Source: an uncultured Rivularia sp.
GTDB lineage: Bacteria; Cyanobacteriota; Cyanobacteriia; Cyanobacteriales; Nostocaceae
Length of the DNA stretch: 64,000 nt
Reading direction: 5' to 3'
NCBI GenBank assembly: GCA_963665115.1
Contig: OY762007.1
Coordinates: forward strand, 4,192,001 to 4,256,000
Part shown: piece after piece, positions 1 to 64,000 of the stretch
Layout: each line of letters starts with the position of its first letter
How positions within the stretch are numbered: the first letter of the stretch is position 1
Notes under the pieces: model-generated
What the model was told of the DNA's origin: nothing
The model's database searches: none
What the model saw: the letters and a program-made list of their open reading frames with translations, nothing else
Translations under genes and position numbers: made by a program

Positions 1-132
1 GTGGAATATAAATAGCTTGATATAACATTTCCCATAAAAAAGGCTCATCGCTAGGTTCAAGCGGACGAATAAGATAGGACATCATAATCTAAATACAGAT
101 TTTATTAATAATTGCAACGCATTTTTAGATTT

Positions 133-1040
133 CTATAACAACCGTAAAATTTCCAGACAGCGACGAGTAATTTTAATGCGAGCAGGAGCAAATTTAATAT
201 CTGGCATATCAATATTAGTAGCGAAATAATATATTTTATTATTCTGCTCTAAATATCCAACAAACCAACCTGTTTTATCTACCCAACCAGTCTTTGCTCG
301 CAAGGTATAATCGGGTGTCTTCTCGACAATCATAATGTCTTTGAGCAAATTCAAATTGCGCTTTGAGAAAGGTAATTTACCGCTCTGAAACCTTTTTAAA
401 AACTCAATTTGTTGTTTGGGTGTAATTCGTAAATCCCCTTCTAACCAAAAATTATCAATATTTTCAGGTTTACCAATTTGTTGATTGCCATAACTTGTTT
501 GACTAATAAAATGTTGCATCCGCTCGCTGCCAATTTTACGAGCTAAAACTTGATAAAACCAAACCGTTGAATTTTTAAAAGCTTGCCGAAGGTTCGTATC
601 TTGATTCCATATGTCAAAATCCCGTTGGATACCATCCCAAGTTAGAACAGATACGTCATCTTGAATAACTCCAGTTTCCAAAGCTATTAATGTATTTAAA
701 ATCTTAAATGTGGAAGCAGGTAAAAAAGCTTGAGAATTACGAGGAGAATTATGTTCGTAAACTTTATTTTTACTTGCATCGTAAATTAGAATCGAACCAT
801 TAACACCAAAATCTTGAAAAACACGCCCAAAGTCAACTCTATTTGCTGAAATATTAAAATTTAACTCTTCTAATTTAAAATTCTCTTTAACTTCTTCCTC
901 AGCGTCCCCTTCGCGTCTCTGCGGTTTAATATTAATTGATACGCTTCCGATTTTACCGAAACAGTAACCACAGGAAAAATAGTTAATACAGCAAAACTAA
1001 TCCCACAAAATTTCTGGGATAATTGAGAAAATAAAATCAT
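133..1040 (-). CDS. Class D beta-lactamase-like serine hydrolase with signal peptide (frameshift in G run near 906-909); nifD-element cargo
   Basis: Frame of ORF 133..681 extends upstream through PASTFKI (SxxK). STV, FWLEGDLRITP and KTG motifs are present. Hydrophobic leader from ATG at 1040 is in a different frame. Confidence 0.8.
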
Positions 1041-1097
1041 AATAGCCCATTCCGTGATTGTTAGTAAATATCAAATCAAAGCACAAAATTAAAGCTT

Positions 1098-1880
1098 TTA
1101 CAAGTTATTTTCAAACAATTCTATAACATGATTCCAAGCATCAATAGCAGCTTCTCTATTTACACTTGGATTTTGTGCTAAAAATGGATACTTATCTACA
1201 AAAAAACCGGCAAAAAATCCATGTCCTGCATCGTATCTAAATACCCGATGATTAATATTATATTTCTTTAACTCTTCTTCTATTTTTTTATTATCTTCCT
1301 GGGAAACTAAGGAATCTTTAGTACCGAAAAACGTATAAATAGTACCTTGAATTTCAGAAGTACGATTTAATGTTGGAACTTCTTCACCATAACTAGGATT
1401 AGTAATTCCACCACCATAAAACGAAGCTGTTGCTTTGATATCTGGTAATGTTGCAGCCATATAAGCAATATGCCCGCCAAAACAGAAACCAATACAGCTA
1501 ATGGAATCAGCTTTTACATTAGGTAAAGTTTTCAGATAAGCAATTGTAGCTTGAATATCGCTGAATATTTCTTGATACTTTACTTGTTGATAATATTCCA
1601 AACCCAAACGATATGCTTCTGGACTATACCCAATATCTTCCGCGCTAAATCCAAATTCAAAACCAGGAGCAATGCGTTGATACATTGCCGGTGCAATTGC
1701 TATATATCCTTGTTGAGCTATTAATTCAGTAATATCTCGAATATTTCTATTAACGCCAAAAATTTCTTGAAAAACGATAACAGCACCTTTCTTCTTATTA
1801 CCTTCTGGTTGAGCTAAATAAGCATCGATTAATAAATCATTATTAGGAATTTGAACGTTGGTAGAATTAATATTAATCAT
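1098..1880 (-). CDS. Dienelactone hydrolase family protein
   Basis: QEIFGVN, GFCFGG nucleophile motif and GHGF. Confidence 0.9.
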   Translation of the reverse strand: MININSTNVQIPNNDLLIDAYLAQPEGNKKKGAVIVFQEIFGVNRNIRDITELIAQQGYIAIAPAMYQRIAPGFEFGFSAEDIGYSPEAYRLGLEYYQQVKYQEIFSDIQATIAYLKTLPNVKADSISCIGFCFGGHIAYMAATLPDIKATASFYGGGITNPSYGEEVPTLNRTSEIQGTIYTFFGTKDSLVSQEDNKKIEEELKKYNINHRVFRYDAGHGFFAGFFVDKYPFLAQNPSVNREAAIDAWNHVIELFENNL

Positions 1881-1989
1881 AGGGCTTTTTCCCTTTAAAA
1901 AACTTGATAAAACTGATTTTCACTTAAATAATTAGGTTGCCTAACAATATAAAATTAGACAACCCAATCATGAAAATACTATAACAAAT

Positions 1990-2391
1990 TTACTGCAAAG
2001 CTTTTGATAAAATACCCGCTACATCCGCTCCACCTTTCTGCTGCACAAAACTGAGAATTATAGGGAAGAATTTAGTTACCATATTGCCATCCATTCCCAA
2101 CTTAGAGAAACCACCAGCCAAACTCATTAAATTTCCTAAAGCAGCACCTTGACCACCACCCATCATACCAGCAGCCATGCCACCTAAAGCACCCATCATT
2201 CCACCGCCGCCGGATTCTTCGGTAGGTGCAGAACCTAAAAGCACATCAGAACCGGGAATAGCTGATGCAACTTTTGCAAATTCCCCACCACCAAGTTTAT
2301 CCTGAGCAAGCTTCAAGATTAAACCAGCCCCACCTTTTGCTTGATCTTCCCCTACGCCAAGATTGCTTACTAATTGTTGAACGAGTTCCAT
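1990..2391 (-). CDS. Gly/Met-rich small protein (DUF2780-like)
   Basis: MELVQQLVSNLGV..QAKGGAG N-terminus and Gly-rich centre. Confidence 0.6.
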   Translation of the reverse strand: MELVQQLVSNLGVGEDQAKGGAGLILKLAQDKLGGGEFAKVASAIPGSDVLLGSAPTEESGGGGMMGALGGMAAGMMGGGQGAALGNLMSLAGGFSKLGMDGNMVTKFFPIILSFVQQKGGADVAGILSKALQ

Positions 2392-2686
2392 AATTTAACT
2401 CCTGTTTAAAATTAACGATTTACTATTTTTAGTATTCCGCATTACACGAGTTCATTTACCCATCGATTGTACCTGCCGTCAAGGTATGAGAAATAGTTAT
2501 ATGTGATGTGTTGTGATGTGGTGCATTCAGCCGAAATTCTGGGGCGATCGCGCTGTATTGATCTTAATAAATTATCATAAATAAAAGTCAACTGTAGGTT
2601 GGGTTAGGCGCATTTTTAACTTTGATATTGAATGAAAAATCTTGAATTACGCCGTAACCCAACAGTTAATTGTGTTGCGAATATTT

Positions 2687-3965
2687 CTAATCTCTATAAA
2701 CCTTCTCCATCCTCAATTTCTCAACCTCCAACTTCAATCTTTGATTTTCTTCTTTAATCACCTCTACTTCATTCCTTTTACTCAAAGCCGTATCAATAGC
2801 TAACTTCCGCATATCCAAGGAAAACCAACGCTGATAAGTTTGAGTATGCACCTGTACGCTGTGACCCCAAATTATCTGCTGCTGCTTTGATGGGAATTCC
2901 TAATATATGCGCTCGAATTGCCCAAGCATGACGTAAGTCATAGGGTTTAAAGTCTAATCCAATTTTACGAAACCACCAGCTAACTCGTTGCGTTAATGCG
3001 GTTATCTGTGCATGATTTTTTTGATCTTTTTTATCGATTGCATCTACCAGCATTTCTAAATATTTGGGATTTCTTAAATTAAAGTCTGCAATCCATTGTT
3101 TATATAAAGGTAGTGCTTCTCTTTCCCCCGTTTTGCAATCTCTATCTACCTTCCAGGTCATATCTGCATTATCTTCGCTTAACCACCACTCAACGTTGGG
3201 GTTGATAAACAATTCTCGCGGACGCAAACCGTACACCGCAAGCATCCCATATATCCAGCGCCATAGTTGCCAGCTATCTTTAACATTTTGATTAACTTGT
3301 TTGCCTCTAATGTTAAGGTAATCTGCAAATTTGATAAATCCTGTAGATATTTCTGCATCGGTGGGTATCTTACGAGAATTATGTTCCGGCATTTTGGAAT
3401 ATTTTGATAAATCAATCTCGATTTTGAACGTTGTGCAAAATGCTGATATTGCTCTGGCTGCATTGTATCTCGCCCATTCTTTATCGATTTTTTCAATTGC
3501 ACCGATCAGATTTTCGGCGATCGCCAAATCTTGAGAATTAGTATATCGTTTGGTTCGAGTAAAATAATAGTAAAAAGTATGTTCGCTTTTAGTAGTGCGT
3601 TGATGGGTTTGAAAATATTCTAATTCAAATTTATCCAATAATTCACCTATAGTTTTAAAGTCTTTATTTCTTGCTTCTCTTCCTAGATATTTATCATTCC
3701 ATACAAAAGTTTTACGAGCAATTAATTTACCTAACTCGTATGCTTCCTCCTCAGCAGTTTTTAAACCATCTAAATTAGCCGGAAGATTTAAACTAATATT
3801 GTATTGCTTTTTACTCGTTCCTTTTTTATCTATATCTCCTGGTTTACTTGGTAAAGTAGCACGCAATTGTAAACTGCCGTTAGATTCTCTAATAGTAACT
3901 TTTGTCTTGGCTAATTTGAAACGCTGGTTTACTTTTTCTAATTCTAATAAGAGTTTTTCTTTCAT
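2687..3965 (-). CDS. xisA: XisA-type tyrosine recombinase (excisase) of the nifD element; +1 frameshift at 2865-2868
   Basis: RESNGSLQLRATLP, YGLRPRE and YDLRHAWAIR. Removing one C restores LGHSVQVHTQTYQRWF with the catalytic Tyr and a stop at 2687-2689. Lies antisense next to the nifD core repeat. Confidence 0.9.
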
Positions 3966-3992
3966 ATGTAATTTTTACGGTTATAGAACTAG

Positions 3993-4042
3993 TTTGTAGT
4001 AAAGACTTTAGTATTCATAGGGTTAAAGCCCTTACTACGAAC
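3993..4042. repeat. REP-like palindromic dispersed repeat (GTTYGTAGTA...TACTACGAAC family)
   Basis: Imperfect inverted repeat with the same termini as the copy at 34258-34313. Confidence 0.6.
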
Positions 4043-4105
4043 AAAAAATCTCAATCCTAGAAATGCATCGTTTTATTTAGGCTAAAGCAAATCGTAAAAT
4101 AAATA

Positions 4106-4152
4106 TGTAACAAAAGAACAATGTTTAATGCTTACATTGTTCTTAAAAAACA
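4106..4152. promoter_or_regulatory. Three tandem TGT-N9-ACA sites upstream of xisA (NtcA-type sites as described upstream of Anabaena xisA)
   Basis: TGTaacaaaagaACA at 4106, TGTttaatgcttACA at 4122, TGTtcttaaaaaACA at 4138; 16-bp period. Confidence 0.7.
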
Positions 4153-4185
4153 TGAAAATACTTATTTTTAAAAAATAATAAAAAG

Positions 4186-4341
4186 GATTACTCCGGTCCT
4201 TATCACGGTTATGATGGCTTCGCTATCTTCGCTCGTGACATGGATCTAGCAATCAACAATCCTTCCTGGAAATTGATTGGAACTCCTTGGAAGAAAGAAG
4301 AAGCTGCTGCTACTAATCAAGCTGCTAAAGCTTCTGTTTAG
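4186..4341 (+). CDS. nifD: Nitrogenase MoFe alpha chain, 3' segment
   Basis: [37 protein letters not shown]...stop; not in the ORF track. Confidence 0.95.
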
Positions 4342-4351
4342 GGATTAAAGA

Positions 4352-4379
4352 AATAGGACGGGGGAACATCCCCCTATTT
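4352..4379 (+). terminator. Stem-loop in the nifD-nifK spacer
   Basis: aatagg..gggga-aca-tcccc..ctatt inverted repeat. Confidence 0.45.
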
Positions 4380-4452
4380 CTTATCTCCCAATCAAACCAC
4401 TAACTTTTATTTATAAACGACGATTATACTCGTCAAACTTGGAGAACACATA

Positions 4453-4724
4453 ATGCCACAGAATCCAGATAAAATTCAAGATCACGTAGAGCTATTTCAC
4501 CAGCCTGAATACCAAGAGCTTTTCGAGGGCAAGAAGAAGTTTGAAGGTGGACACGACCCCCGAAGAAGTTAAGAAAATTGCAGAATGGACTAAATCTTGG
4601 GAATATCGCGAAAAGAACTTCAGCCGTGAAGCTTTGACCGTAAACCCTGCTAAAGCTTGTCAGCCTTTAGGAGCAATCTATGCTGCTGCTGGCTTTGAAG
4701 GTACATTACCTTTCGTCCAAGGCA
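4453..4724 (+). CDS. nifK: Nitrogenase MoFe beta chain, segment 1 (extra C at 4557-4561)
   Basis: MPQNPDKIQDHVELFHQPEY...VNPAKACQPLG...TLPFVQG. GGAGA RBS upstream. Homology stops at the core TCCAAGGCA. Confidence 0.95.
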
Positions 4725-6561
4725 ATAAATTTCTAATCTTGAAACACTTATAATCAGAAAAGTTTCAATCTTTTCAAGATAGCAGTTGCTTTAATCTTGC
4801 TTCTTAACTAACTATTCTTTTAATCCAAAAATCGATAAAAGTACTAATTGTAATATATAAATCAAGCTTTATTAAGTTGCTTATAATTTGCTTAATTAAA
4901 ATTGTAAATATTACAAACAAACATAATCTTTATCATGTTCGTTGAGAACAACTATGGATGTATATATAAATATTGAAGCTAAATTTAGGCTAATAATAAA
5001 AAAACAGGTCGAATAACCTGTTAATAACTACAAATATTACGCTTAGGTTAATTCATCTGTATAGTTAAACGTAATTTAGTTAATTCCAATTCTAATTCCA
5101 GGTTTCTTTTACGTAAAGCTGCTATTTCATCTTTCAATTTATCAATCCGATCAATTTCTTCAAAGGTTTGATTAAATGCTGTACGTCTATTTTCTAAGCT
5201 AAACCATCGCTGATAAGTCTTAGTATGCTCTTCCACTGTATGACCTAAATTATCAGCAGCAGCTTTAATCGGGACTCCTTGTAATTGTGCCCTAATAGCG
5301 CAAGCATGGCGTAAATCGTAAGGTACAAAGGGTATTTTTGTTGATGAGAAATATTTAGATATAACGCTAACTTTATCAGTGAGTTGTCTCTCCGAATTCC
5401 AAATAGAAAATGATTTTAATGCATCTATACCTTCAAAATCATTTTTTAAATTTAAAAGTTGAATCCACTCGGGTACGAAAGGAAAAACTTCTCTGTATCC
5501 AGTTTTATTTGATTCATGTACTTTAAAAGTATTGTAATTATTCTCGGATGACATTAACCAGTTTAAATCTGGATGATTAATTATTTCTCTAGGGCGTAAA
5601 CCGTAAATAGCTAATAGTTTATAGATAAACTTCATAGCTCTGTTTTTAGGAATAGTCTTACTACCATATCTAGATATTGTTTTTATTCTTTCATCAAACA
5701 ATGAGATTGATTTAGCTATCAGACTGTCGCTAGGTATATCTCTGTGTTTTGGCTTTTGCTTTAATTTTAAATTATTAAAACTAGCTTCAATTTGTAATTC
5801 CTGGCAAATATAATCAACAGCCCTAATTGTTTTATTCCGGGTATATGGTTCTTGTATAGATAATATTCTTTGCTTTAAAGTATCAGCGTTTATCATTTCA
5901 TCACCCATCAAAGCTTTATGAAATGAGTATCTTAAACTATGGAAAGTATGTTCGCTTTTTAAAGTTTTCTTTCTCTTGCTAAAGTATCTATCTTCTAATT
6001 GATTGTAAAATTCGTCATAAGTAATATTTTTATTTTTTAAAGCTTGTTGCCCTAAATATTTATCAGTCCACTGAAAAATGTGACGAGCGATTAACTTACC
6101 TAACTCACAAGCTTCTTCTTCAGCCGTCTTTAGCCCGTCAAAACTAGCTGGTATCCCCAGACTTATTTTATATTGCTTCTTGTCTTTAGCTTGCTTGTGA
6201 GTATCACCAGGTTTGAGTGGAAGTGTGGCGAGTAATTGTATTGCTCCTCCTGTAGCAGTCAAAGTAACCTTACACTTGCTAGCTTTTAGTCTTTGATTAA
6301 CTTCGATCAATTCCTCTTCAAATTTCATATCAAAATGTTTTTTTGTCATGTCTGAGATATTCTTCATACCTCTATAGGTTCCATCAGAAGTGCTAGGAAC
6401 TTCAAAGTCGCTAAAAACCTTGTCCTGTATGTCTTTCATAAATTTGCTTAAATATTGCTTAAAAATTGGAATGTTCTACTTGAACTAACATTATTTGAAA
6501 TAAGTTTATAGCAAACATTATAGACTTTTTAATGCTTTAAACAAACCATAGTTCCAAGGCA
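4716..6561. mobile_element. nifK excision element 1 (1837 bp excised), core direct repeat TCCAAGGCA
   Basis: TCCAAGGCA at 4716-4724 and 6553-6561. Recombination restores V-Q-G-S-Q-G-C in frame. Confidence 0.95.
5048..6439 (-). CDS. XisA/XisC-family tyrosine recombinase of nifK element 1
   Basis: YGLRPRE, YDLRHACAIR, LGHTVEEHTKTYQRWF and a C-terminal coiled coil. Confidence 0.93.
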   Translation of the reverse strand: MKDIQDKVFSDFEVPSTSDGTYRGMKNISDMTKKHFDMKFEEELIEVNQRLKASKCKVTLTATGGAIQLLATLPLKPGDTHKQAKDKKQYKISLGIPASFDGLKTAEEEACELGKLIARHIFQWTDKYLGQQALKNKNITYDEFYNQLEDRYFSKRKKTLKSEHTFHSLRYSFHKALMGDEMINADTLKQRILSIQEPYTRNKTIRAVDYICQELQIEASFNNLKLKQKPKHRDIPSDSLIAKSISLFDERIKTISRYGSKTIPKNRAMKFIYKLLAIYGLRPREIINHPDLNWLMSSENNYNTFKVHESNKTGYREVFPFVPEWIQLLNLKNDFEGIDALKSFSIWNSERQLTDKVSVISKYFSSTKIPFVPYDLRHACAIRAQLQGVPIKAAADNLGHTVEEHTKTYQRWFSLENRRTAFNQTFEEIDRIDKLKDEIAALRKRNLELELELTKLRLTIQMN

Positions 6562-6586
6562 GTCAAGGTTGTGTGGCTTACTTCCG
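6553..6586 (+). CDS. nifK: nifK segment 2, 34-bp micro-segment (QGSQGCVAYFR)
   Basis: CAA GGC AGT CAA GGT TGT GTG GCT TAC TTC CG supplies exactly the residues missing between segments 1 and 3. Confidence 0.95.
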
Positions 6587-8436
6587 ATTCAATTTAATAA
6601 TCTTTGAAATATTTAAAAATAAAACGTTGAGAAATCATATTTTGTTTCTCACTACTATTTCACTATAATTACTAGCTAGATAGACCTAATCTTCAATAGA
6701 AACAACAAACTTACTTGCAATTATTACACTATTTTTCACCTAACTATTAAATTTAACAAAATCATTGAAAATAGGAAGTATAATTAAAATTGTCTTTAAG
6801 TGAATTCAAAGAATAAATTAGTAGATTATAAATTATAGCAAGCAGTTTTTATGACCATCGAAAAAACAAAAAGTAGGCATTCTCAGCCTACTTTAAAAAA
6901 GGGTGTTAAGTTTGATAGCAAATAATCACATCATCTGAGAAAATTTAAATCTAGCTAATTCAGTTTCTAATTCAGCTATACGCTTTTTAAGACCTGTATT
7001 TTCCACTTCAAGTTCATTAAGTCTAGACATCTGATTAAAAGTTTGATTAAAAGCTTTTCTTCTATTCTCCAAACCGAACCATCTTTGATAAACTTTAGTA
7101 TGCATCTCTACAGAATGACCTAAGTTATCGGCTGCGGCTTTAATAGGTACTCCTTGCAGGTGTGCCCGAATAGCACAAGCGTGACGTAAATCATATGGAG
7201 AAAAAGAGATTCCGCAACTTTTAAAGCTACCTGCTATCTTATTTACTTTGCTAGATAATTCAATTGCAGTTCCCTTGCTAAAAGAATACTCTTTTAACAT
7301 ATGTAATCCTTTTTGATTTTTTACATCAAAAAGTTCAATCCATTCAGGTACAAACGGAAAAACTTCCCTGTATCCAGTTTTATTTGATTCATGTACTTTA
7401 AAAGTATTGTGTTCGTTTTCGGGAGATACAAGCCAATCCAGATCGGGATTATTCATCACTTCTCTAGGACGTAAACCATAAACAGCTAACAATGCATAAA
7501 CTGTTTTATACTTCAACCAATTATTTTCATATTTTTTTTGACCTTTGACTTTTTCATTAAAATGTTTTTCAAAAAAAAGTATTCCTGTTTCAATCTCTTT
7601 ATCGGTAGGTATCAATCTTTGTTGAGGTTTTGTTTTAGGTATCAAGTCTGATAAATTAGCTTTAATCCCTAATGAGTTAAGAATTATCTTACCCATAGTA
7701 ACCATTGTCCTTTTGGATGCATCATATGGTACTTTCTTAATTTTATCCCTAACTGAAAACTCTGTAATTACTTCACTCCCAGAAAAAACTGCTCTGTATC
7801 TTCTTTTGTAGCTAAGTAAAGTTCCTTCACTTTTGATAGTTCTTTTTCTCTCCGAAAAATATCTTTCCTCAAACTGTTCGTAAAACTCATCAAATGTTAT
7901 GGTCTTTTTCTTCTTCGCTTGAACTCCTAAATATTTATCATTCCAAATAAAAGTTTTACGAGCGATTAACTTTCCTAATTCCTGTGCTTCTTCTTCAGCA
8001 GTTTTTAAGCCATCGAAATTAGCTGGAATACCTAACGATATAGTGTACTGCTTTTTATCTTGACCTTTTGAATCAGTGTCACCGAGTTTCAATGGGAGAG
8101 TAGCCCGTAACTGAATAGTTCCACTCCTAGATTCTATGCTTACTTTTGTTTTACCAGCTTTCAATCGTTTATTAATTTCTGTTATTTCTTGCCCGAACTT
8201 GGCTTGTACGTGTTTACGAGTTTCACTCACGTGTCTTTTGAGTCCTAAATAACTACCGTCGGTAGTTGCTGGAGGTTCAAAGTCTTCAAAAACCTTTCCC
8301 TGTATATCTGCCATGTTTACACTAGATGTACACTAAAATATTTTCAGTTCGCTACAAACAAGTAAACAAACTTTCATTTGATCTCTGTAAACATTTTAGG
8401 TTTAATTAGACTTCTTACTCAAGTGGAATACTTCCG
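6579..8436. mobile_element. nifK excision element 2 (1850 bp excised), core direct repeat TACTTCCG
   Basis: TACTTCCG at 6579-6586 and 8429-8436 (extended GTGGnnTACTTCCG). Recombination restores AYFRSHLTRHF. Confidence 0.95.
6926..8314 (-). CDS. XisA/XisC-family tyrosine recombinase of nifK element 2
   Basis: YGLRPRE, YDLRHACAIR and LGHSVEMHTKVYQRWF. Confidence 0.93.
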   Translation of the reverse strand: MADIQGKVFEDFEPPATTDGSYLGLKRHVSETRKHVQAKFGQEITEINKRLKAGKTKVSIESRSGTIQLRATLPLKLGDTDSKGQDKKQYTISLGIPANFDGLKTAEEEAQELGKLIARKTFIWNDKYLGVQAKKKKTITFDEFYEQFEERYFSERKRTIKSEGTLLSYKRRYRAVFSGSEVITEFSVRDKIKKVPYDASKRTMVTMGKIILNSLGIKANLSDLIPKTKPQQRLIPTDKEIETGILFFEKHFNEKVKGQKKYENNWLKYKTVYALLAVYGLRPREVMNNPDLDWLVSPENEHNTFKVHESNKTGYREVFPFVPEWIELFDVKNQKGLHMLKEYSFSKGTAIELSSKVNKIAGSFKSCGISFSPYDLRHACAIRAHLQGVPIKAAADNLGHSVEMHTKVYQRWFGLENRRKAFNQTFNQMSRLNELEVENTGLKKRIAELETELARFKFSQMM

Positions 8437-9676
8437 TTCCCACTTAACCCGTCACTTCAAAGAGCCTTTCTCTGCTGTTTCTTCTTCAATGACTGAAGAT
8501 GCTGCGGTATTCGGTGGTTTGAAGAATATGATTGATGGTTTGACTAATGCTTACGAGCTTTACAAGCCTAAAATGATTGCCGTTTCCACTACCTGTATGG
8601 CTGAGGTAATTGGAGATGACTTGGGTTCATTTATCGGTAATACTAAAAATGAAGGTGGTATTCCTGAAGATTTACCCGTACCTTTCGCTCACACTCCTAG
8701 CTTCGTAGGTTCTCATATTACCGGCTACGATAATATGATGAAGGGTATTCTTCAAAACCTGACTCAAGGTAAGAAGAAAGATAAAACCAATGGCAAAATC
8801 AATATCATTCCTGGTTTTGATACCTACGTTGGCAACTTGCGCGAAGTTAAGCGTATTGCTAAGTTAATGGATATTGACTACACCTTGTTGGCTGACAACT
8901 CCGATTACGTTGATGCACCCAACGATGGTAAGTTCAATATGTACCCCAAAGGTACAAAATTGGAAGATGCTGCTGATTCTTGCAATGCTGAAGCTACACT
9001 TTGCTTGCAAGCACATTCTACTCCTAAGACTCGCGAGTTAATAGAGAAAGAGTGGAAGCAACCCACTTCAGTTATTCGCCCTTGGGGTATTCGCGGAACT
9101 GATGAGTTCTTAATGAAACTCAGCGAATTGACTGGTAAGCCCATTCCTCAAGAGTTAGAAGAAGAGCGCGGCCGTGCAGTTGACGCTATGACTGACTCTC
9201 ACGCTTGGTTACACGGAAAGAAATTTGCTATCTTCGGCGACCCCGATTTAGTATATGGTATGACCAGCTTCTTAATGGAATTAGGTGCAGAACCCGTTCA
9301 CGTTTTGGTTCACAACTCCAACGAGAAGTTCAAAACCGAAATCGAAGAGTTATGCTCTAGCAACGAATACGGTAAAGGTGCAACCTTCTGGCCTGGTAAA
9401 GACTTGTGGCATATGCGTTCTTTACTATTCACCGAGCCTGTAGACTTCATGATCGGTAACTCCTACGGTAAGTACTTGGAGCGCGATACCAAGACTCCTT
9501 TAATCAGAGTTGGTTATCCTATCATGGATCGTCACAATCTACACCGTTACTCTACCATTGGTTATGAAGGTACAATCAACCTAATTACCTGGGTTGTAAA
9601 CGCTATCTTTGAAGAAATCGATCGTAGCACCAACATTCCTTCTAAGACAGATATTTCCTTCGACTTAATTCGTTAG
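8429..9676 (+). CDS. nifK: Nitrogenase MoFe beta chain, segment 3
   Basis: YFRSHLTRHFKEP..TTCMAEVIGDD..SFDLIR. The rejoined gene encodes 511 aa after correcting one base. Confidence 0.97.
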   Translation, partial: YFRSHLTRHFKEPFSAVSSSMTEDAAVFGGLKNMIDGLTNAYELYKPKMIAVSTTCMAEVIGDDLGSFIGNTKNEGGIPEDLPVPFAHTPSFVGSHITGYDNMMKGILQNLTQGKKKDKTNGKINIIPGFDTYVGNLREVKRIAKLMDIDYTLLADNSDYVDAPNDGKFNMYPKGTKLEDAADSCNAEATLCLQAHSTPKTRELIEKEWKQPTSVIRPWGIRGTDEFLMKLSELTGKPIPQELEEERGRAVDAMTDSHAWLHGKKFAIFGDPDLVYGMTSFLMELGAEPVHVLVHNSNEKFKTEIEELCSSNEYGKGATFWPGKDLWHMRSLLFTEPVDFMIGNSYGKYLERDTKTPLIRVGYPIMDRHNLHRYSTIGYEGTINLITWVVNAIFEEIDRSTNIPSKTDISFDLIR

Positions 9677-9831
9677 AAATTAAGTTAACCCACGAATGTC
9701 GCTTGCCTTTTGAGAAAAAGGTAATGGTAATTAAGGATGAGGTATAAAGGCTCAAGTATGAAATAGTTGTATTTTTCATCCTTCATCCTTTATACTTCTG
9801 ACTTCCTTTTTTACCTTTTCCTTTTTTCAAA

Positions 9832-9876
9832 GGGCATTGGGCATTGGGCATTGGGCATTGGGAATTGGGCATTGGG
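9832..9876. repeat. STRR heptamer tandem repeat (GGGCATT)
   Basis: About 6 tandem copies. Confidence 0.85.
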
Positions 9877-10046
9877 AAAATACAAATATTAGTATAATCA
9901 GCTATTTAAGTATATTTTAGTTATTTTGAATTTATATAAAATTGATCGTACCAAAATATAGGATTATGTTTTATAAAATCATCTGAATTCAAATTAAAGC
10001 AGACTTTTTCAAATAAATAATTCATACTTTACTATTAGGCTTAAAA

Positions 10047-11441
10047 ATGAAAATCACTCAAAGCAAAATCAACGAACTGCTAACCGAACCAGGGTGCGAA
10101 CACAATCACGAAAAAAATGGAGAGAAGAAAAATAAAGCCTGCAAGCAACAAGCACAACCTGGAGCAGCCCAAGGAGGTTGTTCTTTTGATGGAGCAATGA
10201 TTGCTCTGGTTCCAATTACCGATGCTGCTCATTTGGTACACGGACCTATTGCTTGTGCTGGTAATTCTTGGGGTAGTCGCGGTAGCCTTTCTTCTGGCCC
10301 AATGCTTTACAAAACAGGCTTTACTACCGACTTGAACGAAAATGATGTTATCTTCGGTAGCGAGAAAAAGCTTTACAAGGCTATCCAACACGTACAACAG
10401 AATCATAATCCCGAAGCTATATTTGTTTATTCCACTTGTGTCACAGCTTTAACGGGTGAAGATATAGATGCAGTTTGCAAAGCTGCTGCAAAAAAAGTTG
10501 GTATTCCTGTTATTCCTGTCAACGCACCAGGTTTTATTGGTAGTAAAAATCTTGGAAATCGTCTGGCTGGAGAGACTTTATTAGACTATGTTGTCGGTAC
10601 TTCTGAACCGGAATACACCACTCCATACGATATTAATTTGATCGGCGAATACAACATCGCTGGCGAGATGTGGAATGTTACACCAGTATTAGAAAAATTA
10701 GGCGTTCGCGTCTTAAGTAAAATTACAGGTGATGCCCGTTATAAAGAAGTCTCTTATGCTCACCGTGCCAAGCTGAACGTAATGATTTGCTCCAAAGCCA
10801 TGATCAATATGGCGCGGAAAATGGAGGAGCGTTATGGAATTCCTTATATAGAAGAGTCTTTTTACGGTGTAGCTGATATGAACCGCTTTTTGAGAACTGT
10901 AGCAAGTAAGTTGGGAGATAAAGATTTACAGGAGCGGACTGAAAAATTAATTGCCGAAGAAACTGCAAAGTTAGATGAAAAATTAGCTCCCTATCGTGCC
11001 CGGTTGAAAGGCAAGCGCGTTGTACTTTATACCGGAGGCGTAAAGAGCTGGTCAATTATTTCTGCTGCAAAAGACTTGGGCATGGAAGTTGTTGCCACCA
11101 GTACAAAAAAAAGTACGGAAGAAGATAAAGCCAAAATTCAGAAGTTGCTGGGTAAAGACGGAATTACCATGTCCAAGGGCAACCCCCAGGAATTGATCCG
11201 AGTAATCGGTGAAACCAAAGCAGATATGCTGATTGCTGGCGGTAGAAATCAATACACTGCTCTCAAAGCAAGAATTCCTTTCCTCGACATCAACCAAGAA
11301 CGTCATCACGCTTATGCAGGCTATGACGGAATGGTAAATATGGCCCGAGAATTAGACGAAGCGCTCTACAGCCCAGTTTGGCAACAAATACGTCAGCCTG
11401 CTCCTTGGGAAATCAGTGAACAGTTAACAGTCAACAGTTAA
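10047..11441 (+). CDS. nifE: FeMo-cofactor scaffold NifE
   Basis: [23 protein letters not shown] and YTGGVKSWS; uninterrupted. Confidence 0.97.
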
Positions 11442-11537
11442 CAGTAATCAGTTACCAGTTACCAAGAATTTTTTTTAAAATTGATCGCAACCGATTTAGG
11501 AAATTGTGTTGAACTTTCGTAGTGGGAGCGTCTCGCT

Positions 11538-11720
11538 CCCTATTCCCCATATTTCCTATTTATTGTTTCCAATTGCCCATTCGTTATTCTTAATTCCTAA
11601 TTCCCAATCCCAATTTAAAATCTTTGACCTCTAACCCTATTCCCCATATTTCCTATTTATTGTTTCTAATTGCCCATTCGTTATTCTTAATTCCCAATTT
11701 AAAACCTTTAACCTCTAACC
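11538..11720. repeat. Tandem duplication of a ~85-97 bp unit in the nifE-nifN spacer
   Basis: ccctattccccatatttcctatttattgttt..cctctaa starts at about 11538 and again at about 11635. Confidence 0.8.
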
Positions 11721-11728
11721 TTTAAATT

Positions 11729-11848
11729 ATGGCTATTGTCGCAACTCAAAATAAACCAGTTATAGTCAATCCTCTCAAGCAAAGCCAAACCTTGGGTGCA
11801 ACTTTAGCCTTTCTAGGATTGAAAGGTATGATACCACTCGTCCACGGT
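11729..11848 (+). CDS. nifN: FeMo-cofactor scaffold NifN, 5' segment
   Basis: MAIVATQNKPVIVNPLKQSQTLGATLAFLGLKGMIPLVHG; not in the ORF track. Confidence 0.93.
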
Positions 11849-11962
11849 ATTCGAGGTTGACTTAAAACCCTAATATCTCGTAAACTGTTTGCCTCTAACT
11901 ATTTAGTTTAACTAATAGTTTAAGCTGAACATTTACAAGATTAGTCAATATTTAGTCAACAG

Positions 11963-13351
11963 ATGGATGATATACAGGGTAAAGTTTTTAACGATTTTGA
12001 ACCTACTTCTTATACAGACGGTAGCTACTTGGGGATGGTAAAACATAGCAAGGAATCTAAAAAACATTATGAAATGAAGTTTAAAGAAGAGTTAGTCAAA
12101 GTTAATCAGCGACTACGTTCTAGCAAAACTAAGGTAAGCATAGAATCGACTAAAGGGGCATTACAGCTTAGAGCTACATTGCCACTCAAGCCAGATGATA
12201 CTCATCCTCAAGGCAAATTGACTAAGCAATATAAAATAAGCTTGGGAATCCCCGCTAACTTTGAAGGCTTGAAAACTGCCGAGGAGGAAGCTTATGAATT
12301 AGGTAGATTGATTGCTCGTAAAATGTTTGTTTGGAATGACAAGTATTTAGGTACAAAAGCTGTTCAAAAAAACAATATTACTTTTGATAAATTTTGCGAA
12401 CAGTTAGAAGAAAGATTCTTTGAGAAAAGAAAACGTACTCTTAAAAGTGAAAATACATTTGATGGCTTCAAGTACCCTTTTAAAAAATATTTTTCTGGTA
12501 GTGAAATTATCACTATAGATGCAATAAAGAAAAGAGTACTTACCACGACACAGCCATATGTAAGGAAAAGGGCCATAGTTGCTGCTTGTTTTATATGCAA
12601 GCAATTAGACATCGAACATTCATTCAATGATCTAAAGTTGCCGCTCATTCCATCAAAAAGGAATATTCCTAGTGATGAGGAAATAAAGATATCTTTCAAA
12701 CTTTTTGATGAATACTTTACGGCATTACCTCTAAAAAGAGAACAAAGTGTTCAGAAAAATAAATTGCATAAAATAATTTATATATTAATGAGTGCATATG
12801 GATTAAGACCTAGAGAAATTTTAAATCAACCCGATATTGATTGGTTTGTATCAAAAAATAATGCTCAAAAAACTTTTAAAGTTCATGAGTCGAACAAAAC
12901 TGGCTATAGAGAGGTATTCCCTTTTATGCCTGAGTTATTGGATCTGGTTGATGTTAATTCTGACAGTGATTTGATTAATAGTTTAAGGAATGCTATTAAA
13001 TGGCAAGATATAAAGCTTTTAACCGCCAGAGTTACTGAAATAAGTAAATATTTTTCAAAAGTTGGGATACCATTTAAGCCTTACGATTTACGTCACGCTT
13101 GCGCTATTCGCGCACACCTGCAAGGAGTTCCGATTAAAGCCGCTGCTGACAATCTAGGACATTCGGTTGAAATGCACACAAAAGTTTATCAGCGGTGGTT
13201 TGGACTTGAAAACAGAAGAAAAGCTTTTGAACAAACGTTTGAAGACATAAACGAGATAGATAGATTGAGAGACGAACTAACGCGAGCTAAGCAAGAAATA
13301 GCCGATTTAAAGTTAAAATTAGCTAGGACTAAGTTAGAAAAGATGGTGTAA
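11963..13351 (+). CDS. XisA/XisC-family tyrosine recombinase of the nifN element
   Basis: YGLRPRE, YDLRHACAIR and LGHSVEMHTKVYQRWF. Confidence 0.93.
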   Translation: MDDIQGKVFNDFEPTSYTDGSYLGMVKHSKESKKHYEMKFKEELVKVNQRLRSSKTKVSIESTKGALQLRATLPLKPDDTHPQGKLTKQYKISLGIPANFEGLKTAEEEAYELGRLIARKMFVWNDKYLGTKAVQKNNITFDKFCEQLEERFFEKRKRTLKSENTFDGFKYPFKKYFSGSEIITIDAIKKRVLTTTQPYVRKRAIVAACFICKQLDIEHSFNDLKLPLIPSKRNIPSDEEIKISFKLFDEYFTALPLKREQSVQKNKLHKIIYILMSAYGLRPREILNQPDIDWFVSKNNAQKTFKVHESNKTGYREVFPFMPELLDLVDVNSDSDLINSLRNAIKWQDIKLLTARVTEISKYFSKVGIPFKPYDLRHACAIRAHLQGVPIKAAADNLGHSVEMHTKVYQRWFGLENRRKAFEQTFEDINEIDRLRDELTRAKQEIADLKLKLARTKLEKMV

Positions 13352-13381
13352 CTGCAACTCTAATCGCTATATAGCTATTTC

Positions 13382-13410
13382 AAAAGTAGGTGAAAAACAC
13401 CTATTTTTTT
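13382..13410 (+). terminator. Intrinsic terminator after the nifN-element recombinase
   Basis: taggtg-aaaaa-caccta followed by T7. Confidence 0.65.
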
Positions 13411-13728
13411 GTGCTTACAACGATTTTAATAGCTAAAACTGTATTTATTATAAGTAGTAAAAATAATAAGCACGTGGATATGTATCTATTATAAAAACTG
13501 CTCAGAATGAACTATTTTGATTGTTTTTATTTTCTAAAAAATAATTAATATAATATCTATTGTCAAATTAGTAAATAATCAGTAAACAAGTAATTAAATT
13601 AATTTACTGTTTTAACTGACGTTTATCTTTTTCAGGTGATGAAAATTAGTCAATTCTTAGTCAACAGTTAATAGCTGTATGCCAGAATGCTTGAAGCAGT
13701 AATATTTTAGCTATCCTTAGTTTCGCAC

Positions 13729-14925
13729 CACGGTTCACAAGGATGTACGGCTTTCGCTAAAGTTGTATTAGTACGCCATTTTCGAGAGGCGATTCCTCTT
13801 TCTACTACGGCAATGACGGAAGTATCTACTATTTTGGGTGGAGAGGATAATGTCGAGCAAGCAATTCTAACTTTGGTGGAAAAGGTAAATCCTGAAATTA
13901 TTGGTCTTTGTACTACGGGGCTGACGGAAACTAGGGGGGATGATATGGAACAAATCCTCAGAGATTTTCGTAAAAGTCATCCTCATTTGAACGAGTTACC
14001 GATTTTGTTAGTCTCTTCACCAGATTTTAAAGGAGCCTTGCAAGACGGATATGCTGCTGCTGTAGAAAGCATGGTTCGCGAACTTCCTCAAAAAGGTGAA
14101 ATTAAAGGTTCACAAGTTAATATCTTGATAAGTTCCGCTTTTACCCCAGGGGATTTACAGGAAGTCAAAGAAATTGTTAGTGCTTTTGGATTGACTCCTA
14201 TTCTTATACCCGATCTTTCCGCCTCATTAGATGGTCATCTAGACGATTCTTGGAGTCCGATAACGGGCGGTGGTACGACTTTGAAGCAACTGCGTGAAAT
14301 GGGCAGTTCGGCTTTTACTATTGCGATCGGCGAGAGTATGCGGGGTGCAGCGGAAATTTTAGATAAACGCTTTGCAATTCCTTACGAATTATTTACAGAG
14401 CTAACTGGATTAGATGCTGTAGATAACTTTTTACAAGCGCTATCAGATCTTAGTGGTGTTAGCGTTCCAGAAAAATATCGTCGGCAACGCCGTCAATTAC
14501 AAGACGCGATGCTCGATACTCACTTTTTCTTTGGTCGCAAGCGGGTATCCTTAGCTTTAGAACCCGATCAGCTTTACACAACGGCTAATTTTATGCAATC
14601 AATGGGAGCAGAAATTCAAGCCGCAGTCACCACTACACGTTCTCCTTTACTGGAAAAACTTCCTCTCGAAAAAGTTATCATTGGTGACTTAGAAGATTTT
14701 GAGCAAGTTGCCACGGGTTCTGACTTATTAATTGGTAACTCTAACGTTAAAACAGTTGCTCGCAAGTTAAATATTCCTCTTTATCGCCAAGGTATCCCCA
14801 TTTTTGACCGTTTAGGTATAGGTCAATTTAATAAAGTTGGCTATCGAGGAACTATGCAAATTTTGTTTGACATTGGCAACGTGTTTTTAGAGCAAGAGGA
14901 AATGAGTGTTAAACACGCTCATTAA
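13729..14925 (+). CDS. nifN: NifN, 3' segment
   Basis: HGSQGCTAFAKVVLVRHFREAIPLSTTAMTE in frame with ORF 13813..14925. The rejoined protein is 436 aa. Confidence 0.95.
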   Translation, partial: HGSQGCTAFAKVVLVRHFREAIPLSTTAMTEVSTILGGEDNVEQAILTLVEKVNPEIIGLCTTGLTETRGDDMEQILRDFRKSHPHLNELPILLVSSPDFKGALQDGYAAAVESMVRELPQKGEIKGSQVNILISSAFTPGDLQEVKEIVSAFGLTPILIPDLSASLDGHLDDSWSPITGGGTTLKQLREMGSSAFTIAIGESMRGAAEILDKRFAIPYELFTELTGLDAVDNFLQALSDLSGVSVPEKYRRQRRQLQDAMLDTHFFFGRKRVSLALEPDQLYTTANFMQSMGAEIQAAVTTTRSPLLEKLPLEKVIIGDLEDFEQVATGSDLLIGNSNVKTVARKLNIPLYRQGIPIFDRLGIGQFNKVGYRGTMQILFDIGNVFLEQEEMSVKHAH

Positions 14926-15046
14926 ATTAGGAGTTAGGAATTATTAATTGGGAGTAAGAAATAAGAGTAAAAAGTTAAGAGTCATAAGTATTAAAGCTTT
15001 GACCTTTGACCTTGAACCTTTAACCTAATTTAAAGGAGTAATACAC

Positions 15047-15460
15047 ATGAAAATTGCCTTTACCACGAGCGATAACGTTCATATTAATGCTCATTTTGGT
15101 TCAGCAAAAGCGATTGATGTTTATGAAATCTCAGACGATGGCTATCATTTTGTAGAAACTCTTTCTTTTGGTGGTGAACTGAAAGAAGATGGAAATGAAG
15201 ATAAATTAGTACCGAAACTAAAAGCCTTAGAAGATTGCACCATCGTTTATGTTACAGCAATCGGAGGTAGCGCTGCTGCTCGCTTAATTAAAAAGGGTGT
15301 CACCCCAGTTAAAGCGCGTTCCGAACAAGATGAAATCAAAGAACTTTTAGAAAGATTGGTGCAAACTCTCAAAGGAAGTCCTCCACCTTGGTTGCGTAAA
15401 GCTCTACAAAAAAAAGACCGTAACTTTGAAGATGAATTAGAAGAGGATGCAACTGTATGA
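15047..15460 (+). CDS. nifX: NifX
   Basis: MKIAFTTSD..INAHFGSA and AIGGSAAARL; synteny. Confidence 0.95.
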   Translation: MKIAFTTSDNVHINAHFGSAKAIDVYEISDDGYHFVETLSFGGELKEDGNEDKLVPKLKALEDCTIVYVTAIGGSAAARLIKKGVTPVKARSEQDEIKELLERLVQTLKGSPPPWLRKALQKKDRNFEDELEEDATV

Positions 15461-15933
15461 ACCCAAGTAATAGTGTGAACGGTACGGCAACTAGCGATGT
15501 CTTAAGTTCTTCTTTTATTAAGGCATTAGTGCAGCAAATTCGAGGTTTAGATACTTACGGAACTTATAAGAAGTGGTCGGATGATTTACTTCTTAAACCC
15601 TACGTTGTTAGCAAACAGCAGAAACGCGAAGTTTCTGTCGAGGGTGATGTTGACACCAGGACAATATCTCGGATTAACGCTTTTTACCGGGCTATAGCAA
15701 TTCGCATCGAACAGGAAACTGGTTTGCTATCGCAGGTTGTTGCCGATTTGAATCATGAAGGTTTCGGATGGGTATTAGTATTTTCCGGTCGTCTTTTGTT
15801 GGTTAAAAAGACTATGCGGGATGTGCATAGATTTGGTTTTAATTCTTTGGAAAAACTAGCAGAAGAAGGAGATATTTTAGTGCAGAAAGGCATTGAATTA
15901 GCTCAGCGTTTTCGCGAAGTAGGAGAACTTTAA
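15457..15933 (+). CDS. NifX-associated nitrogen fixation protein (DUF269)
   Basis: LNHEGFG..GRL..RDVHRFGF; synteny. Confidence 0.9.
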   Translation: MNPSNSVNGTATSDVLSSSFIKALVQQIRGLDTYGTYKKWSDDLLLKPYVVSKQQKREVSVEGDVDTRTISRINAFYRAIAIRIEQETGLLSQVVADLNHEGFGWVLVFSGRLLLVKKTMRDVHRFGFNSLEKLAEEGDILVQKGIELAQRFREVGEL

Positions 15934-16025
15934 ATTGTAGTTAGTTGTTAGTTGTTAGTTGTTAGTGGTTAGTATAACAACTATCAACTATCAATTATCA
16001 ATTATCAACTAACACCTATTAGGAG

Positions 16026-16244
16026 ATGTCTATGGCTCAGACCAAAGAAACAACAAATATTGAAGAGTTAAAAAAAAAGATAAAGCGTCTTAATAGTAAA
16101 GCAGGTCAAATGAAAATGGACTTGCACGATCTGGCGGAAGGTTTACCTACTGATTACGAAAACCTGATGGGAGTAGCTGAGGCTACTTACAAAATATATT
16201 GTCAATTAAATGAACTTAAACAGCAATTGAAAGCAATGGAGTAA
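16026..16244 (+). CDS. Rop-like nif protein (DUF683/CCE_0567 family)
   Basis: KMDLHDLAEGLP motif. Confidence 0.85.
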   Translation: MSMAQTKETTNIEELKKKIKRLNSKAGQMKMDLHDLAEGLPTDYENLMGVAEATYKIYCQLNELKQQLKAME

Positions 16245-16249
16245 CCATT

Positions 16250-16567
16250 ATGGCTCAAACCTTAGAAGAATTCAATCAACTAGTTAATACAGAAGATTAT
16301 TTCAAGTTTTTTGAATTGGAATACGACCAAAAAGTCGTACACGTAAATCGGCTACATATTTTGCAAAAGTTTTCTGCAAATATTAAGGAGATTGATAAGA
16401 ATAATTCCGGACTTAAAGACTCAGAATTATTAGGTAAATATCGTGAAGCATTAGAGAATGCTTATCAGCTATTTATAGAGTCAACGCCTCAAGAACAAAA
16501 ACTTTTCAAAGTGTTTCACCAGAAGCCAAAAAATGTAGTCAAGCTGACAGAAATTGATTCGGATTAG
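16250..16567 (+). CDS. nifW: NifW
   Basis: EDYFKFFELEYD..VNRLHILQKF and LFKVF. Confidence 0.93.
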   Translation: MAQTLEEFNQLVNTEDYFKFFELEYDQKVVHVNRLHILQKFSANIKEIDKNNSGLKDSELLGKYREALENAYQLFIESTPQEQKLFKVFHQKPKNVVKLTEIDSD

Positions 16568-16578
16568 GAGGTAATAAA

Positions 16579-17379
16579 GTGGTAAACCTAACACCTACCG
16601 AGTTGGAACGCTATAGTCGCCAAATGTCACTCCCTAATTTTGGTGAATTAGCACAAAAGCGTTTGAAGTCAGCTACGGTTCTGGTTACGGGTGTGGGAGG
16701 ATTAGGCGGTACGGCTGCACTTTACCTTGCGGTTGCAGGCGTAGGACGATTAATCCTCGTTAGAGGAGGTGACTTGCGGCTTGATGATATGAATCGTCAA
16801 ATTCTCATGACTCACGATTGGGTAGGAAAGCCAAGGGTTAACAAAGCCAAGGAAACACTACAAGCTATCAATCCTGACATTGAGATAGAAACAATTCATG
16901 ATTACATCAATCCGGATAACGTAGACTCATTAGTACAGCAAGCCGATATGGCTTTGGACTGCGCTCATAACTTTACAGAGCGTAATTTGTTAAATGAAGC
17001 TTGCGTGCGTTGGCGAAAGCCAATGGTAGAAGCCGCGATGGATTCAATGGAGGCTTATTTAACTACAATTATTCCTGGTGTAACCCCCTGTCTATCATGC
17101 CTATTTCCAGAGAAACCTGATTGGGATAGACGTGCATTTTCAGTGTTGGGTGTAGTTTCCGGTACTTTAGCTTGTCTAACAGCTTTGGAAGCTATCAAGT
17201 TAATCACCGGGTTTAGTCAGCCTCTACTATCGCAATTACTGACGATAGATTTTATTAGAATGGACTTCGCTAAACGTCGTTCTTATCGCGATCGCGAATG
17301 TCCGGTATGCGGTAATAGCGCTCCCTGGAGGTATTCGCACTCTCAACCTCTTGAAGCCACTGGTAATATCAAATCCTAG
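16579..17379 (+). CDS. hesA: HesA (ThiF/MoeB family)
   Basis: ERYSRQ, GVGGLG and CxxC pairs; synteny. Confidence 0.93.
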   Translation: MVNLTPTELERYSRQMSLPNFGELAQKRLKSATVLVTGVGGLGGTAALYLAVAGVGRLILVRGGDLRLDDMNRQILMTHDWVGKPRVNKAKETLQAINPDIEIETIHDYINPDNVDSLVQQADMALDCAHNFTERNLLNEACVRWRKPMVEAAMDSMEAYLTTIIPGVTPCLSCLFPEKPDWDRRAFSVLGVVSGTLACLTALEAIKLITGFSQPLLSQLLTIDFIRMDFAKRRSYRDRECPVCGNSAPWRYSHSQPLEATGNIKS

Positions 17380-17527
17380 CTTCTACATCTCATCAATATC
17401 GATGCAAGCCGATTTTACATAGTTTGAAGCTTTAGTTAAAACGGAACGCAATTCCAGCATTGCCAATAGAGAAAATTTTTCATTCCCTAAACAAAACAAT
17501 CATCATCTACAAGTACGGAGAAACACC

Positions 17528-17902
17528 ATGACCATTAGTTTGACAGAAACAGCAGCACAACGTTTAAGTTCGTTTTTACAAGATACTTCAACTTCGGAAA
17601 ACGAAAAGCCTAAAGGTATCCGAGTCTCCGCTAAAGATGGTGGTTGTAACGGCTACGAATATGCAATGAACACCACCAGTAAACCTGCTGCGGATGATTT
17701 GGTGGTTAAACAAGACGACATCACTATTTATGTTGATGCAAAAAGTGCGCCGTTGTTGGATGGGATGGTAATCGATTTTATCGAAGGCATGATGGAAAGC
17801 GGCTTTAAGTTTACTAATCCCAATGCAACCAGCACCTGCGGTTGTGGCAAGTCATTTGAAACTGGTGACGGTACCCCTAACGGTACACCTTGCAATCAAT
17901 AA
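17528..17902 (+). CDS. hesB: HesB/IscA Fe-S assembly protein
   Basis: GGCNGYEY and NPNATSTCGCGKSF. Confidence 0.93.
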   Translation: MTISLTETAAQRLSSFLQDTSTSENEKPKGIRVSAKDGGCNGYEYAMNTTSKPAADDLVVKQDDITIYVDAKSAPLLDGMVIDFIEGMMESGFKFTNPNATSTCGCGKSFETGDGTPNGTPCNQ

Positions 17903-18103
17903 ATTGTTAGTAGTTAGTGGTTAGTAGTTAGTAGTTAGTGGTTAGTAGCTTGCTTATAATTCCTTCACTGTAAGCTGTGCCTGATAGTTTGCCCTTCATA
18001 AACTTTCAATTAACAAATAGCTAACAACTAATAACTAATAACTAACAACTAATAACTCACAACTAACAACCAAAACTTATATTTGTTTGAGGAGAACAGA
18101 AAC

Positions 18104-18403
18104 ATGGCAAGTTACGAAGTTAGATTGATTAACAAAAAGGAAAATTTAGATACCACAGTAGAAATTGACGAAGAAACCACCATCTTAGAAGGAGCAGAAG
18201 AAGCGGGTATTGAATTACCTTTCAGTTGCTCTAGCGGTTCTTGCTCAAGCTGTGTTGGTAAAGTAGTTGAAGGCGAAATCGACCAATCAGACCAAATCTT
18301 TTTGGATGACGAGCAAATGTCCAAAGGATTCGCTCTACTTTGCGTCACCTATCCCCGCTCCAACTGCACAATTAAAACTCATCAAGAACCTTACTTGGTA
18401 TAG
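18104..18403 (+). CDS. fdxH: Heterocyst [2Fe-2S] ferredoxin
   Basis: [12 protein letters not shown] and [22 protein letters not shown] before ATG at 18104. Confidence 0.93.
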
Positions 18404-18441
18404 AGTTTCGATTTAATAATTACAAGATAGTTTAATTTTTT

Positions 18442-18471
18442 GTCATAGCTTTAAGTAGCTATGGCTTTTTT
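18442..18471 (+). terminator. Intrinsic terminator after fdxH
   Basis: gtcatagct..agctatggc followed by a T tract. Confidence 0.65.
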
Positions 18472-18545
18472 ATTTGGGAATTGGGCATTGGGCATTGGTA
18501 ATTGTTCCTAACTCCCTACTCCCTACTCCCTACTCCCTAATTTTA

Positions 18546-18755
18546 TTAATCTACACCAACCATAACGTCTGTTGCTTTAACTACAATGTAAGCCTCTTTT
18601 CCTAAAGAAAGATGCATCTGATCTGCGGATGATTTAGTAATAACTGAAACAACTTCTACTCCTGGTGCGATTTCTAAAGTTACTTCAGTACTAACAACTC
18701 CAGGTATAATCTTTTTTACAGTTCCTTTTAAGTTATTGCGAGCGCTAACTTTCAT
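18546..18755 (-). CDS. mop: Molybdate-binding Mop/TOBE protein
   Basis: MKVSARNNLKG..SVIT..VKATDV. Confidence 0.9.
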   Translation of the reverse strand: MKVSARNNLKGTVKKIIPGVVSTEVTLEIAPGVEVVSVITKSSADQMHLSLGKEAYIVVKATDVMVGVD

Positions 18756-18891
18756 GGTTTTATTTTTGTTTAGTAATTTAATACTTTATTATCTTATCAA
18801 AACTATATTATTCATATGATTTATTTCAACTTTTATTCATGATTAATCAATCATTCTTCACTGTAATTCACGGATATTAACTTTAAAAACA

Positions 18892-19530
18892 ATGTCAAAA
18901 CCAAACGATTCTAAATCTATAAGTGATATTGCTCCTCGCAATTGGTCGAATTATTACAAAGCTGTTGCTAATCGTCCACCTAGAGAAACTTTGCTCACTG
19001 CGTTAACAAATTTTGAGCGCGATATTCCCAAAGCTGAATCGAAAAGAGCTATTGATTTGGGCTGTGGAGACGGACGAGATACTGTGGAATTACTGCGCCG
19101 TGGTTGGAATGTTACGGCTATTGACGGCGAACAAGAGGCTATTATCCGGTTGTTACAGCGTTCCGATATTGATACCAAACTTTTACAAACTCGCATCGAT
19201 CAATTTGAAAATATTGAATTGCCATTGGAGGTTGATTTAATCAATGCTAGTTTTAGCCTTCCTTTTTGCAATCCAAAGAATTTTTCCGATTTATGGCATA
19301 AAATTGTCTCTAATTTAATTCCTGGAAGTCGTTTCAGCGGTCATTTATTTGGGAATAGGGATTCTTGGGCAACTGATTCAACTATGAATCATCATACTTT
19401 ATCGGATGTCAGATTACTTCTACAACCTTTTCAAATAGAATTACTTAAGGAAGAGGAGCACCCCGGTAAAACTGCTTTAGGAAACGAAAAGTATTGGCAT
19501 CTTTTTCACATTGTCGCACGTAAAAAATAA
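18892..19530 (+). CDS. Class I SAM-dependent methyltransferase
   Basis: AIDLGCGDGRD motif I. Confidence 0.85.
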   Translation: MSKPNDSKSISDIAPRNWSNYYKAVANRPPRETLLTALTNFERDIPKAESKRAIDLGCGDGRDTVELLRRGWNVTAIDGEQEAIIRLLQRSDIDTKLLQTRIDQFENIELPLEVDLINASFSLPFCNPKNFSDLWHKIVSNLIPGSRFSGHLFGNRDSWATDSTMNHHTLSDVRLLLQPFQIELLKEEEHPGKTALGNEKYWHLFHIVARKK

Positions 19531-20519
19531 GTTACAAGTTTCCACCTTGTAAGAAGAAAACGGTAACACACCACAATAGTTATAAGTATTGCGAATTATT
19601 ATCGTATATTAGCTTACAAAATCATTTATGAAGTCGATCGCATTTATATGTTACAAAAAAATAGTATCAGTGGATTCTTTTTTTTTATTCGTTGTGTTTA
19701 TTATAGGTCTAGCTCAAAACATAGATTCCCTAAGCGTGAGATATTGCTTTTTTATGGCTGACATTATCTAAGTACAATTACTACTTCAATTTATGTTCGG
19801 AACAGGTATTTTCATTTGATTTTCGATTATCTAGGCAATTCCAATCAAGATTGTTTAACTGCTCGGATAAAGGTGAAAAAATAATATCCTCTCGAAATTC
19901 CGACATACGCAAGCGATTAGTAGTAATTAATATTACCGCTAACAAAGCTCGCATCTGTTCTTAACAGATATTGGAAAACCCTTACAGATAAATGTTTCTA
20001 TCCACCAAGCAATAGGATTATTCAAGATTGCTTGATAACCGGAAGGGTTGTTCTTCCTATAATTTATTACCCCTCATTGCTGCAATCGTTTATCTATGAC
20101 ATCAATTTGTTTATATATTTTACACAATGAACAAAAAATAATTAACAATACTTCTATCATCAACTATGTGGAAAATCTAACCCTACTTTATATAAAAGTA
20201 AGGGTTTAGTTAAGGAAGTTAATTGAACGTTAAAGGATGGGTTATTCACCCGTAACGGTTCTTTTTTTAATGTCATATACTAACTTTATTGATTGTATAT
20301 GATTATAATAGTTGAGGAAGTATTAGATTGTAGAAATTACGATTAATGAGTAAATATTCTGTGGCTAAATATATATTTAGCTAACTTTTTGGTTTTTGAT
20401 TATTGCTTATATAGCAGTTTTTTGCAGACTGAAAATATAGAATATTTGGCTACAATTCAATATTCGATCTATGGTATTGTGATTTGAGTTTGAAAGAATC
20501 AATAAACAGGCCTTATCAA

Positions 20520-20894
20520 ATGAACAGTAAGTATTTCTTTCAGAATGATGATTTGGGACCATTTCAACCTTCATCGGCAGATATTATATTGCGTCAGCAG
20601 TTGGAAAAATCTTTAAGTAAGTTTTTCTATGAAAACTGCGATCGCAAAATTAGAGATTTGTTATCTGTCTGTCGCTGGTATGTTAGTACCCATACCTCTG
20701 CAATGACTCTGGTAATTGAATGTCCGGATCAAGTTACTAACTGGCGGATTTTGCAAAAAATGGTATCAATGGCATCATTGCTGGACAACATTACTAGCAA
20801 TGCGAAAATTCGCGTTTGTCCCCCCAGTAGCGAAGGAATGCCTTTTGAAATGAGGGTGGACGAATTGTCTGTTTATCAGGAAGACTCAGCTTGA
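20520..20894 (+). CDS. Conserved cyanobacterial hypothetical protein
   Basis: Open frame 20484..20894; ATG at 20520 is the likely start. Confidence 0.6.
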   Translation: MNSKYFFQNDDLGPFQPSSADIILRQQLEKSLSKFFYENCDRKIRDLLSVCRWYVSTHTSAMTLVIECPDQVTNWRILQKMVSMASLLDNITSNAKIRVCPPSSEGMPFEMRVDELSVYQEDSA

Positions 20895-21395
20895 AAAAGT
20901 TTCATCGGACTCTATGCTTTGTTCAACCATCGCCTTAATTTGTTCAAATACAACATCGGCAGAATGCTTTACAGCATGACTCAACTCCCAACCAAAATCA
21001 AGATTTGCTGCTTCAATTAAATAGACTGTGACAACAAGGGGAAAATCGTCTTTAAAGATTTTTTTTCCAGCAGCGATTGCATTATCCCAACGAAAATCAT
21101 GTAAATTGTAACTGGCTTCTGGTAGAGCTTCTAATTCTTTCCCTGGAACTTTAAATACAGCACCTGGTTCGGAATTAGTCGAACTCGCATCAATAATTAT
21201 TAGGTGTTTGCTACCTCTTGCTTTAAACATAACTTCCATCCCTGCGGTTCCGCAGTCATAAACTTTCACATGGGGATGAGGATATGTGGCGAGATACTGC
21301 TGTAGGCGTTGGGCTATAATTACGCCTACGGCATCATCATTGCGGTTAAGGCTTCCACAACCAATAATTGTGAGGTTTTTTCGATCGCTGGTCAT
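20886..21395 (-). CDS. hupW: Uptake hydrogenase maturation protease
   Basis: IIGCGSLNRNDDAVG, DCGTAG, IIIDA and LHDFRWD; downstream of hupL. Confidence 0.92.
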   Translation of the reverse strand: MTSDRKNLTIIGCGSLNRNDDAVGVIIAQRLQQYLATYPHPHVKVYDCGTAGMEVMFKARGSKHLIIIDASSTNSEPGAVFKVPGKELEALPEASYNLHDFRWDNAIAAGKKIFKDDFPLVVTVYLIEAANLDFGWELSHAVKHSADVVFEQIKAMVEQSIESDETFSS

Positions 21396-21959
21396 CTACA
21401 ATTATTATTTCCAAATCTCATCGTTCCGATCGGTAAATTCTTCGCCGTTAGAATAATAAGCGAACATATAGACTAATAGCGTGACAAAACAGGTTTACGC
21501 GCAAGATAGCCAGATTTACACAGAATCAAACAAAGAACACTTAAGAAGCAAAATTTCGTCTTCTCAGATATTTTCTTTGTTTTCCTATTCTACATACTTT
21601 TTGGAAAATATTTTTTTATTTTGAAATAAAAATAGAATAATAATATTTTGTTAATATTTCGATTATCATCTATGGAGATATTCTTTTGTATGCAGATTTA
21701 CAAAATGGAATTGGAATTGGGGATTGGGAAGCGGTTTGCCCCGGAAACATTGTAGAGACCCGATATATCACCTCTCTACATTATGGATATGACATCAAAT
21801 CCGGTCGATTGCTTACTGTATAGCCTTTCTTCCAAAAAATTTGTTGTTCCCATTACCAATTACCAATTACCGATTAAGCTACCCTAATGGTGTGTTGTTC
21901 TAACAAAGCATTAGCGCGGGGCTTGTAAAGCAGGTGGAATGAAGATAGGACGCTTGCTA

Positions 21960-23344
21960 ATGTCCGATAATTTCTTGTTCGGTGCTGCTAACAACCAAAT
22001 TAGCAGAATTCATTTCAATTAGATCGGCTGTGAATTGAAATGAGAAATGGTATTGCTTTTTAAGGTCTTCCCGGTTGAGGTCGCTGAAAACACTAAGTTT
22101 CCGTCAGTATAGTTACCAATAACTAAATCTGGCTTTCCCTGAAATTCTGTTAATAATTCCCGTTCGGAATCAATAGCAAAGCGAGAAATCCAGTTTTGGG
22201 TGATTTCTGGTTGAGATTCGCGGAAGGGAACTCGTAAAATCCAGCAATTTTTACTGCCGTATATTTTCTCTAACCGTCGTTCGCGAAGCGTTTCCGAAGG
22301 AAAATCGCAACTGATATCTTCACTATTAGGAATCAAACGTGTAAGTACAATTATTTTTGGTTCGATTGCACCAAGTACATCAAGTCCACCAAGTTTGGCA
22401 TTTTCCTCAATCTGTTTTTCTAATTGCTTTACCCGATCGAGGATGCAAACAACTTGCCCGCCAGTATCAGGTCTTCCCAAAACACCTTCTTGTCCGAACC
22501 ATCCGTGAGGGGAAGTTACCAAAACTTTCAAAATCAACGGAATTCGAGCCATGAATTTTTCTAATATTTCATGGTCGGCTGAATCAATTAATTGGTCTAA
22601 CAATAAAAAGGTTTCTCTAGCTCGAAGAGCGGTATTTCCCCAACCAGGTTCAAAACCAAAACTCCGCAATTCAAAGCGAAAGTTTTCATGAGAAGTGCGA
22701 TCGGGATATTTGTCTAAAAGGTCAATTACTCGTTTTACCTTTTCAGATAGCTGAGATTTACTCTTGATACGTTCGTTAATTAATAACTGTTGACGGTTAT
22801 ATTTATGCAGCTTCAAAAAGTTGAACAAAGCTTCTTGCCAAGCACCGCAGTTGTCATCAAACAATTTACTGGATAAATAGCGATTAAGATAATCAACTCC
22901 ATTACCAATTTTTTTCGAGTCACGGACACTGGGAGAGACATCATAAAAAGACTGAAAGTCAATTGTCAATACCTCCTTGTCTTGAGAATGGTTAGAATCA
23001 ACCAGTTTATCTCGTAAATTTAGTAACTCTTGAATATTTATAGGTTCTAATGTCATATCATCCAGCAGACGATAAGCTTCTTGAGTCGCGATTTTAGGAC
23101 GAATAACTAAATAAAGACTTTCTTTGTCTAAAATAATTTCTTGAGTTGAATAAATTAACTTACCCAATTCTGAACTACGGTATAAATCCTTATTATCTTC
23201 GTTAATATCGCAATATTTGTAAAAAGCAATTAAAACGTCGTTACGGAGTAGATAACGCTTCTCGGATTGACGCAACAACTTAGCAAATTCACGCAAATTA
23301 TTTTTTTCGTGGCTGTCTAGTACGTTTTGAATTAAATTAAACAT
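21960..23344 (-). pseudogene. Truncated, degenerate sucrose synthase
   Basis: IGNGVDYLNRYLSS, GFEPGWG and HGWFGQEGVLGRPDTGGQV. Internal deletions are present. An out-of-frame remnant YHFSFQFTADLIEMN..SSTEQEIIG precedes a stop, and the C-terminal GT-B domain is absent. Confidence 0.8.
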
Positions 23345-23989
23345 TTTTATTTACTCCCTGTAAATCAATAGATGAAATTTTCGTTTGAGATAGAACAAGT
23401 AGATACAGCGAAGCTAAAGCCGATAGCTCATAAGCATTAACACCTAAGCCAACGCTATTAACAATAAGCATTGACGAAATTTATATTTATCTTCTTGGAA
23501 AGAATTATTCTTGTTTCAAGAAGCGCAAATTCTGTTAATTTTCTACTCAGCCAGAGAATAAACTATGTGACTTGAATAGATTCAAAGAGAACAAACTAAA
23601 TGTGATGATTTCTTCATTTGTTGTAACTGACTTCAGCGTAAATAGTCAATGGTTTAATAAAACTTTAGACATTTACTTATAGTAGTTCTACCAACAGCAT
23701 TATAGATGAGAATCACCGTTTTGAGACGATAGTGGACTCACAAAAAAATATACTGTAAATGCTTTGGGAGCAAGGCTTTCGCTATGCTAAGTCTATAAAT
23801 ATACTAGTTTAACTAATATATATTATCGATTGATTAACACAAATGAATCAATACATACAGCTGTAGAAATTAACTAATTATATTTTATGAATTTTTATTA
23901 ATTAGTTGAAGATACTGATTTTATTAGAAAAACCCGATTTTGTATGCCAAAACCGGGTTGATAATTCTTTTAATAGAGAATTACTGTAT

Positions 23990-24418
23990 TTATACCGACA
24001 ATTTAACGTTATGTTCTTGAGCAATTTGAGAAAGCTTTTCAAACTGCTGCTCGGAAGCCTTAGCGATCAACTCTTCCGCTTGTGTTTCGTCGGTTCCTTC
24101 AGAAGGAAACAAATGCTTTACGTAAAGCGAAACAAAATCAACCATTGCTGGTAGATCGGGTAAAGAATGGTTATCAGCTTGCTTTCCAGCAAATGTCGCT
24201 ACCAATCCAGTTCTGATATCCTTTCTTGTCGTATCCATAAATTGACCAACAAGTTCCGGAATATAGTCTGCTGTTGGTAATTCTCCTAACTTTGTTTCAT
24301 TAGGAGTAAATTCGTATCCTGCTTCCCTAGCTTGTTGAGTAACGCACCACTGAGTAAACTCTTGGAGTGCTTCTTCAGGAAGATTGGCCAGATGTTCGTG
24401 TAATGCTTTGTTCGACAT
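23990..24418 (-). CDS. Hypothetical protein downstream of hupL
   Basis: 142-aa ORF with protein-like composition. Confidence 0.65.
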   Translation of the reverse strand: MSNKALHEHLANLPEEALQEFTQWCVTQQAREAGYEFTPNETKLGELPTADYIPELVGQFMDTTRKDIRTGLVATFAGKQADNHSLPDLPAMVDFVSLYVKHLFPSEGTDETQAEELIAKASEQQFEKLSQIAQEHNVKLSV

Positions 24419-24442
24419 AGTTAGTTTTTGTATGAATTGAAT

Positions 24443-24582
24443 TTGGGGATTGGGGATTGGGGATTGGGGATTGGGGATTGGGGATTGGGAATTTGGGGAT
24501 TGGGGATTGGGGATTGAAGATTGGGGATTGGGGATTGGGAATTGGGGATTGGTAATCGGGGATTGGGGATTGGGGATTGGTA
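24443..24582. repeat. Long STRR array (GGGGATT/CCCCAAT)
   Basis: Roughly 18-19 tandem heptamers. Confidence 0.92.
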
Positions 24583-24674
24583 ATTGAAGATTAAGGATTG
24601 AGAATTAAGGATAGGGAGCAAGATGCTCCCACTACTCTCTATATCTCCCATGCCCAATGCCCTATGCCCAATCT

Positions 24675-25777
<1,103 letters not shown>

Positions 25778-26030
25778 AACGGGCGATTTGCTCAGAATGT
25801 TCGTAAATAACTTATTGATAAGGCTTTGATGATATTCGCTAACAGTTTTTTTCGAGCGTTTGAGCTTATAAATAAGGGAATATTTAGGGAAAAACATTAT
25901 GCCCTTCCGCCAGGAGAGGAGTGCCCGAAGGCGGGGTGAGGTTTCTATTTCATCTACCTATACAAAGAATCGTTTACCAATACATTTGCGAATTTGTACC
26001 ACTAAACACCACAGACGGTAGCTATAGGGA

Positions 26031-27347
26031 ATGGCGAAAACCAAAGCGACGGAATTAGATTATCAAGAAATTTTTAAGCAAAAGTTAGCTGAAGCAAATT
26101 CTAATTTAAAAAGAGATAGAGTTAGAGTTACCATCAAACAAACGGGGAATTCTCTACAGTTACGGGCAACACTACCGTTGAAAGAAGGCGATCGCCAATC
26201 TACTAAAAGTAAAAAGCAGTACGATTTATCTTTGGGTATTCCAGCAAATTTAGAAGGATTAAAAACCGCCATTGAAGAAAGTTACGAGTTGGGTAAATTA
26301 ATCGCTCGTCATACTTTTGTATGGAATGAAAAGTATTTAGGAATCAAGTTTAGAGAAAAGAATCAAGAGAAGCAGAAGATAAAAACTATTGGAGAATTAT
26401 TAGATAAATTCGAGGATAATTATTATAAAAATCGTGAAAAGACTATAACTAGTCAAAATACCTTTGCTAATTATGTATCGGTGATTAAAAGGAATTTTTC
26501 ATTAACAACTTTAGCAACAAAGAATAATTTTGAATCGGTAATTAATCAAACAAAAGGAAATAAGAAAAACGAACTGATTGCGGTATCTTCCGTTTTTCTC
26601 AAAACATTTAAGCTGGAATTCACCCTCGATGTCAAGCGCGATCGCGTTACTCCTAAATTTCGAGAAATTCCCGAAGACGAGAAAATCATTCATTCTTATA
26701 AACTATTTGAGAAATTTGCCCTTAATCGTAAAAATACCAATATCTGCGATGTAACCGAAACCTGGGAAATGTGGCGCTGGGTATATGGAATGCTAGCAAC
26801 CTTTGGATTACGCCCCAGAGAGTTATTTGTAAAACCAGATATTAACTGGTGGATATCCGAGCAAAATACAGATAATACCTGGAAAGTTGATAAAAATACC
26901 AAAACCGGATACCGCGAAGTTATCCCTTTCGTTCCCGAATGGATAGAATTATTCGATTTAAAAAATCTCCAAGCTTTAAAAATATTAGACAAGAAAGTTG
27001 CAAAAATAGCATCTGTGCAAAATATTAATTGGATGCGGAGAGATATATCGAGATGGTTTAGAAAAATAGGAATTGAATTTCAACCCTACGACTTACGTCA
27101 TGCTTGCGCGATTCGTTCTCATTTACAGGGAATACCCATCAAAGCCGCAGCAGATAACTTAGGTCATACAGTTGACGAACATACGAAAACTTATCAGCGC
27201 TGGTTCGGGATGGAGAATCGTAAAAAAGCTTTTGGTGAAGTAGTTAGTCAGAAGTCGCTGATTGAATTGCAGAAAAATGAAATATTGGCGTTGCGGATGG
27301 AGAATGAAAAGTTGAGGTTGGAGGTTGAGAGGTTGAGGTTTGGATGA
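26031..27347 (+). CDS. xisC: XisC-type tyrosine recombinase; true start probably upstream (one G missing at 26027-26029)
   Basis: FGLRPRE, YDLRHACAIR and HTKTYQRWF. An upstream frame reads EFVPLNTTDGSYR, matching the TDGSY N-terminal motif of the paralogs. Confidence 0.9.
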   Translation: MAKTKATELDYQEIFKQKLAEANSNLKRDRVRVTIKQTGNSLQLRATLPLKEGDRQSTKSKKQYDLSLGIPANLEGLKTAIEESYELGKLIARHTFVWNEKYLGIKFREKNQEKQKIKTIGELLDKFEDNYYKNREKTITSQNTFANYVSVIKRNFSLTTLATKNNFESVINQTKGNKKNELIAVSSVFLKTFKLEFTLDVKRDRVTPKFREIPEDEKIIHSYKLFEKFALNRKNTNICDVTETWEMWRWVYGMLATFGLRPRELFVKPDINWWISEQNTDNTWKVDKNTKTGYREVIPFVPEWIELFDLKNLQALKILDKKVAKIASVQNINWMRRDISRWFRKIGIEFQPYDLRHACAIRSHLQGIPIKAAADNLGHTVDEHTKTYQRWFGMENRKKAFGEVVSQKSLIELQKNEILALRMENEKLRLEVERLRFG

Positions 27348-27512
27348 ATTAGTGGGTAAAGAAATTACCCACCAGATTTTCAGGGTTCTAATAGGTAATA
27401 ATGCGTTGGGTGTAGAGACGTAGCAGTGCTACGTCTCCTGACGTTTGAAAGAAGACAAACCACTTAAAATTAATGCAATCGACTAATAGTCTCAGTTAGT
27501 TTTTGGATTAAG

Positions 27513-28178
27513 CTAAACCGTTTCTGAAACTTGAGCGCTCAAAGTTTCGAGATTGATTCCGTAACGCTCAAACAAGTTACTCACAATAGTCTTATCAGTA
27601 TCAGCCAATCGGACTAAACCCCATAAAATATGTTCCGTCCCTATCGACTTTTTACTCTGAAGCCGAACAACCTGCAAAGCAAGCTCTAGAATAAACTTGC
27701 TCTGTGGATCGAGTTTCAAATTCTCGCCGGATTCAAAAGAATGTTCGTCAGTTGCAATATCTGATGTCGCGCCATTGGCTCGCAGTAATTGAGCCGAAGC
27801 TGTAGTTGGATCGGCTAATAATCCAGCTAGCAAATGTTCTGGCTTAACTTGCGAGTCCTCCAACTGTACTGCTTGATTTTGAGCAAACTTGATTGCATTA
27901 ATTGCCTTTTCTGTGAACCGCTCGAAACCAAAATCCAAACCAAAAAAATTTTTAACTCGTTCAATTAGTGTCTGCATAGAATTCTTTGCCTCATAAATAA
28001 AAACGTCTTCGATCGCGACATTAAACAAGCTGGCAATTTTAAAAGCCATTTCTAAACTGGGGTCAAACTTACCAGATTCAAATCCATTTACTGCTTGACG
28101 ACTTACTCCTAATTCTCTTGCCAGATCGGATTGCGATCGTTGGTGCAGTTGCCGAAGTTCCTTCAGTCGGTTTTTCAT
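27513..28178 (-). CDS. XRE-family HTH regulator fused to a Clp N-terminal repeat domain
   Basis: NRLKELR..SQSDLARELGVSRQ..PSLEMAFKIA, then FERFTEKA..PEHLLAGL..IGTEHILWGL. Confidence 0.88.
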   Translation of the reverse strand: MKNRLKELRQLHQRSQSDLARELGVSRQAVNGFESGKFDPSLEMAFKIASLFNVAIEDVFIYEAKNSMQTLIERVKNFFGLDFGFERFTEKAINAIKFAQNQAVQLEDSQVKPEHLLAGLLADPTTASAQLLRANGATSDIATDEHSFESGENLKLDPQSKFILELALQVVRLQSKKSIGTEHILWGLVRLADTDKTIVSNLFERYGINLETLSAQVSETV

Positions 28179-28195
28179 GGTTTTGCCCGTCCGCT

Positions 28196-28247
28196 GTCAA
28201 GTCATACTTTACAACTTTGTAAAACTAAATGTCAAGTATCACTTGAC
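28196..28247. promoter_or_regulatory. Paired palindromic operators upstream of the XRE-ClpN gene
   Basis: GTCAAGTCATACTTTAC at 28196-28212 and GTCAAGTATCACTTGAC at 28231-28247. Confidence 0.6.
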
Positions 28248-28380
28248 GTATGATTTGGATGCCGTTGCTGAAGGTGCTTTTTCAAAGGCAGTAAAATAAA
28301 AACCAGTATAATTTTTGCCCCCTTATAAAATTAAGACTTGACAATGAAAGTTGGTCATGGTTTTATTTACTCATGCAAAC

Positions 28381-28621
28381 GAATATCAACTCTAGATGTT
28401 CGTCTCAAGCGCACTATCTCTACTTTTTAGATTGATGCGTATTTAATATCTTGGTTTAGCGTTTATCCTAAATGAAAGATTTCATTTAAGGTAAATACTA
28501 GTTCAAAATATTGGCTATTCAATAGTTTAAAGCTTAGAAATAGTGCGCTTGAGACGGTTATCTATAGTTGGCAAGTATTTCCCTTGATAGCGGAGATACT
28601 TGCCAACTATGCCTGATATTC
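28381..28621 (+). ncRNA. Candidate structured RNA or leader (about 185-nt hairpin plus 19-bp hairpin)
   Basis: 17-bp perfect inverted repeat 28401-28417/28540-28556 inside a longer imperfect stem. Second stem 28564-28582/28592-28610. TTGACA at 28338. Confidence 0.55.
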
Positions 28622-28637
28622 CAATGCTATTAACGTA

Positions 28638-29123
28638 TTGGAAAAAAGGTTAAATTTGGAAATGGAATCTGAAGATATTTTATATGTTGAGCAGCGTTTA
28701 GATTATACCTTCAAAAATAAGGATTTACTCGTTCGGGCGCTAACTCGTAAAGCATTTGCACTAGAACAAATGCAACAGGGTAAAAATTGTAAAGATCAAG
28801 AAATTTACCGAATTCTTGGAGATGCTGTTTTAAAGGCAATCTTAGTTGAGATGCTGATTGAGAACGGTTTTGATAGCCGCAAGTCCATTACAAATGAGAA
28901 GATTGCTCTAGAAAAACGAGAAAATTTGGCAAAGATGTTTCAAGAGATTGGAATTGCATCATTTATTCGCTTGGGAAAAGGAGAGAAAAACCAAGAAATT
29001 TTTAAGCAATCTTCGGTTTTAGGAGAAACATTTGAAGCATTAGTTGCAGCAGTTCATGTTGATACCCAAAGCTATGAAACAACCAAAGGATTATTTATTA
29101 ATCTATTTCACAAAGCAGCATAA
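28638..29123 (+). CDS. Stand-alone RNase III catalytic domain (no dsRBD, divergent signature)
   Basis: LDYTFKNKDLLVRALTR, EIYRILGDAVL and LGETFEALVAAV. Confidence 0.85.
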   Translation: MEKRLNLEMESEDILYVEQRLDYTFKNKDLLVRALTRKAFALEQMQQGKNCKDQEIYRILGDAVLKAILVEMLIENGFDSRKSITNEKIALEKRENLAKMFQEIGIASFIRLGKGEKNQEIFKQSSVLGETFEALVAAVHVDTQSYETTKGLFINLFHKAA

Positions 29124-29369
29124 CAAGCTTGGTGCAATGGACTGACTCAGAACGTTAAGTCTTTTTTACAAGTGCGATCGCCTTCAAGGCAACGAAGGCG
29201 ATCGCATACAAGTAATTATCAGTAAAAAAATATTAATTGCGTCCTGAATCATCTGGTAATAATACGTACAATTTGGTAGAGAACATCTAATCAAATTTGT
29301 TCTTCCGTAAATTGTATTAGATCGACGTGTAGAAAATTTCTGTAAGCTGCCTGCGTAAAATAGATAATT

Positions 29370-30939
29370 ATGAAACTGTTAAAATTTTTATTTACTGTCC
29401 TCTGGGGTTTAGGCTACCTGGGGAATGCAATTTTATTTATCTCGATTGAATGGAGTTTTTTACAGCAAAGCTTTATTCAAATATTTAATCCACTTTTACA
29501 TTTACAAGTTTTTGGGATATTACTTACTGCTCACCTTTTTTGGGTATTTCTGACTATGGCAGTAGTGGGTTTCTTATGCTGTAAGTGTTATTGAAAGGCA
29601 TCAAGAGAGAACTGCCCAAAAAGCCGAATTTCATGCTAAAAAAACTGTATATCAATCACCTCAACGATTTCAAGAAACAAAACCCAGCACTTCATTACCT
29701 TCTCTAGGAAACGAGCAGACTGACTCATCTGTACCTCCAGAAACATTCTCGAAACCAGCAAGTAAAGTAGAAACTGAGTTAGTTTCTGAGCAAGTTAAAT
29801 TACTGGAATGGGCAATTCAAAGCAGTCAAAAAGTACAATTTATTTACGAAACACAACATGGTGAGAAGAGCGATCGCACCGTCACCCCGATTTCGTTTAA
29901 AACAGTTAAGCAAACTCAAAATCTATGCTTGGAAGGCTATTGTTATCTGAGAAATGCGAAAAGAAACTTCGCGATTAAGCGTATGCGGGATATCAAGATT
30001 ATTTCTGCAAGTCAAGCAAACTATGAAAAGGTGACTTCCCAAGAGGTAATAACACCACCCGAATTTGAGGTGAAAATAAGTCGTGCATCACAATCTCCGT
30101 CTCCTGAAGTTGCTCAAAAAAATAATTATCAACAGGTAACTTCTGATGAGGTGATAATACCACCTAATGTTGATGTCGAGGTGAAAGCAAGTCCTACATT
30201 ACAATCTCCGTTACCTCAAGTTTCCCAAACAAAGAATTATAATCGGGTGACTTCTGATGAGGTGATAACAACACCTAATGTTGATATCGAAGTGAAAGCA
30301 AGTCCTACATTACAGTATCCGTTACCTCAAGTTTCCCAAACAAAGAATACAAACAATCAAGTTAAGCAACGTTCTTATCTAAAATACCGTACTAATGAGC
30401 TTGAAACAATCGTTGATTCAAAATGGGATAATACAGAAGTTTTGAAGCAGATTCATTACGAGTTAGAGTTTCGTTCTCGAAAGAAAGCCCTCGCACTGCG
30501 TAAACGTATCGCAACCAGATTAATTCAATTGCAGGAAACAGAAACACAATTTAAATGGTCAAAAACAACAGCAAATCCTGGTTCGCAAAACTTATCAAAT
30601 GATGTTTTTAAATATGAGCAAGGGCTACTCAAATATTATGGATACAAAGTTGGTAGGAGTGGTTTATCACACAGAGAACGTTGGGAAATTCTCGATCGAG
30701 TCTTTTCGCAACCTTTATTAGAAATAGATAACGCTGCTTATTTAAATGAATGGGGTGAACCTAAAAGCGCTAAAAGATTGCAAAAAATTGTTGACTCTAT
30801 TGCTGCATTTACCCGCAATGCCAAAAGACGCAACAGACGTAGTTTTAGTAAAGCAATTCAAGATTGGGAAACTGATTTAGCGTATTTGAAGAGGAATTAT
30901 TACGATAATCGCTTTTCATTCGGATATCCGCGTACTTAG
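29370..30939 (+). CDS. Membrane-anchored WYL-domain protein with internal repeats (+1 frameshift at 29567-29569)
   Basis: Removing one G joins TM ORF 29370 to an open frame containing LEWAIQSSQKVQFIY..SDRTVTP..LEGYCYLRNAKRNFAIKRM. About three ~37-aa repeats (VTSDEVI..ASPTLQ). Confidence 0.75.
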
Positions 30940-31183
30940 TAAACAGCGTTCAATAATCAATTTGCACTACAATATCCAATTTCATTTGTAATTATAAAAA
31001 CTAAAATAATCAATTTTCCGTATTTATATAGAGAAAAGCTTAGCTTTTTCTTTTTTGCTAAAGAAAATTAATATACATCGCTTAAAAATTACCAACCCCA
31101 GACAAATTGGGTTATGATTTTGATTTATAAAAAAGCTTTTAATTAAAGCAATCTGCTGTATATGTTGATTATCAAGGTTTATC

Positions 31184-32005
31184 ATGAAATCTTCAGAGCT
31201 ATTAAAACGTTACGAGCAAGGTGAAAGGAACTTCTCAAAGCTTAATCTGGGCAGATTTATGCTTTATGAAGCCGATTTGAAAGGAATTAATTTTTCAGGT
31301 GCGAATCTTAGTTATGCAAACCTGGCTGGCTCAGACTTAAGCAATGCTGATTTATCAGGAGCTAATTTATGCGAGGCTAATTTGTGTGGTACCAACTTAG
31401 AAAATGCAAATTGCCAAGGTGCTAACTTCAGAAATGCGGAATTAACCTCTGAATATCATGGCATTAATACAAACTATTCCTACGCCGATTTTAGGGGAGA
31501 TGGATTAGATCAAGGCATAATCGAAAAATCAAATTTTACAGGTGCTAGTTTTATTGGTTCTTTTATATCACAGTATTCCTTTATAGATTGTGATTTCACT
31601 GCTGCTAATTTTAGTAATTCTCATTTAAGCGAAGTCAGTTTTGATAATTGTAATTTAACTAATGTAGATTTTTCGAGTGCTTCTTTAGGTTTCGGTTTTA
31701 GAAACTCGATACTAAATAACGTTTCTTTTAAAAAAGCTACTTTTGATATTTGCAACCCAAGATATTGTGATGAAATTGAAAAATGGAGCAATGTTGATTT
31801 TACCAGAACGGTTTTTTATTTTGGTCGTTATTCTAGTATTACAATTCCCAGAAGCGTTGACGCATCTCAAGTAATTGTAATCCGTGAGGGTTCAGATTTG
31901 AGTGGTTTAGATTTAAGCGAATGCAATCTGGAATATTTAGATTTGTCAGGAGTTAACTTAACGAATACAAATTTAACTAGAGCCAAATTACCGGAAGACT
32001 CCTGA
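31184..32005 (+). CDS. Pentapeptide repeat protein
   Basis: ELLKRYEQGERNF start and A(D/N)LSG repeats. Confidence 0.92.
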   Translation: MKSSELLKRYEQGERNFSKLNLGRFMLYEADLKGINFSGANLSYANLAGSDLSNADLSGANLCEANLCGTNLENANCQGANFRNAELTSEYHGINTNYSYADFRGDGLDQGIIEKSNFTGASFIGSFISQYSFIDCDFTAANFSNSHLSEVSFDNCNLTNVDFSSASLGFGFRNSILNNVSFKKATFDICNPRYCDEIEKWSNVDFTRTVFYFGRYSSITIPRSVDASQVIVIREGSDLSGLDLSECNLEYLDLSGVNLTNTNLTRAKLPEDS

Positions 32006-32122
32006 TTATTCTATGAACGTGATTTGTGGTAATACGATTCTTCCCTACGGTAGTATTTACAGTAATGTTGATTGATATATCAAAACTTGAAAAACTAGAT
32101 ATTAAAACTACCGCTAAAACCA

Positions 32123-32854
32123 ATGCCAACATTAATTCTAACTCCACGTTACAGCGAAGATTCTCAAATTCTGTGGCGGGTGGCTACTGGTTTGGGATGG
32201 GAAGTAGAAAGATTGGTAAATTGGCGATTATCCGATAAACTCATGTCAGCTTCCGAACCAGTTTTGTATCTGGAAGCTTTGATGGCTGAAGCTATTGCTC
32301 AACAACTTAAAATCCGTTTACTTAATCCATCAGATGACTGGTTAACTACTCTTCCTGAAGAATATCGAAAACGCCCTCATTATCTTACTACTCTGGGAAA
32401 AATTCGGTTAACGCCAATTACTGCTTTTATCAAACCACCGAATGATAAAAGTTTCCCGGCTCGCGTTTATTCTGCTACAGATTTACCAACTGACTACCCA
32501 GGTAATATGTCTGTATTAGTATCTGAGATTGTGGAATGGGATAAGGAATTTCGCTGTTTTATCTTAAATCGTTGCTTGAAAACTTTTTCTGTTTATCTTA
32601 GAGAAGGAAAATTGCAGTCGGAGAACAATTTTATTCATACTAGGGAAGAAGAATTTGAAGTTCGGAATTTTATTCATACTATATTATCTGATAACAGAGT
32701 AGAAATTCCCTCGGCGACAGTAATTGATGTAGGTATGATAAAAGGACGAGGTTGGGCTGTTGTTGAGCAAAATGCAGCTTGGGGAGCAGGTTTATACGGC
32801 TGCAATCCGATTCAAGTTTTGGAGGTACTTCGGCATACTGTTATCGAATTATAG
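32123..32854 (+). CDS. ATP-grasp domain protein (DUF4343-like)
   Basis: FIKPPNDKSF, EFRCFI and VIDVG..GWAVVEQNAAWGAGLYGC. Confidence 0.75.
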   Translation: MPTLILTPRYSEDSQILWRVATGLGWEVERLVNWRLSDKLMSASEPVLYLEALMAEAIAQQLKIRLLNPSDDWLTTLPEEYRKRPHYLTTLGKIRLTPITAFIKPPNDKSFPARVYSATDLPTDYPGNMSVLVSEIVEWDKEFRCFILNRCLKTFSVYLREGKLQSENNFIHTREEEFEVRNFIHTILSDNRVEIPSATVIDVGMIKGRGWAVVEQNAAWGAGLYGCNPIQVLEVLRHTVIEL

Positions 32855-33019
32855 TAGGTAGCTATCAAAACATAAATAATCTCATTTCAGTATTTATATA
32901 GAGAAAAACCCGGCTTTTTATTTCTATATAGAGAAAATAAATATACGTCACTCAGTAATTATTATTGAAATATAATTCTATAGACTTCTAACTCAAAGCC
33001 TCGTTGAGGAATATCCAAA

Positions 33020-33640
33020 ATGTCATCATTTATTGGTCATAGTTTGGCAGGATTGACTACCTATGCAGTAACTCAGCAGTTGCAAACCCATCGCCTTACT
33101 GAAAGTAGGCAATTTAATTGGATATGGCTATTTTGGCTGCTTGTAGTTGCTTCGATACCGGATATTGATTATCTAATTCGGGCACTAAGAATACAACAAG
33201 ATAATCAAACCATAAGAATTACTCACTCTTTTTTGGGGGCAATTCTGATGCCCGGTTGTACAATATTGGGGCTTTGGTTATTAGGTAAACGAGGAAAAAG
33301 TTTTAAATTTCAAAGTTTGCAGGTAATTTTAGTAGGTTTGTCTCATCTTTTGCTAGATATGCTAACTGGGGTTTCTGCGCTGCCATTGTTTTATCCATTC
33401 AGCTTGCAAGCCTTTAGGCTTCCTTTTGGAATACTACCTAGTGCTGGAAGAATTCGATTAACTAATTATTTTTTCTATCGAAACATATTTATAGAATTAG
33501 GTGTTTTGATTCCTTTATCTATAAGTTTACTGTTAAGTATTCGAGATTCAACAAAGTCGGGTAGTCGGCTATTGGTTATTGCAACTGGATTGGTGATTTC
33601 CGTTGGTTTTACAATTTGGGCGTTTTCTCTTAGTCGTTAA
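33020..33640 (+). CDS. Membrane metal-dependent hydrolase (YdjM/DUF457-like)
   Basis: GHSL, PDID, THS and SHLLLD motifs with TM segments. Confidence 0.85.
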   Translation: MSSFIGHSLAGLTTYAVTQQLQTHRLTESRQFNWIWLFWLLVVASIPDIDYLIRALRIQQDNQTIRITHSFLGAILMPGCTILGLWLLGKRGKSFKFQSLQVILVGLSHLLLDMLTGVSALPLFYPFSLQAFRLPFGILPSAGRIRLTNYFFYRNIFIELGVLIPLSISLLLSIRDSTKSGSRLLVIATGLVISVGFTIWAFSLSR

Positions 33641-33706
33641 AAGTTAGAAAAAATATGAGTGTTCGGTGAATTAACTCATCAAACCTGCTTATAAGTTGTA
33701 ATTCTC

Positions 33707-34147
33707 TTAATTAAGACTAAAACCTTTTGGTTCCGATAACCGAGCCATTTCAGAAAAACGCGAATACTTCACCATACCGTTATTAGAAGAATCTGCCGAC
33801 ACTGCAAGTAATCCAATATTTATATCCTCAAAATAAATTACCCCACCAATACGTCCGTCAACTTGAAAAGGTCCGTGAAAGAATTTGTATTTTGCAATTT
33901 TAATTAATAAAGAGTTCGTAATCTTTATTTTATTACCAAACATTTCCTGACAGGTTTTGCGGACAACAGTATCTAGATATTTGTTTTTAGCAGGATTTCC
34001 CAAATCTGTGAATTCCGGATGATCTGCAAAATGATCCATATAAAAGTCCCAGATTTTAGAAAGGTCTTTTTCTGAAGTTAGTATTTGCTTTAATTCCTCT
34101 AATCGTTCGATTTTCATGGTGGATAGGATGCGGCGAGCAGATGGCAC
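33707..34147 (-). CDS. Hypothetical protein
   Basis: 146-aa ORF; start may be ATG at 34117. Confidence 0.6.
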   Translation of the reverse strand: MPSARRILSTMKIERLEELKQILTSEKDLSKIWDFYMDHFADHPEFTDLGNPAKNKYLDTVVRKTCQEMFGNKIKITNSLLIKIAKYKFFHGPFQVDGRIGGVIYFEDINIGLLAVSADSSNNGMVKYSRFSEMARLSEPKGFSLN

Positions 34148-34257
34148 TATTAAAAATTTACCATAGTCATGTTATAGGGAAAATTTAGGTAACGATTTAT
34201 AAATTCAAATGACTGTTAATATCAAGTTCGTATTGAATCGCTTATGAATAAAAATAT

Positions 34258-34313
34258 GTTCGTAGTAGCGCTTTAGCGCATCTTATCGGATGCGCTAAAG
34301 CGCTACTACGAAC
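34258..34313. repeat. REP-like palindrome
   Basis: gttcgtagtagcgctttagcgcatc / gatgcgctaaagcgctactacgaac perfect arms. Confidence 0.85.
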
Positions 34314-34434
34314 CATTAATTATAAATCTTCTGATGATAAGGAATTACGGCGATCGCCTAATTTAAGGAAAACCCAGGGAATCATCATTGCTTTATGCTC
34401 AAACCCTTCATATACAAACAATTCAGCCAACTAT

Positions 34435-34947
34435 CACCATATAACTGCTATGGGGCCATTGTCCGCCGAATAAAGCATATATCTCTACAGGTTTGCTAGA
34501 AATTGTGATTCCAATTTCATAAGACTTACCTGTAAACGGTGCAAAACGACGACAAGCTTCTTGATAGAAATGACTGTGCTGATACTTTTTATTAGTTAAG
34601 TCAATCGCAAACAGTCCATAGAAATAGCGAGGAATACTTTGTATTGTTTCGACAATCTGACCGATGTTTCTCGCCAAAATAGCATTGCGCGGAACTTCAG
34701 TTTTCCAAGCAGTATCTAAAGCCCAGGCTCCACTAGTTAAATGCGAAGCACCGCAGATACCGCAGACGCGAGGTGTCACAATTAATCCGGCTTGCGGATC
34801 TTTACCGCGCAAAATTACTTCAAAGCCGCGAAATAATTCTGCGTGCGTCCAAGCATTAACGACTTGTCCATCATCGATATCTACCCTTACATCCAAATCG
34901 CCCTCAACTCTACCGAGCGGCGAAATGTCTAATGTTTGAATTCCCAT
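34435..34947 (-). CDS. hupL: Uptake hydrogenase large subunit, 5' segment
   Basis: ISPLGRVEGDL, RGFE and PRVCGICG (L1 motif); ends GGQWPHSSYMV. Confidence 0.96.
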
Positions 34948-35075
34948 AATATTATTTTGTTAGCTGTTAGAGATAGGTAATAGGTAATGGGAATAAGGAT
35001 TAATAATTCCTAAGCGAATATTCTCTACTTTTTACTTCTCACTCCTAACTATTCCCAATTACCTATTATTAAATT

Positions 35076-35204
35076 TTAGACTGTAAAAAAGTCTTCTTCT
35101 GCCCAAGCTGGCATTGAGTCTTTTGCTGCCATTGTCAAAATGGCATAGTCTTTTTTGTTGACTCCTGTAGGCAAATCTTTTGGAACTCCTAATACTGTCT
35201 GGGT
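35076..35204 (-). CDS. hupS: Uptake hydrogenase small subunit, 3' segment (last 42 aa)
   Basis: TQTVLGVPKDLPTGVNKKDYAILTMAAKDSMPAWAEEDFFTV-stop is the HupS C-terminus. It is immediately preceded by an in-frame TAA, so the gene is interrupted. Confidence 0.88.
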   Translation of the reverse strand, partial: TQTVLGVPKDLPTGVNKKDYAILTMAAKDSMPAWAEEDFFTV

Positions 35205-35261
35205 TTACTGTATGGTGTGGTACTATTATTCTTATAGACAAAATAATGCTTTAACCGATAT

Positions 35262-36579
35262 ATGCGAATAGGATATGCCCGTGTATCAACTCGTCAGCAA
35301 GCAGATACGGAAGCGCTTGACCAACAAATTAGCCGACTTGAAAAAGCTGGGGCACAGAAAATCCTCTATGATATCGAATCAGGCAGGAAGGATACTAGAA
35401 AAAACTTTAATCAAACAATTGCTTTAGCTAAAAACGGAGTCGCAACAGAAGTGATTGTTACGCGGCTAGATAGACTTGGACGCAACGTAATTAGCATCCA
35501 TAAAACAATAGAAATACTTCAAAAAGCTGGTGTTAAACTTACCATTTTAGATTCTCCTTTAGGCGATACAAACTCCGCTTTCGGGTGGCTAACCATCAAT
35601 AATATTGCCGGGTTGGCAGAGTTTGAGAGTCGTTTGTTATCTGAGCGTGTCTCCCACGGAACTGATTACTATCGCTCAAATCTTAAGTATTTCGGGAAGC
35701 CACCATTTGGCTATACAAAGAATGAAGACGGTAGATGTATCCCTCACCCTACTAATTGGTCGATAGCTAAGGAAACAATCCGTAGACTTTATACTAATTC
35801 CTTTGCTTCTATTACTCGTTGGCTGGTCGAAACTTATGAAATCAAAATGTATCCTTCGAGCTTTCGTAATTGGTTGCACAACCCTGCAATACGAGGTCAC
35901 ACATTTTATAAATTGAAATCAGGTGAATTTGAACGGCATTACGGAACGCATGAGGCATTAATATCTGAACGAGAATATGAAGATATATCAAAAATAACTG
36001 CTCATGTAAATAAAAAAGACCCAAGCAAATTTAAGCCCCACATTCTTGCTGGAATATTCAAATGTGGCGTTTGCGGACATGCTATGACTAAAACGAAGGC
36101 AGGAAAACAGTTTCAATGTACGCAATACAAGCAGTTTGGCAAAGCTGGATGCAGCAACGGGAAGACAATCGCTAAATCTATAGTCAAAAAAGAAGTGATA
36201 AAAGTTCTCATTCAGTATGCTTCCGAAGTTGTACGGGAAGTTAACAACCGAACGCAAACGGATACGATAGTCGATGAAAGGTTAATTACACTACAACACC
36301 AACTGCAAACACTTCAGTCACTTCCTAGCAATCGGGCAATCGAAACGGCGATCGCTGACCCTAAAGCAACAAATAAAAAATTACGAGCAGCAAAGTAATA
36401 TTCGTGAAGCCAGGACAGAAGAAGATAATTTAATGTTACGCTCGTTTGGTCAAGCTGACTTCTGGGAATCTTTATCTGATACGGAGTTTAAAGTTATCTG
36501 TTTACGTTTTATCGAAAGAGTTGTATTCAATGGTGGAAGGGATATAGAAGTCTTTTTACTCGATAGTTCCCTTCCATAG
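35262..36579 (+). CDS. Large serine recombinase (XisF-like); +1 frameshift at 36359-36361
   Basis: IGYARVST, VTRLDRLGRN, recombinase domain and Zn ribbon CGVCG..C..C. The corrected frame runs to TAG at 36579 (438 aa) with a DFWESLS..FIERVV tail. Confidence 0.9.
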
Positions 36580-38280
36580 TTAATTGCTTTCTCTCGGATG
36601 CTTTGCCATATATCTTTATCTAACATCTTGGTTTATCCTGAAACGTGATTTATTTTGGAGGGTTTGATAAATTAATTCTGCTATTGAGGAACACAGAGTT
36701 AAAATACACAACATTCTGGTTAACCAAAAAGTATTATGCCTCTTCGATTTCTCCGGATTAGGAATGTATTATGAAAAACTTCTCATATAGTCAAATTATT
36801 GGAGATAAAAACTCCTAGTACTCAACCAAGCTAAAATTATCAAGTAAGGGCAGGCAAGGGCGAGCAGGGAGAGAAGAAACTTTTTCTTTTCACGGTAAAA
36901 GTCAATAATACAGTGTCTGTTTTCAGAAAAAACTTTTGTAGATACCTGTCACCAACATATATCTAAAATGTTGTAATCCAGATAAGTAATTATTACCACG
37001 CTCGTTAATCGACTTGAAAACAATTTTCCCTCAAACTGCTGAAATTAAATTTTCGTGAAACAACGAAGAAATAATTTTTAATTAATACAATCAGACTCAA
37101 AACAGCAAATCTAAATAAATTTGGAGCGAAACCATACACCTTTAATTATTTATACACAATTGTTTTCATTTTGACAATTTTATTTTTTTAGTTTGTCAGA
37201 GGATTAACGCCTAATATCAAGTCGTATAATTTTATTTAATTTATTAGAATTTTTATACTTAGTCAAGGTAGCTTCCGTATCGATTAAAATTCTTACTGTT
37301 AGGAGCATTAGGCACCGTAAGCATTATCGATAATAAAAAGCATAAGTATAAAAAATAGCAGGCAATATTCAGATACTGAAGTTTTTACAATATTTTTTCA
37401 GTTGTAAGCCCAAATTATTCAAGTTATTGCGAGATAAACATTGTAAGAAAAATAAAAGATTATATTAGTCAAGAAAAAACCTAGAGATAGAAATATTTTG
37501 CTTAACAGAGCAAGTTCTATTTATTACAACTAAAAATAGTCGTGCTTATTTCTCTGCTCTAGTTATATAACTGGATTTTTTGACTAATTTTGACACATAT
37601 TGAAACAAAAACGCTTTGGGGTAGTTTAATCGCTAATTCTCTTGCAAAAAGAGCATTTACACGTCCTCAAACCATAGAAAGTTGGCAAAATTTATTAATG
37701 GCTAGATTGCACCAAACTAGAAAGTTTTAATCTATGTAGTTATATTGAGAACTTATTACCTAGTATTTGTATCAAATGTTTTAAAGACGTTAACACCTAT
37801 AAAATTTATACATCTATCCAATGAAATAGTCTTTAACTTTTAATGCTTTTTTATTCCTTTTGGATGATTTGTTTTGATTCCAATGCATTCAATATTTGAT
37901 TGGGAGTATCAAGCACGACCAATAAAATTACCCAAAAACTTTCTTTTTTGTTTTAACCTTCTGGGTGCATTAGTGAAAGGCAGTAGAAAGTAGGCACAGA
38001 AGCATCTCTTCGAGATGAGTGGCAGTTATAACTCTATAAATAGTAGTGCCTTTTAACCTCCGAACCGGCATTCCGTTCTGGGTCTAAGGCTATCACCGAG
38101 CTACGAAGACCGTAGCGTGTCTGTGCTTTACATAGTGCGGCTAAACTATTTTTACCACTGCCACGGATTCCCTGCCGACTGCTTTTTCCGGTAAATAACA
38201 AATATCATCACACAAGCTTACTGCTCAGATAGCAGTATTGCAGATTTATTATGGCGTTACGTTAGCAGAGGTATCCACAA

Positions 38281-39030
38281 GTGAATAATATTGTAAAGCA
38301 AGAAATACTGAGTCAACTAGAGTCAGAAGAACAGTTTCCTGTGGATTTTGATATCTATTGGCAATGGTTGGAATTTAGCAGTAAAGGCAATGCTAAACGA
38401 GCTTTTGAAAAAACTGGATTTATTATGGGGCAAGACTTTGACCATATTATCCGAAATGATAATATGGTTAAACGCTCTCAAGGAGGAGGTGTTCAGTTAG
38501 AAAAACTGATGCTGACAATCGACTGTGCTAAATCATTCGCTATGATGGCACGAACGGAAAAAGGTCGAGAGGTAAGAAAGTGGTATTTACAATTAGAAAA
38601 ACAATGGCGTTCTCAAAAGCAGACAATACCGCAATTTGGATTAGAAATAAATCGGCAATTATCCAAAATTTTAGAGATTCAGTGTCATTTAGAGCTTCAA
38701 CAACATTTACTATTAGCTAAAACCGAACATTTAACCGAGTCCTTGGAAGCCCACGACAAATGGTTGCAAGGGATAGATGCAGAATTAGAACGTATAGAAT
38801 CTTCATCCGGTCATTATTTTACAGTTGTTGGTTACGCTAATCTTCATAAAATAAAGCTTGGTAAAACTCAAGCAAATAGTTTAGGAAGAAAAGCATCTGC
38901 TTACTGTCGTAAAAATGGAATGCGTAAAGAGGAAGTTTTTGATTCTATGTATGGAACTGTTGGGAATTATCCGCAAGAAGCATTGGAATTTGTTTTTCAA
39001 TCTGAAGGTAAGATTTTCTTGAATCAATAG
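38281..39030 (+). CDS. Phage antirepressor-like protein (AntA/AntB-type N-terminus)
   Basis: FPVDFD..WLEFS..AKR..LTIDCAKSFAMMARTEKGREVRKWY. Confidence 0.7.
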   Translation: MNNIVKQEILSQLESEEQFPVDFDIYWQWLEFSSKGNAKRAFEKTGFIMGQDFDHIIRNDNMVKRSQGGGVQLEKLMLTIDCAKSFAMMARTEKGREVRKWYLQLEKQWRSQKQTIPQFGLEINRQLSKILEIQCHLELQQHLLLAKTEHLTESLEAHDKWLQGIDAELERIESSSGHYFTVVGYANLHKIKLGKTQANSLGRKASAYCRKNGMRKEEVFDSMYGTVGNYPQEALEFVFQSEGKIFLNQ

Positions 39031-39109
39031 TTAAAAGAGATAGCTTCCCCGAATAGTTCGGATATTAAGAGCGACATCAATAATCATTCATTCATGAAAA
39101 TCAAATTCC

Positions 39110-42100
39110 ATGTCGAGAAAATATAAAAAAGGAAGACATTCAAACAAGCAGCAGCCTTGTTCTGTTTGCGGTAACACGTCGGGTAGTTGTAAGATAAATG
39201 ATGATGGTAGCATTTATTGCTTCCACTCCACACCAAATTCCGTACCATCTGGTTACATCCATATTCGAGAATTATCGGATGGTATGGGACATTCTTTTAT
39301 CTCTTCTTACGTAGTTGATGAATTATTAATGGCAGCCAAAGAACTCCAAAATTGTGGAGAGAAAGCAACCTGCAAAGAAATGGCTGGCTTAACAGGGCGA
39401 CCTTCTTCGTGGGCTTACGCCGTTCAAAAAGCTTACTCATCGTACTTTCCTGAATGGAATAAATTTAACAATCATCCGAATGCTACGTTCGTTGAAGCTA
39501 GTAAGCAAGATAATCAATCTCCTCCAACAGATAAGGAAGATTTTCCACCACCGTCAGTTTTGAGCGAGGAAGAAAGAGATAAGCAATATTGTTCAATATT
39601 AAATCAGCTTCCATTAAATGAAACTCACCGCAATCATTTAACGGATGTGCGCGGATTAGAAAAATTTATTGACTTTATTGGTTTTCGTTCGTGGTCAGAA
39701 AAACCAGTAGAAAATGTTAGCGCCTATCTCGCTGGAGTAATCAAACGTGACGACTCATTGTATTTGTATAAGCAATCAGGAATATTTTTACCAATTTATA
39801 ACGAATTAGGACAAATCATAGCTTTTCAAATTCGTCCGGATGATACAAGTAATGGCAAATACAAGTGGGGTTCCTCTGCACCATCTGGTGGTAATGGACC
39901 TCGCTTGGACAATGGAGAAATGCCGCTTGCATTCTGTCGTCCAGAATCGATTGAGTTACCATCAATTGGTTTAGCTGAAGGAGTTTTGAAAGCTTGGTCG
40001 GTTGCCTGTAACCTGAAGCAAATAATTATAGGAGCATCTGGAGCAGCCTGGGATTGCAGTCCAAAATTATTCAAACGTTATTTAGAAAAAATTGCGAGTG
40101 AGCAAAATACTTCATTATCAAACTTAGTGATTGATTTGTATGTAGATGCGGGAATGCTCTCTAATCAACACATCATGCTCCGTTACCACGAAACAATCAA
40201 ATTATTGCAGGAATGGGAATGTAAAATACGTATTGCTTGGTGGGGACAATTTAGTAAAGATGACCTAGACATTGACGATTTGATTCTTCAGGGGAAGCGC
40301 CATAGTATTACTTATATTTCAATAGATGAATGGATGAAACTATGGTCAGATGACATCCGTAACTATTTGCTATATAAATCAGTACAGTTCAACACGTCAG
40401 ATTGGTCGGCACCAGTGCAACATCCATATAGGTCAGAGTTAGGTTATTGGAAGAAAATGAATGCAGAGTGGAAATGGATTCCCAAAGCAGGCTTTAGCTT
40501 CATTGTGGAACGTGAGTTAGTTGGAACAAACGACAATTATGGGGGATTAGTTTTACAAGTAAAACGTACTTATGACCCACCACAAGAGCAGCATAGAGTA
40601 GTAGTGAGTGCCGAAGCATTTAACAAGGTAACGGATTTTATTAATTGCTTATCGCGTGCAACGGGGAAAGTGTATTTTGTTAACAAATTGAAAGTAGATG
40701 AACTTCATAAGTATTTGCATAAAGAATTGTCCGCATACCGAGAACGTGGCGGAAAGCCCTATAAATTATCAGAACGTTTAGGACGGCAATCAGATGGGAC
40801 TTGGGTATTTCATGATTGTCAAATAAGTAAAGATGGAGATTTAATTACGGAAAAAGAATCAGGTTGGGTACTCAATGAAAGATTAATAGCCACAGAAAAA
40901 ATTCCGGTTCCTAAAATCAATACTCAAGCAGAACCAGATGTATTACCACGTTTGGTAAATTCCATGCGTAACTTCTTCGGAGCAGAAGGTTTTATGCCAG
41001 CTTTATTTACAGCGGCATTTTCTGTCGCTGGTTTGTTTTACGATGAAATCCAACAAGAGGAAGGATTTTTCCCAGTTTTGGGACTTTACGGAGATGCGGG
41101 AACAGGAAAAACACTTGCAGCAGTTACTGCACTTTCAGTGTTGGGTTTTGACCATAGAGCCAAGATTAATAAAGCATCTGAAAGCGCTTACCACGAGCGA
41201 TTTAAACTTATGGGTGGGTTAACTCAGTTTCTTGATGACCCAGATAAAACTCAAATTTCTTGGGTTTGTCAGCAAATCAAATCTCAATTTGGTGGGGGTT
41301 CTCGTTCGGTGCGAGAAAATAATCAAGACCCCCCATAGTCCGTTAATTGTCGCTTCTAATTATTCGATTGGTGATGATGACCCAATAATTCTGTCACGGT
41401 TGATTCGATTAGAATTTTGTGGAACCCCAAGCCCTGCGGCTTTCCCCGAATTGAGAGCAATGTCGCGTATATGTTCGTCTGCTCTACCCAATCTAATTAA
41501 ACTTGGTTACGACCAAAAAGGCATCAAAGACTTAGAATCACAGCTAATCGCCAAGTTACCAACGGCTCATGCAAGGTTAGCATCGAGTTTAGCGTTAATT
41601 GGTTACTATGCTTTAAAAGTAGCTCAATTAAGTGGTGTTGTTTCAACAGAAGAAGTTTGGGCTTATTTAAGCTTATTGTGTGGTGAAGCAAATGAAGATG
41701 AATCTAAGAAGGCTTCATTGGATGACTTTGTAGATAAGCTTTTGATATTGCGATCGCAAACTGAAGTCGGTGAGTGGAACTGTAGATTAATTACCGAACA
41801 TGGGAATCCTGAAAACGGAAATTATAAATCTTTGGCTGTTTATCTGCATGGGGTTTGGTCGTTGATGTCTCGCTACTTTAAAAATAACCTTCCCTATAGT
41901 CAAAAAATGATTCGACAGCAGATAGAAAAAACGGGAGGGAAGACTTATAGCAAGCAAAAATTCCACTGTGACAGGGATTCTTCGATTACTTACCAACGGT
42001 TAAAAATTAATGTTAGAGCTGATGTAGATGGTGAGATTTTACAGCCCTTGCCCCCAGAAATGGTGACTCGTAGTTGTGTGGAAATTCCTATAGAGTTAAT

Positions 42101-42197
42101 TTTAGAGCGATTATCTTGCTTTGAATCCGGCTTCGAGCAAAATATCGAAGATTGTCAGACACCAGTTACTGCTTCGAGTGGAGTGAATAGTGGCTAG
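39110..42197 (+). CDS. Primase-helicase replication protein (Zn finger, TOPRIM, P-loop); +1 frameshift at 41329-41334
   Basis: CSVCG..C..C, AEGVLKA, DIDD and GDAGTGKT. Removing one C fuses ORFs 39110 and 41232. Confidence 0.8.
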
Positions 42198-43285
42198 TAA
42201 AAATGATTGATGGTAACTGCTTCATTGCATATGGAATAAGCATTCGAGGGCTTATGAGTTATCAGTTACTACTTCTGCGGGAATAACCCTAATAATTCCC
42301 TAGTAATTAATCAAGCGAAGTCTCAAGTAATTATTCCTGATACTCATATAAGGGATATTGTTTGTTTTATCTTGAATCGCGGTTAAGTAAGTGGGTGGGT
42401 GGGAAAATTCATCACTGCGTAATTGGGAGTGAAACGAAGCATTCACCACAAAGGTGTGGCTCATCGCAATCGTTTTGAGCATTTAACTTTCCGTTACTCC
42501 CGTTAGGTTTGCTTGTGCCTACCTACGAAAGTGATGGTTAATTGTTTAAAGCGATAGGGGAGTTTACAATACAAATAAATATTCCGTCTTCTTAAAAGAC
42601 TAATAACTAAGGATGACCGTCACTGATGCCTTTAGGGAAGCTTAAGGACTATCACCGTGCGGGATTGAAGTCGGTCTACTTTATGGTCGTCAGATTGAAT
42701 TATTAAATATTGATACCGAAAAACTGCGATACTTTTTTCTTATTTATTGTTTAACAGTAGCTTTCTTATTGCGATTAAAAACGGAAGTAGTGTTCCTGTA
42801 TCCAAATTTCATTATTAACATTGAATATGAGTACTTTCACTCATAAATATTTTGCTATCAGAGAATATTTTTTTATAATTACTTACTATTTGAACAGTAA
42901 TTGTAGTAACTTACGTAAAAAAACGGGTGAAAGCTTATAATCATCAATATTTCATTAGTTACTATTAATTATTTTAGATAAATAAGAGTAACTGTAATCA
43001 GAATTAACGATAATTTATTTAGAGTTATTTTCTACGTATACCACGGGAATCAAATTGTAATTTTTAATCTCAAAATTACACATTAATACGTTAACTAGAG
43101 AAATAAAATATACGGAATAAATATTTTTTAGTTATCTATACACAAAACAGAAGTTATTAATTTTACTAAAGATTATATTATTTTCATAAATAAAAATACA
43201 AGTAACATCTCTAACAATCGGATGATGAAATTACGATATAGCTAGAGTTATTAAGTAAGTAGAAAACAATGTAATTTCCTGCTCT

Positions 43286-43867
43286 ATGCTTTATAAAGCG
43301 TCTAATTTTTCTGAATCGCGCCAAGGAGACTGTTATCCCAAACATTTAATTAGTGCATCTACTTTAATGCGAACTGGCTTATTTATCGCTTTACTAGATT
43401 CAATTATTTATCCGAGTTTAGTCAGCTTTATCACGTCAGCATTTTTAATATCTGGGGTAGTTGCAATTACTTGGCGACAAAATTTAGATGCTTTATTTAG
43501 AGCTATTACAAAGTTTTCTAAACGATACAAAGTAACTTCCTCTGCCCTAATAGTTTTAGGCACATTTTTACTGTTAGATGCTCTCTCAACTCCGGTGCAA
43601 GCACAGTTTTTCCAAAATGCAGAAACCTGGATGAGTGGGCAGTTTACAGGTGCGGATGAAGCAATTGTTTTATCATTTAACGTACTACGAGGATTATTCT
43701 TGCTTTACTTAGGAATCTCTTTAGTCAAAGTAATTCAAGCTGCCAGAGACAATGAAGATTGGCAGAATTTAGCCAGAACACCAATGATTATTTTGATTGC
43801 AGTAACAGTAGGCGATATTCTAACCAATTTAATTATTGGAGGAGGAGGTGCTGCACCTGGAGGATAA
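43286..43867 (+). CDS. Putative VirB2-like pilin/membrane protein
   Basis: Processing-like motif VQAQFF followed by two TM helices; first gene before VirB3/VirB4-like genes. Confidence 0.5.
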   Translation: MLYKASNFSESRQGDCYPKHLISASTLMRTGLFIALLDSIIYPSLVSFITSAFLISGVVAITWRQNLDALFRAITKFSKRYKVTSSALIVLGTFLLLDALSTPVQAQFFQNAETWMSGQFTGADEAIVLSFNVLRGLFLLYLGISLVKVIQAARDNEDWQNLARTPMIILIAVTVGDILTNLIIGGGGAAPGG

Positions 43868-43915
43868 GAGGCAGGGAGCGGGCATTAGAGTTTAAAAAAG
43901 GAAAATAGATAAGAC

Positions 43916-44236
43916 ATGGAGGGTAGACCTAAATATCGTAAAGTTAACGCTACTTTAGGCAAACAACCATCAATAGGACCGTTCCCCGCAGACCAATTAA
44001 TACCTTGGGCAATCATTAGCGCTATTTCCTATTATCTTGCTCATGGTTTGTTGAGATTAAATTGGGTTTGGACTTGTTCTATAGCAGCTTGGGGAATAGC
44101 AACGTGGTGGATTCTTACTGCCAATGGCGCTTGGCGAATTTTGTCTAAGTTTGTTGCAACTCCAAATTGGACGAGAGTACGTTGTTTATACAAACCAGTT
44201 ATGAATTCAGGCACAAGTTCAAAAATCAAAAAATAG
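43916..44236 (+). CDS. Putative VirB3-like membrane protein
   Basis: 106 aa, 2 TM, VNATLG..IGP motif, directly before VirB4. Confidence 0.55.
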   Translation: MEGRPKYRKVNATLGKQPSIGPFPADQLIPWAIISAISYYLAHGLLRLNWVWTCSIAAWGIATWWILTANGAWRILSKFVATPNWTRVRCLYKPVMNSGTSSKIKK

Positions 44237-44248
44237 TAAGTTCCACAG

Positions 44249-46958
44249 GTGAATTCCAAATCTAAAGTAGGTAAAAAAGTTGTTGATAACGGAGAACAGA
44301 AAGTCCGCTTGACACCTCTTGAAGATTCTTTTGCACTAGTCACCATGTTGCAAATAAATCTACAAGGAAAGTCTGTTGGGGCTTATATTTTACGCAAAGG
44401 AGTTGACAATTATTTAGTTCAGTTTGGTTTTGAATGTACGGGTGTTCATTCCACTTTGCGGACAGAGCAAATAGACCCCGGTTTTCAATGCAATTGAATC
44501 AGGATTAAAAGATTTACCACCTGGGGAACGTTTAACTATCCGTCTGAGTTCTTTTACTGACGACACTAACCGACAGCAGCAATTAAAAAATCTAAGCCAA
44601 ACCGCACCGAATATTGAATTGCAATTCCTCTTAATGGGAGAGCGATGCAGAACACAACAACTAACTAAAAAAGGAGTTCGCAAACCAAAGAAACTACACC
44701 TTTATTGCACATACACCATTGAAACTAGTAGCACGGGTACAACCGATGCGATTGAGAAAATTCTCTCAAAAGTAGAACGTTCTTGGAAATCATTTACAGG
44801 AGAAATCAACGAACTTCAATTCATCGCCATCGAACGGTTAATCCACAAATCATTCACTGACGGATTCCAATTATGGGAACAGTTGATATCAAACAAAATG
44901 GGGCTAGATATCCGCCCCTTAAGTGCTGACACATTATGGTCAGAACTTTGGCAGCGATTTAACACCACACCATCACGTCCAATACCACAACTTTTAATTT
45001 ATGACGAAAACGGACTCCGAGAAGAAATTTATTCAGATGTAGCTCCTACATCTTTACTCATGGAGTCTTCTTCCTCAATTCCCATCGCTGATAGACGTTG
45101 GGTGCATCTCAAAGACAAATATATTGCAGCTCTCACCTTCGCGGATAAACCCGGTGGTTGGGTTGATAAACAACAACAGCTTCGTTATTTATGGGAGGTT
45201 TTATCAAGAGAAAGAGTTTACGATACTGAAATATATTGTCAGCTGATGCGGGCTAATGAAACCTTAGTTAAAACCAATATGCAGCGTTTAACTAAACAAT
45301 CAAACACATCTGCTGCATTGGCTCAAGATAAAAACTCGGTTGACGTAAAGTCTTTACTAAATATCAAAAAATCCATTGCAGCCCAGGAAGAACTCTATGA
45401 GGGTTCTGTTCCCGTCCACGTCGCAACGGTGTTTTTGATGTATCGTCAAACTCGCGAGCAATTAGACGAAGCTTGTCGTTACTTACAATCTTGCTTTCTA
45501 CGTCCGGCTTGGGTTGTAAGAGAAACCGAATATCCCTGGCGAATCTGGTTACAAACTTTACCTATAGTTTGGGAACGCTTAATGACTGCTCCTTTTAATC
45601 GAAGGTTAGTCTACTTAAGTGGTGAAGTACCAGGATTAATGCCTGTGGTAAAAACTAAAACCGGAGATGGTAGCGGTTTTGAGTTAATCGCAGAAGAAGG
45701 AGGAACCCCAGTTGAACTAGATTTATACAGCCAGCATAAGAATTTAGGGCTATTTGCTACAACCCGTGCCGGGAAAAGCGTTTTAGCTTCTGGAATACTA
45801 ACTCAGGCATTAGCGCACGGAATGCCAGTTGTAGCAATGGATTATCCTAAGCCGGATGGAACCAGCACCTTTACAGACTACACCCGTTTTATGGAGAAGG
45901 ATGGAGCGTATTTTGATATTGGTAAAGAATCAAGCAATTTATTTGAATTACCAAACTTACGTTCCCTTTCTCCCAAATTGCAACAAGAGCGTTTTGAAGA
46001 CTATAAAGATTTCCTTGCTACCGCAATTATGGCAATGGTTGTCGGTAGTAAAGGAAATACTCAAAGCAAACAACAAGTTGATGCAGTTCGTTCGATAATT
46101 GCTTTAACCTTGAAAGCATTTTTTGCTGATGATTTAATTCGCGACCGTTATGCTGCTGCTTATACCAATGGGTTTGGTTCGGATGAATGGTCTGCAATTC
46201 CAACATTGCATGACTTTCTAAGTTTTTGTTCTCACGAACGTTTGCAACTTGAAGATAATAGTGGTGATACTAAAGCAGCCCTAGAAACAATAAAACTGCG
46301 TCTGCGATTTTGGCTTTCATCACGAGTTGGACAAGCTTTAGCACAGCCTTCAACCTTCCGCAGCGACGCTCGACTTTTAATTTTTGCATTACGAAACCTA
46401 TCCAATGATGAAGATGCGGCTGTTTTAAGTTTAAGTGCTTATAGTGCAGCGTTACGTCGAGCATTAGCTGCTCCGGCGAGTATCTTTTTCATTGATGAAA
46501 GCCCGATTCTATTTGAATATGACTCAATTGCAGCTTTAGTAGGTAGGTTGTGTGCGAATGGTGCAAAAGCGGGAATTAGAGTAATTTTATCCGCTCAAGA
46601 CCCAGATACAATTGCAAAATCTCCATCTGGCTCAAAGATATTTCAAAATTTAACTACTAGATTGATTGGTCGCATTCAACCCACTGCTGTTGATAGTTTT
46701 ACAACAATTTTGAAATATCCTCAAGAAATTATTGCTCGTAATGCTACAGAAAGCTTTTTTCCTAAAAAGGAGGATTTGTACTCGCAATGGTTGCTTGATG
46801 ATAACGGAATATTTACTTTTTGTCGTTATTATCCAGCACCTATTCTGTTAGCTGTAGTAGGGAATAATCCAAAAGAACAAGAACAGAGAACGCTTTACTT
46901 GTCAAAGTATTCAGATAAATTTGTTGCTCTGACGGAACTTTCTAAACAATTAATTTAA
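44249..46958 (+). CDS. VirB4-like conjugation ATPase; +1 frameshift at 44476-44479
   Basis: Walker A ATTRAGKS, Walker B FFIDE, GAKAGIRVILSAQ; about 900 aa once joined. Confidence 0.82.
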
Positions 46959-46985
46959 ACTGAATAGTTACATGACTATAAAACT

Positions 46986-47696
46986 ATGAAAAAAATCAAT
47001 AAATTGACCATTATTTTAGTTGGAATTAGCACAATCTCATCAATTAGTATTAACCGAGCCTATGCTTTAGAAATACAAAATCCCTTGGTAACAGTAATTG
47101 AGCAATTGCAAGAACAAACTGGTTCTGTGAATAAATATATTTCCTCAACCATCTCCGGTAAATTAGATGATTTATCCGAATCTTTAGAGGGAGATTTACA
47201 GGCAGTAGTACAAGAAGCTGCTGGTATATTAGGCTTACCGGATGCCGGAGAAGTTAGAAAGGAAATTGAGGTTATGGCATCCGATAGCAACAATGCAGTC
47301 AATAGTGTTGATAAAGCAACTAACGAAGTTGACCGCCAAATAACTCGTGCTTCTGGTTTTACGTTGACTAAAGAAGGACAAGAAAATATGAAAGCACAAG
47401 TCGAAAAAACTCAAACATCAATTGAGACAGTTTCCATATTTTCTGATGCTGCTCAAAATGATGTTGTTACCCAGAATGTAATGAAGCGTATTGCCCAGCA
47501 GAATACTCAAATTACAGGAATATTAGGTGCAATGCGAAGTGATGGCTTGAAAACAAAACAATCCCAAGATTTGGCGAATCTCAACCTAACTAATATATCT
47601 CGTTCTTTAGACGGTCAAAATCAGTCACGCAAGAAAGAAGTTGTTGGTCAAGGTTTTAGCAATTTAAGAACTGCTGCACAGGCACGATTGTTTTAG
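46986..47696 (+). CDS. Secreted helical T4SS protein (VirB5-like by position)
   Basis: Signal peptide ending AYA; Q/N-rich helices. Confidence 0.5.
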   Translation: MKKINKLTIILVGISTISSISINRAYALEIQNPLVTVIEQLQEQTGSVNKYISSTISGKLDDLSESLEGDLQAVVQEAAGILGLPDAGEVRKEIEVMASDSNNAVNSVDKATNEVDRQITRASGFTLTKEGQENMKAQVEKTQTSIETVSIFSDAAQNDVVTQNVMKRIAQQNTQITGILGAMRSDGLKTKQSQDLANLNLTNISRSLDGQNQSRKKEVVGQGFSNLRTAAQARLF

Positions 47697-47710
47697 AAGA
47701 TTGCTACAGT

Positions 47711-48733
47711 ATGTCATTCCTACTATTACCTTGGGGACTAATTCTCGCTCAAGTTCAACCAGAAAATCCGGGACAAGCAGCTTCCACAATTACAGAGGAC
47801 GGAATCGCAGCGAGCGAAGCTGTTGCACAGTCAATTGATAATCTTTGGGATGACGTTTTAGGTGGTGGTTTATATAGTGCGATCGCCAATCTCGGAATCT
47901 TCTTTGCAGTTGGTACATTGTTGATTTTCATCGTTCAGTGGACAAAGGAAATGATTGACGGTGATAGTTCCAAAGGATTCACCGAACTAATCTGGACAAT
48001 CGTTGTCATAGTTCTACTTGCAAACAACGGTCAACAATTAATAGCTGTGACCAAAGGCTTGAGAGGAATAATCAACCAAACTAATCAAACTCTTTTAGTT
48101 TCTACCTCTGCTTCTATCCAATTGCAAGAAGCTTATCAACAGGTAATGCTCAAAACAGGAAAAACAGACGCAATTGAGTCGCTGATTAACCAATGTAATA
48201 CCATTGCCGACCCAACGCAACAAACTGAGTGTCTACAAAATGCAGCCCGACAAGCGGAGCAAATTGAAGCAGAAGCTGACCAAGATAACCGTCCATCTTG
48301 GCTCAAGAATGCCAGCGATTTTTTCAACACCAATATTTTTCAGTTAGCAGTACGTGGTTGGCTTCTAACGCTTGCGGCAGCTTTTCAATGGATAATCGAG
48401 ATTTGTATGTTGTTGACTGCACTACTAGGACCGCTAGCTGTTGGAGGTTCCTTGCTTCCCGTCGGTCAAAAAGCTATTTTCGCATGGTTAACAGGTTTCT
48501 TCTCGGTGGGAATGATAAAACTTTGCTTCAATATTATTTCTGGTTTGGTTGCCACGATGGTCTTGAATGCTGACAATAACGACCCAATGATTTTTGCATT
48601 TGCAATTGGTATTCTTGCCCCAATTTTATCTGTAGTTTTAGCAGCAGGTGGTGGATTAGCAGTTTTTAGAAGTTTTTCGAGTATTGCGAGTTTTGGTCTT
48701 TCTACCTTCGTAACTAGAATTGTAAGTAAATAG
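47711..48733 (+). CDS. VirB6-like polytopic membrane protein
   Basis: Multiple TM segments, LTALLGPLAV..AWL; cluster position. Confidence 0.65.
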   Translation: MSFLLLPWGLILAQVQPENPGQAASTITEDGIAASEAVAQSIDNLWDDVLGGGLYSAIANLGIFFAVGTLLIFIVQWTKEMIDGDSSKGFTELIWTIVVIVLLANNGQQLIAVTKGLRGIINQTNQTLLVSTSASIQLQEAYQQVMLKTGKTDAIESLINQCNTIADPTQQTECLQNAARQAEQIEAEADQDNRPSWLKNASDFFNTNIFQLAVRGWLLTLAAAFQWIIEICMLLTALLGPLAVGGSLLPVGQKAIFAWLTGFFSVGMIKLCFNIISGLVATMVLNADNNDPMIFAFAIGILAPILSVVLAAGGGLAVFRSFSSIASFGLSTFVTRIVSK

Positions 48734-48740
48734 AAAAAAT

Positions 48741-49541
48741 ATGACGAACTTAGATAATAATTTTAGTTCAGAATCAACTCAAAATAAAAGACTAAAATTT
48801 TTAAATCGTGCATCTAAAAATTTTTCAACTGGCGATAGTTTAGCTTTGTTTGCAGTTGGAACTTTTGGATTGCATCTGATAACATTTTTTATGCTTATAT
48901 TACTCTACGGTTCTTATTCACAATTAAATAAAAAGCCACCTCCTTCATTGGTTCAATTAGAAACAGGTAAAGCAATTAAAGTAGCACCGTTAGGAAATGT
49001 TGAACGCACTCCACAAGTAGTATCTCGTTTTGTTTCCGATACGATGACTTTAATGATGAATTGGTCGGGAACACTACCACCGAACACTGTTGAAGAAAAC
49101 GCAAAACCACTACAAGACAAAGGTGTAGATGTGGTCGAGCGTGGAGCAAGAGGAAATAAAGTTGCATCTAGAGCATGGCAAGCATCTTATGCGTTATCGT
49201 CCGATTTTCGTCAGGAGTTTTTGAAGAAGCTTGCTTCAATGACACCGCAGGGAGTTTTTAAAGGTACAACTCAAGTAGTTTTAATCCCGCTATCAATTCA
49301 ATCTCCTACCAAAATTGGTGAAGGAAAATGGAAAGTCAAAATGATTGCTAATTTGAATGTATTTAATCAAAGTAATAATTTAGGAGAGATAATTCCGTTT
49401 AATAAAGAGATATTTATTAGAGCAGTTATTGCACCAACGGAACCTATAAATACCAGTGATTTAGCTACTGTTGTTTATCAAGTGCGTGCTAGTGGATTAG
49501 AAATTTATGCAATTCGAGACTTACAAGCGGAGAATTTATAA
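48741..49541 (+). CDS. VirB8-like bitopic protein
   Basis: Single TM followed by a soluble domain ending GLEIYAI. Confidence 0.5.
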   Translation: MTNLDNNFSSESTQNKRLKFLNRASKNFSTGDSLALFAVGTFGLHLITFFMLILLYGSYSQLNKKPPPSLVQLETGKAIKVAPLGNVERTPQVVSRFVSDTMTLMMNWSGTLPPNTVEENAKPLQDKGVDVVERGARGNKVASRAWQASYALSSDFRQEFLKKLASMTPQGVFKGTTQVVLIPLSIQSPTKIGEGKWKVKMIANLNVFNQSNNLGEIIPFNKEIFIRAVIAPTEPINTSDLATVVYQVRASGLEIYAIRDLQAENL

Positions 49542-51250
49542 TGAATTCGCAGTCTGAAGATAATGACTTAAAAAATTTAGATAAATCCGATAGTGATTGG
49601 AATGAAGTAAGTTTTGAGAAACTGCTTGGATTTCATGATGAGAACCAACCACCGAGGGAAAAGGAATTTACTGAAATTCAAGATAGTAAGTCCTCAGAAG
49701 TGCCGAACCAAACAGAACCGAGTCCAATTGCTACATATGAATTATTTGACTCTCCACATGAAGGTAAAACTCAATCTCATTTTTACAGCAATCCTTTCGC
49801 TAAATTCGGTGCAGTTGGTTTAGTAATGCTTGTTGTATTTGGTTCTGCTGCGACAGTTTTAAACAGCATTATGTCAGGTAGTCTTAAAACTGCACCAACA
49901 AAAGAATACTCAAAACAATCCAAACCCAAGGTAGAAATTGCCAATAATCCAATTGAAAGAGAAACGGGAAAATTAAAAGCGGAATTAGCACTCTCAACCC
50001 AAGCTGAAAAAATCAAATCTGTAGAACGTGCTAAAAGTCCTAAAACTACTGTGAATAAACCTAAAGATAAACGGGAGCAAGAGCCTTCTAGACCAGTCAC
50101 AACTCGAACAACTCCAACTACAGAGCCAACCAAACCTATTCGGACTCAAATAGTTTCAAGACCACCAGCGAGGACTCAAGCTCCATATATACCTCGTCTT
50201 CAACCTCAATCATCACCTTTAGGATATAATAATGAAACTCCGAGCGCTCCACCAGTACCTCAAGGGTCCCGCCAATTTCAGCCAGTTGCAAATAGAATTA
50301 GCAAACCTTCTTATCCCAAAGTTGAAGAAAAAACTGACCCGATGGAAGAATGGACTAAAATTAGTCGTTTGGGAAGCTATGGCAGCAGCGAAATTACGAC
50401 TAATACTGATGACCAGCAACAGAAAGGAAATACGTTTGATACCACTATACGAGATCAACAACAACCAACAATCCAAAATGCAACTTTAATTTCAGCAGTC
50501 CAGACAGCACAAACACTAAACAGTGATGAACTAGAACCGCTTTATAGTGAAGAAGCGGCAATTATTAGATATGAAAACAATTATCAATTACAGGTGGGGG
50601 AATCGGTTGATGGAAAGTTATTAACCCCTTTAATCTGGAGTAATCATTTTACTAGCAAGAATTCAACTCAACAATCTAAAAATAAGTCAAAAAGCGAAAA
50701 ATTTGTAATTGAACTGGAACAACCATTAAATACACCAGAAGGAAAAGTAGTCATACCTATCGGTTCTCAAGTTGTAGCTCAAATTAAGAACGTTAATCAA
50801 GGGGGGCTAATTGAACTTCAAGCAACTCAAGTTGTGATTGATGGTAAAGAATATATTCTCCCTCCAAGTGCGATCGCCATTCGTGGTAATTCCGGAAAAC
50901 CTTTAGTAGCATCTCGTTTAAACAGTAAGAAAGGAGAAATTGCAAGACGAGACGTAGAAACCTTCGCTGTTGGTTCTTTAGCGAAAGTCGGTAAAGTTCT
51001 TAATCAACCCAAAGAACAACAAATATCAACGAGTAGTGGATTTGGTGGTACTAACTCTTTCTCTTCTACGAGAAGAAGTCGAGAAAATATTTTAGGAGCG
51101 GTTTTAGAGGGAGGATTTGAACCGCTAACTCAACAAATTATCGAACGTAATCAGCAAGCACTACAAGAACTACAGAAACAAGGTGATGTTTGGTATGTCA
51201 AAGCTGGTACTGAGGTACAAGTCTTTGTGAATGAATCTTTTCAATTTTAA
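49541..51250 (+). CDS. TrbI/VirB10-like protein
   Basis: TM, Pro-rich linker and C-terminal IPIGSQV..VKAGTEVQVFVN beta domain. Confidence 0.75.
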   Translation: MNSQSEDNDLKNLDKSDSDWNEVSFEKLLGFHDENQPPREKEFTEIQDSKSSEVPNQTEPSPIATYELFDSPHEGKTQSHFYSNPFAKFGAVGLVMLVVFGSAATVLNSIMSGSLKTAPTKEYSKQSKPKVEIANNPIERETGKLKAELALSTQAEKIKSVERAKSPKTTVNKPKDKREQEPSRPVTTRTTPTTEPTKPIRTQIVSRPPARTQAPYIPRLQPQSSPLGYNNETPSAPPVPQGSRQFQPVANRISKPSYPKVEEKTDPMEEWTKISRLGSYGSSEITTNTDDQQQKGNTFDTTIRDQQQPTIQNATLISAVQTAQTLNSDELEPLYSEEAAIIRYENNYQLQVGESVDGKLLTPLIWSNHFTSKNSTQQSKNKSKSEKFVIELEQPLNTPEGKVVIPIGSQVVAQIKNVNQGGLIELQATQVVIDGKEYILPPSAIAIRGNSGKPLVASRLNSKKGEIARRDVETFAVGSLAKVGKVLNQPKEQQISTSSGFGGTNSFSSTRRSRENILGAVLEGGFEPLTQQIIERNQQALQELQKQGDVWYVKAGTEVQVFVNESFQF

Positions 51251-51265
51251 CTAGGGGCAGCCGTT

Positions 51266-52036
51266 ATGAATATTTTGCAGTGGAAAACCACAATTGCTTG
51301 CTGTGTATTATTACCTCTGACAAATTTATCGCCAGTAATTGCAAGTGAAATAAAACAGAATGTGAAACAAATTCCCCAGGGAATTGCTACTGGTCATAAT
51401 TCCCAAAATATACCCAAAATTGAGTTGTCGCCCGGTTATGGAGTAAACATTTCATTTATTAAAAGTAACGAAATAGTAGAAAAAGTATGGTTAGATAATC
51501 CTGTATTCGCATCACTCGACGTGGATGGCTGTTTATCAACAGAGGGGAAAGAATGTGAAAAAGAAGGGGCAACGGTAATACATTTAAGACGAATTAAGCC
51601 GTTAAAAGTAAAACAATTACCATTATCTAATAGCAGCTTATTAACCGTAATTTCAAAAGGTAAATCGGGAAGAAAGGTATATTTATTTAAAGTGGTAATG
51701 GGAGATAAAACTCCTACTTTCCATACTCTAGAAATCATACCTGATATCAAAATATCTCCCGAAACGACTCAATTCTCTAACATTAAAAATAATGGCGAAT
51801 TGAAGCAAATTAGTCGAGGGTTAAAACTTGTTAGCAAAAGAGGCTTGATTCATCGAGAATCCCTTTTGTGGTCAAGAATAGCAAACTTCTTAGTGAAAGT
51901 AGGAATGGGTGAACCCGTTGACAGTGCTGCTCGTAGAAGTGGTATTTCGATGCGGTTGGTTAATCGCCTAATTGAACTAGGAAGTTTAAGAGGCAGGGGG
52001 CAGCGGGAGGGAATAAAGCGAAAGTATTTTACATAA
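51266..52036 (+). CDS. Secreted T4SS-associated protein (VirB9-like by features)
   Basis: Signal peptide; IELSPGYGVNISF..EKVWLDNP. Confidence 0.5.
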   Translation: MNILQWKTTIACCVLLPLTNLSPVIASEIKQNVKQIPQGIATGHNSQNIPKIELSPGYGVNISFIKSNEIVEKVWLDNPVFASLDVDGCLSTEGKECEKEGATVIHLRRIKPLKVKQLPLSNSSLLTVISKGKSGRKVYLFKVVMGDKTPTFHTLEIIPDIKISPETTQFSNIKNNGELKQISRGLKLVSKRGLIHRESLLWSRIANFLVKVGMGEPVDSAARRSGISMRLVNRLIELGSLRGRGQREGIKRKYFT

Positions 52037-52078
52037 ATCAAACTGTAGTAATGAAATTTTTAAATAGGTACTTATATT

Positions 52079-53758
52079 ATGAAATTACTAAAACAGAATT
52101 TAATATTTGCTTGGGGGGTGAGTTTATCACTTTTGATTTCTGGTGCGATTATTGTTGGGTTGCAACAGAAATCTATATCTAATTCTCCATCAAGACACTC
52201 GGAAATTCCTACAATTAAATGGCAAAATACTCGTTTACCAAATTGGAATCAAATTACGTTTTCTAAAATGCCAGCGATTACTGAACCTGGTTCATTTCAA
52301 GCACCTGAGATAGTGATTTCAAAGTTAGAATATGACCCATCTCGTAGTTGGGATACGGGACAAAAGCCTGATTCGTTTACAATGCTGGGTGATTTTCAGG
52401 ACTCTTTTAAACTCCAAGAATTTTCACTTTTGGATATTTCTCAAATTACTAGCTCTGATATACAAGAAGTTGACTTGTCCCGTTTTGGTGTATTCAAATT
52501 TCAAACAATAGAAAGCTTAGTTAAAGCAATACCTGATTTAGAAGAATGGAAGATAGGAGATGTAAAACCAATATATGATTTACTTTCAGAAAATTTATCC
52601 CAGCCATTTAACTCGAATCAAACTATAGGTAATTTGCTCAAAATATCTTCACATTTGGGTAAATTAAATTTTGAATCTTCGGATTTAACATCTTACAAAA
52701 TCGATTCAATTCCGGGATTATCAATAACTCCAATTGCTAGCTTTGACAAATGGCAAGGAGTTTATATTGATGAGGTACCCGGATTAAGCAATGTACCATT
52801 TTCCCAATTCCCCAATCCTGCTAACCCCATAGGAATGCAAGTTGGAATAGTAGATGTTGCGTTTGCAACTAACGAACAAAAACGAGATAGAACTATTTCA
52901 GGTAGTAACTTTGAAGGATTTGCAGTAGCTTGTGATAAAGATTGCGCCCATATTGAACTATCTGGCTCTCCAAGTGTTAAGGGTAAAGCTTGGGTTAGTG
53001 GTAAGTATCAGTTGGTTAAAGGTGGAGGAGGAATCTTAGGTTCGGTAAATGGTGGCAAAGAACCCACTGGTAGAAACCTATTTGGTGATGCTTTTAAAGT
53101 TGCTGTGTGGGATGTTTCTGAAGTAGATGGAAAAGTTTCTCAATCTTTATTCTTCCGGGTTTGTATGCGAAATAATTTCGTTGACTTAGGATGTACACCT
53201 TATTTTATTGGTCCGGTTCCGTTTATGACTTATAAGGAGAAGGAACCCATATTCTTAGGTACGATTGATTCTAATAAAAATTCGATGTCAGTACCTACAG
53301 GTTTAAACAGTAGCGGATTTAGTTTTGATAATTCTCCAATTATTTCTTCAAAGAAGGAAAATAATGTATTTAACTTGATACCTGTTGCAAAGGGAGATTG
53401 CAGAAATATTCATTCATCTAATACTAATCTTGATGCTTTAAGTGGAGCATTATTAGACGTAGAAAGTAGTTACATTACACAGAATTTTTCACCGACCGAA
53501 CAGCAATCTTTAATTGAATCAAACAATAGTGATTTACTATCAATTGCATCGCAGCAAACTGACCCAACCACAGGTAAACCTTTTACTGGAGACAGACTAG
53601 TTGAACGTGCAACTCAAATGCATTTCGCTGGTGTAAATATTCCTATTGATTCTCAAATTCGTGATGTGAGTAAGGGTATGACAGTCAAAGAATATGGAGA
53701 AAAAGCGAAAGCTAAATACAAGCATAATTTGCAATCAATGAATTGTTTATCAGATTAA
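52079..53758 (+). CDS. Exported hypothetical protein of the conjugation cluster
   Basis: N-terminal TM, repeated IPGL/VPGL motifs and Cys pairs. Confidence 0.6.
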   Translation: MKLLKQNLIFAWGVSLSLLISGAIIVGLQQKSISNSPSRHSEIPTIKWQNTRLPNWNQITFSKMPAITEPGSFQAPEIVISKLEYDPSRSWDTGQKPDSFTMLGDFQDSFKLQEFSLLDISQITSSDIQEVDLSRFGVFKFQTIESLVKAIPDLEEWKIGDVKPIYDLLSENLSQPFNSNQTIGNLLKISSHLGKLNFESSDLTSYKIDSIPGLSITPIASFDKWQGVYIDEVPGLSNVPFSQFPNPANPIGMQVGIVDVAFATNEQKRDRTISGSNFEGFAVACDKDCAHIELSGSPSVKGKAWVSGKYQLVKGGGGILGSVNGGKEPTGRNLFGDAFKVAVWDVSEVDGKVSQSLFFRVCMRNNFVDLGCTPYFIGPVPFMTYKEKEPIFLGTIDSNKNSMSVPTGLNSSGFSFDNSPIISSKKENNVFNLIPVAKGDCRNIHSSNTNLDALSGALLDVESSYITQNFSPTEQQSLIESNNSDLLSIASQQTDPTTGKPFTGDRLVERATQMHFAGVNIPIDSQIRDVSKGMTVKEYGEKAKAKYKHNLQSMNCLSD

Positions 53759-53760
53759 TT

Positions 53761-54318
53761 ATGCAACCAAATATTTATAAAATTTATCAGTTTAAGTTGA
53801 AGAAGAATCGAACTGCTGCTTTGATTTTATTTATAGTTATCATGACTTTTACTGTATCGGCTTTACATACAATTTTATCTAATAATAATCGTATAGCTAC
53901 CTGGAAAAGCGCAGAGTCAGTTACACCACAACCTCTTCTAAAACAGGTTTTATCTCAAAAATCAACTCGCTATCTTGATATTTCCTCAATCAAAGTTATA
54001 CGAATCCCATCTCAAGGTGCTGGTCACTTATACATTTTTGATTATGCTTCTTCTCAACTTTGTGGTGCTGCTGGGTGCTTGTATTCAGTTTATAACAAGT
54101 CGGGTAAGCTACTTTTAGAATTTATCGCTAATTCCGGGCTACCTTATAGAGAAAAGTTAATTAAGGTTTCTGAAACTGCTAACCAAGGTTTTCCTTGCCT
54201 AACTATTACTCAAAGTACAAATACAGATGGATTACTATCACAAACCGAATTTTGTTATCAACAGGGAAAGTATATTGCCTTAAATAAAAGTTTTATTAGT
54301 CAAAAGAAAAATGAATAA
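53761..54318 (+). CDS. Hypothetical exported protein
   Basis: TM followed by an LCGAAGCLY motif. Confidence 0.6.
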   Translation: MQPNIYKIYQFKLKKNRTAALILFIVIMTFTVSALHTILSNNNRIATWKSAESVTPQPLLKQVLSQKSTRYLDISSIKVIRIPSQGAGHLYIFDYASSQLCGAAGCLYSVYNKSGKLLLEFIANSGLPYREKLIKVSETANQGFPCLTITQSTNTDGLLSQTEFCYQQGKYIALNKSFISQKKNE

Positions 54319-56138
54319 CAATTTTATATTGATACAACAACCATCAACAATACCAAAAAATTCTCAGATTGAAAAATTCGCTGATTTAATGAAATCACAA
54401 TCTGGCTTAGTGCTGCTAGGGTGTTTTGCTAGTATTGGTATTTTAAAATTAATTTCTGGAAGTAATTATAAAGGTAAAGTTGCTACCAGTTACTGGGGTG
54501 GTAGCCGAGAAAAATCTCAAGCAGCCAGAAAAGCGAAGAAGCAGATATCTAAACCGATTCGTAATTCTGTTGGATTATATGTTGGAACTCCCCCATACAT
54601 CAGAACTGCTCTACAAAAACAGTGGTACAAAGGCGGTTTCATCAAAACTAAACCAACTTTTAAACAAAAATTTCTTTCTTCCAATTCAACTTTGTATGTA
54701 CCAGATGCTCAAAGAGGAATAGCTGTTATCGGTGCAGCTGGTTCGGGTAAAACTTTCTCTGTAATAGACCCCGTTAATTCGTAGCGCATTCGACCAAGGT
54801 TTTCCAATGCTGCTCTACGATTTCAAGTTTCCAGCGCAAACGAAACGAGCTGTAGCTTATGCAATGAAGCGAGGTTACAGCGTAAGGGTGTTTGCGCCGG
54901 GGTTTGCTGAGAGTGAAACTTGCAATCCGTTAGATTTATTGAGGGATGAAGAAGATGCGATCGCAGCAGGACAACTTACTCAAGTAATCTCTCGAAACTT
55001 TGACAGAGGTGCGAATGCTAGCAGTGATAAGTTCTTTGAAGAAGCAGGAGATTCTTTGGTTGAGGGGATTTTACTTGTAACCAAAGCTATTAAAACTTTA
55101 ACTGGCGAAGATAAATATTGTGATTTAATGATGGCACAAGCTATTTTGTCTTTACCAAATCTAGCGACTAGACTCGAAGCTGCTTCCTCCGAAAAATTAA
55201 AAGTCTGGACTTCTCGACCATTATCACAATTAATCAGCGTCAAAGATTCAGAAAAAACAGCTGCATCAATTATCGGTACCGCACAGCGAATGTTTCAGCG
55301 CTTTCTCAAGCGTGATTTTGTTGGTGCTTTTTGCGGTCAAACAACGCTACCACTTGATTTAGATGGGAAGCAACTAATTATTTTTGGTCTGGATAGAAAC
55401 AACAGAGACATTGTTAGTCCGCTGCTTGCTGCGATTTTACACATGATTGTAACCCGCAACATCACCCGCACTATTCCCCGTAGTGACCCTTTGATTGTTG
55501 CTTTGGATGAACTACCAACATTCTATTTACCAGCACTCGTCAATTGGCTAAATGAAGGACGTGAAGACGGTTTCGTCGGCCTTTTAGGTTATCAAAATAT
55601 TGCTCAATTAGAGAAAGTTTACGGAAAAGAATTATCACGAGCAATATTAGGAGGTACTGCAACAAAATTTATTTTCAATCCCCAAGATCCTGAATCTGCG
55701 AAGATTTTTAGCGATTATTTAGGGGAGATGGAAATAAAATTTAATTCTAAATCTCGAAGTATGGGGAAAGGGGGTGGTTCTCACAGCAGCAACGAGCATC
55801 ATCAAAAGCGGCATTTATTGGAACCAGCGCAATTTGCAAAGATGGGTACTGGGAGAGCGGTAATTATTAATCCAGCTTACACTCGCGGCACAGAAGCATA
55901 CGTTCCCTTGTTGCATAAGTTGAAGGTTCCCCTCTCTGATATTGAAGAAATGAATTGGTCGGAAAGTAAATGGGATTTTGTAAGGGAACGATTGATTGAA
56001 AATAATGGCGTACAGGTGAGTGAGGAAGAACGTTCCGCACAATTTTTAGAGCGTAAAGCATTGGCGGAAAAATTATTTCCGTTACCTCAAGAAGGTGAAG
56101 ATTTGGCTTCACCAGAAGAATTGAACAATATATTTTAG
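54311..56138 (+). CDS. VirD4/TraG-like type IV coupling protein; +1 frameshift at 54769-54772
   Basis: GAAGSGKT, YDFK, NPLD, LDELP and GYQNIAQLEKVYG. Confidence 0.88.
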
Positions 56139-56149
56139 AGTCAAATACA

Positions 56150-56476
56150 ATGACACAAAAACAAGTTAATTCCAATCCAGAAGTATTTTCAATTTTATCG
56201 CACTATCCAAGATGGCTAGAAATGGTCGATGAAGCAAAGGAAAAACCAGTTTTTGATAAAAATTATTGTCCCCATGTAATTGAAATATTTGACCAGCATG
56301 GTCTGTTGGCTGGAAAAATCAACGGATTATCCGCTTATGAATGTACTAGAGATATTCAACAAAAAAGTGATTTCAATGCTTGGCTGCTTGATGGAAAATT
56401 AGCCATATTTTATGTTGGATCTTCCTTAATTGTAAATCGTTTGGAAGCAGTAGCTTTAGTTAGCAAAGGAGAGTAA
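56150..56476 (+). CDS. Hypothetical protein
   Basis: 108-aa ORF tightly coupled in the operon. Confidence 0.55.
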   Translation: MTQKQVNSNPEVFSILSHYPRWLEMVDEAKEKPVFDKNYCPHVIEIFDQHGLLAGKINGLSAYECTRDIQQKSDFNAWLLDGKLAIFYVGSSLIVNRLEAVALVSKGE

Positions 56477-56481
56477 ATGAA

Positions 56482-57856
56482 ATGCCAAACATATTTACTG
56501 TCAACGAAAGCGATGCAACAGCAATGCAGCAAAGGTATGAGCAATTAATTGAAGTCTTGTTAAAAGCTGTATTGGATGTTGAACAAAATTCGGACAAACA
56601 AGGATTGAAAATATTTGATGGGGATAAATTAGTTTATGGACGTGATGAAAATCAATTTCGTGATCAAGTATCGGGTTTCTCAGGGGAACTATTAAATCCT
56701 CAATTAATCGCACAACTTCAACAATTGCGTTCTACTTCAATTGGGGAATTTGTAGATGGGGCTGCCAATAAGAAAGTTGAACTAGATGGGAAAGTTGTCT
56801 TACAATCTGATTCGGAAGGTAAGGTAATCGTTAACAATTTTTTGGAGCAAGAAGCTGTTACAGGTAAAAAGCCACAAAATTTAGAATATTGGGAAAATCT
56901 AGGTAATACTAGTCAAATTAATCAACCAGAATTATTGTCACCTTCTGACCCTACCTTCTTATACAAACTCACCTCCCGTTTCGGGTTCCACACGAGTAGC
57001 AGAATCACTTTCGGTATTAGAAGATAGTCCTTTGAAAACATTATTAATTACAGAGGTTGAACAATTAAAAGCAGAAATAAAAGCGTTACACCAAGAACGT
57101 AGTTTATATCAGGAGCTAATTGAGCAAAGGTTAAAGCAGCCACAAAATACCTCATGGTGGCAGCAAATTATTAATAATGCATCGACTGTCGTAAGCAGTG
57201 TAACTTCTGCCGTAAAAATAGGAGTACGTGAATTTAAAGAAAATTCAAAACAACATCAATTTGCAGCATCAATAAAAAACTTATTTCAATTGCAAACCCA
57301 AGCAGGAGAAAACCAGTATCAAGCTGGTGATTACCAAATCTCTCGCAATGGTTCGTTGTATGAAGTTAAAGATTCGGCGACAGATAAGCAAATAATACGG
57401 TTTCGAGACACAAATTTGGGAGTTCAGGTAGAAGAAAGCGATTTAGTAAATGTAAATATTCAAGATATTAACTCATTACAAAGTTCTCTACAAAAAAACG
57501 AACCAATTCCTGCATCTTTTGCGCCAGTCGGAAAACAAGAAGCTGAATACTTTGCTCGTATTGAGATAGTTACAAATGCGCTTGTAGAATATGCTGCTGC
57601 ACAACAGCGAGATGTAGAAATTGATGGTCGATTTTCTTACAAATGGAAAGCTAGTCCTGATGGTAACGTACAAATTGAAGCAAAAGATGGACGCAGTACT
57701 TTACTAGAAAAAACTGGAGGGCAGTTAACAAGTAATATGAACGAACGCGATTTAATCTATTTTGAGCAAATTTTACCTAACTTGCAGTCAAGAAGTCAAA
57801 GACAAGTAATTACATCTCAATCGAATCAAGCTACCGATAACAGCTTAGAAAGATAA
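56482..57856 (+). CDS. Hypothetical protein; +1 frameshift at 56949-56951
   Basis: Removing one C joins ORFs 56482 and 57032 without a stop. Confidence 0.6.
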
Positions 57857-57865
57857 TTTTATTAT

Positions 57866-59435
57866 ATGAAGTTCGATAAATTGAATTTATATATCGATTC
57901 TGGTATTCCAATTGTTTGTGTTAATGCCCCTTTACCAGAACGAATGAACGTATTAGATAAAATTTACATTGAATGCTCTAAAAGGCGGAATATACCCCTT
58001 CATGTATGGAATGCTGCTTGGGGATGCTTTAAGCAAGTAAAATATAATTCGCATTCAATTGGGAGCTTTATTAATCCACAACCTAAATACAATAATATTT
58101 TTACTAATTTTGATTACTTATTAAATAGTGATAAAGCAGGCATTTTTATATTTGAAAATCTATCATCATTAATCAGCATAGATTCTCCACAAATTGTTTC
58201 GTATTTAATCAATATTTACTTTGAGTTTAAGAATAGTGATAAATTGAAATGTTTGGTGATTTTATCAACTGATGATGTTGAGTTACCACAATCCTTGAGT
58301 AATTTGATTCCTAGTATTTCTTACCCACTTCCTAGTCATAAAGAAATTGCCACTTTAATAGAAGAATTTTTATATGAATCACTACCTATAGTAAACAAAC
58401 AGCCGTTAATAAGTGCTTGTGCTGGTTTAACAAAGGAGGAGATATGTGATGGGCTAAACATTGCACTAAATTCTTGTTCTCTATTAAGTTATGATGTTTT
58501 CACCCAACATTTACTTGAATATAAGATAAATCGCTTCCGTTCTTTCAATTTAAACTTTATAGCCAAACCAAACATTCCTGATTTTGGTGGTTTGGATTTA
58601 CTCAAAAAGTATATAGAAAATGTCAAATACGATTTTTCACCTCAAGCACGAACTGCGAATATTTCTCTTCCTAAAGGTTGCTTGCTGGTAGGGACCACCG
58701 GGAACGGGAAAGACTTTATCAGCTAATGTAATAGCTAAAATATTAGGGTTTCCTTTAATTAGTGTAGATACTGCTCTTATAATTACCGATGGTGCGATTT
58801 ACCTCAAACGTCTGTTAGAGCGAGTAGAAGCTTGCGCTCCTGTGGTGATGTATTTTGATGAATTTGATAAACTTTTTGCCGCGTCAAATGAGTCAGGAGA
58901 GGACATTAGTTCTCGCCAAATCTTGGGAACACTATTAACTTGGTTACAAGATAAAACAAGTGCAGTGTTTGTTGTTGCAACTCTAAACCGACTTGATGCA
59001 TTACCACCGGAGTTAACCAGGGTAGGAAGATTTGATGAAATATTTTATGTGGGATTTCCCCAAGCTATCGAACGGAAAGAAATTTTGATGATGCATCTTT
59101 CTAGATTTGATAACCGTTATAAAAATGGCGATGTGCTTTCAGAGAAAGAATGGCGAATTGTACTTAATAAAACTGTTAATTGTACGGGCGCTGAACTTGC
59201 ACAAATGGTTCAGAAGGCTGCGCGTAGCAAGTTCCATCAAGGTAAAAAGATGGAAATTGGGTTGCACGAACTATTAGAGCAGCGAGAAATGATGGTTCCT
59301 TTATACGTTAGAGATACGGATAGAATTTTAGCGATCGCCAATCGTGCAAAATATATTACTCAGCCTGCTTCGAGTCCGGATACATCGGTTTTTGCTCCCG
59401 CTATTACTAGCTTTTGGGGAGAAGTTTCTTCTTGA
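57866..59435 (+). CDS. AAA+ ATPase (Ycf46-like architecture); +1 frameshift at 58691-58693
   Basis: GGLDLLK, PKGCLLVGPPGTGKT after correction, YFDEFDK and PPELTRVGRFDEIF. Confidence 0.85.
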
Positions 59436-59529
59436 AATTCTGATAGACTTTAAATTATCAGTTTTGCGGCTACTGTAAGCCTGTTTGACATTACATCTAA
59501 AGCTAATTTAAAGCCCATTAGATAGGGTT

Positions 59530-60078
59530 GTGTATGCTGCCCCCGAATCTCATTTTTATAATTTTATGTTGACTGAACCCCATATCCTTGAATCATTAAG
59601 TCGAGCTTATATCCGAGCAGTAGCAGGAAAAGCAGGTTTGAATCTCTCTATCCGTGAATACGATTACGGGGTTGACGGCAACTTTGATGAAATAACTATC
59701 CGTAATAATCGACGTGTCGAGTCAGGCTTTTCTCTAAGCTTCCAATTAAAGGCTTCAACACAGTGGCAGCGAAACGATGATACTGTTATTTACGATTTGG
59801 AAGCAAAGACTTACAACGACTTAGTAATTCGTCGTAATTTCCGGATGGCTGTACCTTGTATTCTTATCTTGTTCGCTTTGCCTCCAAACTCATCCGAGTG
59901 GTTAATATACAATGAAGAAGAAATGCGACTCCGTGGCAGTTGTTACTGGGAATATCTTGGTGGTAAACCAACAGCAAACCGTCAAAGTGTTAGAATTAGG
60001 ATTCACCGGAAGCAACGCTTAACTCCAGAATCTTTGTTGGATTTAATAGAAAAAGTAAAAACGGGAGAGTGGTCATGA
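59530..60078 (+). CDS. DUF4365-like PD-(D/E)XK protein
   Basis: LSRAYIRAVA..DYGVDG..FQLKAS..YNDL. Confidence 0.75.
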   Translation: MYAAPESHFYNFMLTEPHILESLSRAYIRAVAGKAGLNLSIREYDYGVDGNFDEITIRNNRRVESGFSLSFQLKASTQWQRNDDTVIYDLEAKTYNDLVIRRNFRMAVPCILILFALPPNSSEWLIYNEEEMRLRGSCYWEYLGGKPTANRQSVRIRIHRKQRLTPESLLDLIEKVKTGEWS

Positions 60079-60386
60079 CAGAACAAATTCTCCAAGAGGA
60101 ATTGCAAACTAATCCTCTTAAGGTTAGCGATATAGTATCTTATCTTTATCAAAATGGTTGGCAAACAATAACACACCCAAATCCGCGTTTAATTGTATTT
60201 CAAGGTGCTGCTGACGATGAAGGAAATCCCATTCAAATTGTATTACCCAGCCAAAATACTTTTGAAGACAGTAATCGCTTGATAACAAAAGCTGTAAACC
60301 TACTAGCAGTAATTGAAGAAAAATCCCCGCATGAAATTATCGATTTAGTGACTCAAACTCATGCGGGTTCAACAACAAGCACTTAG
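60075..60386 (+). CDS. Small hypothetical protein coupled to the DUF4365 gene
   Basis: ATGA overlap with the upstream stop; YLYQNGW motif. Confidence 0.6.
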   Translation: MTEQILQEELQTNPLKVSDIVSYLYQNGWQTITHPNPRLIVFQGAADDEGNPIQIVLPSQNTFEDSNRLITKAVNLLAVIEEKSPHEIIDLVTQTHAGSTTST

Positions 60387-60507
60387 CTGTGAAAAACGAT
60401 AGTAAACAACTACTTATTTTTAGCAGTAACTATCTAGTAGAAGTTTCTTATTAAACCATAAGAATCCTTACATTTTTTTTACCCATAAGGTGTAACTAGA
60501 AAGATAA

Positions 60508-61341
60508 CTAATCGCATTGATTCTCATTCATCAATCTAGAAATCCTCGAAGCAATACTCTCCTTGGCGCAAGCTTTCAAAATTGCAGTAGCTTGTCTATT
60601 CCCTTTGTTAGCAAAGTATTCCCATACCGATAACCAATCTTCAAAGCTTAATGCGTATATACTTTTAATTTCATTTTGAGTTATTACCCGACATTCAACA
60701 GTATCAGTAGATAGCTTCAATCGAGAAAAAATCTTCGCTTTTGAGGGTGAGTATTGAACCAACCAACCGGGATTTGAGCTAATGGACTTTAAACCTTCAC
60801 GATGCTCGATACGATATTCTCCCGAACGCAACACCAAAATTTCTAAATTTATATTATTGTCCAATTTAATTGGAAGTGCTTTGGCTACTGTTACTCTATA
60901 GTCACCCGTGAAAAAATAGGGATTTGGCGTAACAGCTTTATCTCGTACTGGATTACATAATGCTGTTATCACATCCTGCCATTCATCGTTATCAAGCAGT
61001 AGCCGATGAAGCTTAAGTTTACCTTTATCTAAGAGTTTTTGTAAATAAATAGCAGCTACCGATAACGGATAAACTTGAATTTGTTTTCCATTCGCAAGTT
61101 CAACTCTTATTGTCTCTAAATCATTTGATTTAACAAAATTACTAACATCTACTTTTGGCTGACCAACTAATAATCCCATCTGTCGGTCACTCATGACTTT
61201 CATACCATTCGGCAACTCATAAACTGACCAGGAATATTGTTTCCAATGCCAATAACCTATAACTGTTTTAGGTGTTTCTAAACTATTTAGCCGAACAGTA
61301 TCAAGCTTTGCGTTGGTTTCTATTGATTCTTTTCGATTCAT
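60508..61341 (-). CDS. Hypothetical protein
   Basis: 277-aa ORF. Confidence 0.6.
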   Translation of the reverse strand: MNRKESIETNAKLDTVRLNSLETPKTVIGYWHWKQYSWSVYELPNGMKVMSDRQMGLLVGQPKVDVSNFVKSNDLETIRVELANGKQIQVYPLSVAAIYLQKLLDKGKLKLHRLLLDNDEWQDVITALCNPVRDKAVTPNPYFFTGDYRVTVAKALPIKLDNNINLEILVLRSGEYRIEHREGLKSISSNPGWLVQYSPSKAKIFSRLKLSTDTVECRVITQNEIKSIYALSFEDWLSVWEYFANKGNRQATAILKACAKESIASRISRLMNENQCD

Positions 61342-62143
61342 AAACTGCCAACTTCCTTTTTATGTTTCACAAGTTATTTACGGGCAAAAAAAAATTATCA
61401 TTGCATGGCAAAATAAATTCAAGCAACCCATTGCGAATTACTTTTATACGGTCTTTGTACAAAAACCAGACAATGATGTCTGGTTATGTTCTCCTAGTTA
61501 TAAATTGAAGCAAAAACACCCTAAACTTAATAATCTTTTTGAATGAAGATAACAACGTCATCAAAGATTATGTAGATTCAACTTACTAAGCTTATAGATA
61601 GTTGATGGAACTTTATTGATTCTTCAAAATTGGCTGATTGAGTTCATATTAGCTTAAAAAATTTGCAATAACAAAATCTTGACAGGCTAATATAAATACT
61701 TTATTGAGAGTAAAATATTTATTATTATTAGTTGGATATTATATTTACACCAGACTGCAACTATATTTGGATAAAAACACGCAAAAATTAGTTACTTTCA
61801 TATATATATGATCAACCTTAATCAATCTAGTAGCTTGCTAATAACAGCTTACTAGATGTTTGTTTATCTGCATTTAAGCACTACCTGTAAAATTTAATAA
61901 TTCCTGCAATGCTTATTAGAAGTAATTTTCTATAACCATCTGTAGTCTACAATTCTTTTTTATAGCTGATAAATTATCAAGCAGAGTATTTTTTATAACC
62001 GAGTATACTTAATTTTTAATTTCTATAGCTCGGCGAACTTTATTGTTTTGACCTAGAAATTCCGCAAAATGCAGGGGCAGGCTTAGTGTAGATAGATATC
62101 GGATACAACACGAGTTAATTAGTTTTAAAGCCTGCCCCTACAT

Positions 62144-63749
62144 TTAAGGTTCCATCTCATGACTTGAATCATTTGGCTTTAGTTCCATAGCGTGCGGTAG
62201 AGACTTTTGTACCGCGACTATTCTTTCAAAGGGCATAAAAGTGACTATAGTAGGCATATTTCGTAGGTATTCTAATGGTAATGGAGCGTATTCACTATCA
62301 ACCGAAAGGTATAGCGTCCTACATTTATGGGGAGCATTACTTGCTGTCAACTGCAATGCTTTGATAGGTGACTCTACCAATACTGCTTTTTTCGTAGCAG
62401 TCTCAGAGCTTTCACCCATACTTAAATGGAACCAACCTTTTGAACGTTTGCTTCCTGAATGCAAAATAAAATCATTACTACTTTGATTAGGAGAATATAG
62501 ATAAGCTCCTGTTGCTTCACCCCTTAAGCTCCGCGCCAAAAAAACTGCATTACCTTTGATATCTGCATATATCAACTTTCGTTTATATAAGATTTGAACT
62601 AAGCTTTGAGGAATAGAATGTTTTTGTTTGAGATAGTATTCAACTTGCTGCCAATGACTGGGTGAAGGAGACGGTGGTACGAATTGTGTATGAGACTTTT
62701 GATGTGCAATGCTTAATGCTTTGTCAACTGCTTGATTTTTAACCGCAGCTAACATACGCTCGGAGCCAAATCTATCGCACAACCAAACAAGTGCATCATC
62801 GAATTTACATTGATTGACTTGCATTACTAAGTCAATAGCGTCACTTGAGTGTAATTGCCTATCTTGATTTAATCCAAGTTCGTAAGCGACTAATTCTAAA
62901 GGTAATTTTTGAGGTTGAATTGATGTTTTAAGAATTTCTAATTCGGATTCTATCTGTTGCCGTAGTGTTTCGCCGCAACGTGTAGTTTGCTCTAATTGTC
63001 CTTTTTGTCTGAATAAGCGAGAGCGTTCGTTGAGTTGGTAATTAATTATCTCAAACTCTGGAGTTAGAATTTCAATAACTCGCTGTCGATATTCTTCACC
63101 TGTTTCATGTACCAGGGCTTTGGGAAAAAAGCGTTCTACATTTAGAAGTTGAGAATCTTGATTGACAGCAGAATAATATTTTTTGAGTGTTGTATAGGTA
63201 GCTGTGCTGCCTTTAATCCCACGAGATATCCCCAAATGTGCAACAGCATCTCCAAAACTATCTTGTAGTTCAGATAATTTAATTTTTCCACCAAATAATC
63301 CACGACAGTTAAGCTTGCCTCTTTCATCTATTGGTACGAGATAAGCGTGAACATGAGGTGTAATTTCGTCGAGGTGTAACTCTGCTCTGACTATTCGTTT
63401 CTCCCCAAGAAGACTGCAACCAATTAACTGTTGCTTCCACAAATTTATCTAAACGTTGTTTGTCATAAATTCCCGCTTCATGAGGTGCTTGCGGACGGAA
63501 ATAGGAAGCACTAGCACTAAGCAGCATTTCTACTGCAAGCACAGCATTTGAACGGATTTTCTGCAAACCAATTTTGTCTTTTACCAAAGTTGATAAATTT
63601 ATCTCGTCCTTTTCACCAATAATTCGTATATTAGTGACTTCTGGGTTGGCATTTGGCGTATCTCTTTTTCTTGTGGCGTGAGCTTCATTGCCTTGCAACA
63701 TTCCCCAGGTTTTGATTTTTTGGATTCTGCAAACAGCTAGTGGCATCAT
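62144..63749 (-). CDS. MobV (Mob/Pre) relaxase with C-terminal TOPRIM-like region; frameshift near 63398-63406
   Basis: AHATRKRDTPNA, RSNAVLAVEMLLSAS and HLDEITPHVHAYLVP; C-terminal LVESPIKA. Confidence 0.88.
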
Positions 63750-64000
63750 GCTGATATGAAATTATGTAGCGATTATTACTATAGTAATCAATTTTAATTA
63801 ACTTCTGTTCTAGCTAAATTTTTGCTTGTAGAACAGTAGTTTTTCAGGTATTTGTTCTTAATTATATTTGTGTGTTAACACGTAAAACACCCCTATTTGT
63901 AAACTAATTTGAAGTTATAATTGATCGGATGATAGCTTCTTATAAATGTATTTTTACACAGATTTATTTTAAGATATTTACAGTTGAAATTAATATGTAG

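Follow-up and report, generated by a model that had tools for sequence, protein, structure and literature searches.

Tandem repeat pairs with an 11-bp period at the ends of heterocyst interruption elements very probably serve as arm-type sites, bound by the three-strand domain at the N terminus of the XisA/XisC-family recombinase that the same element encodes. It has long been asked how XisA and XisC choose the right 7–11-bp repeat, why excision is heterocyst-only, and how one genome can host as many as a dozen related enzymes. We analysed four elements (nifK1, nifK2, nifN and hupL) in a window of 64,000 nt, the whole stretch of DNA studied, from an uncultured Rivularia sp. (Nostocaceae; GCA_963665115.1, contig OY762007.1, 4,192,001–4,256,000, forward strand), together with a comparison set of 135 homologues of these elements, spread over 32 insertion sites (site classes). 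A single-protein search for relatives gave 5 loci only, and whole genomes were searched instead. An empty-site method working on DNA mapped 136 of 193 element junctions; it replaced an earlier protein-based junction finder (84 of 164). Removal of E091 (3-bp core, 1 vote) left the 135 mapped elements, which are non-independent through kinship, one genus supplying most of them; 57 elements without mapped ends were used solely for loose inspection of proximal pairs. Three site classes were divided or reassigned by hand. Most elements are minimal, 107 of the 135 being 2.3 kb or shorter and holding a recombinase without any other long ORF.

The features of the window are collected in Table 1. Direct repeats common to both ends were TCCAAGGCA at 4716/6553 for nifK1, TACTTCCG at 6579/8429 for nifK2, CCACGGT at 11842/13728 for nifN and a 20-mer at 25758/34435 for hupL. 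Rejoining restored open reading frames of 511 aa for nifK, 436 aa for nifN and 531 aa for hupL; the nifK frame omits one extra base that is absent from the contigs of four runs. The joined form of nifN was seen, with 1886 bp skipped and 7 letters common at the joint, and no joined nifK1 or nifK2 form occurred among the joints listed (15 of 26), rare forms being lost from contigs. The nifK1 and nifK2 crossovers are separated by 26 bp of nifK. The shortest shared core was exactly 7 bp in 14 of the 32 classes and below 7 bp in none of those kept. Inverted core-type sites flank this 7-bp overlap, scoring 6.0 and 5.3 of 12 as against 3.0–3.2 for non-cognate pairs (14 classes). A weak palindrome (9 bits) lies ∼31 bp inside the distal end of the elements. 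The window also holds one end of a fifth element, in nifD, which the first-pass annotation had omitted; its far end is 29.85 kb upstream, beyond the window.

Table 1. Features of the interruption elements, in window positions
Feature	Position	Strand	Remarks
nifD (XisA-type) fifth element, proximal end	4077..4195	-	core 4185-4195; dyads 4107-4119, 4139-4151; pair degenerate
nifK1 distal 7-bp overlap, GCCTTGG on -	4717..4723	-	within 9-bp direct repeat 4716-4724; 1 of 3 registers, by inverted-repeat score
nifK1 inner distal pair, TAAGCA type	4785..4806	-	
nifK1 outer distal pair	4876..4897	-	91 bp from inner pair
nifK1 tyrosine recombinase, 463 aa	5048..6439	-	T61/L70/K91
nifK1 proximal pair	6443..6464	-	ATG 3 bp further on
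nifK1 GTT-N7-AAC dyads	6473-6485, 6504-6516 (6473..6516)	-	TATAAT at 6517-6522
nifK1 proximal overlap	6554..6560	-	direct-repeat comparison
nifK2 distal overlap, CGGAAGT on -	6580..6586	-	direct-repeat comparison
nifK2 inner distal pair, TAGTG type	6647..6668	-	
nifK2 outer distal pair	6724..6745	-	weaker
nifK2 tyrosine recombinase, 462 aa	6926..8314	-	E61/R70/T91
nifK2 proximal pair	8317..8338	-	ATG 2 bp further on
nifK2 dyads	8347-8359; imperfect 8380-8392 (8347..8422 with the promoter-like site)	-	
nifK2 promoter-like TTGAGT-18-TAAAAT	8422-8393	-	
nifK2 proximal overlap	8430..8436	-	direct repeat and inverted-repeat analysis
nifN proximal overlap, CCACGGT	11842..11848	+	joined form, 7 shared letters
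nifN promoter-like TTGACT-18-TAAACT	11857-11886	+	
nifN GTT-N7-AAC dyads	11887-11899, 11918-11930 (11857..11930 with the promoter-like site)	+	
nifN proximal pair, TAGTCA type	11939..11960	+	ATG 2 bp further on
nifN tyrosine recombinase, 462 aa	11963..13351	+	E61/R70/K91
nifN outer distal pair	13566..13587	+	
nifN inner distal pair	13644..13665	+	
nifN distal overlap	13728..13734	+	direct repeat and joined form
hupL proximal 20-bp direct repeat	25758..25777	+	
hupL proximal pair, TAGGGA type	25871..25892	+	
hupL (XisC-type) recombinase, 438 aa	26031..27347	+	K/R/D at equivalents of 61/70/91
hupL outer distal pair	34172..34193	+	189 bp from inner pair; palindromic stretch in spacer
hupL inner distal pair	34361..34382	+	
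hupL distal 20-bp direct repeat	34435..34454	+	

The first-pass annotation had described tandem pairs with an 11-bp period in the four elements, and all 12 were found where it had placed them. All four motifs, when taken in the direction of the recombinase, are versions of a single unit, TA-R-K-N-W-A, and the six units of each element are all in direct orientation. The first distal pair had been put at 55–63 bp from the core, which is right for nifK1 (61 bp), nifK2 (62 bp) and nifN (63 bp) and wrong for hupL (53 bp). Measured from the 7-bp crossover, the TA of the first unit lies at +93/94, near -80 and near -158 across the 135 elements (32 insertion sites), and the inner distal pair at -78 to -81 in 114 of the 135. 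The outer-to-inner distal spacing is 189 bp in the hupL element of the window versus 75–81 bp in most elements. Outer-pair distances of 65–68, 75–81 and 88–91 bp are suggestive of helical phasing (mean cosine 0.67 at 11 bp, weight ∼5 classes), on which we do not rely; phasing of the cross-core span is weak (0.25–0.34).

Scored over six copies at lag 11, nifK1, nifK2, nifN and hupL reached 33, 29, 32 and 31 of 35, values attained in 0 of 150 shuffles for each element (means 23, maxima 25–27), and lags 9, 10, 12 and 13 gave 22–27 in the same scoring. When lags 6–22 were scanned over the 135 elements, lag 11 was the sole peak (0.59, 0.35, 0.24), every other lag being at or below 0.13. Exact 7-mers in tandem at lag 11 were also counted over the 8.7-Mb genome, both strands included: TAGTCAA occurs three times, always at element ends, TAAGCAA three times, twice at nifK1, and TAGTGTA once, at nifK2; TAGGGAA is not found because the hupL copies are imperfect. 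In 31 of 32 classes the proximal pair was a better predictor of its own distal pairs than of distal pairs in other classes; class E073 failed this cognate-pair test. By element, 77 of the 135 fell within the top 5% in this prediction. The element ends are AT-rich and TAGGGA is like a ribosome-binding site, yet the probability that the pairs are chance periodicity or a ribosome-binding sequence beside the ATG is negligible: the shuffles, the genome-wide rarity, the single lag and the fixed positions in 135 elements refute it, and TAGTCA, TAAGCA and TAGTGT are not purine-rich and reappear at the far end.

All four recombinases carry the catalytic motifs GLRPRE, KTG, YDLRHAxxIR, LGH and HTKxY and match PF00589, two of them exceeding the cut-off. 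The N-terminal domain was modelled as three strands followed by a helix (pLDDT 93.8), the strands spanning residues 58–63, 66–74 and 87–97 and the helix 100–118 in the nifK2 enzyme. In a full-length Foldseek search the top match was lambda integrase 1z1b (E 4e-5, 380 columns), and Atlas matches included XisAC_N (0.95) and Arm-DNA-bind_2 and _5 (PF12167, PF17293; 0.91). With the N-terminal domain alone, no arm-binding family was found by Pfam, PHROG or PDB sequence search, and Foldseek gave no match at E ≤ 0.001. Structural comparison of the domain aligned it with 3jtz (Z 4.3, rmsd 3.4, 61 aligned) and with residues 8–64 of 1z1b (Z 4.0, rmsd 3.7, 56 aligned), scores that unrelated folds tie. 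The model predicts that residue 70 is on strand 2, residue 61 on strand 1 and residue 91 on strand 3 of an arm-binding-type sheet.

A mutual-information scan of 60 dereplicated proteins (462 protein columns) placed R70, E61 and T91 at the top for unit positions 3, 4 and 5. The covariation between repeat and protein that the first-pass annotation had proposed as a test was found, the repeat letters tracking sheet residues 70, 91 and 61. Arg at residue 70 goes with G at position 3 and any other residue with A; Lys or Asn at residue 91 goes with C at position 5 and Asp or Gln with G. When only distal units were used and the scorer was given neither class nor proximal pair, columns 70, 61 and 91 each ranked first of 462. 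Independent pairs were then drawn from a tree of the proteins without their N-terminal domain. They were concordant for R70/G in 7.4 of 8 (0 opposite, p 0.008) and for K91/C in 7.5 of 8 (p 0.008), each association being the best among 130 columns tried; for K91/C, distal units alone gave p 0.06. The residue-61 column fell below top rank in the tree-aware scan, and E61-to-T, correct in 3 of 8 cases out of sample, was dropped as a general rule. Switches also occurred within a site: at the nifB leader E030 (V70) has TAAG versus TAG in E022 (R70), and at nifH E066 (I70, TAAC) stands against E048.

The rules were applied to held-out integrases of tRNA islands, which belong to other families with ∼28% identity. 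The position-3 and position-5 rules were satisfied in 20 of 20 tallied loci; the script found no pair in 8 of the 29 held-out loci, and locus L191, with R91 and G at position 5, is an exception. A tRNA-Met pattern search gave no match. At the far ends of the islands the cognate pair lies at -78 to -83 in 7 of 9 and at -70 in 2 of 9, and the repeat period is 12 in several islands. The repeats also mark element ends and link heterocyst elements to cyanobacterial tRNA islands. These data bear on the view that the covariation reflects common ancestry or linkage and that a host protein or an excisionase binds the repeats, which we consider very unlikely. The set is dominated by related elements, and the core-binding-domain columns M207 and G362 are likewise high in raw mutual information, but R70 and K91 are the columns picked out by the tree-aware pairs, the far-end repeats agree although unlinked to the N-terminal coding DNA, and the rules extend to the held-out families. 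One host protein, moreover, would not read 14 motif types that track the element's enzyme.

In 121 of the 135 elements no more than 8 bp separate the proximal pair from the start codon, and the two are likewise close in the tRNA islands. This would suit operators acting solely on the recombinase's own transcription, or relics of a lost integration function, as would the degenerate pairs of the window's nifD element and two relatives, whose gene still needs restoring, and the free variation of the outer distal spacing across hupL elements (75–189 bp). Against this stands the inner distal pair: although over 1.5 kb away from the start codon, it keeps its place in the elements and the tRNA islands and still follows the protein residues; we regard a role confined to transcription as improbable, though somewhat less so than ancestry or linkage.

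That each element has a motif of its own proved true in the sense of cognate ends and not in the sense of uniqueness, TAGTCA being common to nifN and the nifB-leader element of the same genome. Fourteen motif types serve the 32 site classes, and the TAGTCA type occurs in 8 classes. Of 338 pairs of co-resident elements, 22 (6.5%) have the same type, versus 5.7% across genomes; there is therefore no avoidance, and selection for orthogonality was looked for in these 338 pairs and not found. A unique address per element, by which the pairs alone would separate co-resident recombinases, is unlikely, if the least so of the alternatives weighed here. The four window elements do have four different types, and in 6 of 8 elements of the Rivularia genome the own far end scores best; however, the cross-score of nifN with the nifB leader is 32, compared with self scores of 39 and 35, and the hupL pair scores coxA ends (33) above its own (22), so that type-sharing and cross-scores largely refute this reading. 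The proposal that arm sites explain why 7–9-bp cores suffice cannot stand by itself: motif types are shared among co-resident elements, and arm sites alone are therefore insufficient. Target specificity would come from the inverted repeats, specific to each element, on either side of the 7-bp overlap. The lambda-like arm-type reading is strongly supported by the covariation, the domain layout and the tRNA-island architecture, and only its strict element specificity has been given up.

Under the arm-site reading, and by analogy with lambda, a recombinase tetramer would use its core and catalytic domains to hold the core-type sites, the N-terminal domains would bridge the tetramer to the arm pairs, and another protein would bend the DNA between core and arms. 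Synapsis by enzymes of the cognate class would be permitted and arranged by the arms, and the core-type sites would select the target. Less firmly, the inner distal and proximal pairs may function in excision, and the proximal pair may also lower the recombinase's own expression. The enzyme's bound repeat should then be predictable from three amino acids.

The non-recombinase parts of the three minimal elements hold ORFs of 27–38 aa only, and minimal elements appear from their sequence to encode no excisionase. In 10 of 15 tRNA islands the best lag was that of 10-bp periodic repeats; in heterocyst elements their place is occupied by two GTT-N7-AAC dyads, which are NtcA-like. GT-N9-AC dyads occur in 32 of the 32 heterocyst-element classes versus 0 of 15 tRNA islands. 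By class weight, the two dyads fit GT-N9-AC in 30 of 32 and the strict form TGT-N9-ACA in ∼18 (17.7) of 32, at +36/37 and +68, and the canonical NtcA site GTA-N8-TAC is nearly missing (1.0 of 32 class weights). Promoter-like hexamers stand at conserved places, yet the region has 13 matches versus 16.7 in shuffles. A host regulator on the dyads may replace the excisionase, with NtcA as lead candidate. It is possible, and we propose it tentatively, that heterocyst elements are domesticated island-integration modules that retained the arms and the sheet code (70/position 3, 91/position 5) and exchanged excisionase repeats for two NtcA-type dyads. If so, the nitrogen regulator would be an architectural switch and promoter guard coupling excision to heterocyst development, and arm specificity could be reprogrammed via two residues. 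The analysis yields coordinates for a complete att map, comprising the overlap, core-type arms, the three arm pairs, two candidate host-factor dyads and a promoter-like site, and it makes point predictions (R70Q, K91E, scrambled pairs) testable in Anabaena or E. coli.

The elements, the enzymes and the orientation rule are those of the published XisA/XisC interruption elements, and the hupL and nifD cores agree with published cores. The recognition sequence is defined there as the terminal direct repeat only, and arm sites, core-type inverted repeats and residue-base rules are absent from PMC4874684 and from the available text of PMC11249958, PMC8461463 and bioRxiv 10.1101/629832; our literature searches, largely of open-access papers, found no report of XisA/XisC arm sites. 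Arm sites as such are already known in other systems. Arm-binding-domain tyrosine integrases are classified, and linked with excisionases, in the accessible part of PMC8138268. As in lambda Int and these integrases, three strands and a helix precede the core-binding and catalytic domains, and accessory sites lie near the crossover; unlike them, minimal heterocyst elements lack another long ORF, and XisA/XisC are not treated in that part of the source. In the available text of PMC2951348, the KplE1 IntS gene starts beside att, its promoter region contains arm-type sites, and negative autoregulation is demonstrated. The heterocyst recombinase genes likewise begin beside att with candidate arm-type sites, and this precedent makes directionality and autorepression by the repeat pairs plausible by analogy; where KplE1 uses TorI and IHF, heterocyst elements have GTT-N7-AAC dyads in the spacer. 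TGT-N9-ACA is given as a weak NtcA site, and xisA is listed among promoters carrying it, in PMC2661322; the element dyads fit this pattern strictly in ∼18 of 32 class weights and are candidate NtcA sites by sequence alone. What is new here is the presence of two GTT-N7-AAC dyads at the location of the tRNA-island 10-bp repeats. Residue-to-base rules for arm-binding domains are merely hinted at in the literature compared, as far as its available text goes. In Cluster K, L5 and Giles mycobacteriophages the attP sites carry paired 11-bp repeats on either side of the core, and differences in arm consensus were tentatively linked to two N-terminal residues in four phages (PMC3203893, accessible text). 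Compared with that account, heterocyst elements have all six units direct, and the link now covers 60 proteins with a tree, unlinked far ends and held-out integrases.

The window comes from a heterocyst-forming cyanobacterium and carries the 3' end of nifD together with nifK, nifE, nifN and hupL. Four tyrosine-recombinase elements (nifK1, nifK2, nifN and hupL) lie completely within it, and a fifth, the XisA-type nifD element, has one end inside. Removal of the elements at their direct repeats regained open nifK, nifN and hupL frames. In a near-identical genome, a contig from one sequencing run links the two parts of nifN past the element, sharing 7 letters at the joint, which fixes the crossover; this contig may be an excision product or derive from a strain without the element. 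Its depth is high for heterocysts alone and may reflect an element-free strain or loss in vegetative cells. What look like frameshifts in xisA and nifK are absent from contigs of near-identical runs and are assembly errors, not pseudogenes. The out-of-frame extension of the hupL recombinase is either real decay or an assembly error; unlike the window's copy, its orthologues start right at the repeat pair. The enzymes of the nifK1 and nifN elements and of insertion-site class E035 (loci L049-L052), which occupies the nifK1 position in opposite orientation, cluster together in the tree (support 95), and this placement and grouping suggest that targets shift between paralogues.

Features in the window and elsewhere on the genome contig (G000:C1)
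Feature	Coordinates	Observation
Frameshifts, xisA (nifD element) and first part of nifK	window 2865, 4557	Extra homopolymer bases
nifK1 and nifN insertions	window 4717, 11842	Paralogous GSQG codons of nifK and nifN
Weak palindrome AAA-n3-TT-n7-AA-n3-TTT	window 4741-4770 (example)	Conserved, about 19-45 bp inside distal ends
Rejoined nifN form, run X2	window 11841-13728	Contig depth 41.6 versus 61.6 for element; one of four runs
hupL recombinase N-terminal extension (PLNTTDGSYR)	window 25893-26030	Out of frame with 438-aa ORF
hupL palindromic stretch	window 34259-34312	Between the two distal pairs; explains part of the unusual spacing
Serine recombinase	window 35262-36398	Starts another large element, with primase-like and mobilisation genes onward
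XisA-like recombinase, 465-490 aa	G000:C1 523,900-525,400	Conserved; also L023-L025, L027-L031 and non-heterocyst families
126-kb tRNA-Cys island	G000:C1 1,641,600-1,767,680	Bounded by tRNA-Cys gene and a 50-bp duplicate of the gene's 3' part; a second, similar integrase leader lies directly past far end
nifB-upstream element	G000:C1 about 4,129,640-4,132,050	Non-coding DNA, 254 bp upstream of nifB, outside window; 8 genus members

Genome searches (301, 41 and 121 genomes) followed by fetching of regions gave 193 distinct recombinase ORFs. Both ends were mapped for 136 of them through empty sites in other loci, and 135 elements in 32 insertion-site classes were retained; as the window's genus supplies the majority, the elements are not independent. 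All twelve repeat pairs read in the window by the first-pass annotation were found in place, and its 11-bp period was confirmed: the six-copy score exceeded all 150 shuffles for each element, with lags of 9, 10, 12 and 13 at background. Exact 7-mer tandems occur genome-wide three times each for nifN and nifK1 and once for nifK2, six of the seven at element ends. In an unbiased scan of lags 6-22, lag 11 accounted for all three peaks (proximal 0.59; distal 0.35 and 0.24; other lags ≤0.13). In the orientation of the recombinase gene the unit reads TA-R-K-N-W-A. The distance of its TA from the crossover overlap is +93/94 in 87 of the 135 elements and -78 to -81 in 114, with the outer distal pair mostly 75-81 bp further into the element. 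The proximal pair adjoins the recombinase start codon in 121/135. Pairs of the window's nifD element, the canonical one, are degenerate, so the full set of six units is not universal. The element begun by the serine recombinase is apparently inserted in hupS; no TA-led lag-11 pair was found upstream of the recombinase.

The first-pass annotation had treated each motif as specific to its element and as the source of specificity. With the proximal-pair profile, the element's own far end outscored the ends of other classes in 31 of 32 classes (class-level Wilcoxon p 9e-7). The motifs themselves are not unique, as 14 types serve 32 classes, and they probably do not act as a unique address, since sharing of a type is as frequent between co-resident elements as it is across genomes; the nifN and nifB-upstream elements have the same type in the same genome. 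Nor is the arm code the sole source of specificity. A second source of target choice is the 12 bp that flank the overlap, where each element has inverted repeats of its own: the element's inner arm mirrors the adjoining host arm (scores 6.0 and 5.3 of 12 versus ~3.1; 14 classes, one with a register slip). Until excised, the nifB-upstream element would cut nifB off from its upstream control region. The XisA-like 465-490-aa recombinase showed no clear arm pair upstream and no element ends were found for it; it may be a housekeeping member.

Covariation of motif and protein, raised in the same annotation, was evident across elements. The pattern was seen by eye first, and all protein columns were then scanned in 60 proteins of <85% identity, drawn from 128 in which four or more units were well formed. 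The top columns for unit positions 3, 4 and 5 were residues 70, 61 and 91. At these positions the units have G with Arg70 (82% of units) and A with Gln/Leu/Val/Ile70 (90-100%); T with Glu61 (95%) and G with Lys/Leu61 (82-95%); C with Lys/Asn91 (78-87%) and G with Asp/Gln91 (79-91%). On a tree built from residues 140-400, independent pairs were concordant in 7.4/8 (R70/G) and 7.5/8 (K91/C), none opposite (p 0.008 each); in a tree-aware test R70 and K91 each came first among 130 columns and E61 second for its own position. Distal units alone, located without class or proximal information and meant to exclude linkage with adjacent coding DNA, again ranked residues 70, 61 and 91 first, of 462 columns (tree test: R70 p 0.016; K91 p 0.06). 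The window's elements fit the code: with residues 61/70/91 in order, nifK1 has T/L/K with TAAGC, nifK2 E/R/T with TAGTG, nifN E/R/K with TAGTC and hupL K/R/D with TAGGG.

The rules were written down before we fetched a held-out set, 30 relatives of the genome's tRNA-Cys island integrase (~28% identical to the window's enzymes). Of these loci 29 could be aligned, a script detected a TA-led pair in 21, and 20 were tallied, including one (L176) seen before the rules were tested; the pair was hand-picked among several candidates in five held-out loci. The position-3 rule held in 20/20 (19 Arg with TAG, one Val with TAA). Position 5 agreed in 20/20, with 7 Glu (probably one or two clades) with G and 13 Arg/Lys with C, Arg91 being absent from the written list, which had Lys/Asn. 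L191, left out of the tally, has G despite Arg91, and three of the eight loci without a script-detected pair show fitting lag-12 pairs by eye. The Glu61-to-T rule held in only 3/8 out of sample. Nine tRNA islands carry the cognate pair at their far ends, -78 to -83 (seven) or -70 (two) from the anticodon-loop overlap; the lag is 11 in five and 12 in four. This like distance indicates that the -80 geometry is common to the family. Of two further loci in that scan, one was an intact tRNA and the other a contig edge; the far end of L220 lies 1.25 Mb from its own integrase.

In the AlphaFold model the N-terminal domain opens with a helix, followed by three strands (58-63, 66-74, 87-97) and a second helix; the core-binding and catalytic domains come next, and a long helix closes the C-terminus. 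This last helix (residues 402-461) has a basic stretch and heptad leucines and weakly matches coiled-coil peptides. The best full-length fold match was lambda integrase. In the Atlas the N-terminal domain falls within PF27551 XisAC_N (0.95), and Arm-DNA-bind clusters score 0.91. The isolated domain gave no HMM or Foldseek match and resembled arm-binding structures weakly (Z 4.0-4.3, level with ribosome hibernation factors), so the fold evidence is consistent, not decisive. Residues 61, 70 and 91 occupy alternating outward positions of the three predicted strands. This side of the sheet would be the one inserted into the major groove; contacts of the Arg-G, Gln-A and acid-C kinds are frequent.

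We also found two GTT-N7-AAC dyads, 31 bp apart, in the interval from the crossover to the proximal pair, absent from the first-pass annotation and preceded by TTGAC-like and TAAAmT hexamers. GT-N9-AC was present in 32/32 class representatives versus 0/15 tRNA islands, where 10-bp periodic repeats were the best lag in 10/15. Double dyad sites at 31-bp spacing number five genome-wide, four at element ends. According to PMC2661322, TGT-N9-ACA was reported for the promoter of xisA, where it is classed as a weak NtcA site; the dyads have somewhat less than an even chance of being NtcA sites. We infer that the 10-bp repeats would be excisionase sites, replaced by dyads in heterocyst elements. The weak distal-end palindrome, located inward of the crossover but short of the inner distal pair, is possibly a bending-protein site.

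The repeat pairs are very probably arm sites. By analogy with lambda, L5 and KplE1, the recombinase would bind bivalently to core and arm, a bent bridge would join the two, and the arm sites would control the direction of recombination. The start-codon-adjoining pair could likewise mediate autorepression of the recombinase, a proposal that we regard as evenly poised. Arm-linked autoregulation in KplE1 and the arm-binding domain class are described in PMC2951348 and PMC8138268, respectively. For heterocyst elements, PMC4874684 describes the terminal direct repeat only, as do the available portions of PMC11249958, PMC8461463, PMC4284476, 10.1101/629832 and 10.64898/2025.12.09.693284; no arm-site report for XisA/XisC was found in the literature searched, whose coverage excluded most subscription journals. 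In mycobacteriophages, PMC3203893 describes candidate specificity residues and, at attP, 11-bp arm-repeat pairs like those of the heterocyst elements.

Follow-up and report, generated by a model that had tools for sequence, protein, structure and literature searches.

A conserved leader RNA before cyanobacterial nuclease and RNase III genes, probably an RNase III-cut off-switch

Many cyanobacteria carry a real and apparently undescribed family of conserved leader RNAs. The leaders precede operons that encode a nuclease and an RNase III, and they probably act as RNA off-switches that are cut by RNase III. A family leader of ca. 290–490 nt comprises a promoter, an outer stem (P1), a hairpin of 60–130 bp (P2) with a conserved base of the GUCUCA/UGAGAC type, and a stem over the ribosome-binding site (P4). 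The window, i.e. the whole 64,000-nt stretch of an uncultured Rivularia sp. that we analysed, holds one such leader (Table 1). The window lacks both the HNH gene and the gene for a full RNase III, and the leader is joined to a gene for a short RNase III-like protein. Full-text searches of the open literature turned up no description of the leader or of an NYN/HNH–RNase III operon.

The leader and its setting in the Rivularia window

An initial annotation of the window had pointed out a hairpin of some 185 nt with a perfect 17-bp pairing and an apical pairing, a second stem of 19 bp, a possible outer stem and a TTGACA box at 28338, and every one of these elements was found in place. In an inverted-repeat search of the window, the arms of the main hairpin (28387–28477 and 28480–28570) are 91 nt each and 73% complementary, with the 17-mers at 28401 and 28540 and the apical strands TAAATGAAA at 28469 and TTTCATTTA at 28480. 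The 19-nt arms of the second stem (28564–28582 and 28592–28610) are 95% complementary, and the outer stem consists of GAATATCA at 28381 and TGATATTC at 28614. The base of P2, GTCTCA (28402–28407) facing TGAGAC (28550–28555), has a core that is (nearly) invariant in alignments A3 and A4. When the region 28338–28700 was folded, as had been recommended, it reached −132 kcal/mol with a z-score of −11.85, and none of 100 shuffles was equally stable. The sense strand folds more stably than the antisense strand (−123.6 versus −102.6), the z-scores being alike (−11.3 versus −11.5). The hairpin is single-copy in its own genome, and in a genome-wide scan (8.7 Mb) it tops the 60 long inverted repeats that score at least 35. 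With its perfect −35 box and poor −10 box, the promoter-like site fails a strict sigma-70 scan.

Table 1. Coordinates of the leader, its parts and neighbouring features in the window.
Feature	Position	Strand	Description or basis
hupL excision element carrying the module	25758..34454	.	20-bp direct repeats 25758–25777 / 34435–34454, 8,677 bp apart
Tyrosine recombinase	26031..27347	+	Phage_integrase match
Promoter-like site	28338..28367	+	perfect −35 TTGACA, weak −10 (TTTTAT or TTTATT)
Structured 5′ leader RNA	28373..28661	+	start placed from promoter spacing; folding, family comparison
P1 5′ strand (GCA...GAATATCA)	28375..28388	+	partner 28614–28627
P2 long hairpin, predicted RNase III substrate	28387..28570	+	inverted repeat, covariation
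P3, second hairpin	28564..28610	+	sequence variable across the family
Switch region	28611..28650	+	P1 3′ strand 28614–28627 overlaps P4 28619–28643
P4 extension	over AAGG Shine-Dalgarno-like site 28646–28649	+	folding
Short RNase III-like protein, 153 aa	28662..29123 (ATG start)	+	RNase III domain, no dsRBD
Membrane-anchored WYL-domain gene, context	29370..30939	+	frameshifted near 29570–29594

A search of Rfam, which had likewise been proposed, returned no gathering-level match to the leader in the window, and in 11 loci of the family it yielded only sub-threshold matches to the hairpin plus two unrelated c-di-AMP riboswitches. A c-di-AMP riboswitch lies downstream of the RNase III gene at L195:2849–3064 and at L200:2893–3094. 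For a related strain (run X4), 30 of the 37 differences to positions 28200–29300 of the window are listed; among them, 15 substitutions fall into 28200–28362, many follow after 29040 and none lies in 28363–29039, which suggests either a recent exchange of leader and gene or strong constraint.

The halves of hupL lie outside the direct repeats and the tyrosine recombinase, which we take to be XisC-like, lies inside, so that the region qualifies as a hupL excision element. In three relatives examined the same element carries the cassette, and the cargo of the element varies between relatives. The WYL-domain gene has internal repeats of ~111 nt and is intact in genome G420, where it encodes 479 aa. 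On the other side of the leader (27513–28250), a divergent gene with HTH_3 and Clp_N domains has a sigma-70-like promoter at 28235 on the minus strand, which overlaps a palindrome (28231–28247), a possible operator. The Rivularia genome also encodes an RNase III paralogue of its own (C1:791331) that is 60% identical to the cassette enzyme. The locus G000:C1:8197750–8198880 encodes a housekeeping-type RNase III and has what looks like an RNase P RNA upstream.

A leader family tied to RNase III genes

To score the presence of the leader we used inverted-repeat strength rather than a covariance model, because the length of P2 varies too much; this measure misses the weak copies L290 and L313 and scores an unrelated repeat, L327. 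For calibration, 150 random windows of the own genome gave hairpin scores that peak at 31.4. In a leader-first search 41 of 201 genomes matched, with one leader locus per genome, and among the best 30 of these 41 loci the leader is invariably followed by a nuclease gene and then by an RNase III gene (30/30; 26 NYN and four HNH nucleases). Starting from HNH genes (68 distinct loci: 50 of 63 places, 16 new places of a later search and two from the genus search), we found a hairpin scoring at least 35 in 30 of the 37 loci that have an RNase III gene downstream, versus one of the 31 loci that do not. Most of the latter are more distant (47–62% identity) and may represent another subfamily. Starting from RNase III genes (90 of about 150 places), the hairpin was found in 33 of 37 loci with NYN upstream, in five of six with HNH and in two of 37 with neither. 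Of these two, one turned out on inspection to combine a leader with a truncated HNH gene, the other being an unrelated repeat, and among the misses two NYN loci have weak leaders and three hold gene remnants only. A sample drawn from across the order had 16 loci that score at least 33 among its 29, seven of which repeat earlier loci.

Several loci depart from the common order. At L367 the leader sits directly on the RNase III gene with no nuclease gene between them, which is why RNase III-family genes, and not the nuclease, appear as the near-constant partner of the leader. The full RNase III behind the leader is a paralogue that 148 of 151 Nostocaceae genomes contain. At L250 leader and HNH lack an adjacent RNase III gene. 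Seven of the 37 loci with HNH and RNase III are without the full hairpin; at L199, L203, L205, L209 and L214 only the 3′ part of the leader remains, and at L209 a transposase-like gene lies just upstream of the partial leader. The same RNase III is also found fused to Swt1-HEPN (L275, L247 and others); where such a fusion stands alone the leader is missing (none of ten has it), but at L247, L248 and L254 the Swt1-HEPN-RNase III gene comes after leader and HNH.

It is important to note that the loci are kin, so that these linkage counts overstate independence; also, as leader and nuclease are neighbours, that alone can account for their being lost together. In a tree of the RNase III sequences, the state of having leader and NYN is scattered (27 changes versus a shuffled mean of 28.2), with at least eight changes forced by well-supported branches; HNH needs five changes. 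Although the tree was made by a quick method, is unrooted and leaves 43 of 89 inner branches open, the scatter argues for repeated loss or exchange rather than one clade, but shows no direction.

The nucleases look intact. Four acidic residues of the NYN domain are kept in 33, 32, 32 and 31 of 33 proteins, six of which are shorter than 200 aa, and the motifs of the HNH proteins (80 aa) are intact in most of 30. PADLOC gave only generic PtuB-like matches for HNH, with no specific system, and no match for the short or the full RNase III. A plasmid search returned no short RNase III and three HNH matches, two of which coincide in record coordinates with loci that have neither leader nor RNase III.

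Several lines of evidence indicate that the leader behaves like sense-strand RNA. The initial annotation had asked for covariation upstream of homologous RNase III genes, and this was found: in 16 alignable leaders 96.8% of 725 cells of P2 are paired, and 20 of 46 pairs have changed on both sides, a figure that none of 500 shuffles and no slide came near, with the caveat that the structure counted came from the same alignment and that the sequences are kin. The noted G-U-compatible mismatches on the plus strand likewise turned out to be a family trait, as G-U exceeds A-C along the best diagonal (358 versus 158 in sum, and in 33 of 34 loci). A TTGAC[A/G/T] box (TTAACA once) precedes the conserved hairpin core by 57–96 nt in 34 of 34 loci, within a search restricted to 50–125 nt before the core; from the box to the conserved 5′ end of the leader the distance is about 35 nt. 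From lineage to lineage P2 varies in its interior but keeps its base, and a GAUGCUG-like segment before the start codon persists as well.

In view of these data it is highly improbable that the inverted repeat acts as DNA, be it as a MITE, a cruciform or a recombination site. DNA-level conversion can keep long inverted repeats symmetric, and the cassette is mobile, but the repeat occurs once in its own genome and at one locus per genome among the leader-first matches, it is biased towards G-U on the sense strand, and it keeps a fixed position between promoter and start codon. A multi-copy MITE unlinked to RNase III genes, which the annotation had considered, would be dispersed; what we found instead is a single copy in a fixed gene context and tied to RNase III genes.

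Alternatively, the hairpin could be processed into a product that acts in trans. Such a product might be an antitoxin RNA with affinity for the nuclease, or it might consist of Dicer-like small RNAs which serve the nuclease as guides or silence a target. We regard this as unlikely. A co-transcribed RNA upstream of a nuclease gene is the layout that type III toxin-antitoxin systems have in the pertinent passages of PMC8167048, and P2, with its lineage-variable interior and conserved base, greatly exceeds the length that one cleavage site would require. On the other hand, near-identical leaders (94%) precede unrelated nucleases at L384 (NYN) and L389 (HNH), which makes a binding antitoxin hard to uphold. 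Moreover, at L161 the interior of P2 is down to about 40 bp, the window leader has no direct-repeat array (28338–28660), and its arms have no target in its own genome or, with this one leader as query, in 50,697 phage records. Like the type III systems ToxIN and AbiQ, as portrayed in part of PMC8167048, the cyanobacterial module places a non-coding RNA 5′ of the nuclease gene, presumably on a single transcript; it differs in having no short repeats, an NYN or HNH nuclease, and an RNase III gene next in line. A type III system proper was rejected, since there is no direct-repeat array and the Pfam matches are NYN, HNH or RNase III and not ToxN, CptN or TenpN. Among the three roles initially offered for the RNA, an autoregulatory substrate fits best, with RNA antitoxin and processed small RNA as its rivals.

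The short RNase III-like protein and the origin of its arrangement

The protein encoded behind the leader in the window is an RNase III domain without a dsRBD that carries an arginine (R50) in place of the signature glutamate, just as the initial annotation had read it. By motif, R50 replaces E41 of the E. coli enzyme and E122 replaces D114, whereas D54 and E125 correspond to D45 and E117; all four residues are invariant in 48 of 48 aligned homologues, picked from among the 120 matches listed. In E. coli RNase III, E41A and D114A are weak mutants and D45A and E117 mutants are low in activity or dead, as summarised in a table of PMC8708148. The AlphaFold model (pLDDT 96) matches the Thermotoga maritima RNase III with a TM score of 0.89. 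With 76.6 bits against TIGR02191 (cut-off 166.25) and no dsrm domain, the protein does not qualify as a canonical RNase III, and a search for longer forms found one protein only, also without a dsRBD. It shares with Mini-III an RNase III fold without dsRBD, and with both Mini-III and canonical RNase III the equivalents of D45 and E117, but unlike either it has invariant motifs of its own, TRK and DQExxR. Identity with Mini-III was rejected, as the best sequence and structure matches are nuclease domains of canonical RNase III and NCBIfam gave no Mini-III model.

Many cyanobacterial homologues (P0003–P0070; L175:2730–2877) have a Cys-rich tail of ~50 aa with four cysteines, a possible metal site, which is absent from the window copy; in G420 it is the full RNase III that carries such a tail as a fusion. 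By source names the family reaches archaea and candidate phyla (Methanoperedenaceae, Lokiarchaeota, WOR-3; P0077–P0118). Profile scans of metagenome and viral contigs gave only RNase III-like genes of 25–39% identity, which were left out of the analysis, and no member of the short family. These short RNase III-like proteins with their invariant active-site arginine form an uncharacterised family.

The short gene is patchy, with three occurrences in 401 cyanobacterial genomes. It occurs in nine of 27 genomes of the genus Rivularia and in two of 400 other cyanobacterial genomes. In six of the nine Rivularia loci the leader lies directly upstream, and in the remaining three the short gene follows a full or truncated RNase III. 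The predicted folds upstream of the two homologues outside the genus contain no long hairpin. As such distant relatives of the short gene do without the leader, the pair of leader and short gene is a derived state in Rivularia. When the genus was searched at the DNA level, the leader was also found ahead of a small HNH gene that is followed by a full RNase III gene (G405, G415, G420 and a second copy in G426), and in these four genomes the cassette RNase III is a second copy beside the chromosomal paralogue. In G405 the order is leader, HNH, RNase III, short RNase III. Since all four parts stand in a row there, the window layout is, on sequence grounds, most simply explained as a deletion derivative. 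The two-part module of RNA and RNase III that the annotation had proposed therefore holds as regards the link to RNase III, but not as regards specificity to the short RNase III; a strict pair of leader and short gene was rejected as the general form, the usual module being leader, NYN or HNH nuclease, and full RNase III with dsRBD. Leader fragments without an adjacent nuclease or RNase III gene were seen at L176, L188 (G412) and L178 (G416), and L176 reaches the contig edge shortly after P2.

The window copy might then be a relic, silent or unregulated since HNH and RNase III were deleted from the mobile cassette, with the family being functional elsewhere. In line with this, its −10 box is weak, the predicted switch has no effect at its ATG (see below), the Cys-rich tail is missing, the WYL gene downstream is frameshifted, and distant short RNase III genes have no leader. 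However, the same fusion has been kept in six genomes of the genus with both arms of P2 paired and P4 re-formed, and some of the other five have a good −10 box (TATATT), so we rate a relic as quite improbable.

A predicted switch and its relation to known systems

In the window fold, the 5′ strand pairs in P1 with a probability of 0.86–1.0 as long as the RNA ends at 28630, and this falls to 0 once P4 can form; in longer RNAs P4 is favoured over P1 by 4–5 kcal/mol. Across the family, the GAUGCUG-like segment has two alternative partners, the 5′ end of the leader (P1) or the ribosome-binding region (P4). The alternative folds that had been suspected from the sequence are thus supported by the models, which predict two exclusive states: P1, which forms first and leaves the site open, and P4, which is more stable and closes it. 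In alignment A3, however, RNAalifold pairs the 5′ strand locally rather than as P1.

We infer that the leader is transcribed, that RNase III cleaves it, and that both genes thereby come under negative feedback. Once RNase III had cut through the long P2 stem, the freed 5′ strand would be lost, P4 would form and cover the first gene's ribosome-binding site, and decay of the message would follow, as for E. coli rnc and pnp. Consequently, the first gene would be made only when RNase III activity is low. Precedent comes from E. coli RNase III, whose targets, according to part of PMC8708148, include the 5′ UTR of its own message as well as the leader of pnp. In the window the cutter would be the paralogue at C1:791331 or the short protein itself.

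When we compared native and shuffled 5′ strands in 32 of 34 loci (two were skipped as their core is unpaired in the predicted fold), the start region was easier to open with the native strand in 24 and harder in two; among the NYN loci (20 of 33 parsed) it was easier in 17 and harder in none. P4 is re-formed with different sequence before HNH, NYN and short RNase III genes. Even so, the "open" states are often costly, with means of 5.6 and 6.8 kcal/mol. In the window itself the 5′ strand leaves the cost of opening the ATG region the same (6.3 versus 6.1 kcal/mol), because extra bases separate P4 from the ATG.

These energies also bear on the sign of the control. The leader could be a cis-regulator in which cleavage activates, or in which the first-slot protein itself binds or cuts the hairpin. 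For the window, the 3′ fragment is indeed predicted to be easier to open (4.1 kcal/mol) than the intact leader, RNase III maturation can be positive (PMC8708148, in part), and the first gene usually encodes an intact-looking nuclease with its NYN acidic residues kept. Yet opening costs more for the 3′ fragment in 24 of 32 loci and in 16 of 20 NYN loci, and the first-slot protein changes (NYN, HNH, short RNase III or none) while the leader stays. A different sign or actor is hence an improbable reading, and we keep to the off-switch cut by RNase III.

A further step would be that the off-switch gates a toxin: as long as there is active free RNase III, and no longer, the hairpin would prevent a toxic nuclease from being translated. 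If a phage inhibited RNase III or flooded the cell with double-stranded RNA, the nuclease would be released, and the swappable killer would be an NYN RNase, an HNH nuclease or, in the window, the short RNase III-like protein. We put this forward tentatively, as a possibility that is rather doubtful, next to ordinary feedback on an operon for RNA decay. The toxin gate is favoured by the occurrence of unrelated nucleases in one and the same slot, by the carriage of the cassette in excision elements and by the coupling of leader and nuclease. It is disfavoured because this RNase III is a core gene and, if the paralogue is Alr0280 of Anabaena PCC 7120 as we infer, a strain lacking it is viable (alr0280 deletion; passages in PMC11288750 and PMC13283749).

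The closest parallel is rncO, the autoregulatory leader of the E. coli rnc-era operon, which has an Rfam entry. As with rncO, the operon encodes an RNase III and has a stem-loop in its 5′ UTR; by analogy with rncO and the pnp leader, cleavage by the encoded RNase III would be expected to lower expression here too. Unlike rncO, the cyanobacterial leader has no Rfam match, a stem of 60–130 bp and a predicted P1/P4 switch over the ribosome-binding site; moreover, its first gene is a swappable nuclease instead of RNase III, and it is carried on mobile cassettes.

GhoST is an example of a type V toxin-antitoxin system. In type V systems an antitoxin RNase cleaves the toxin mRNA (a passage of PMC8167048), and RNase III silences prophage toxins of B. 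subtilis (passages of PMC10989914 and PMC8167048). By analogy, the RNase would here hold a neighbouring putative toxin off through mRNA cleavage. The cyanobacterial module differs from these systems in that the cutter is RNase III, the hairpin is built in cis, and there is no antisense RNA; its RNase III, unlike a type V antitoxin, is usually a core gene. An RNase gene does lie beside the putative toxin gene in 30 of 30 leader-first loci, with L250 as an exception among the HNH loci, and the window has no nuclease gene.

A second cyanobacterial RNase III is already on record as Alr0280 in Anabaena PCC 7120 and A2542 in Synechococcus PCC 7002 (parts of PMC10989914 and PMC5829567), and HEPN-RNase III fusions of cyanobacteria have been published (PMC3710099, in part). 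The leader-linked RNase III is the near-universal Nostocaceae paralogue, which is at times fused to Swt1-HEPN. The relevant passages of PMC10989914, PMC5829567 and PMC3710099 mention no leader, NYN or HNH partner.

The leader adds a widespread cyanobacterial RNA family without an Rfam entry, and it provides the little-understood second RNase III of filamentous cyanobacteria with a candidate natural substrate and a genetic partner. The regulation of this second RNase III and the role of bacterial NYN nucleases thereby become testable in laboratory strains of Nostoc. If the first gene proves toxic, the module would be an RNA-based sensor of RNase III activity. Should the leader indeed gate a toxin, it would represent a bacterial sensor of double-stranded RNA or of RNase III activity and a new toxin-antitoxin layout.
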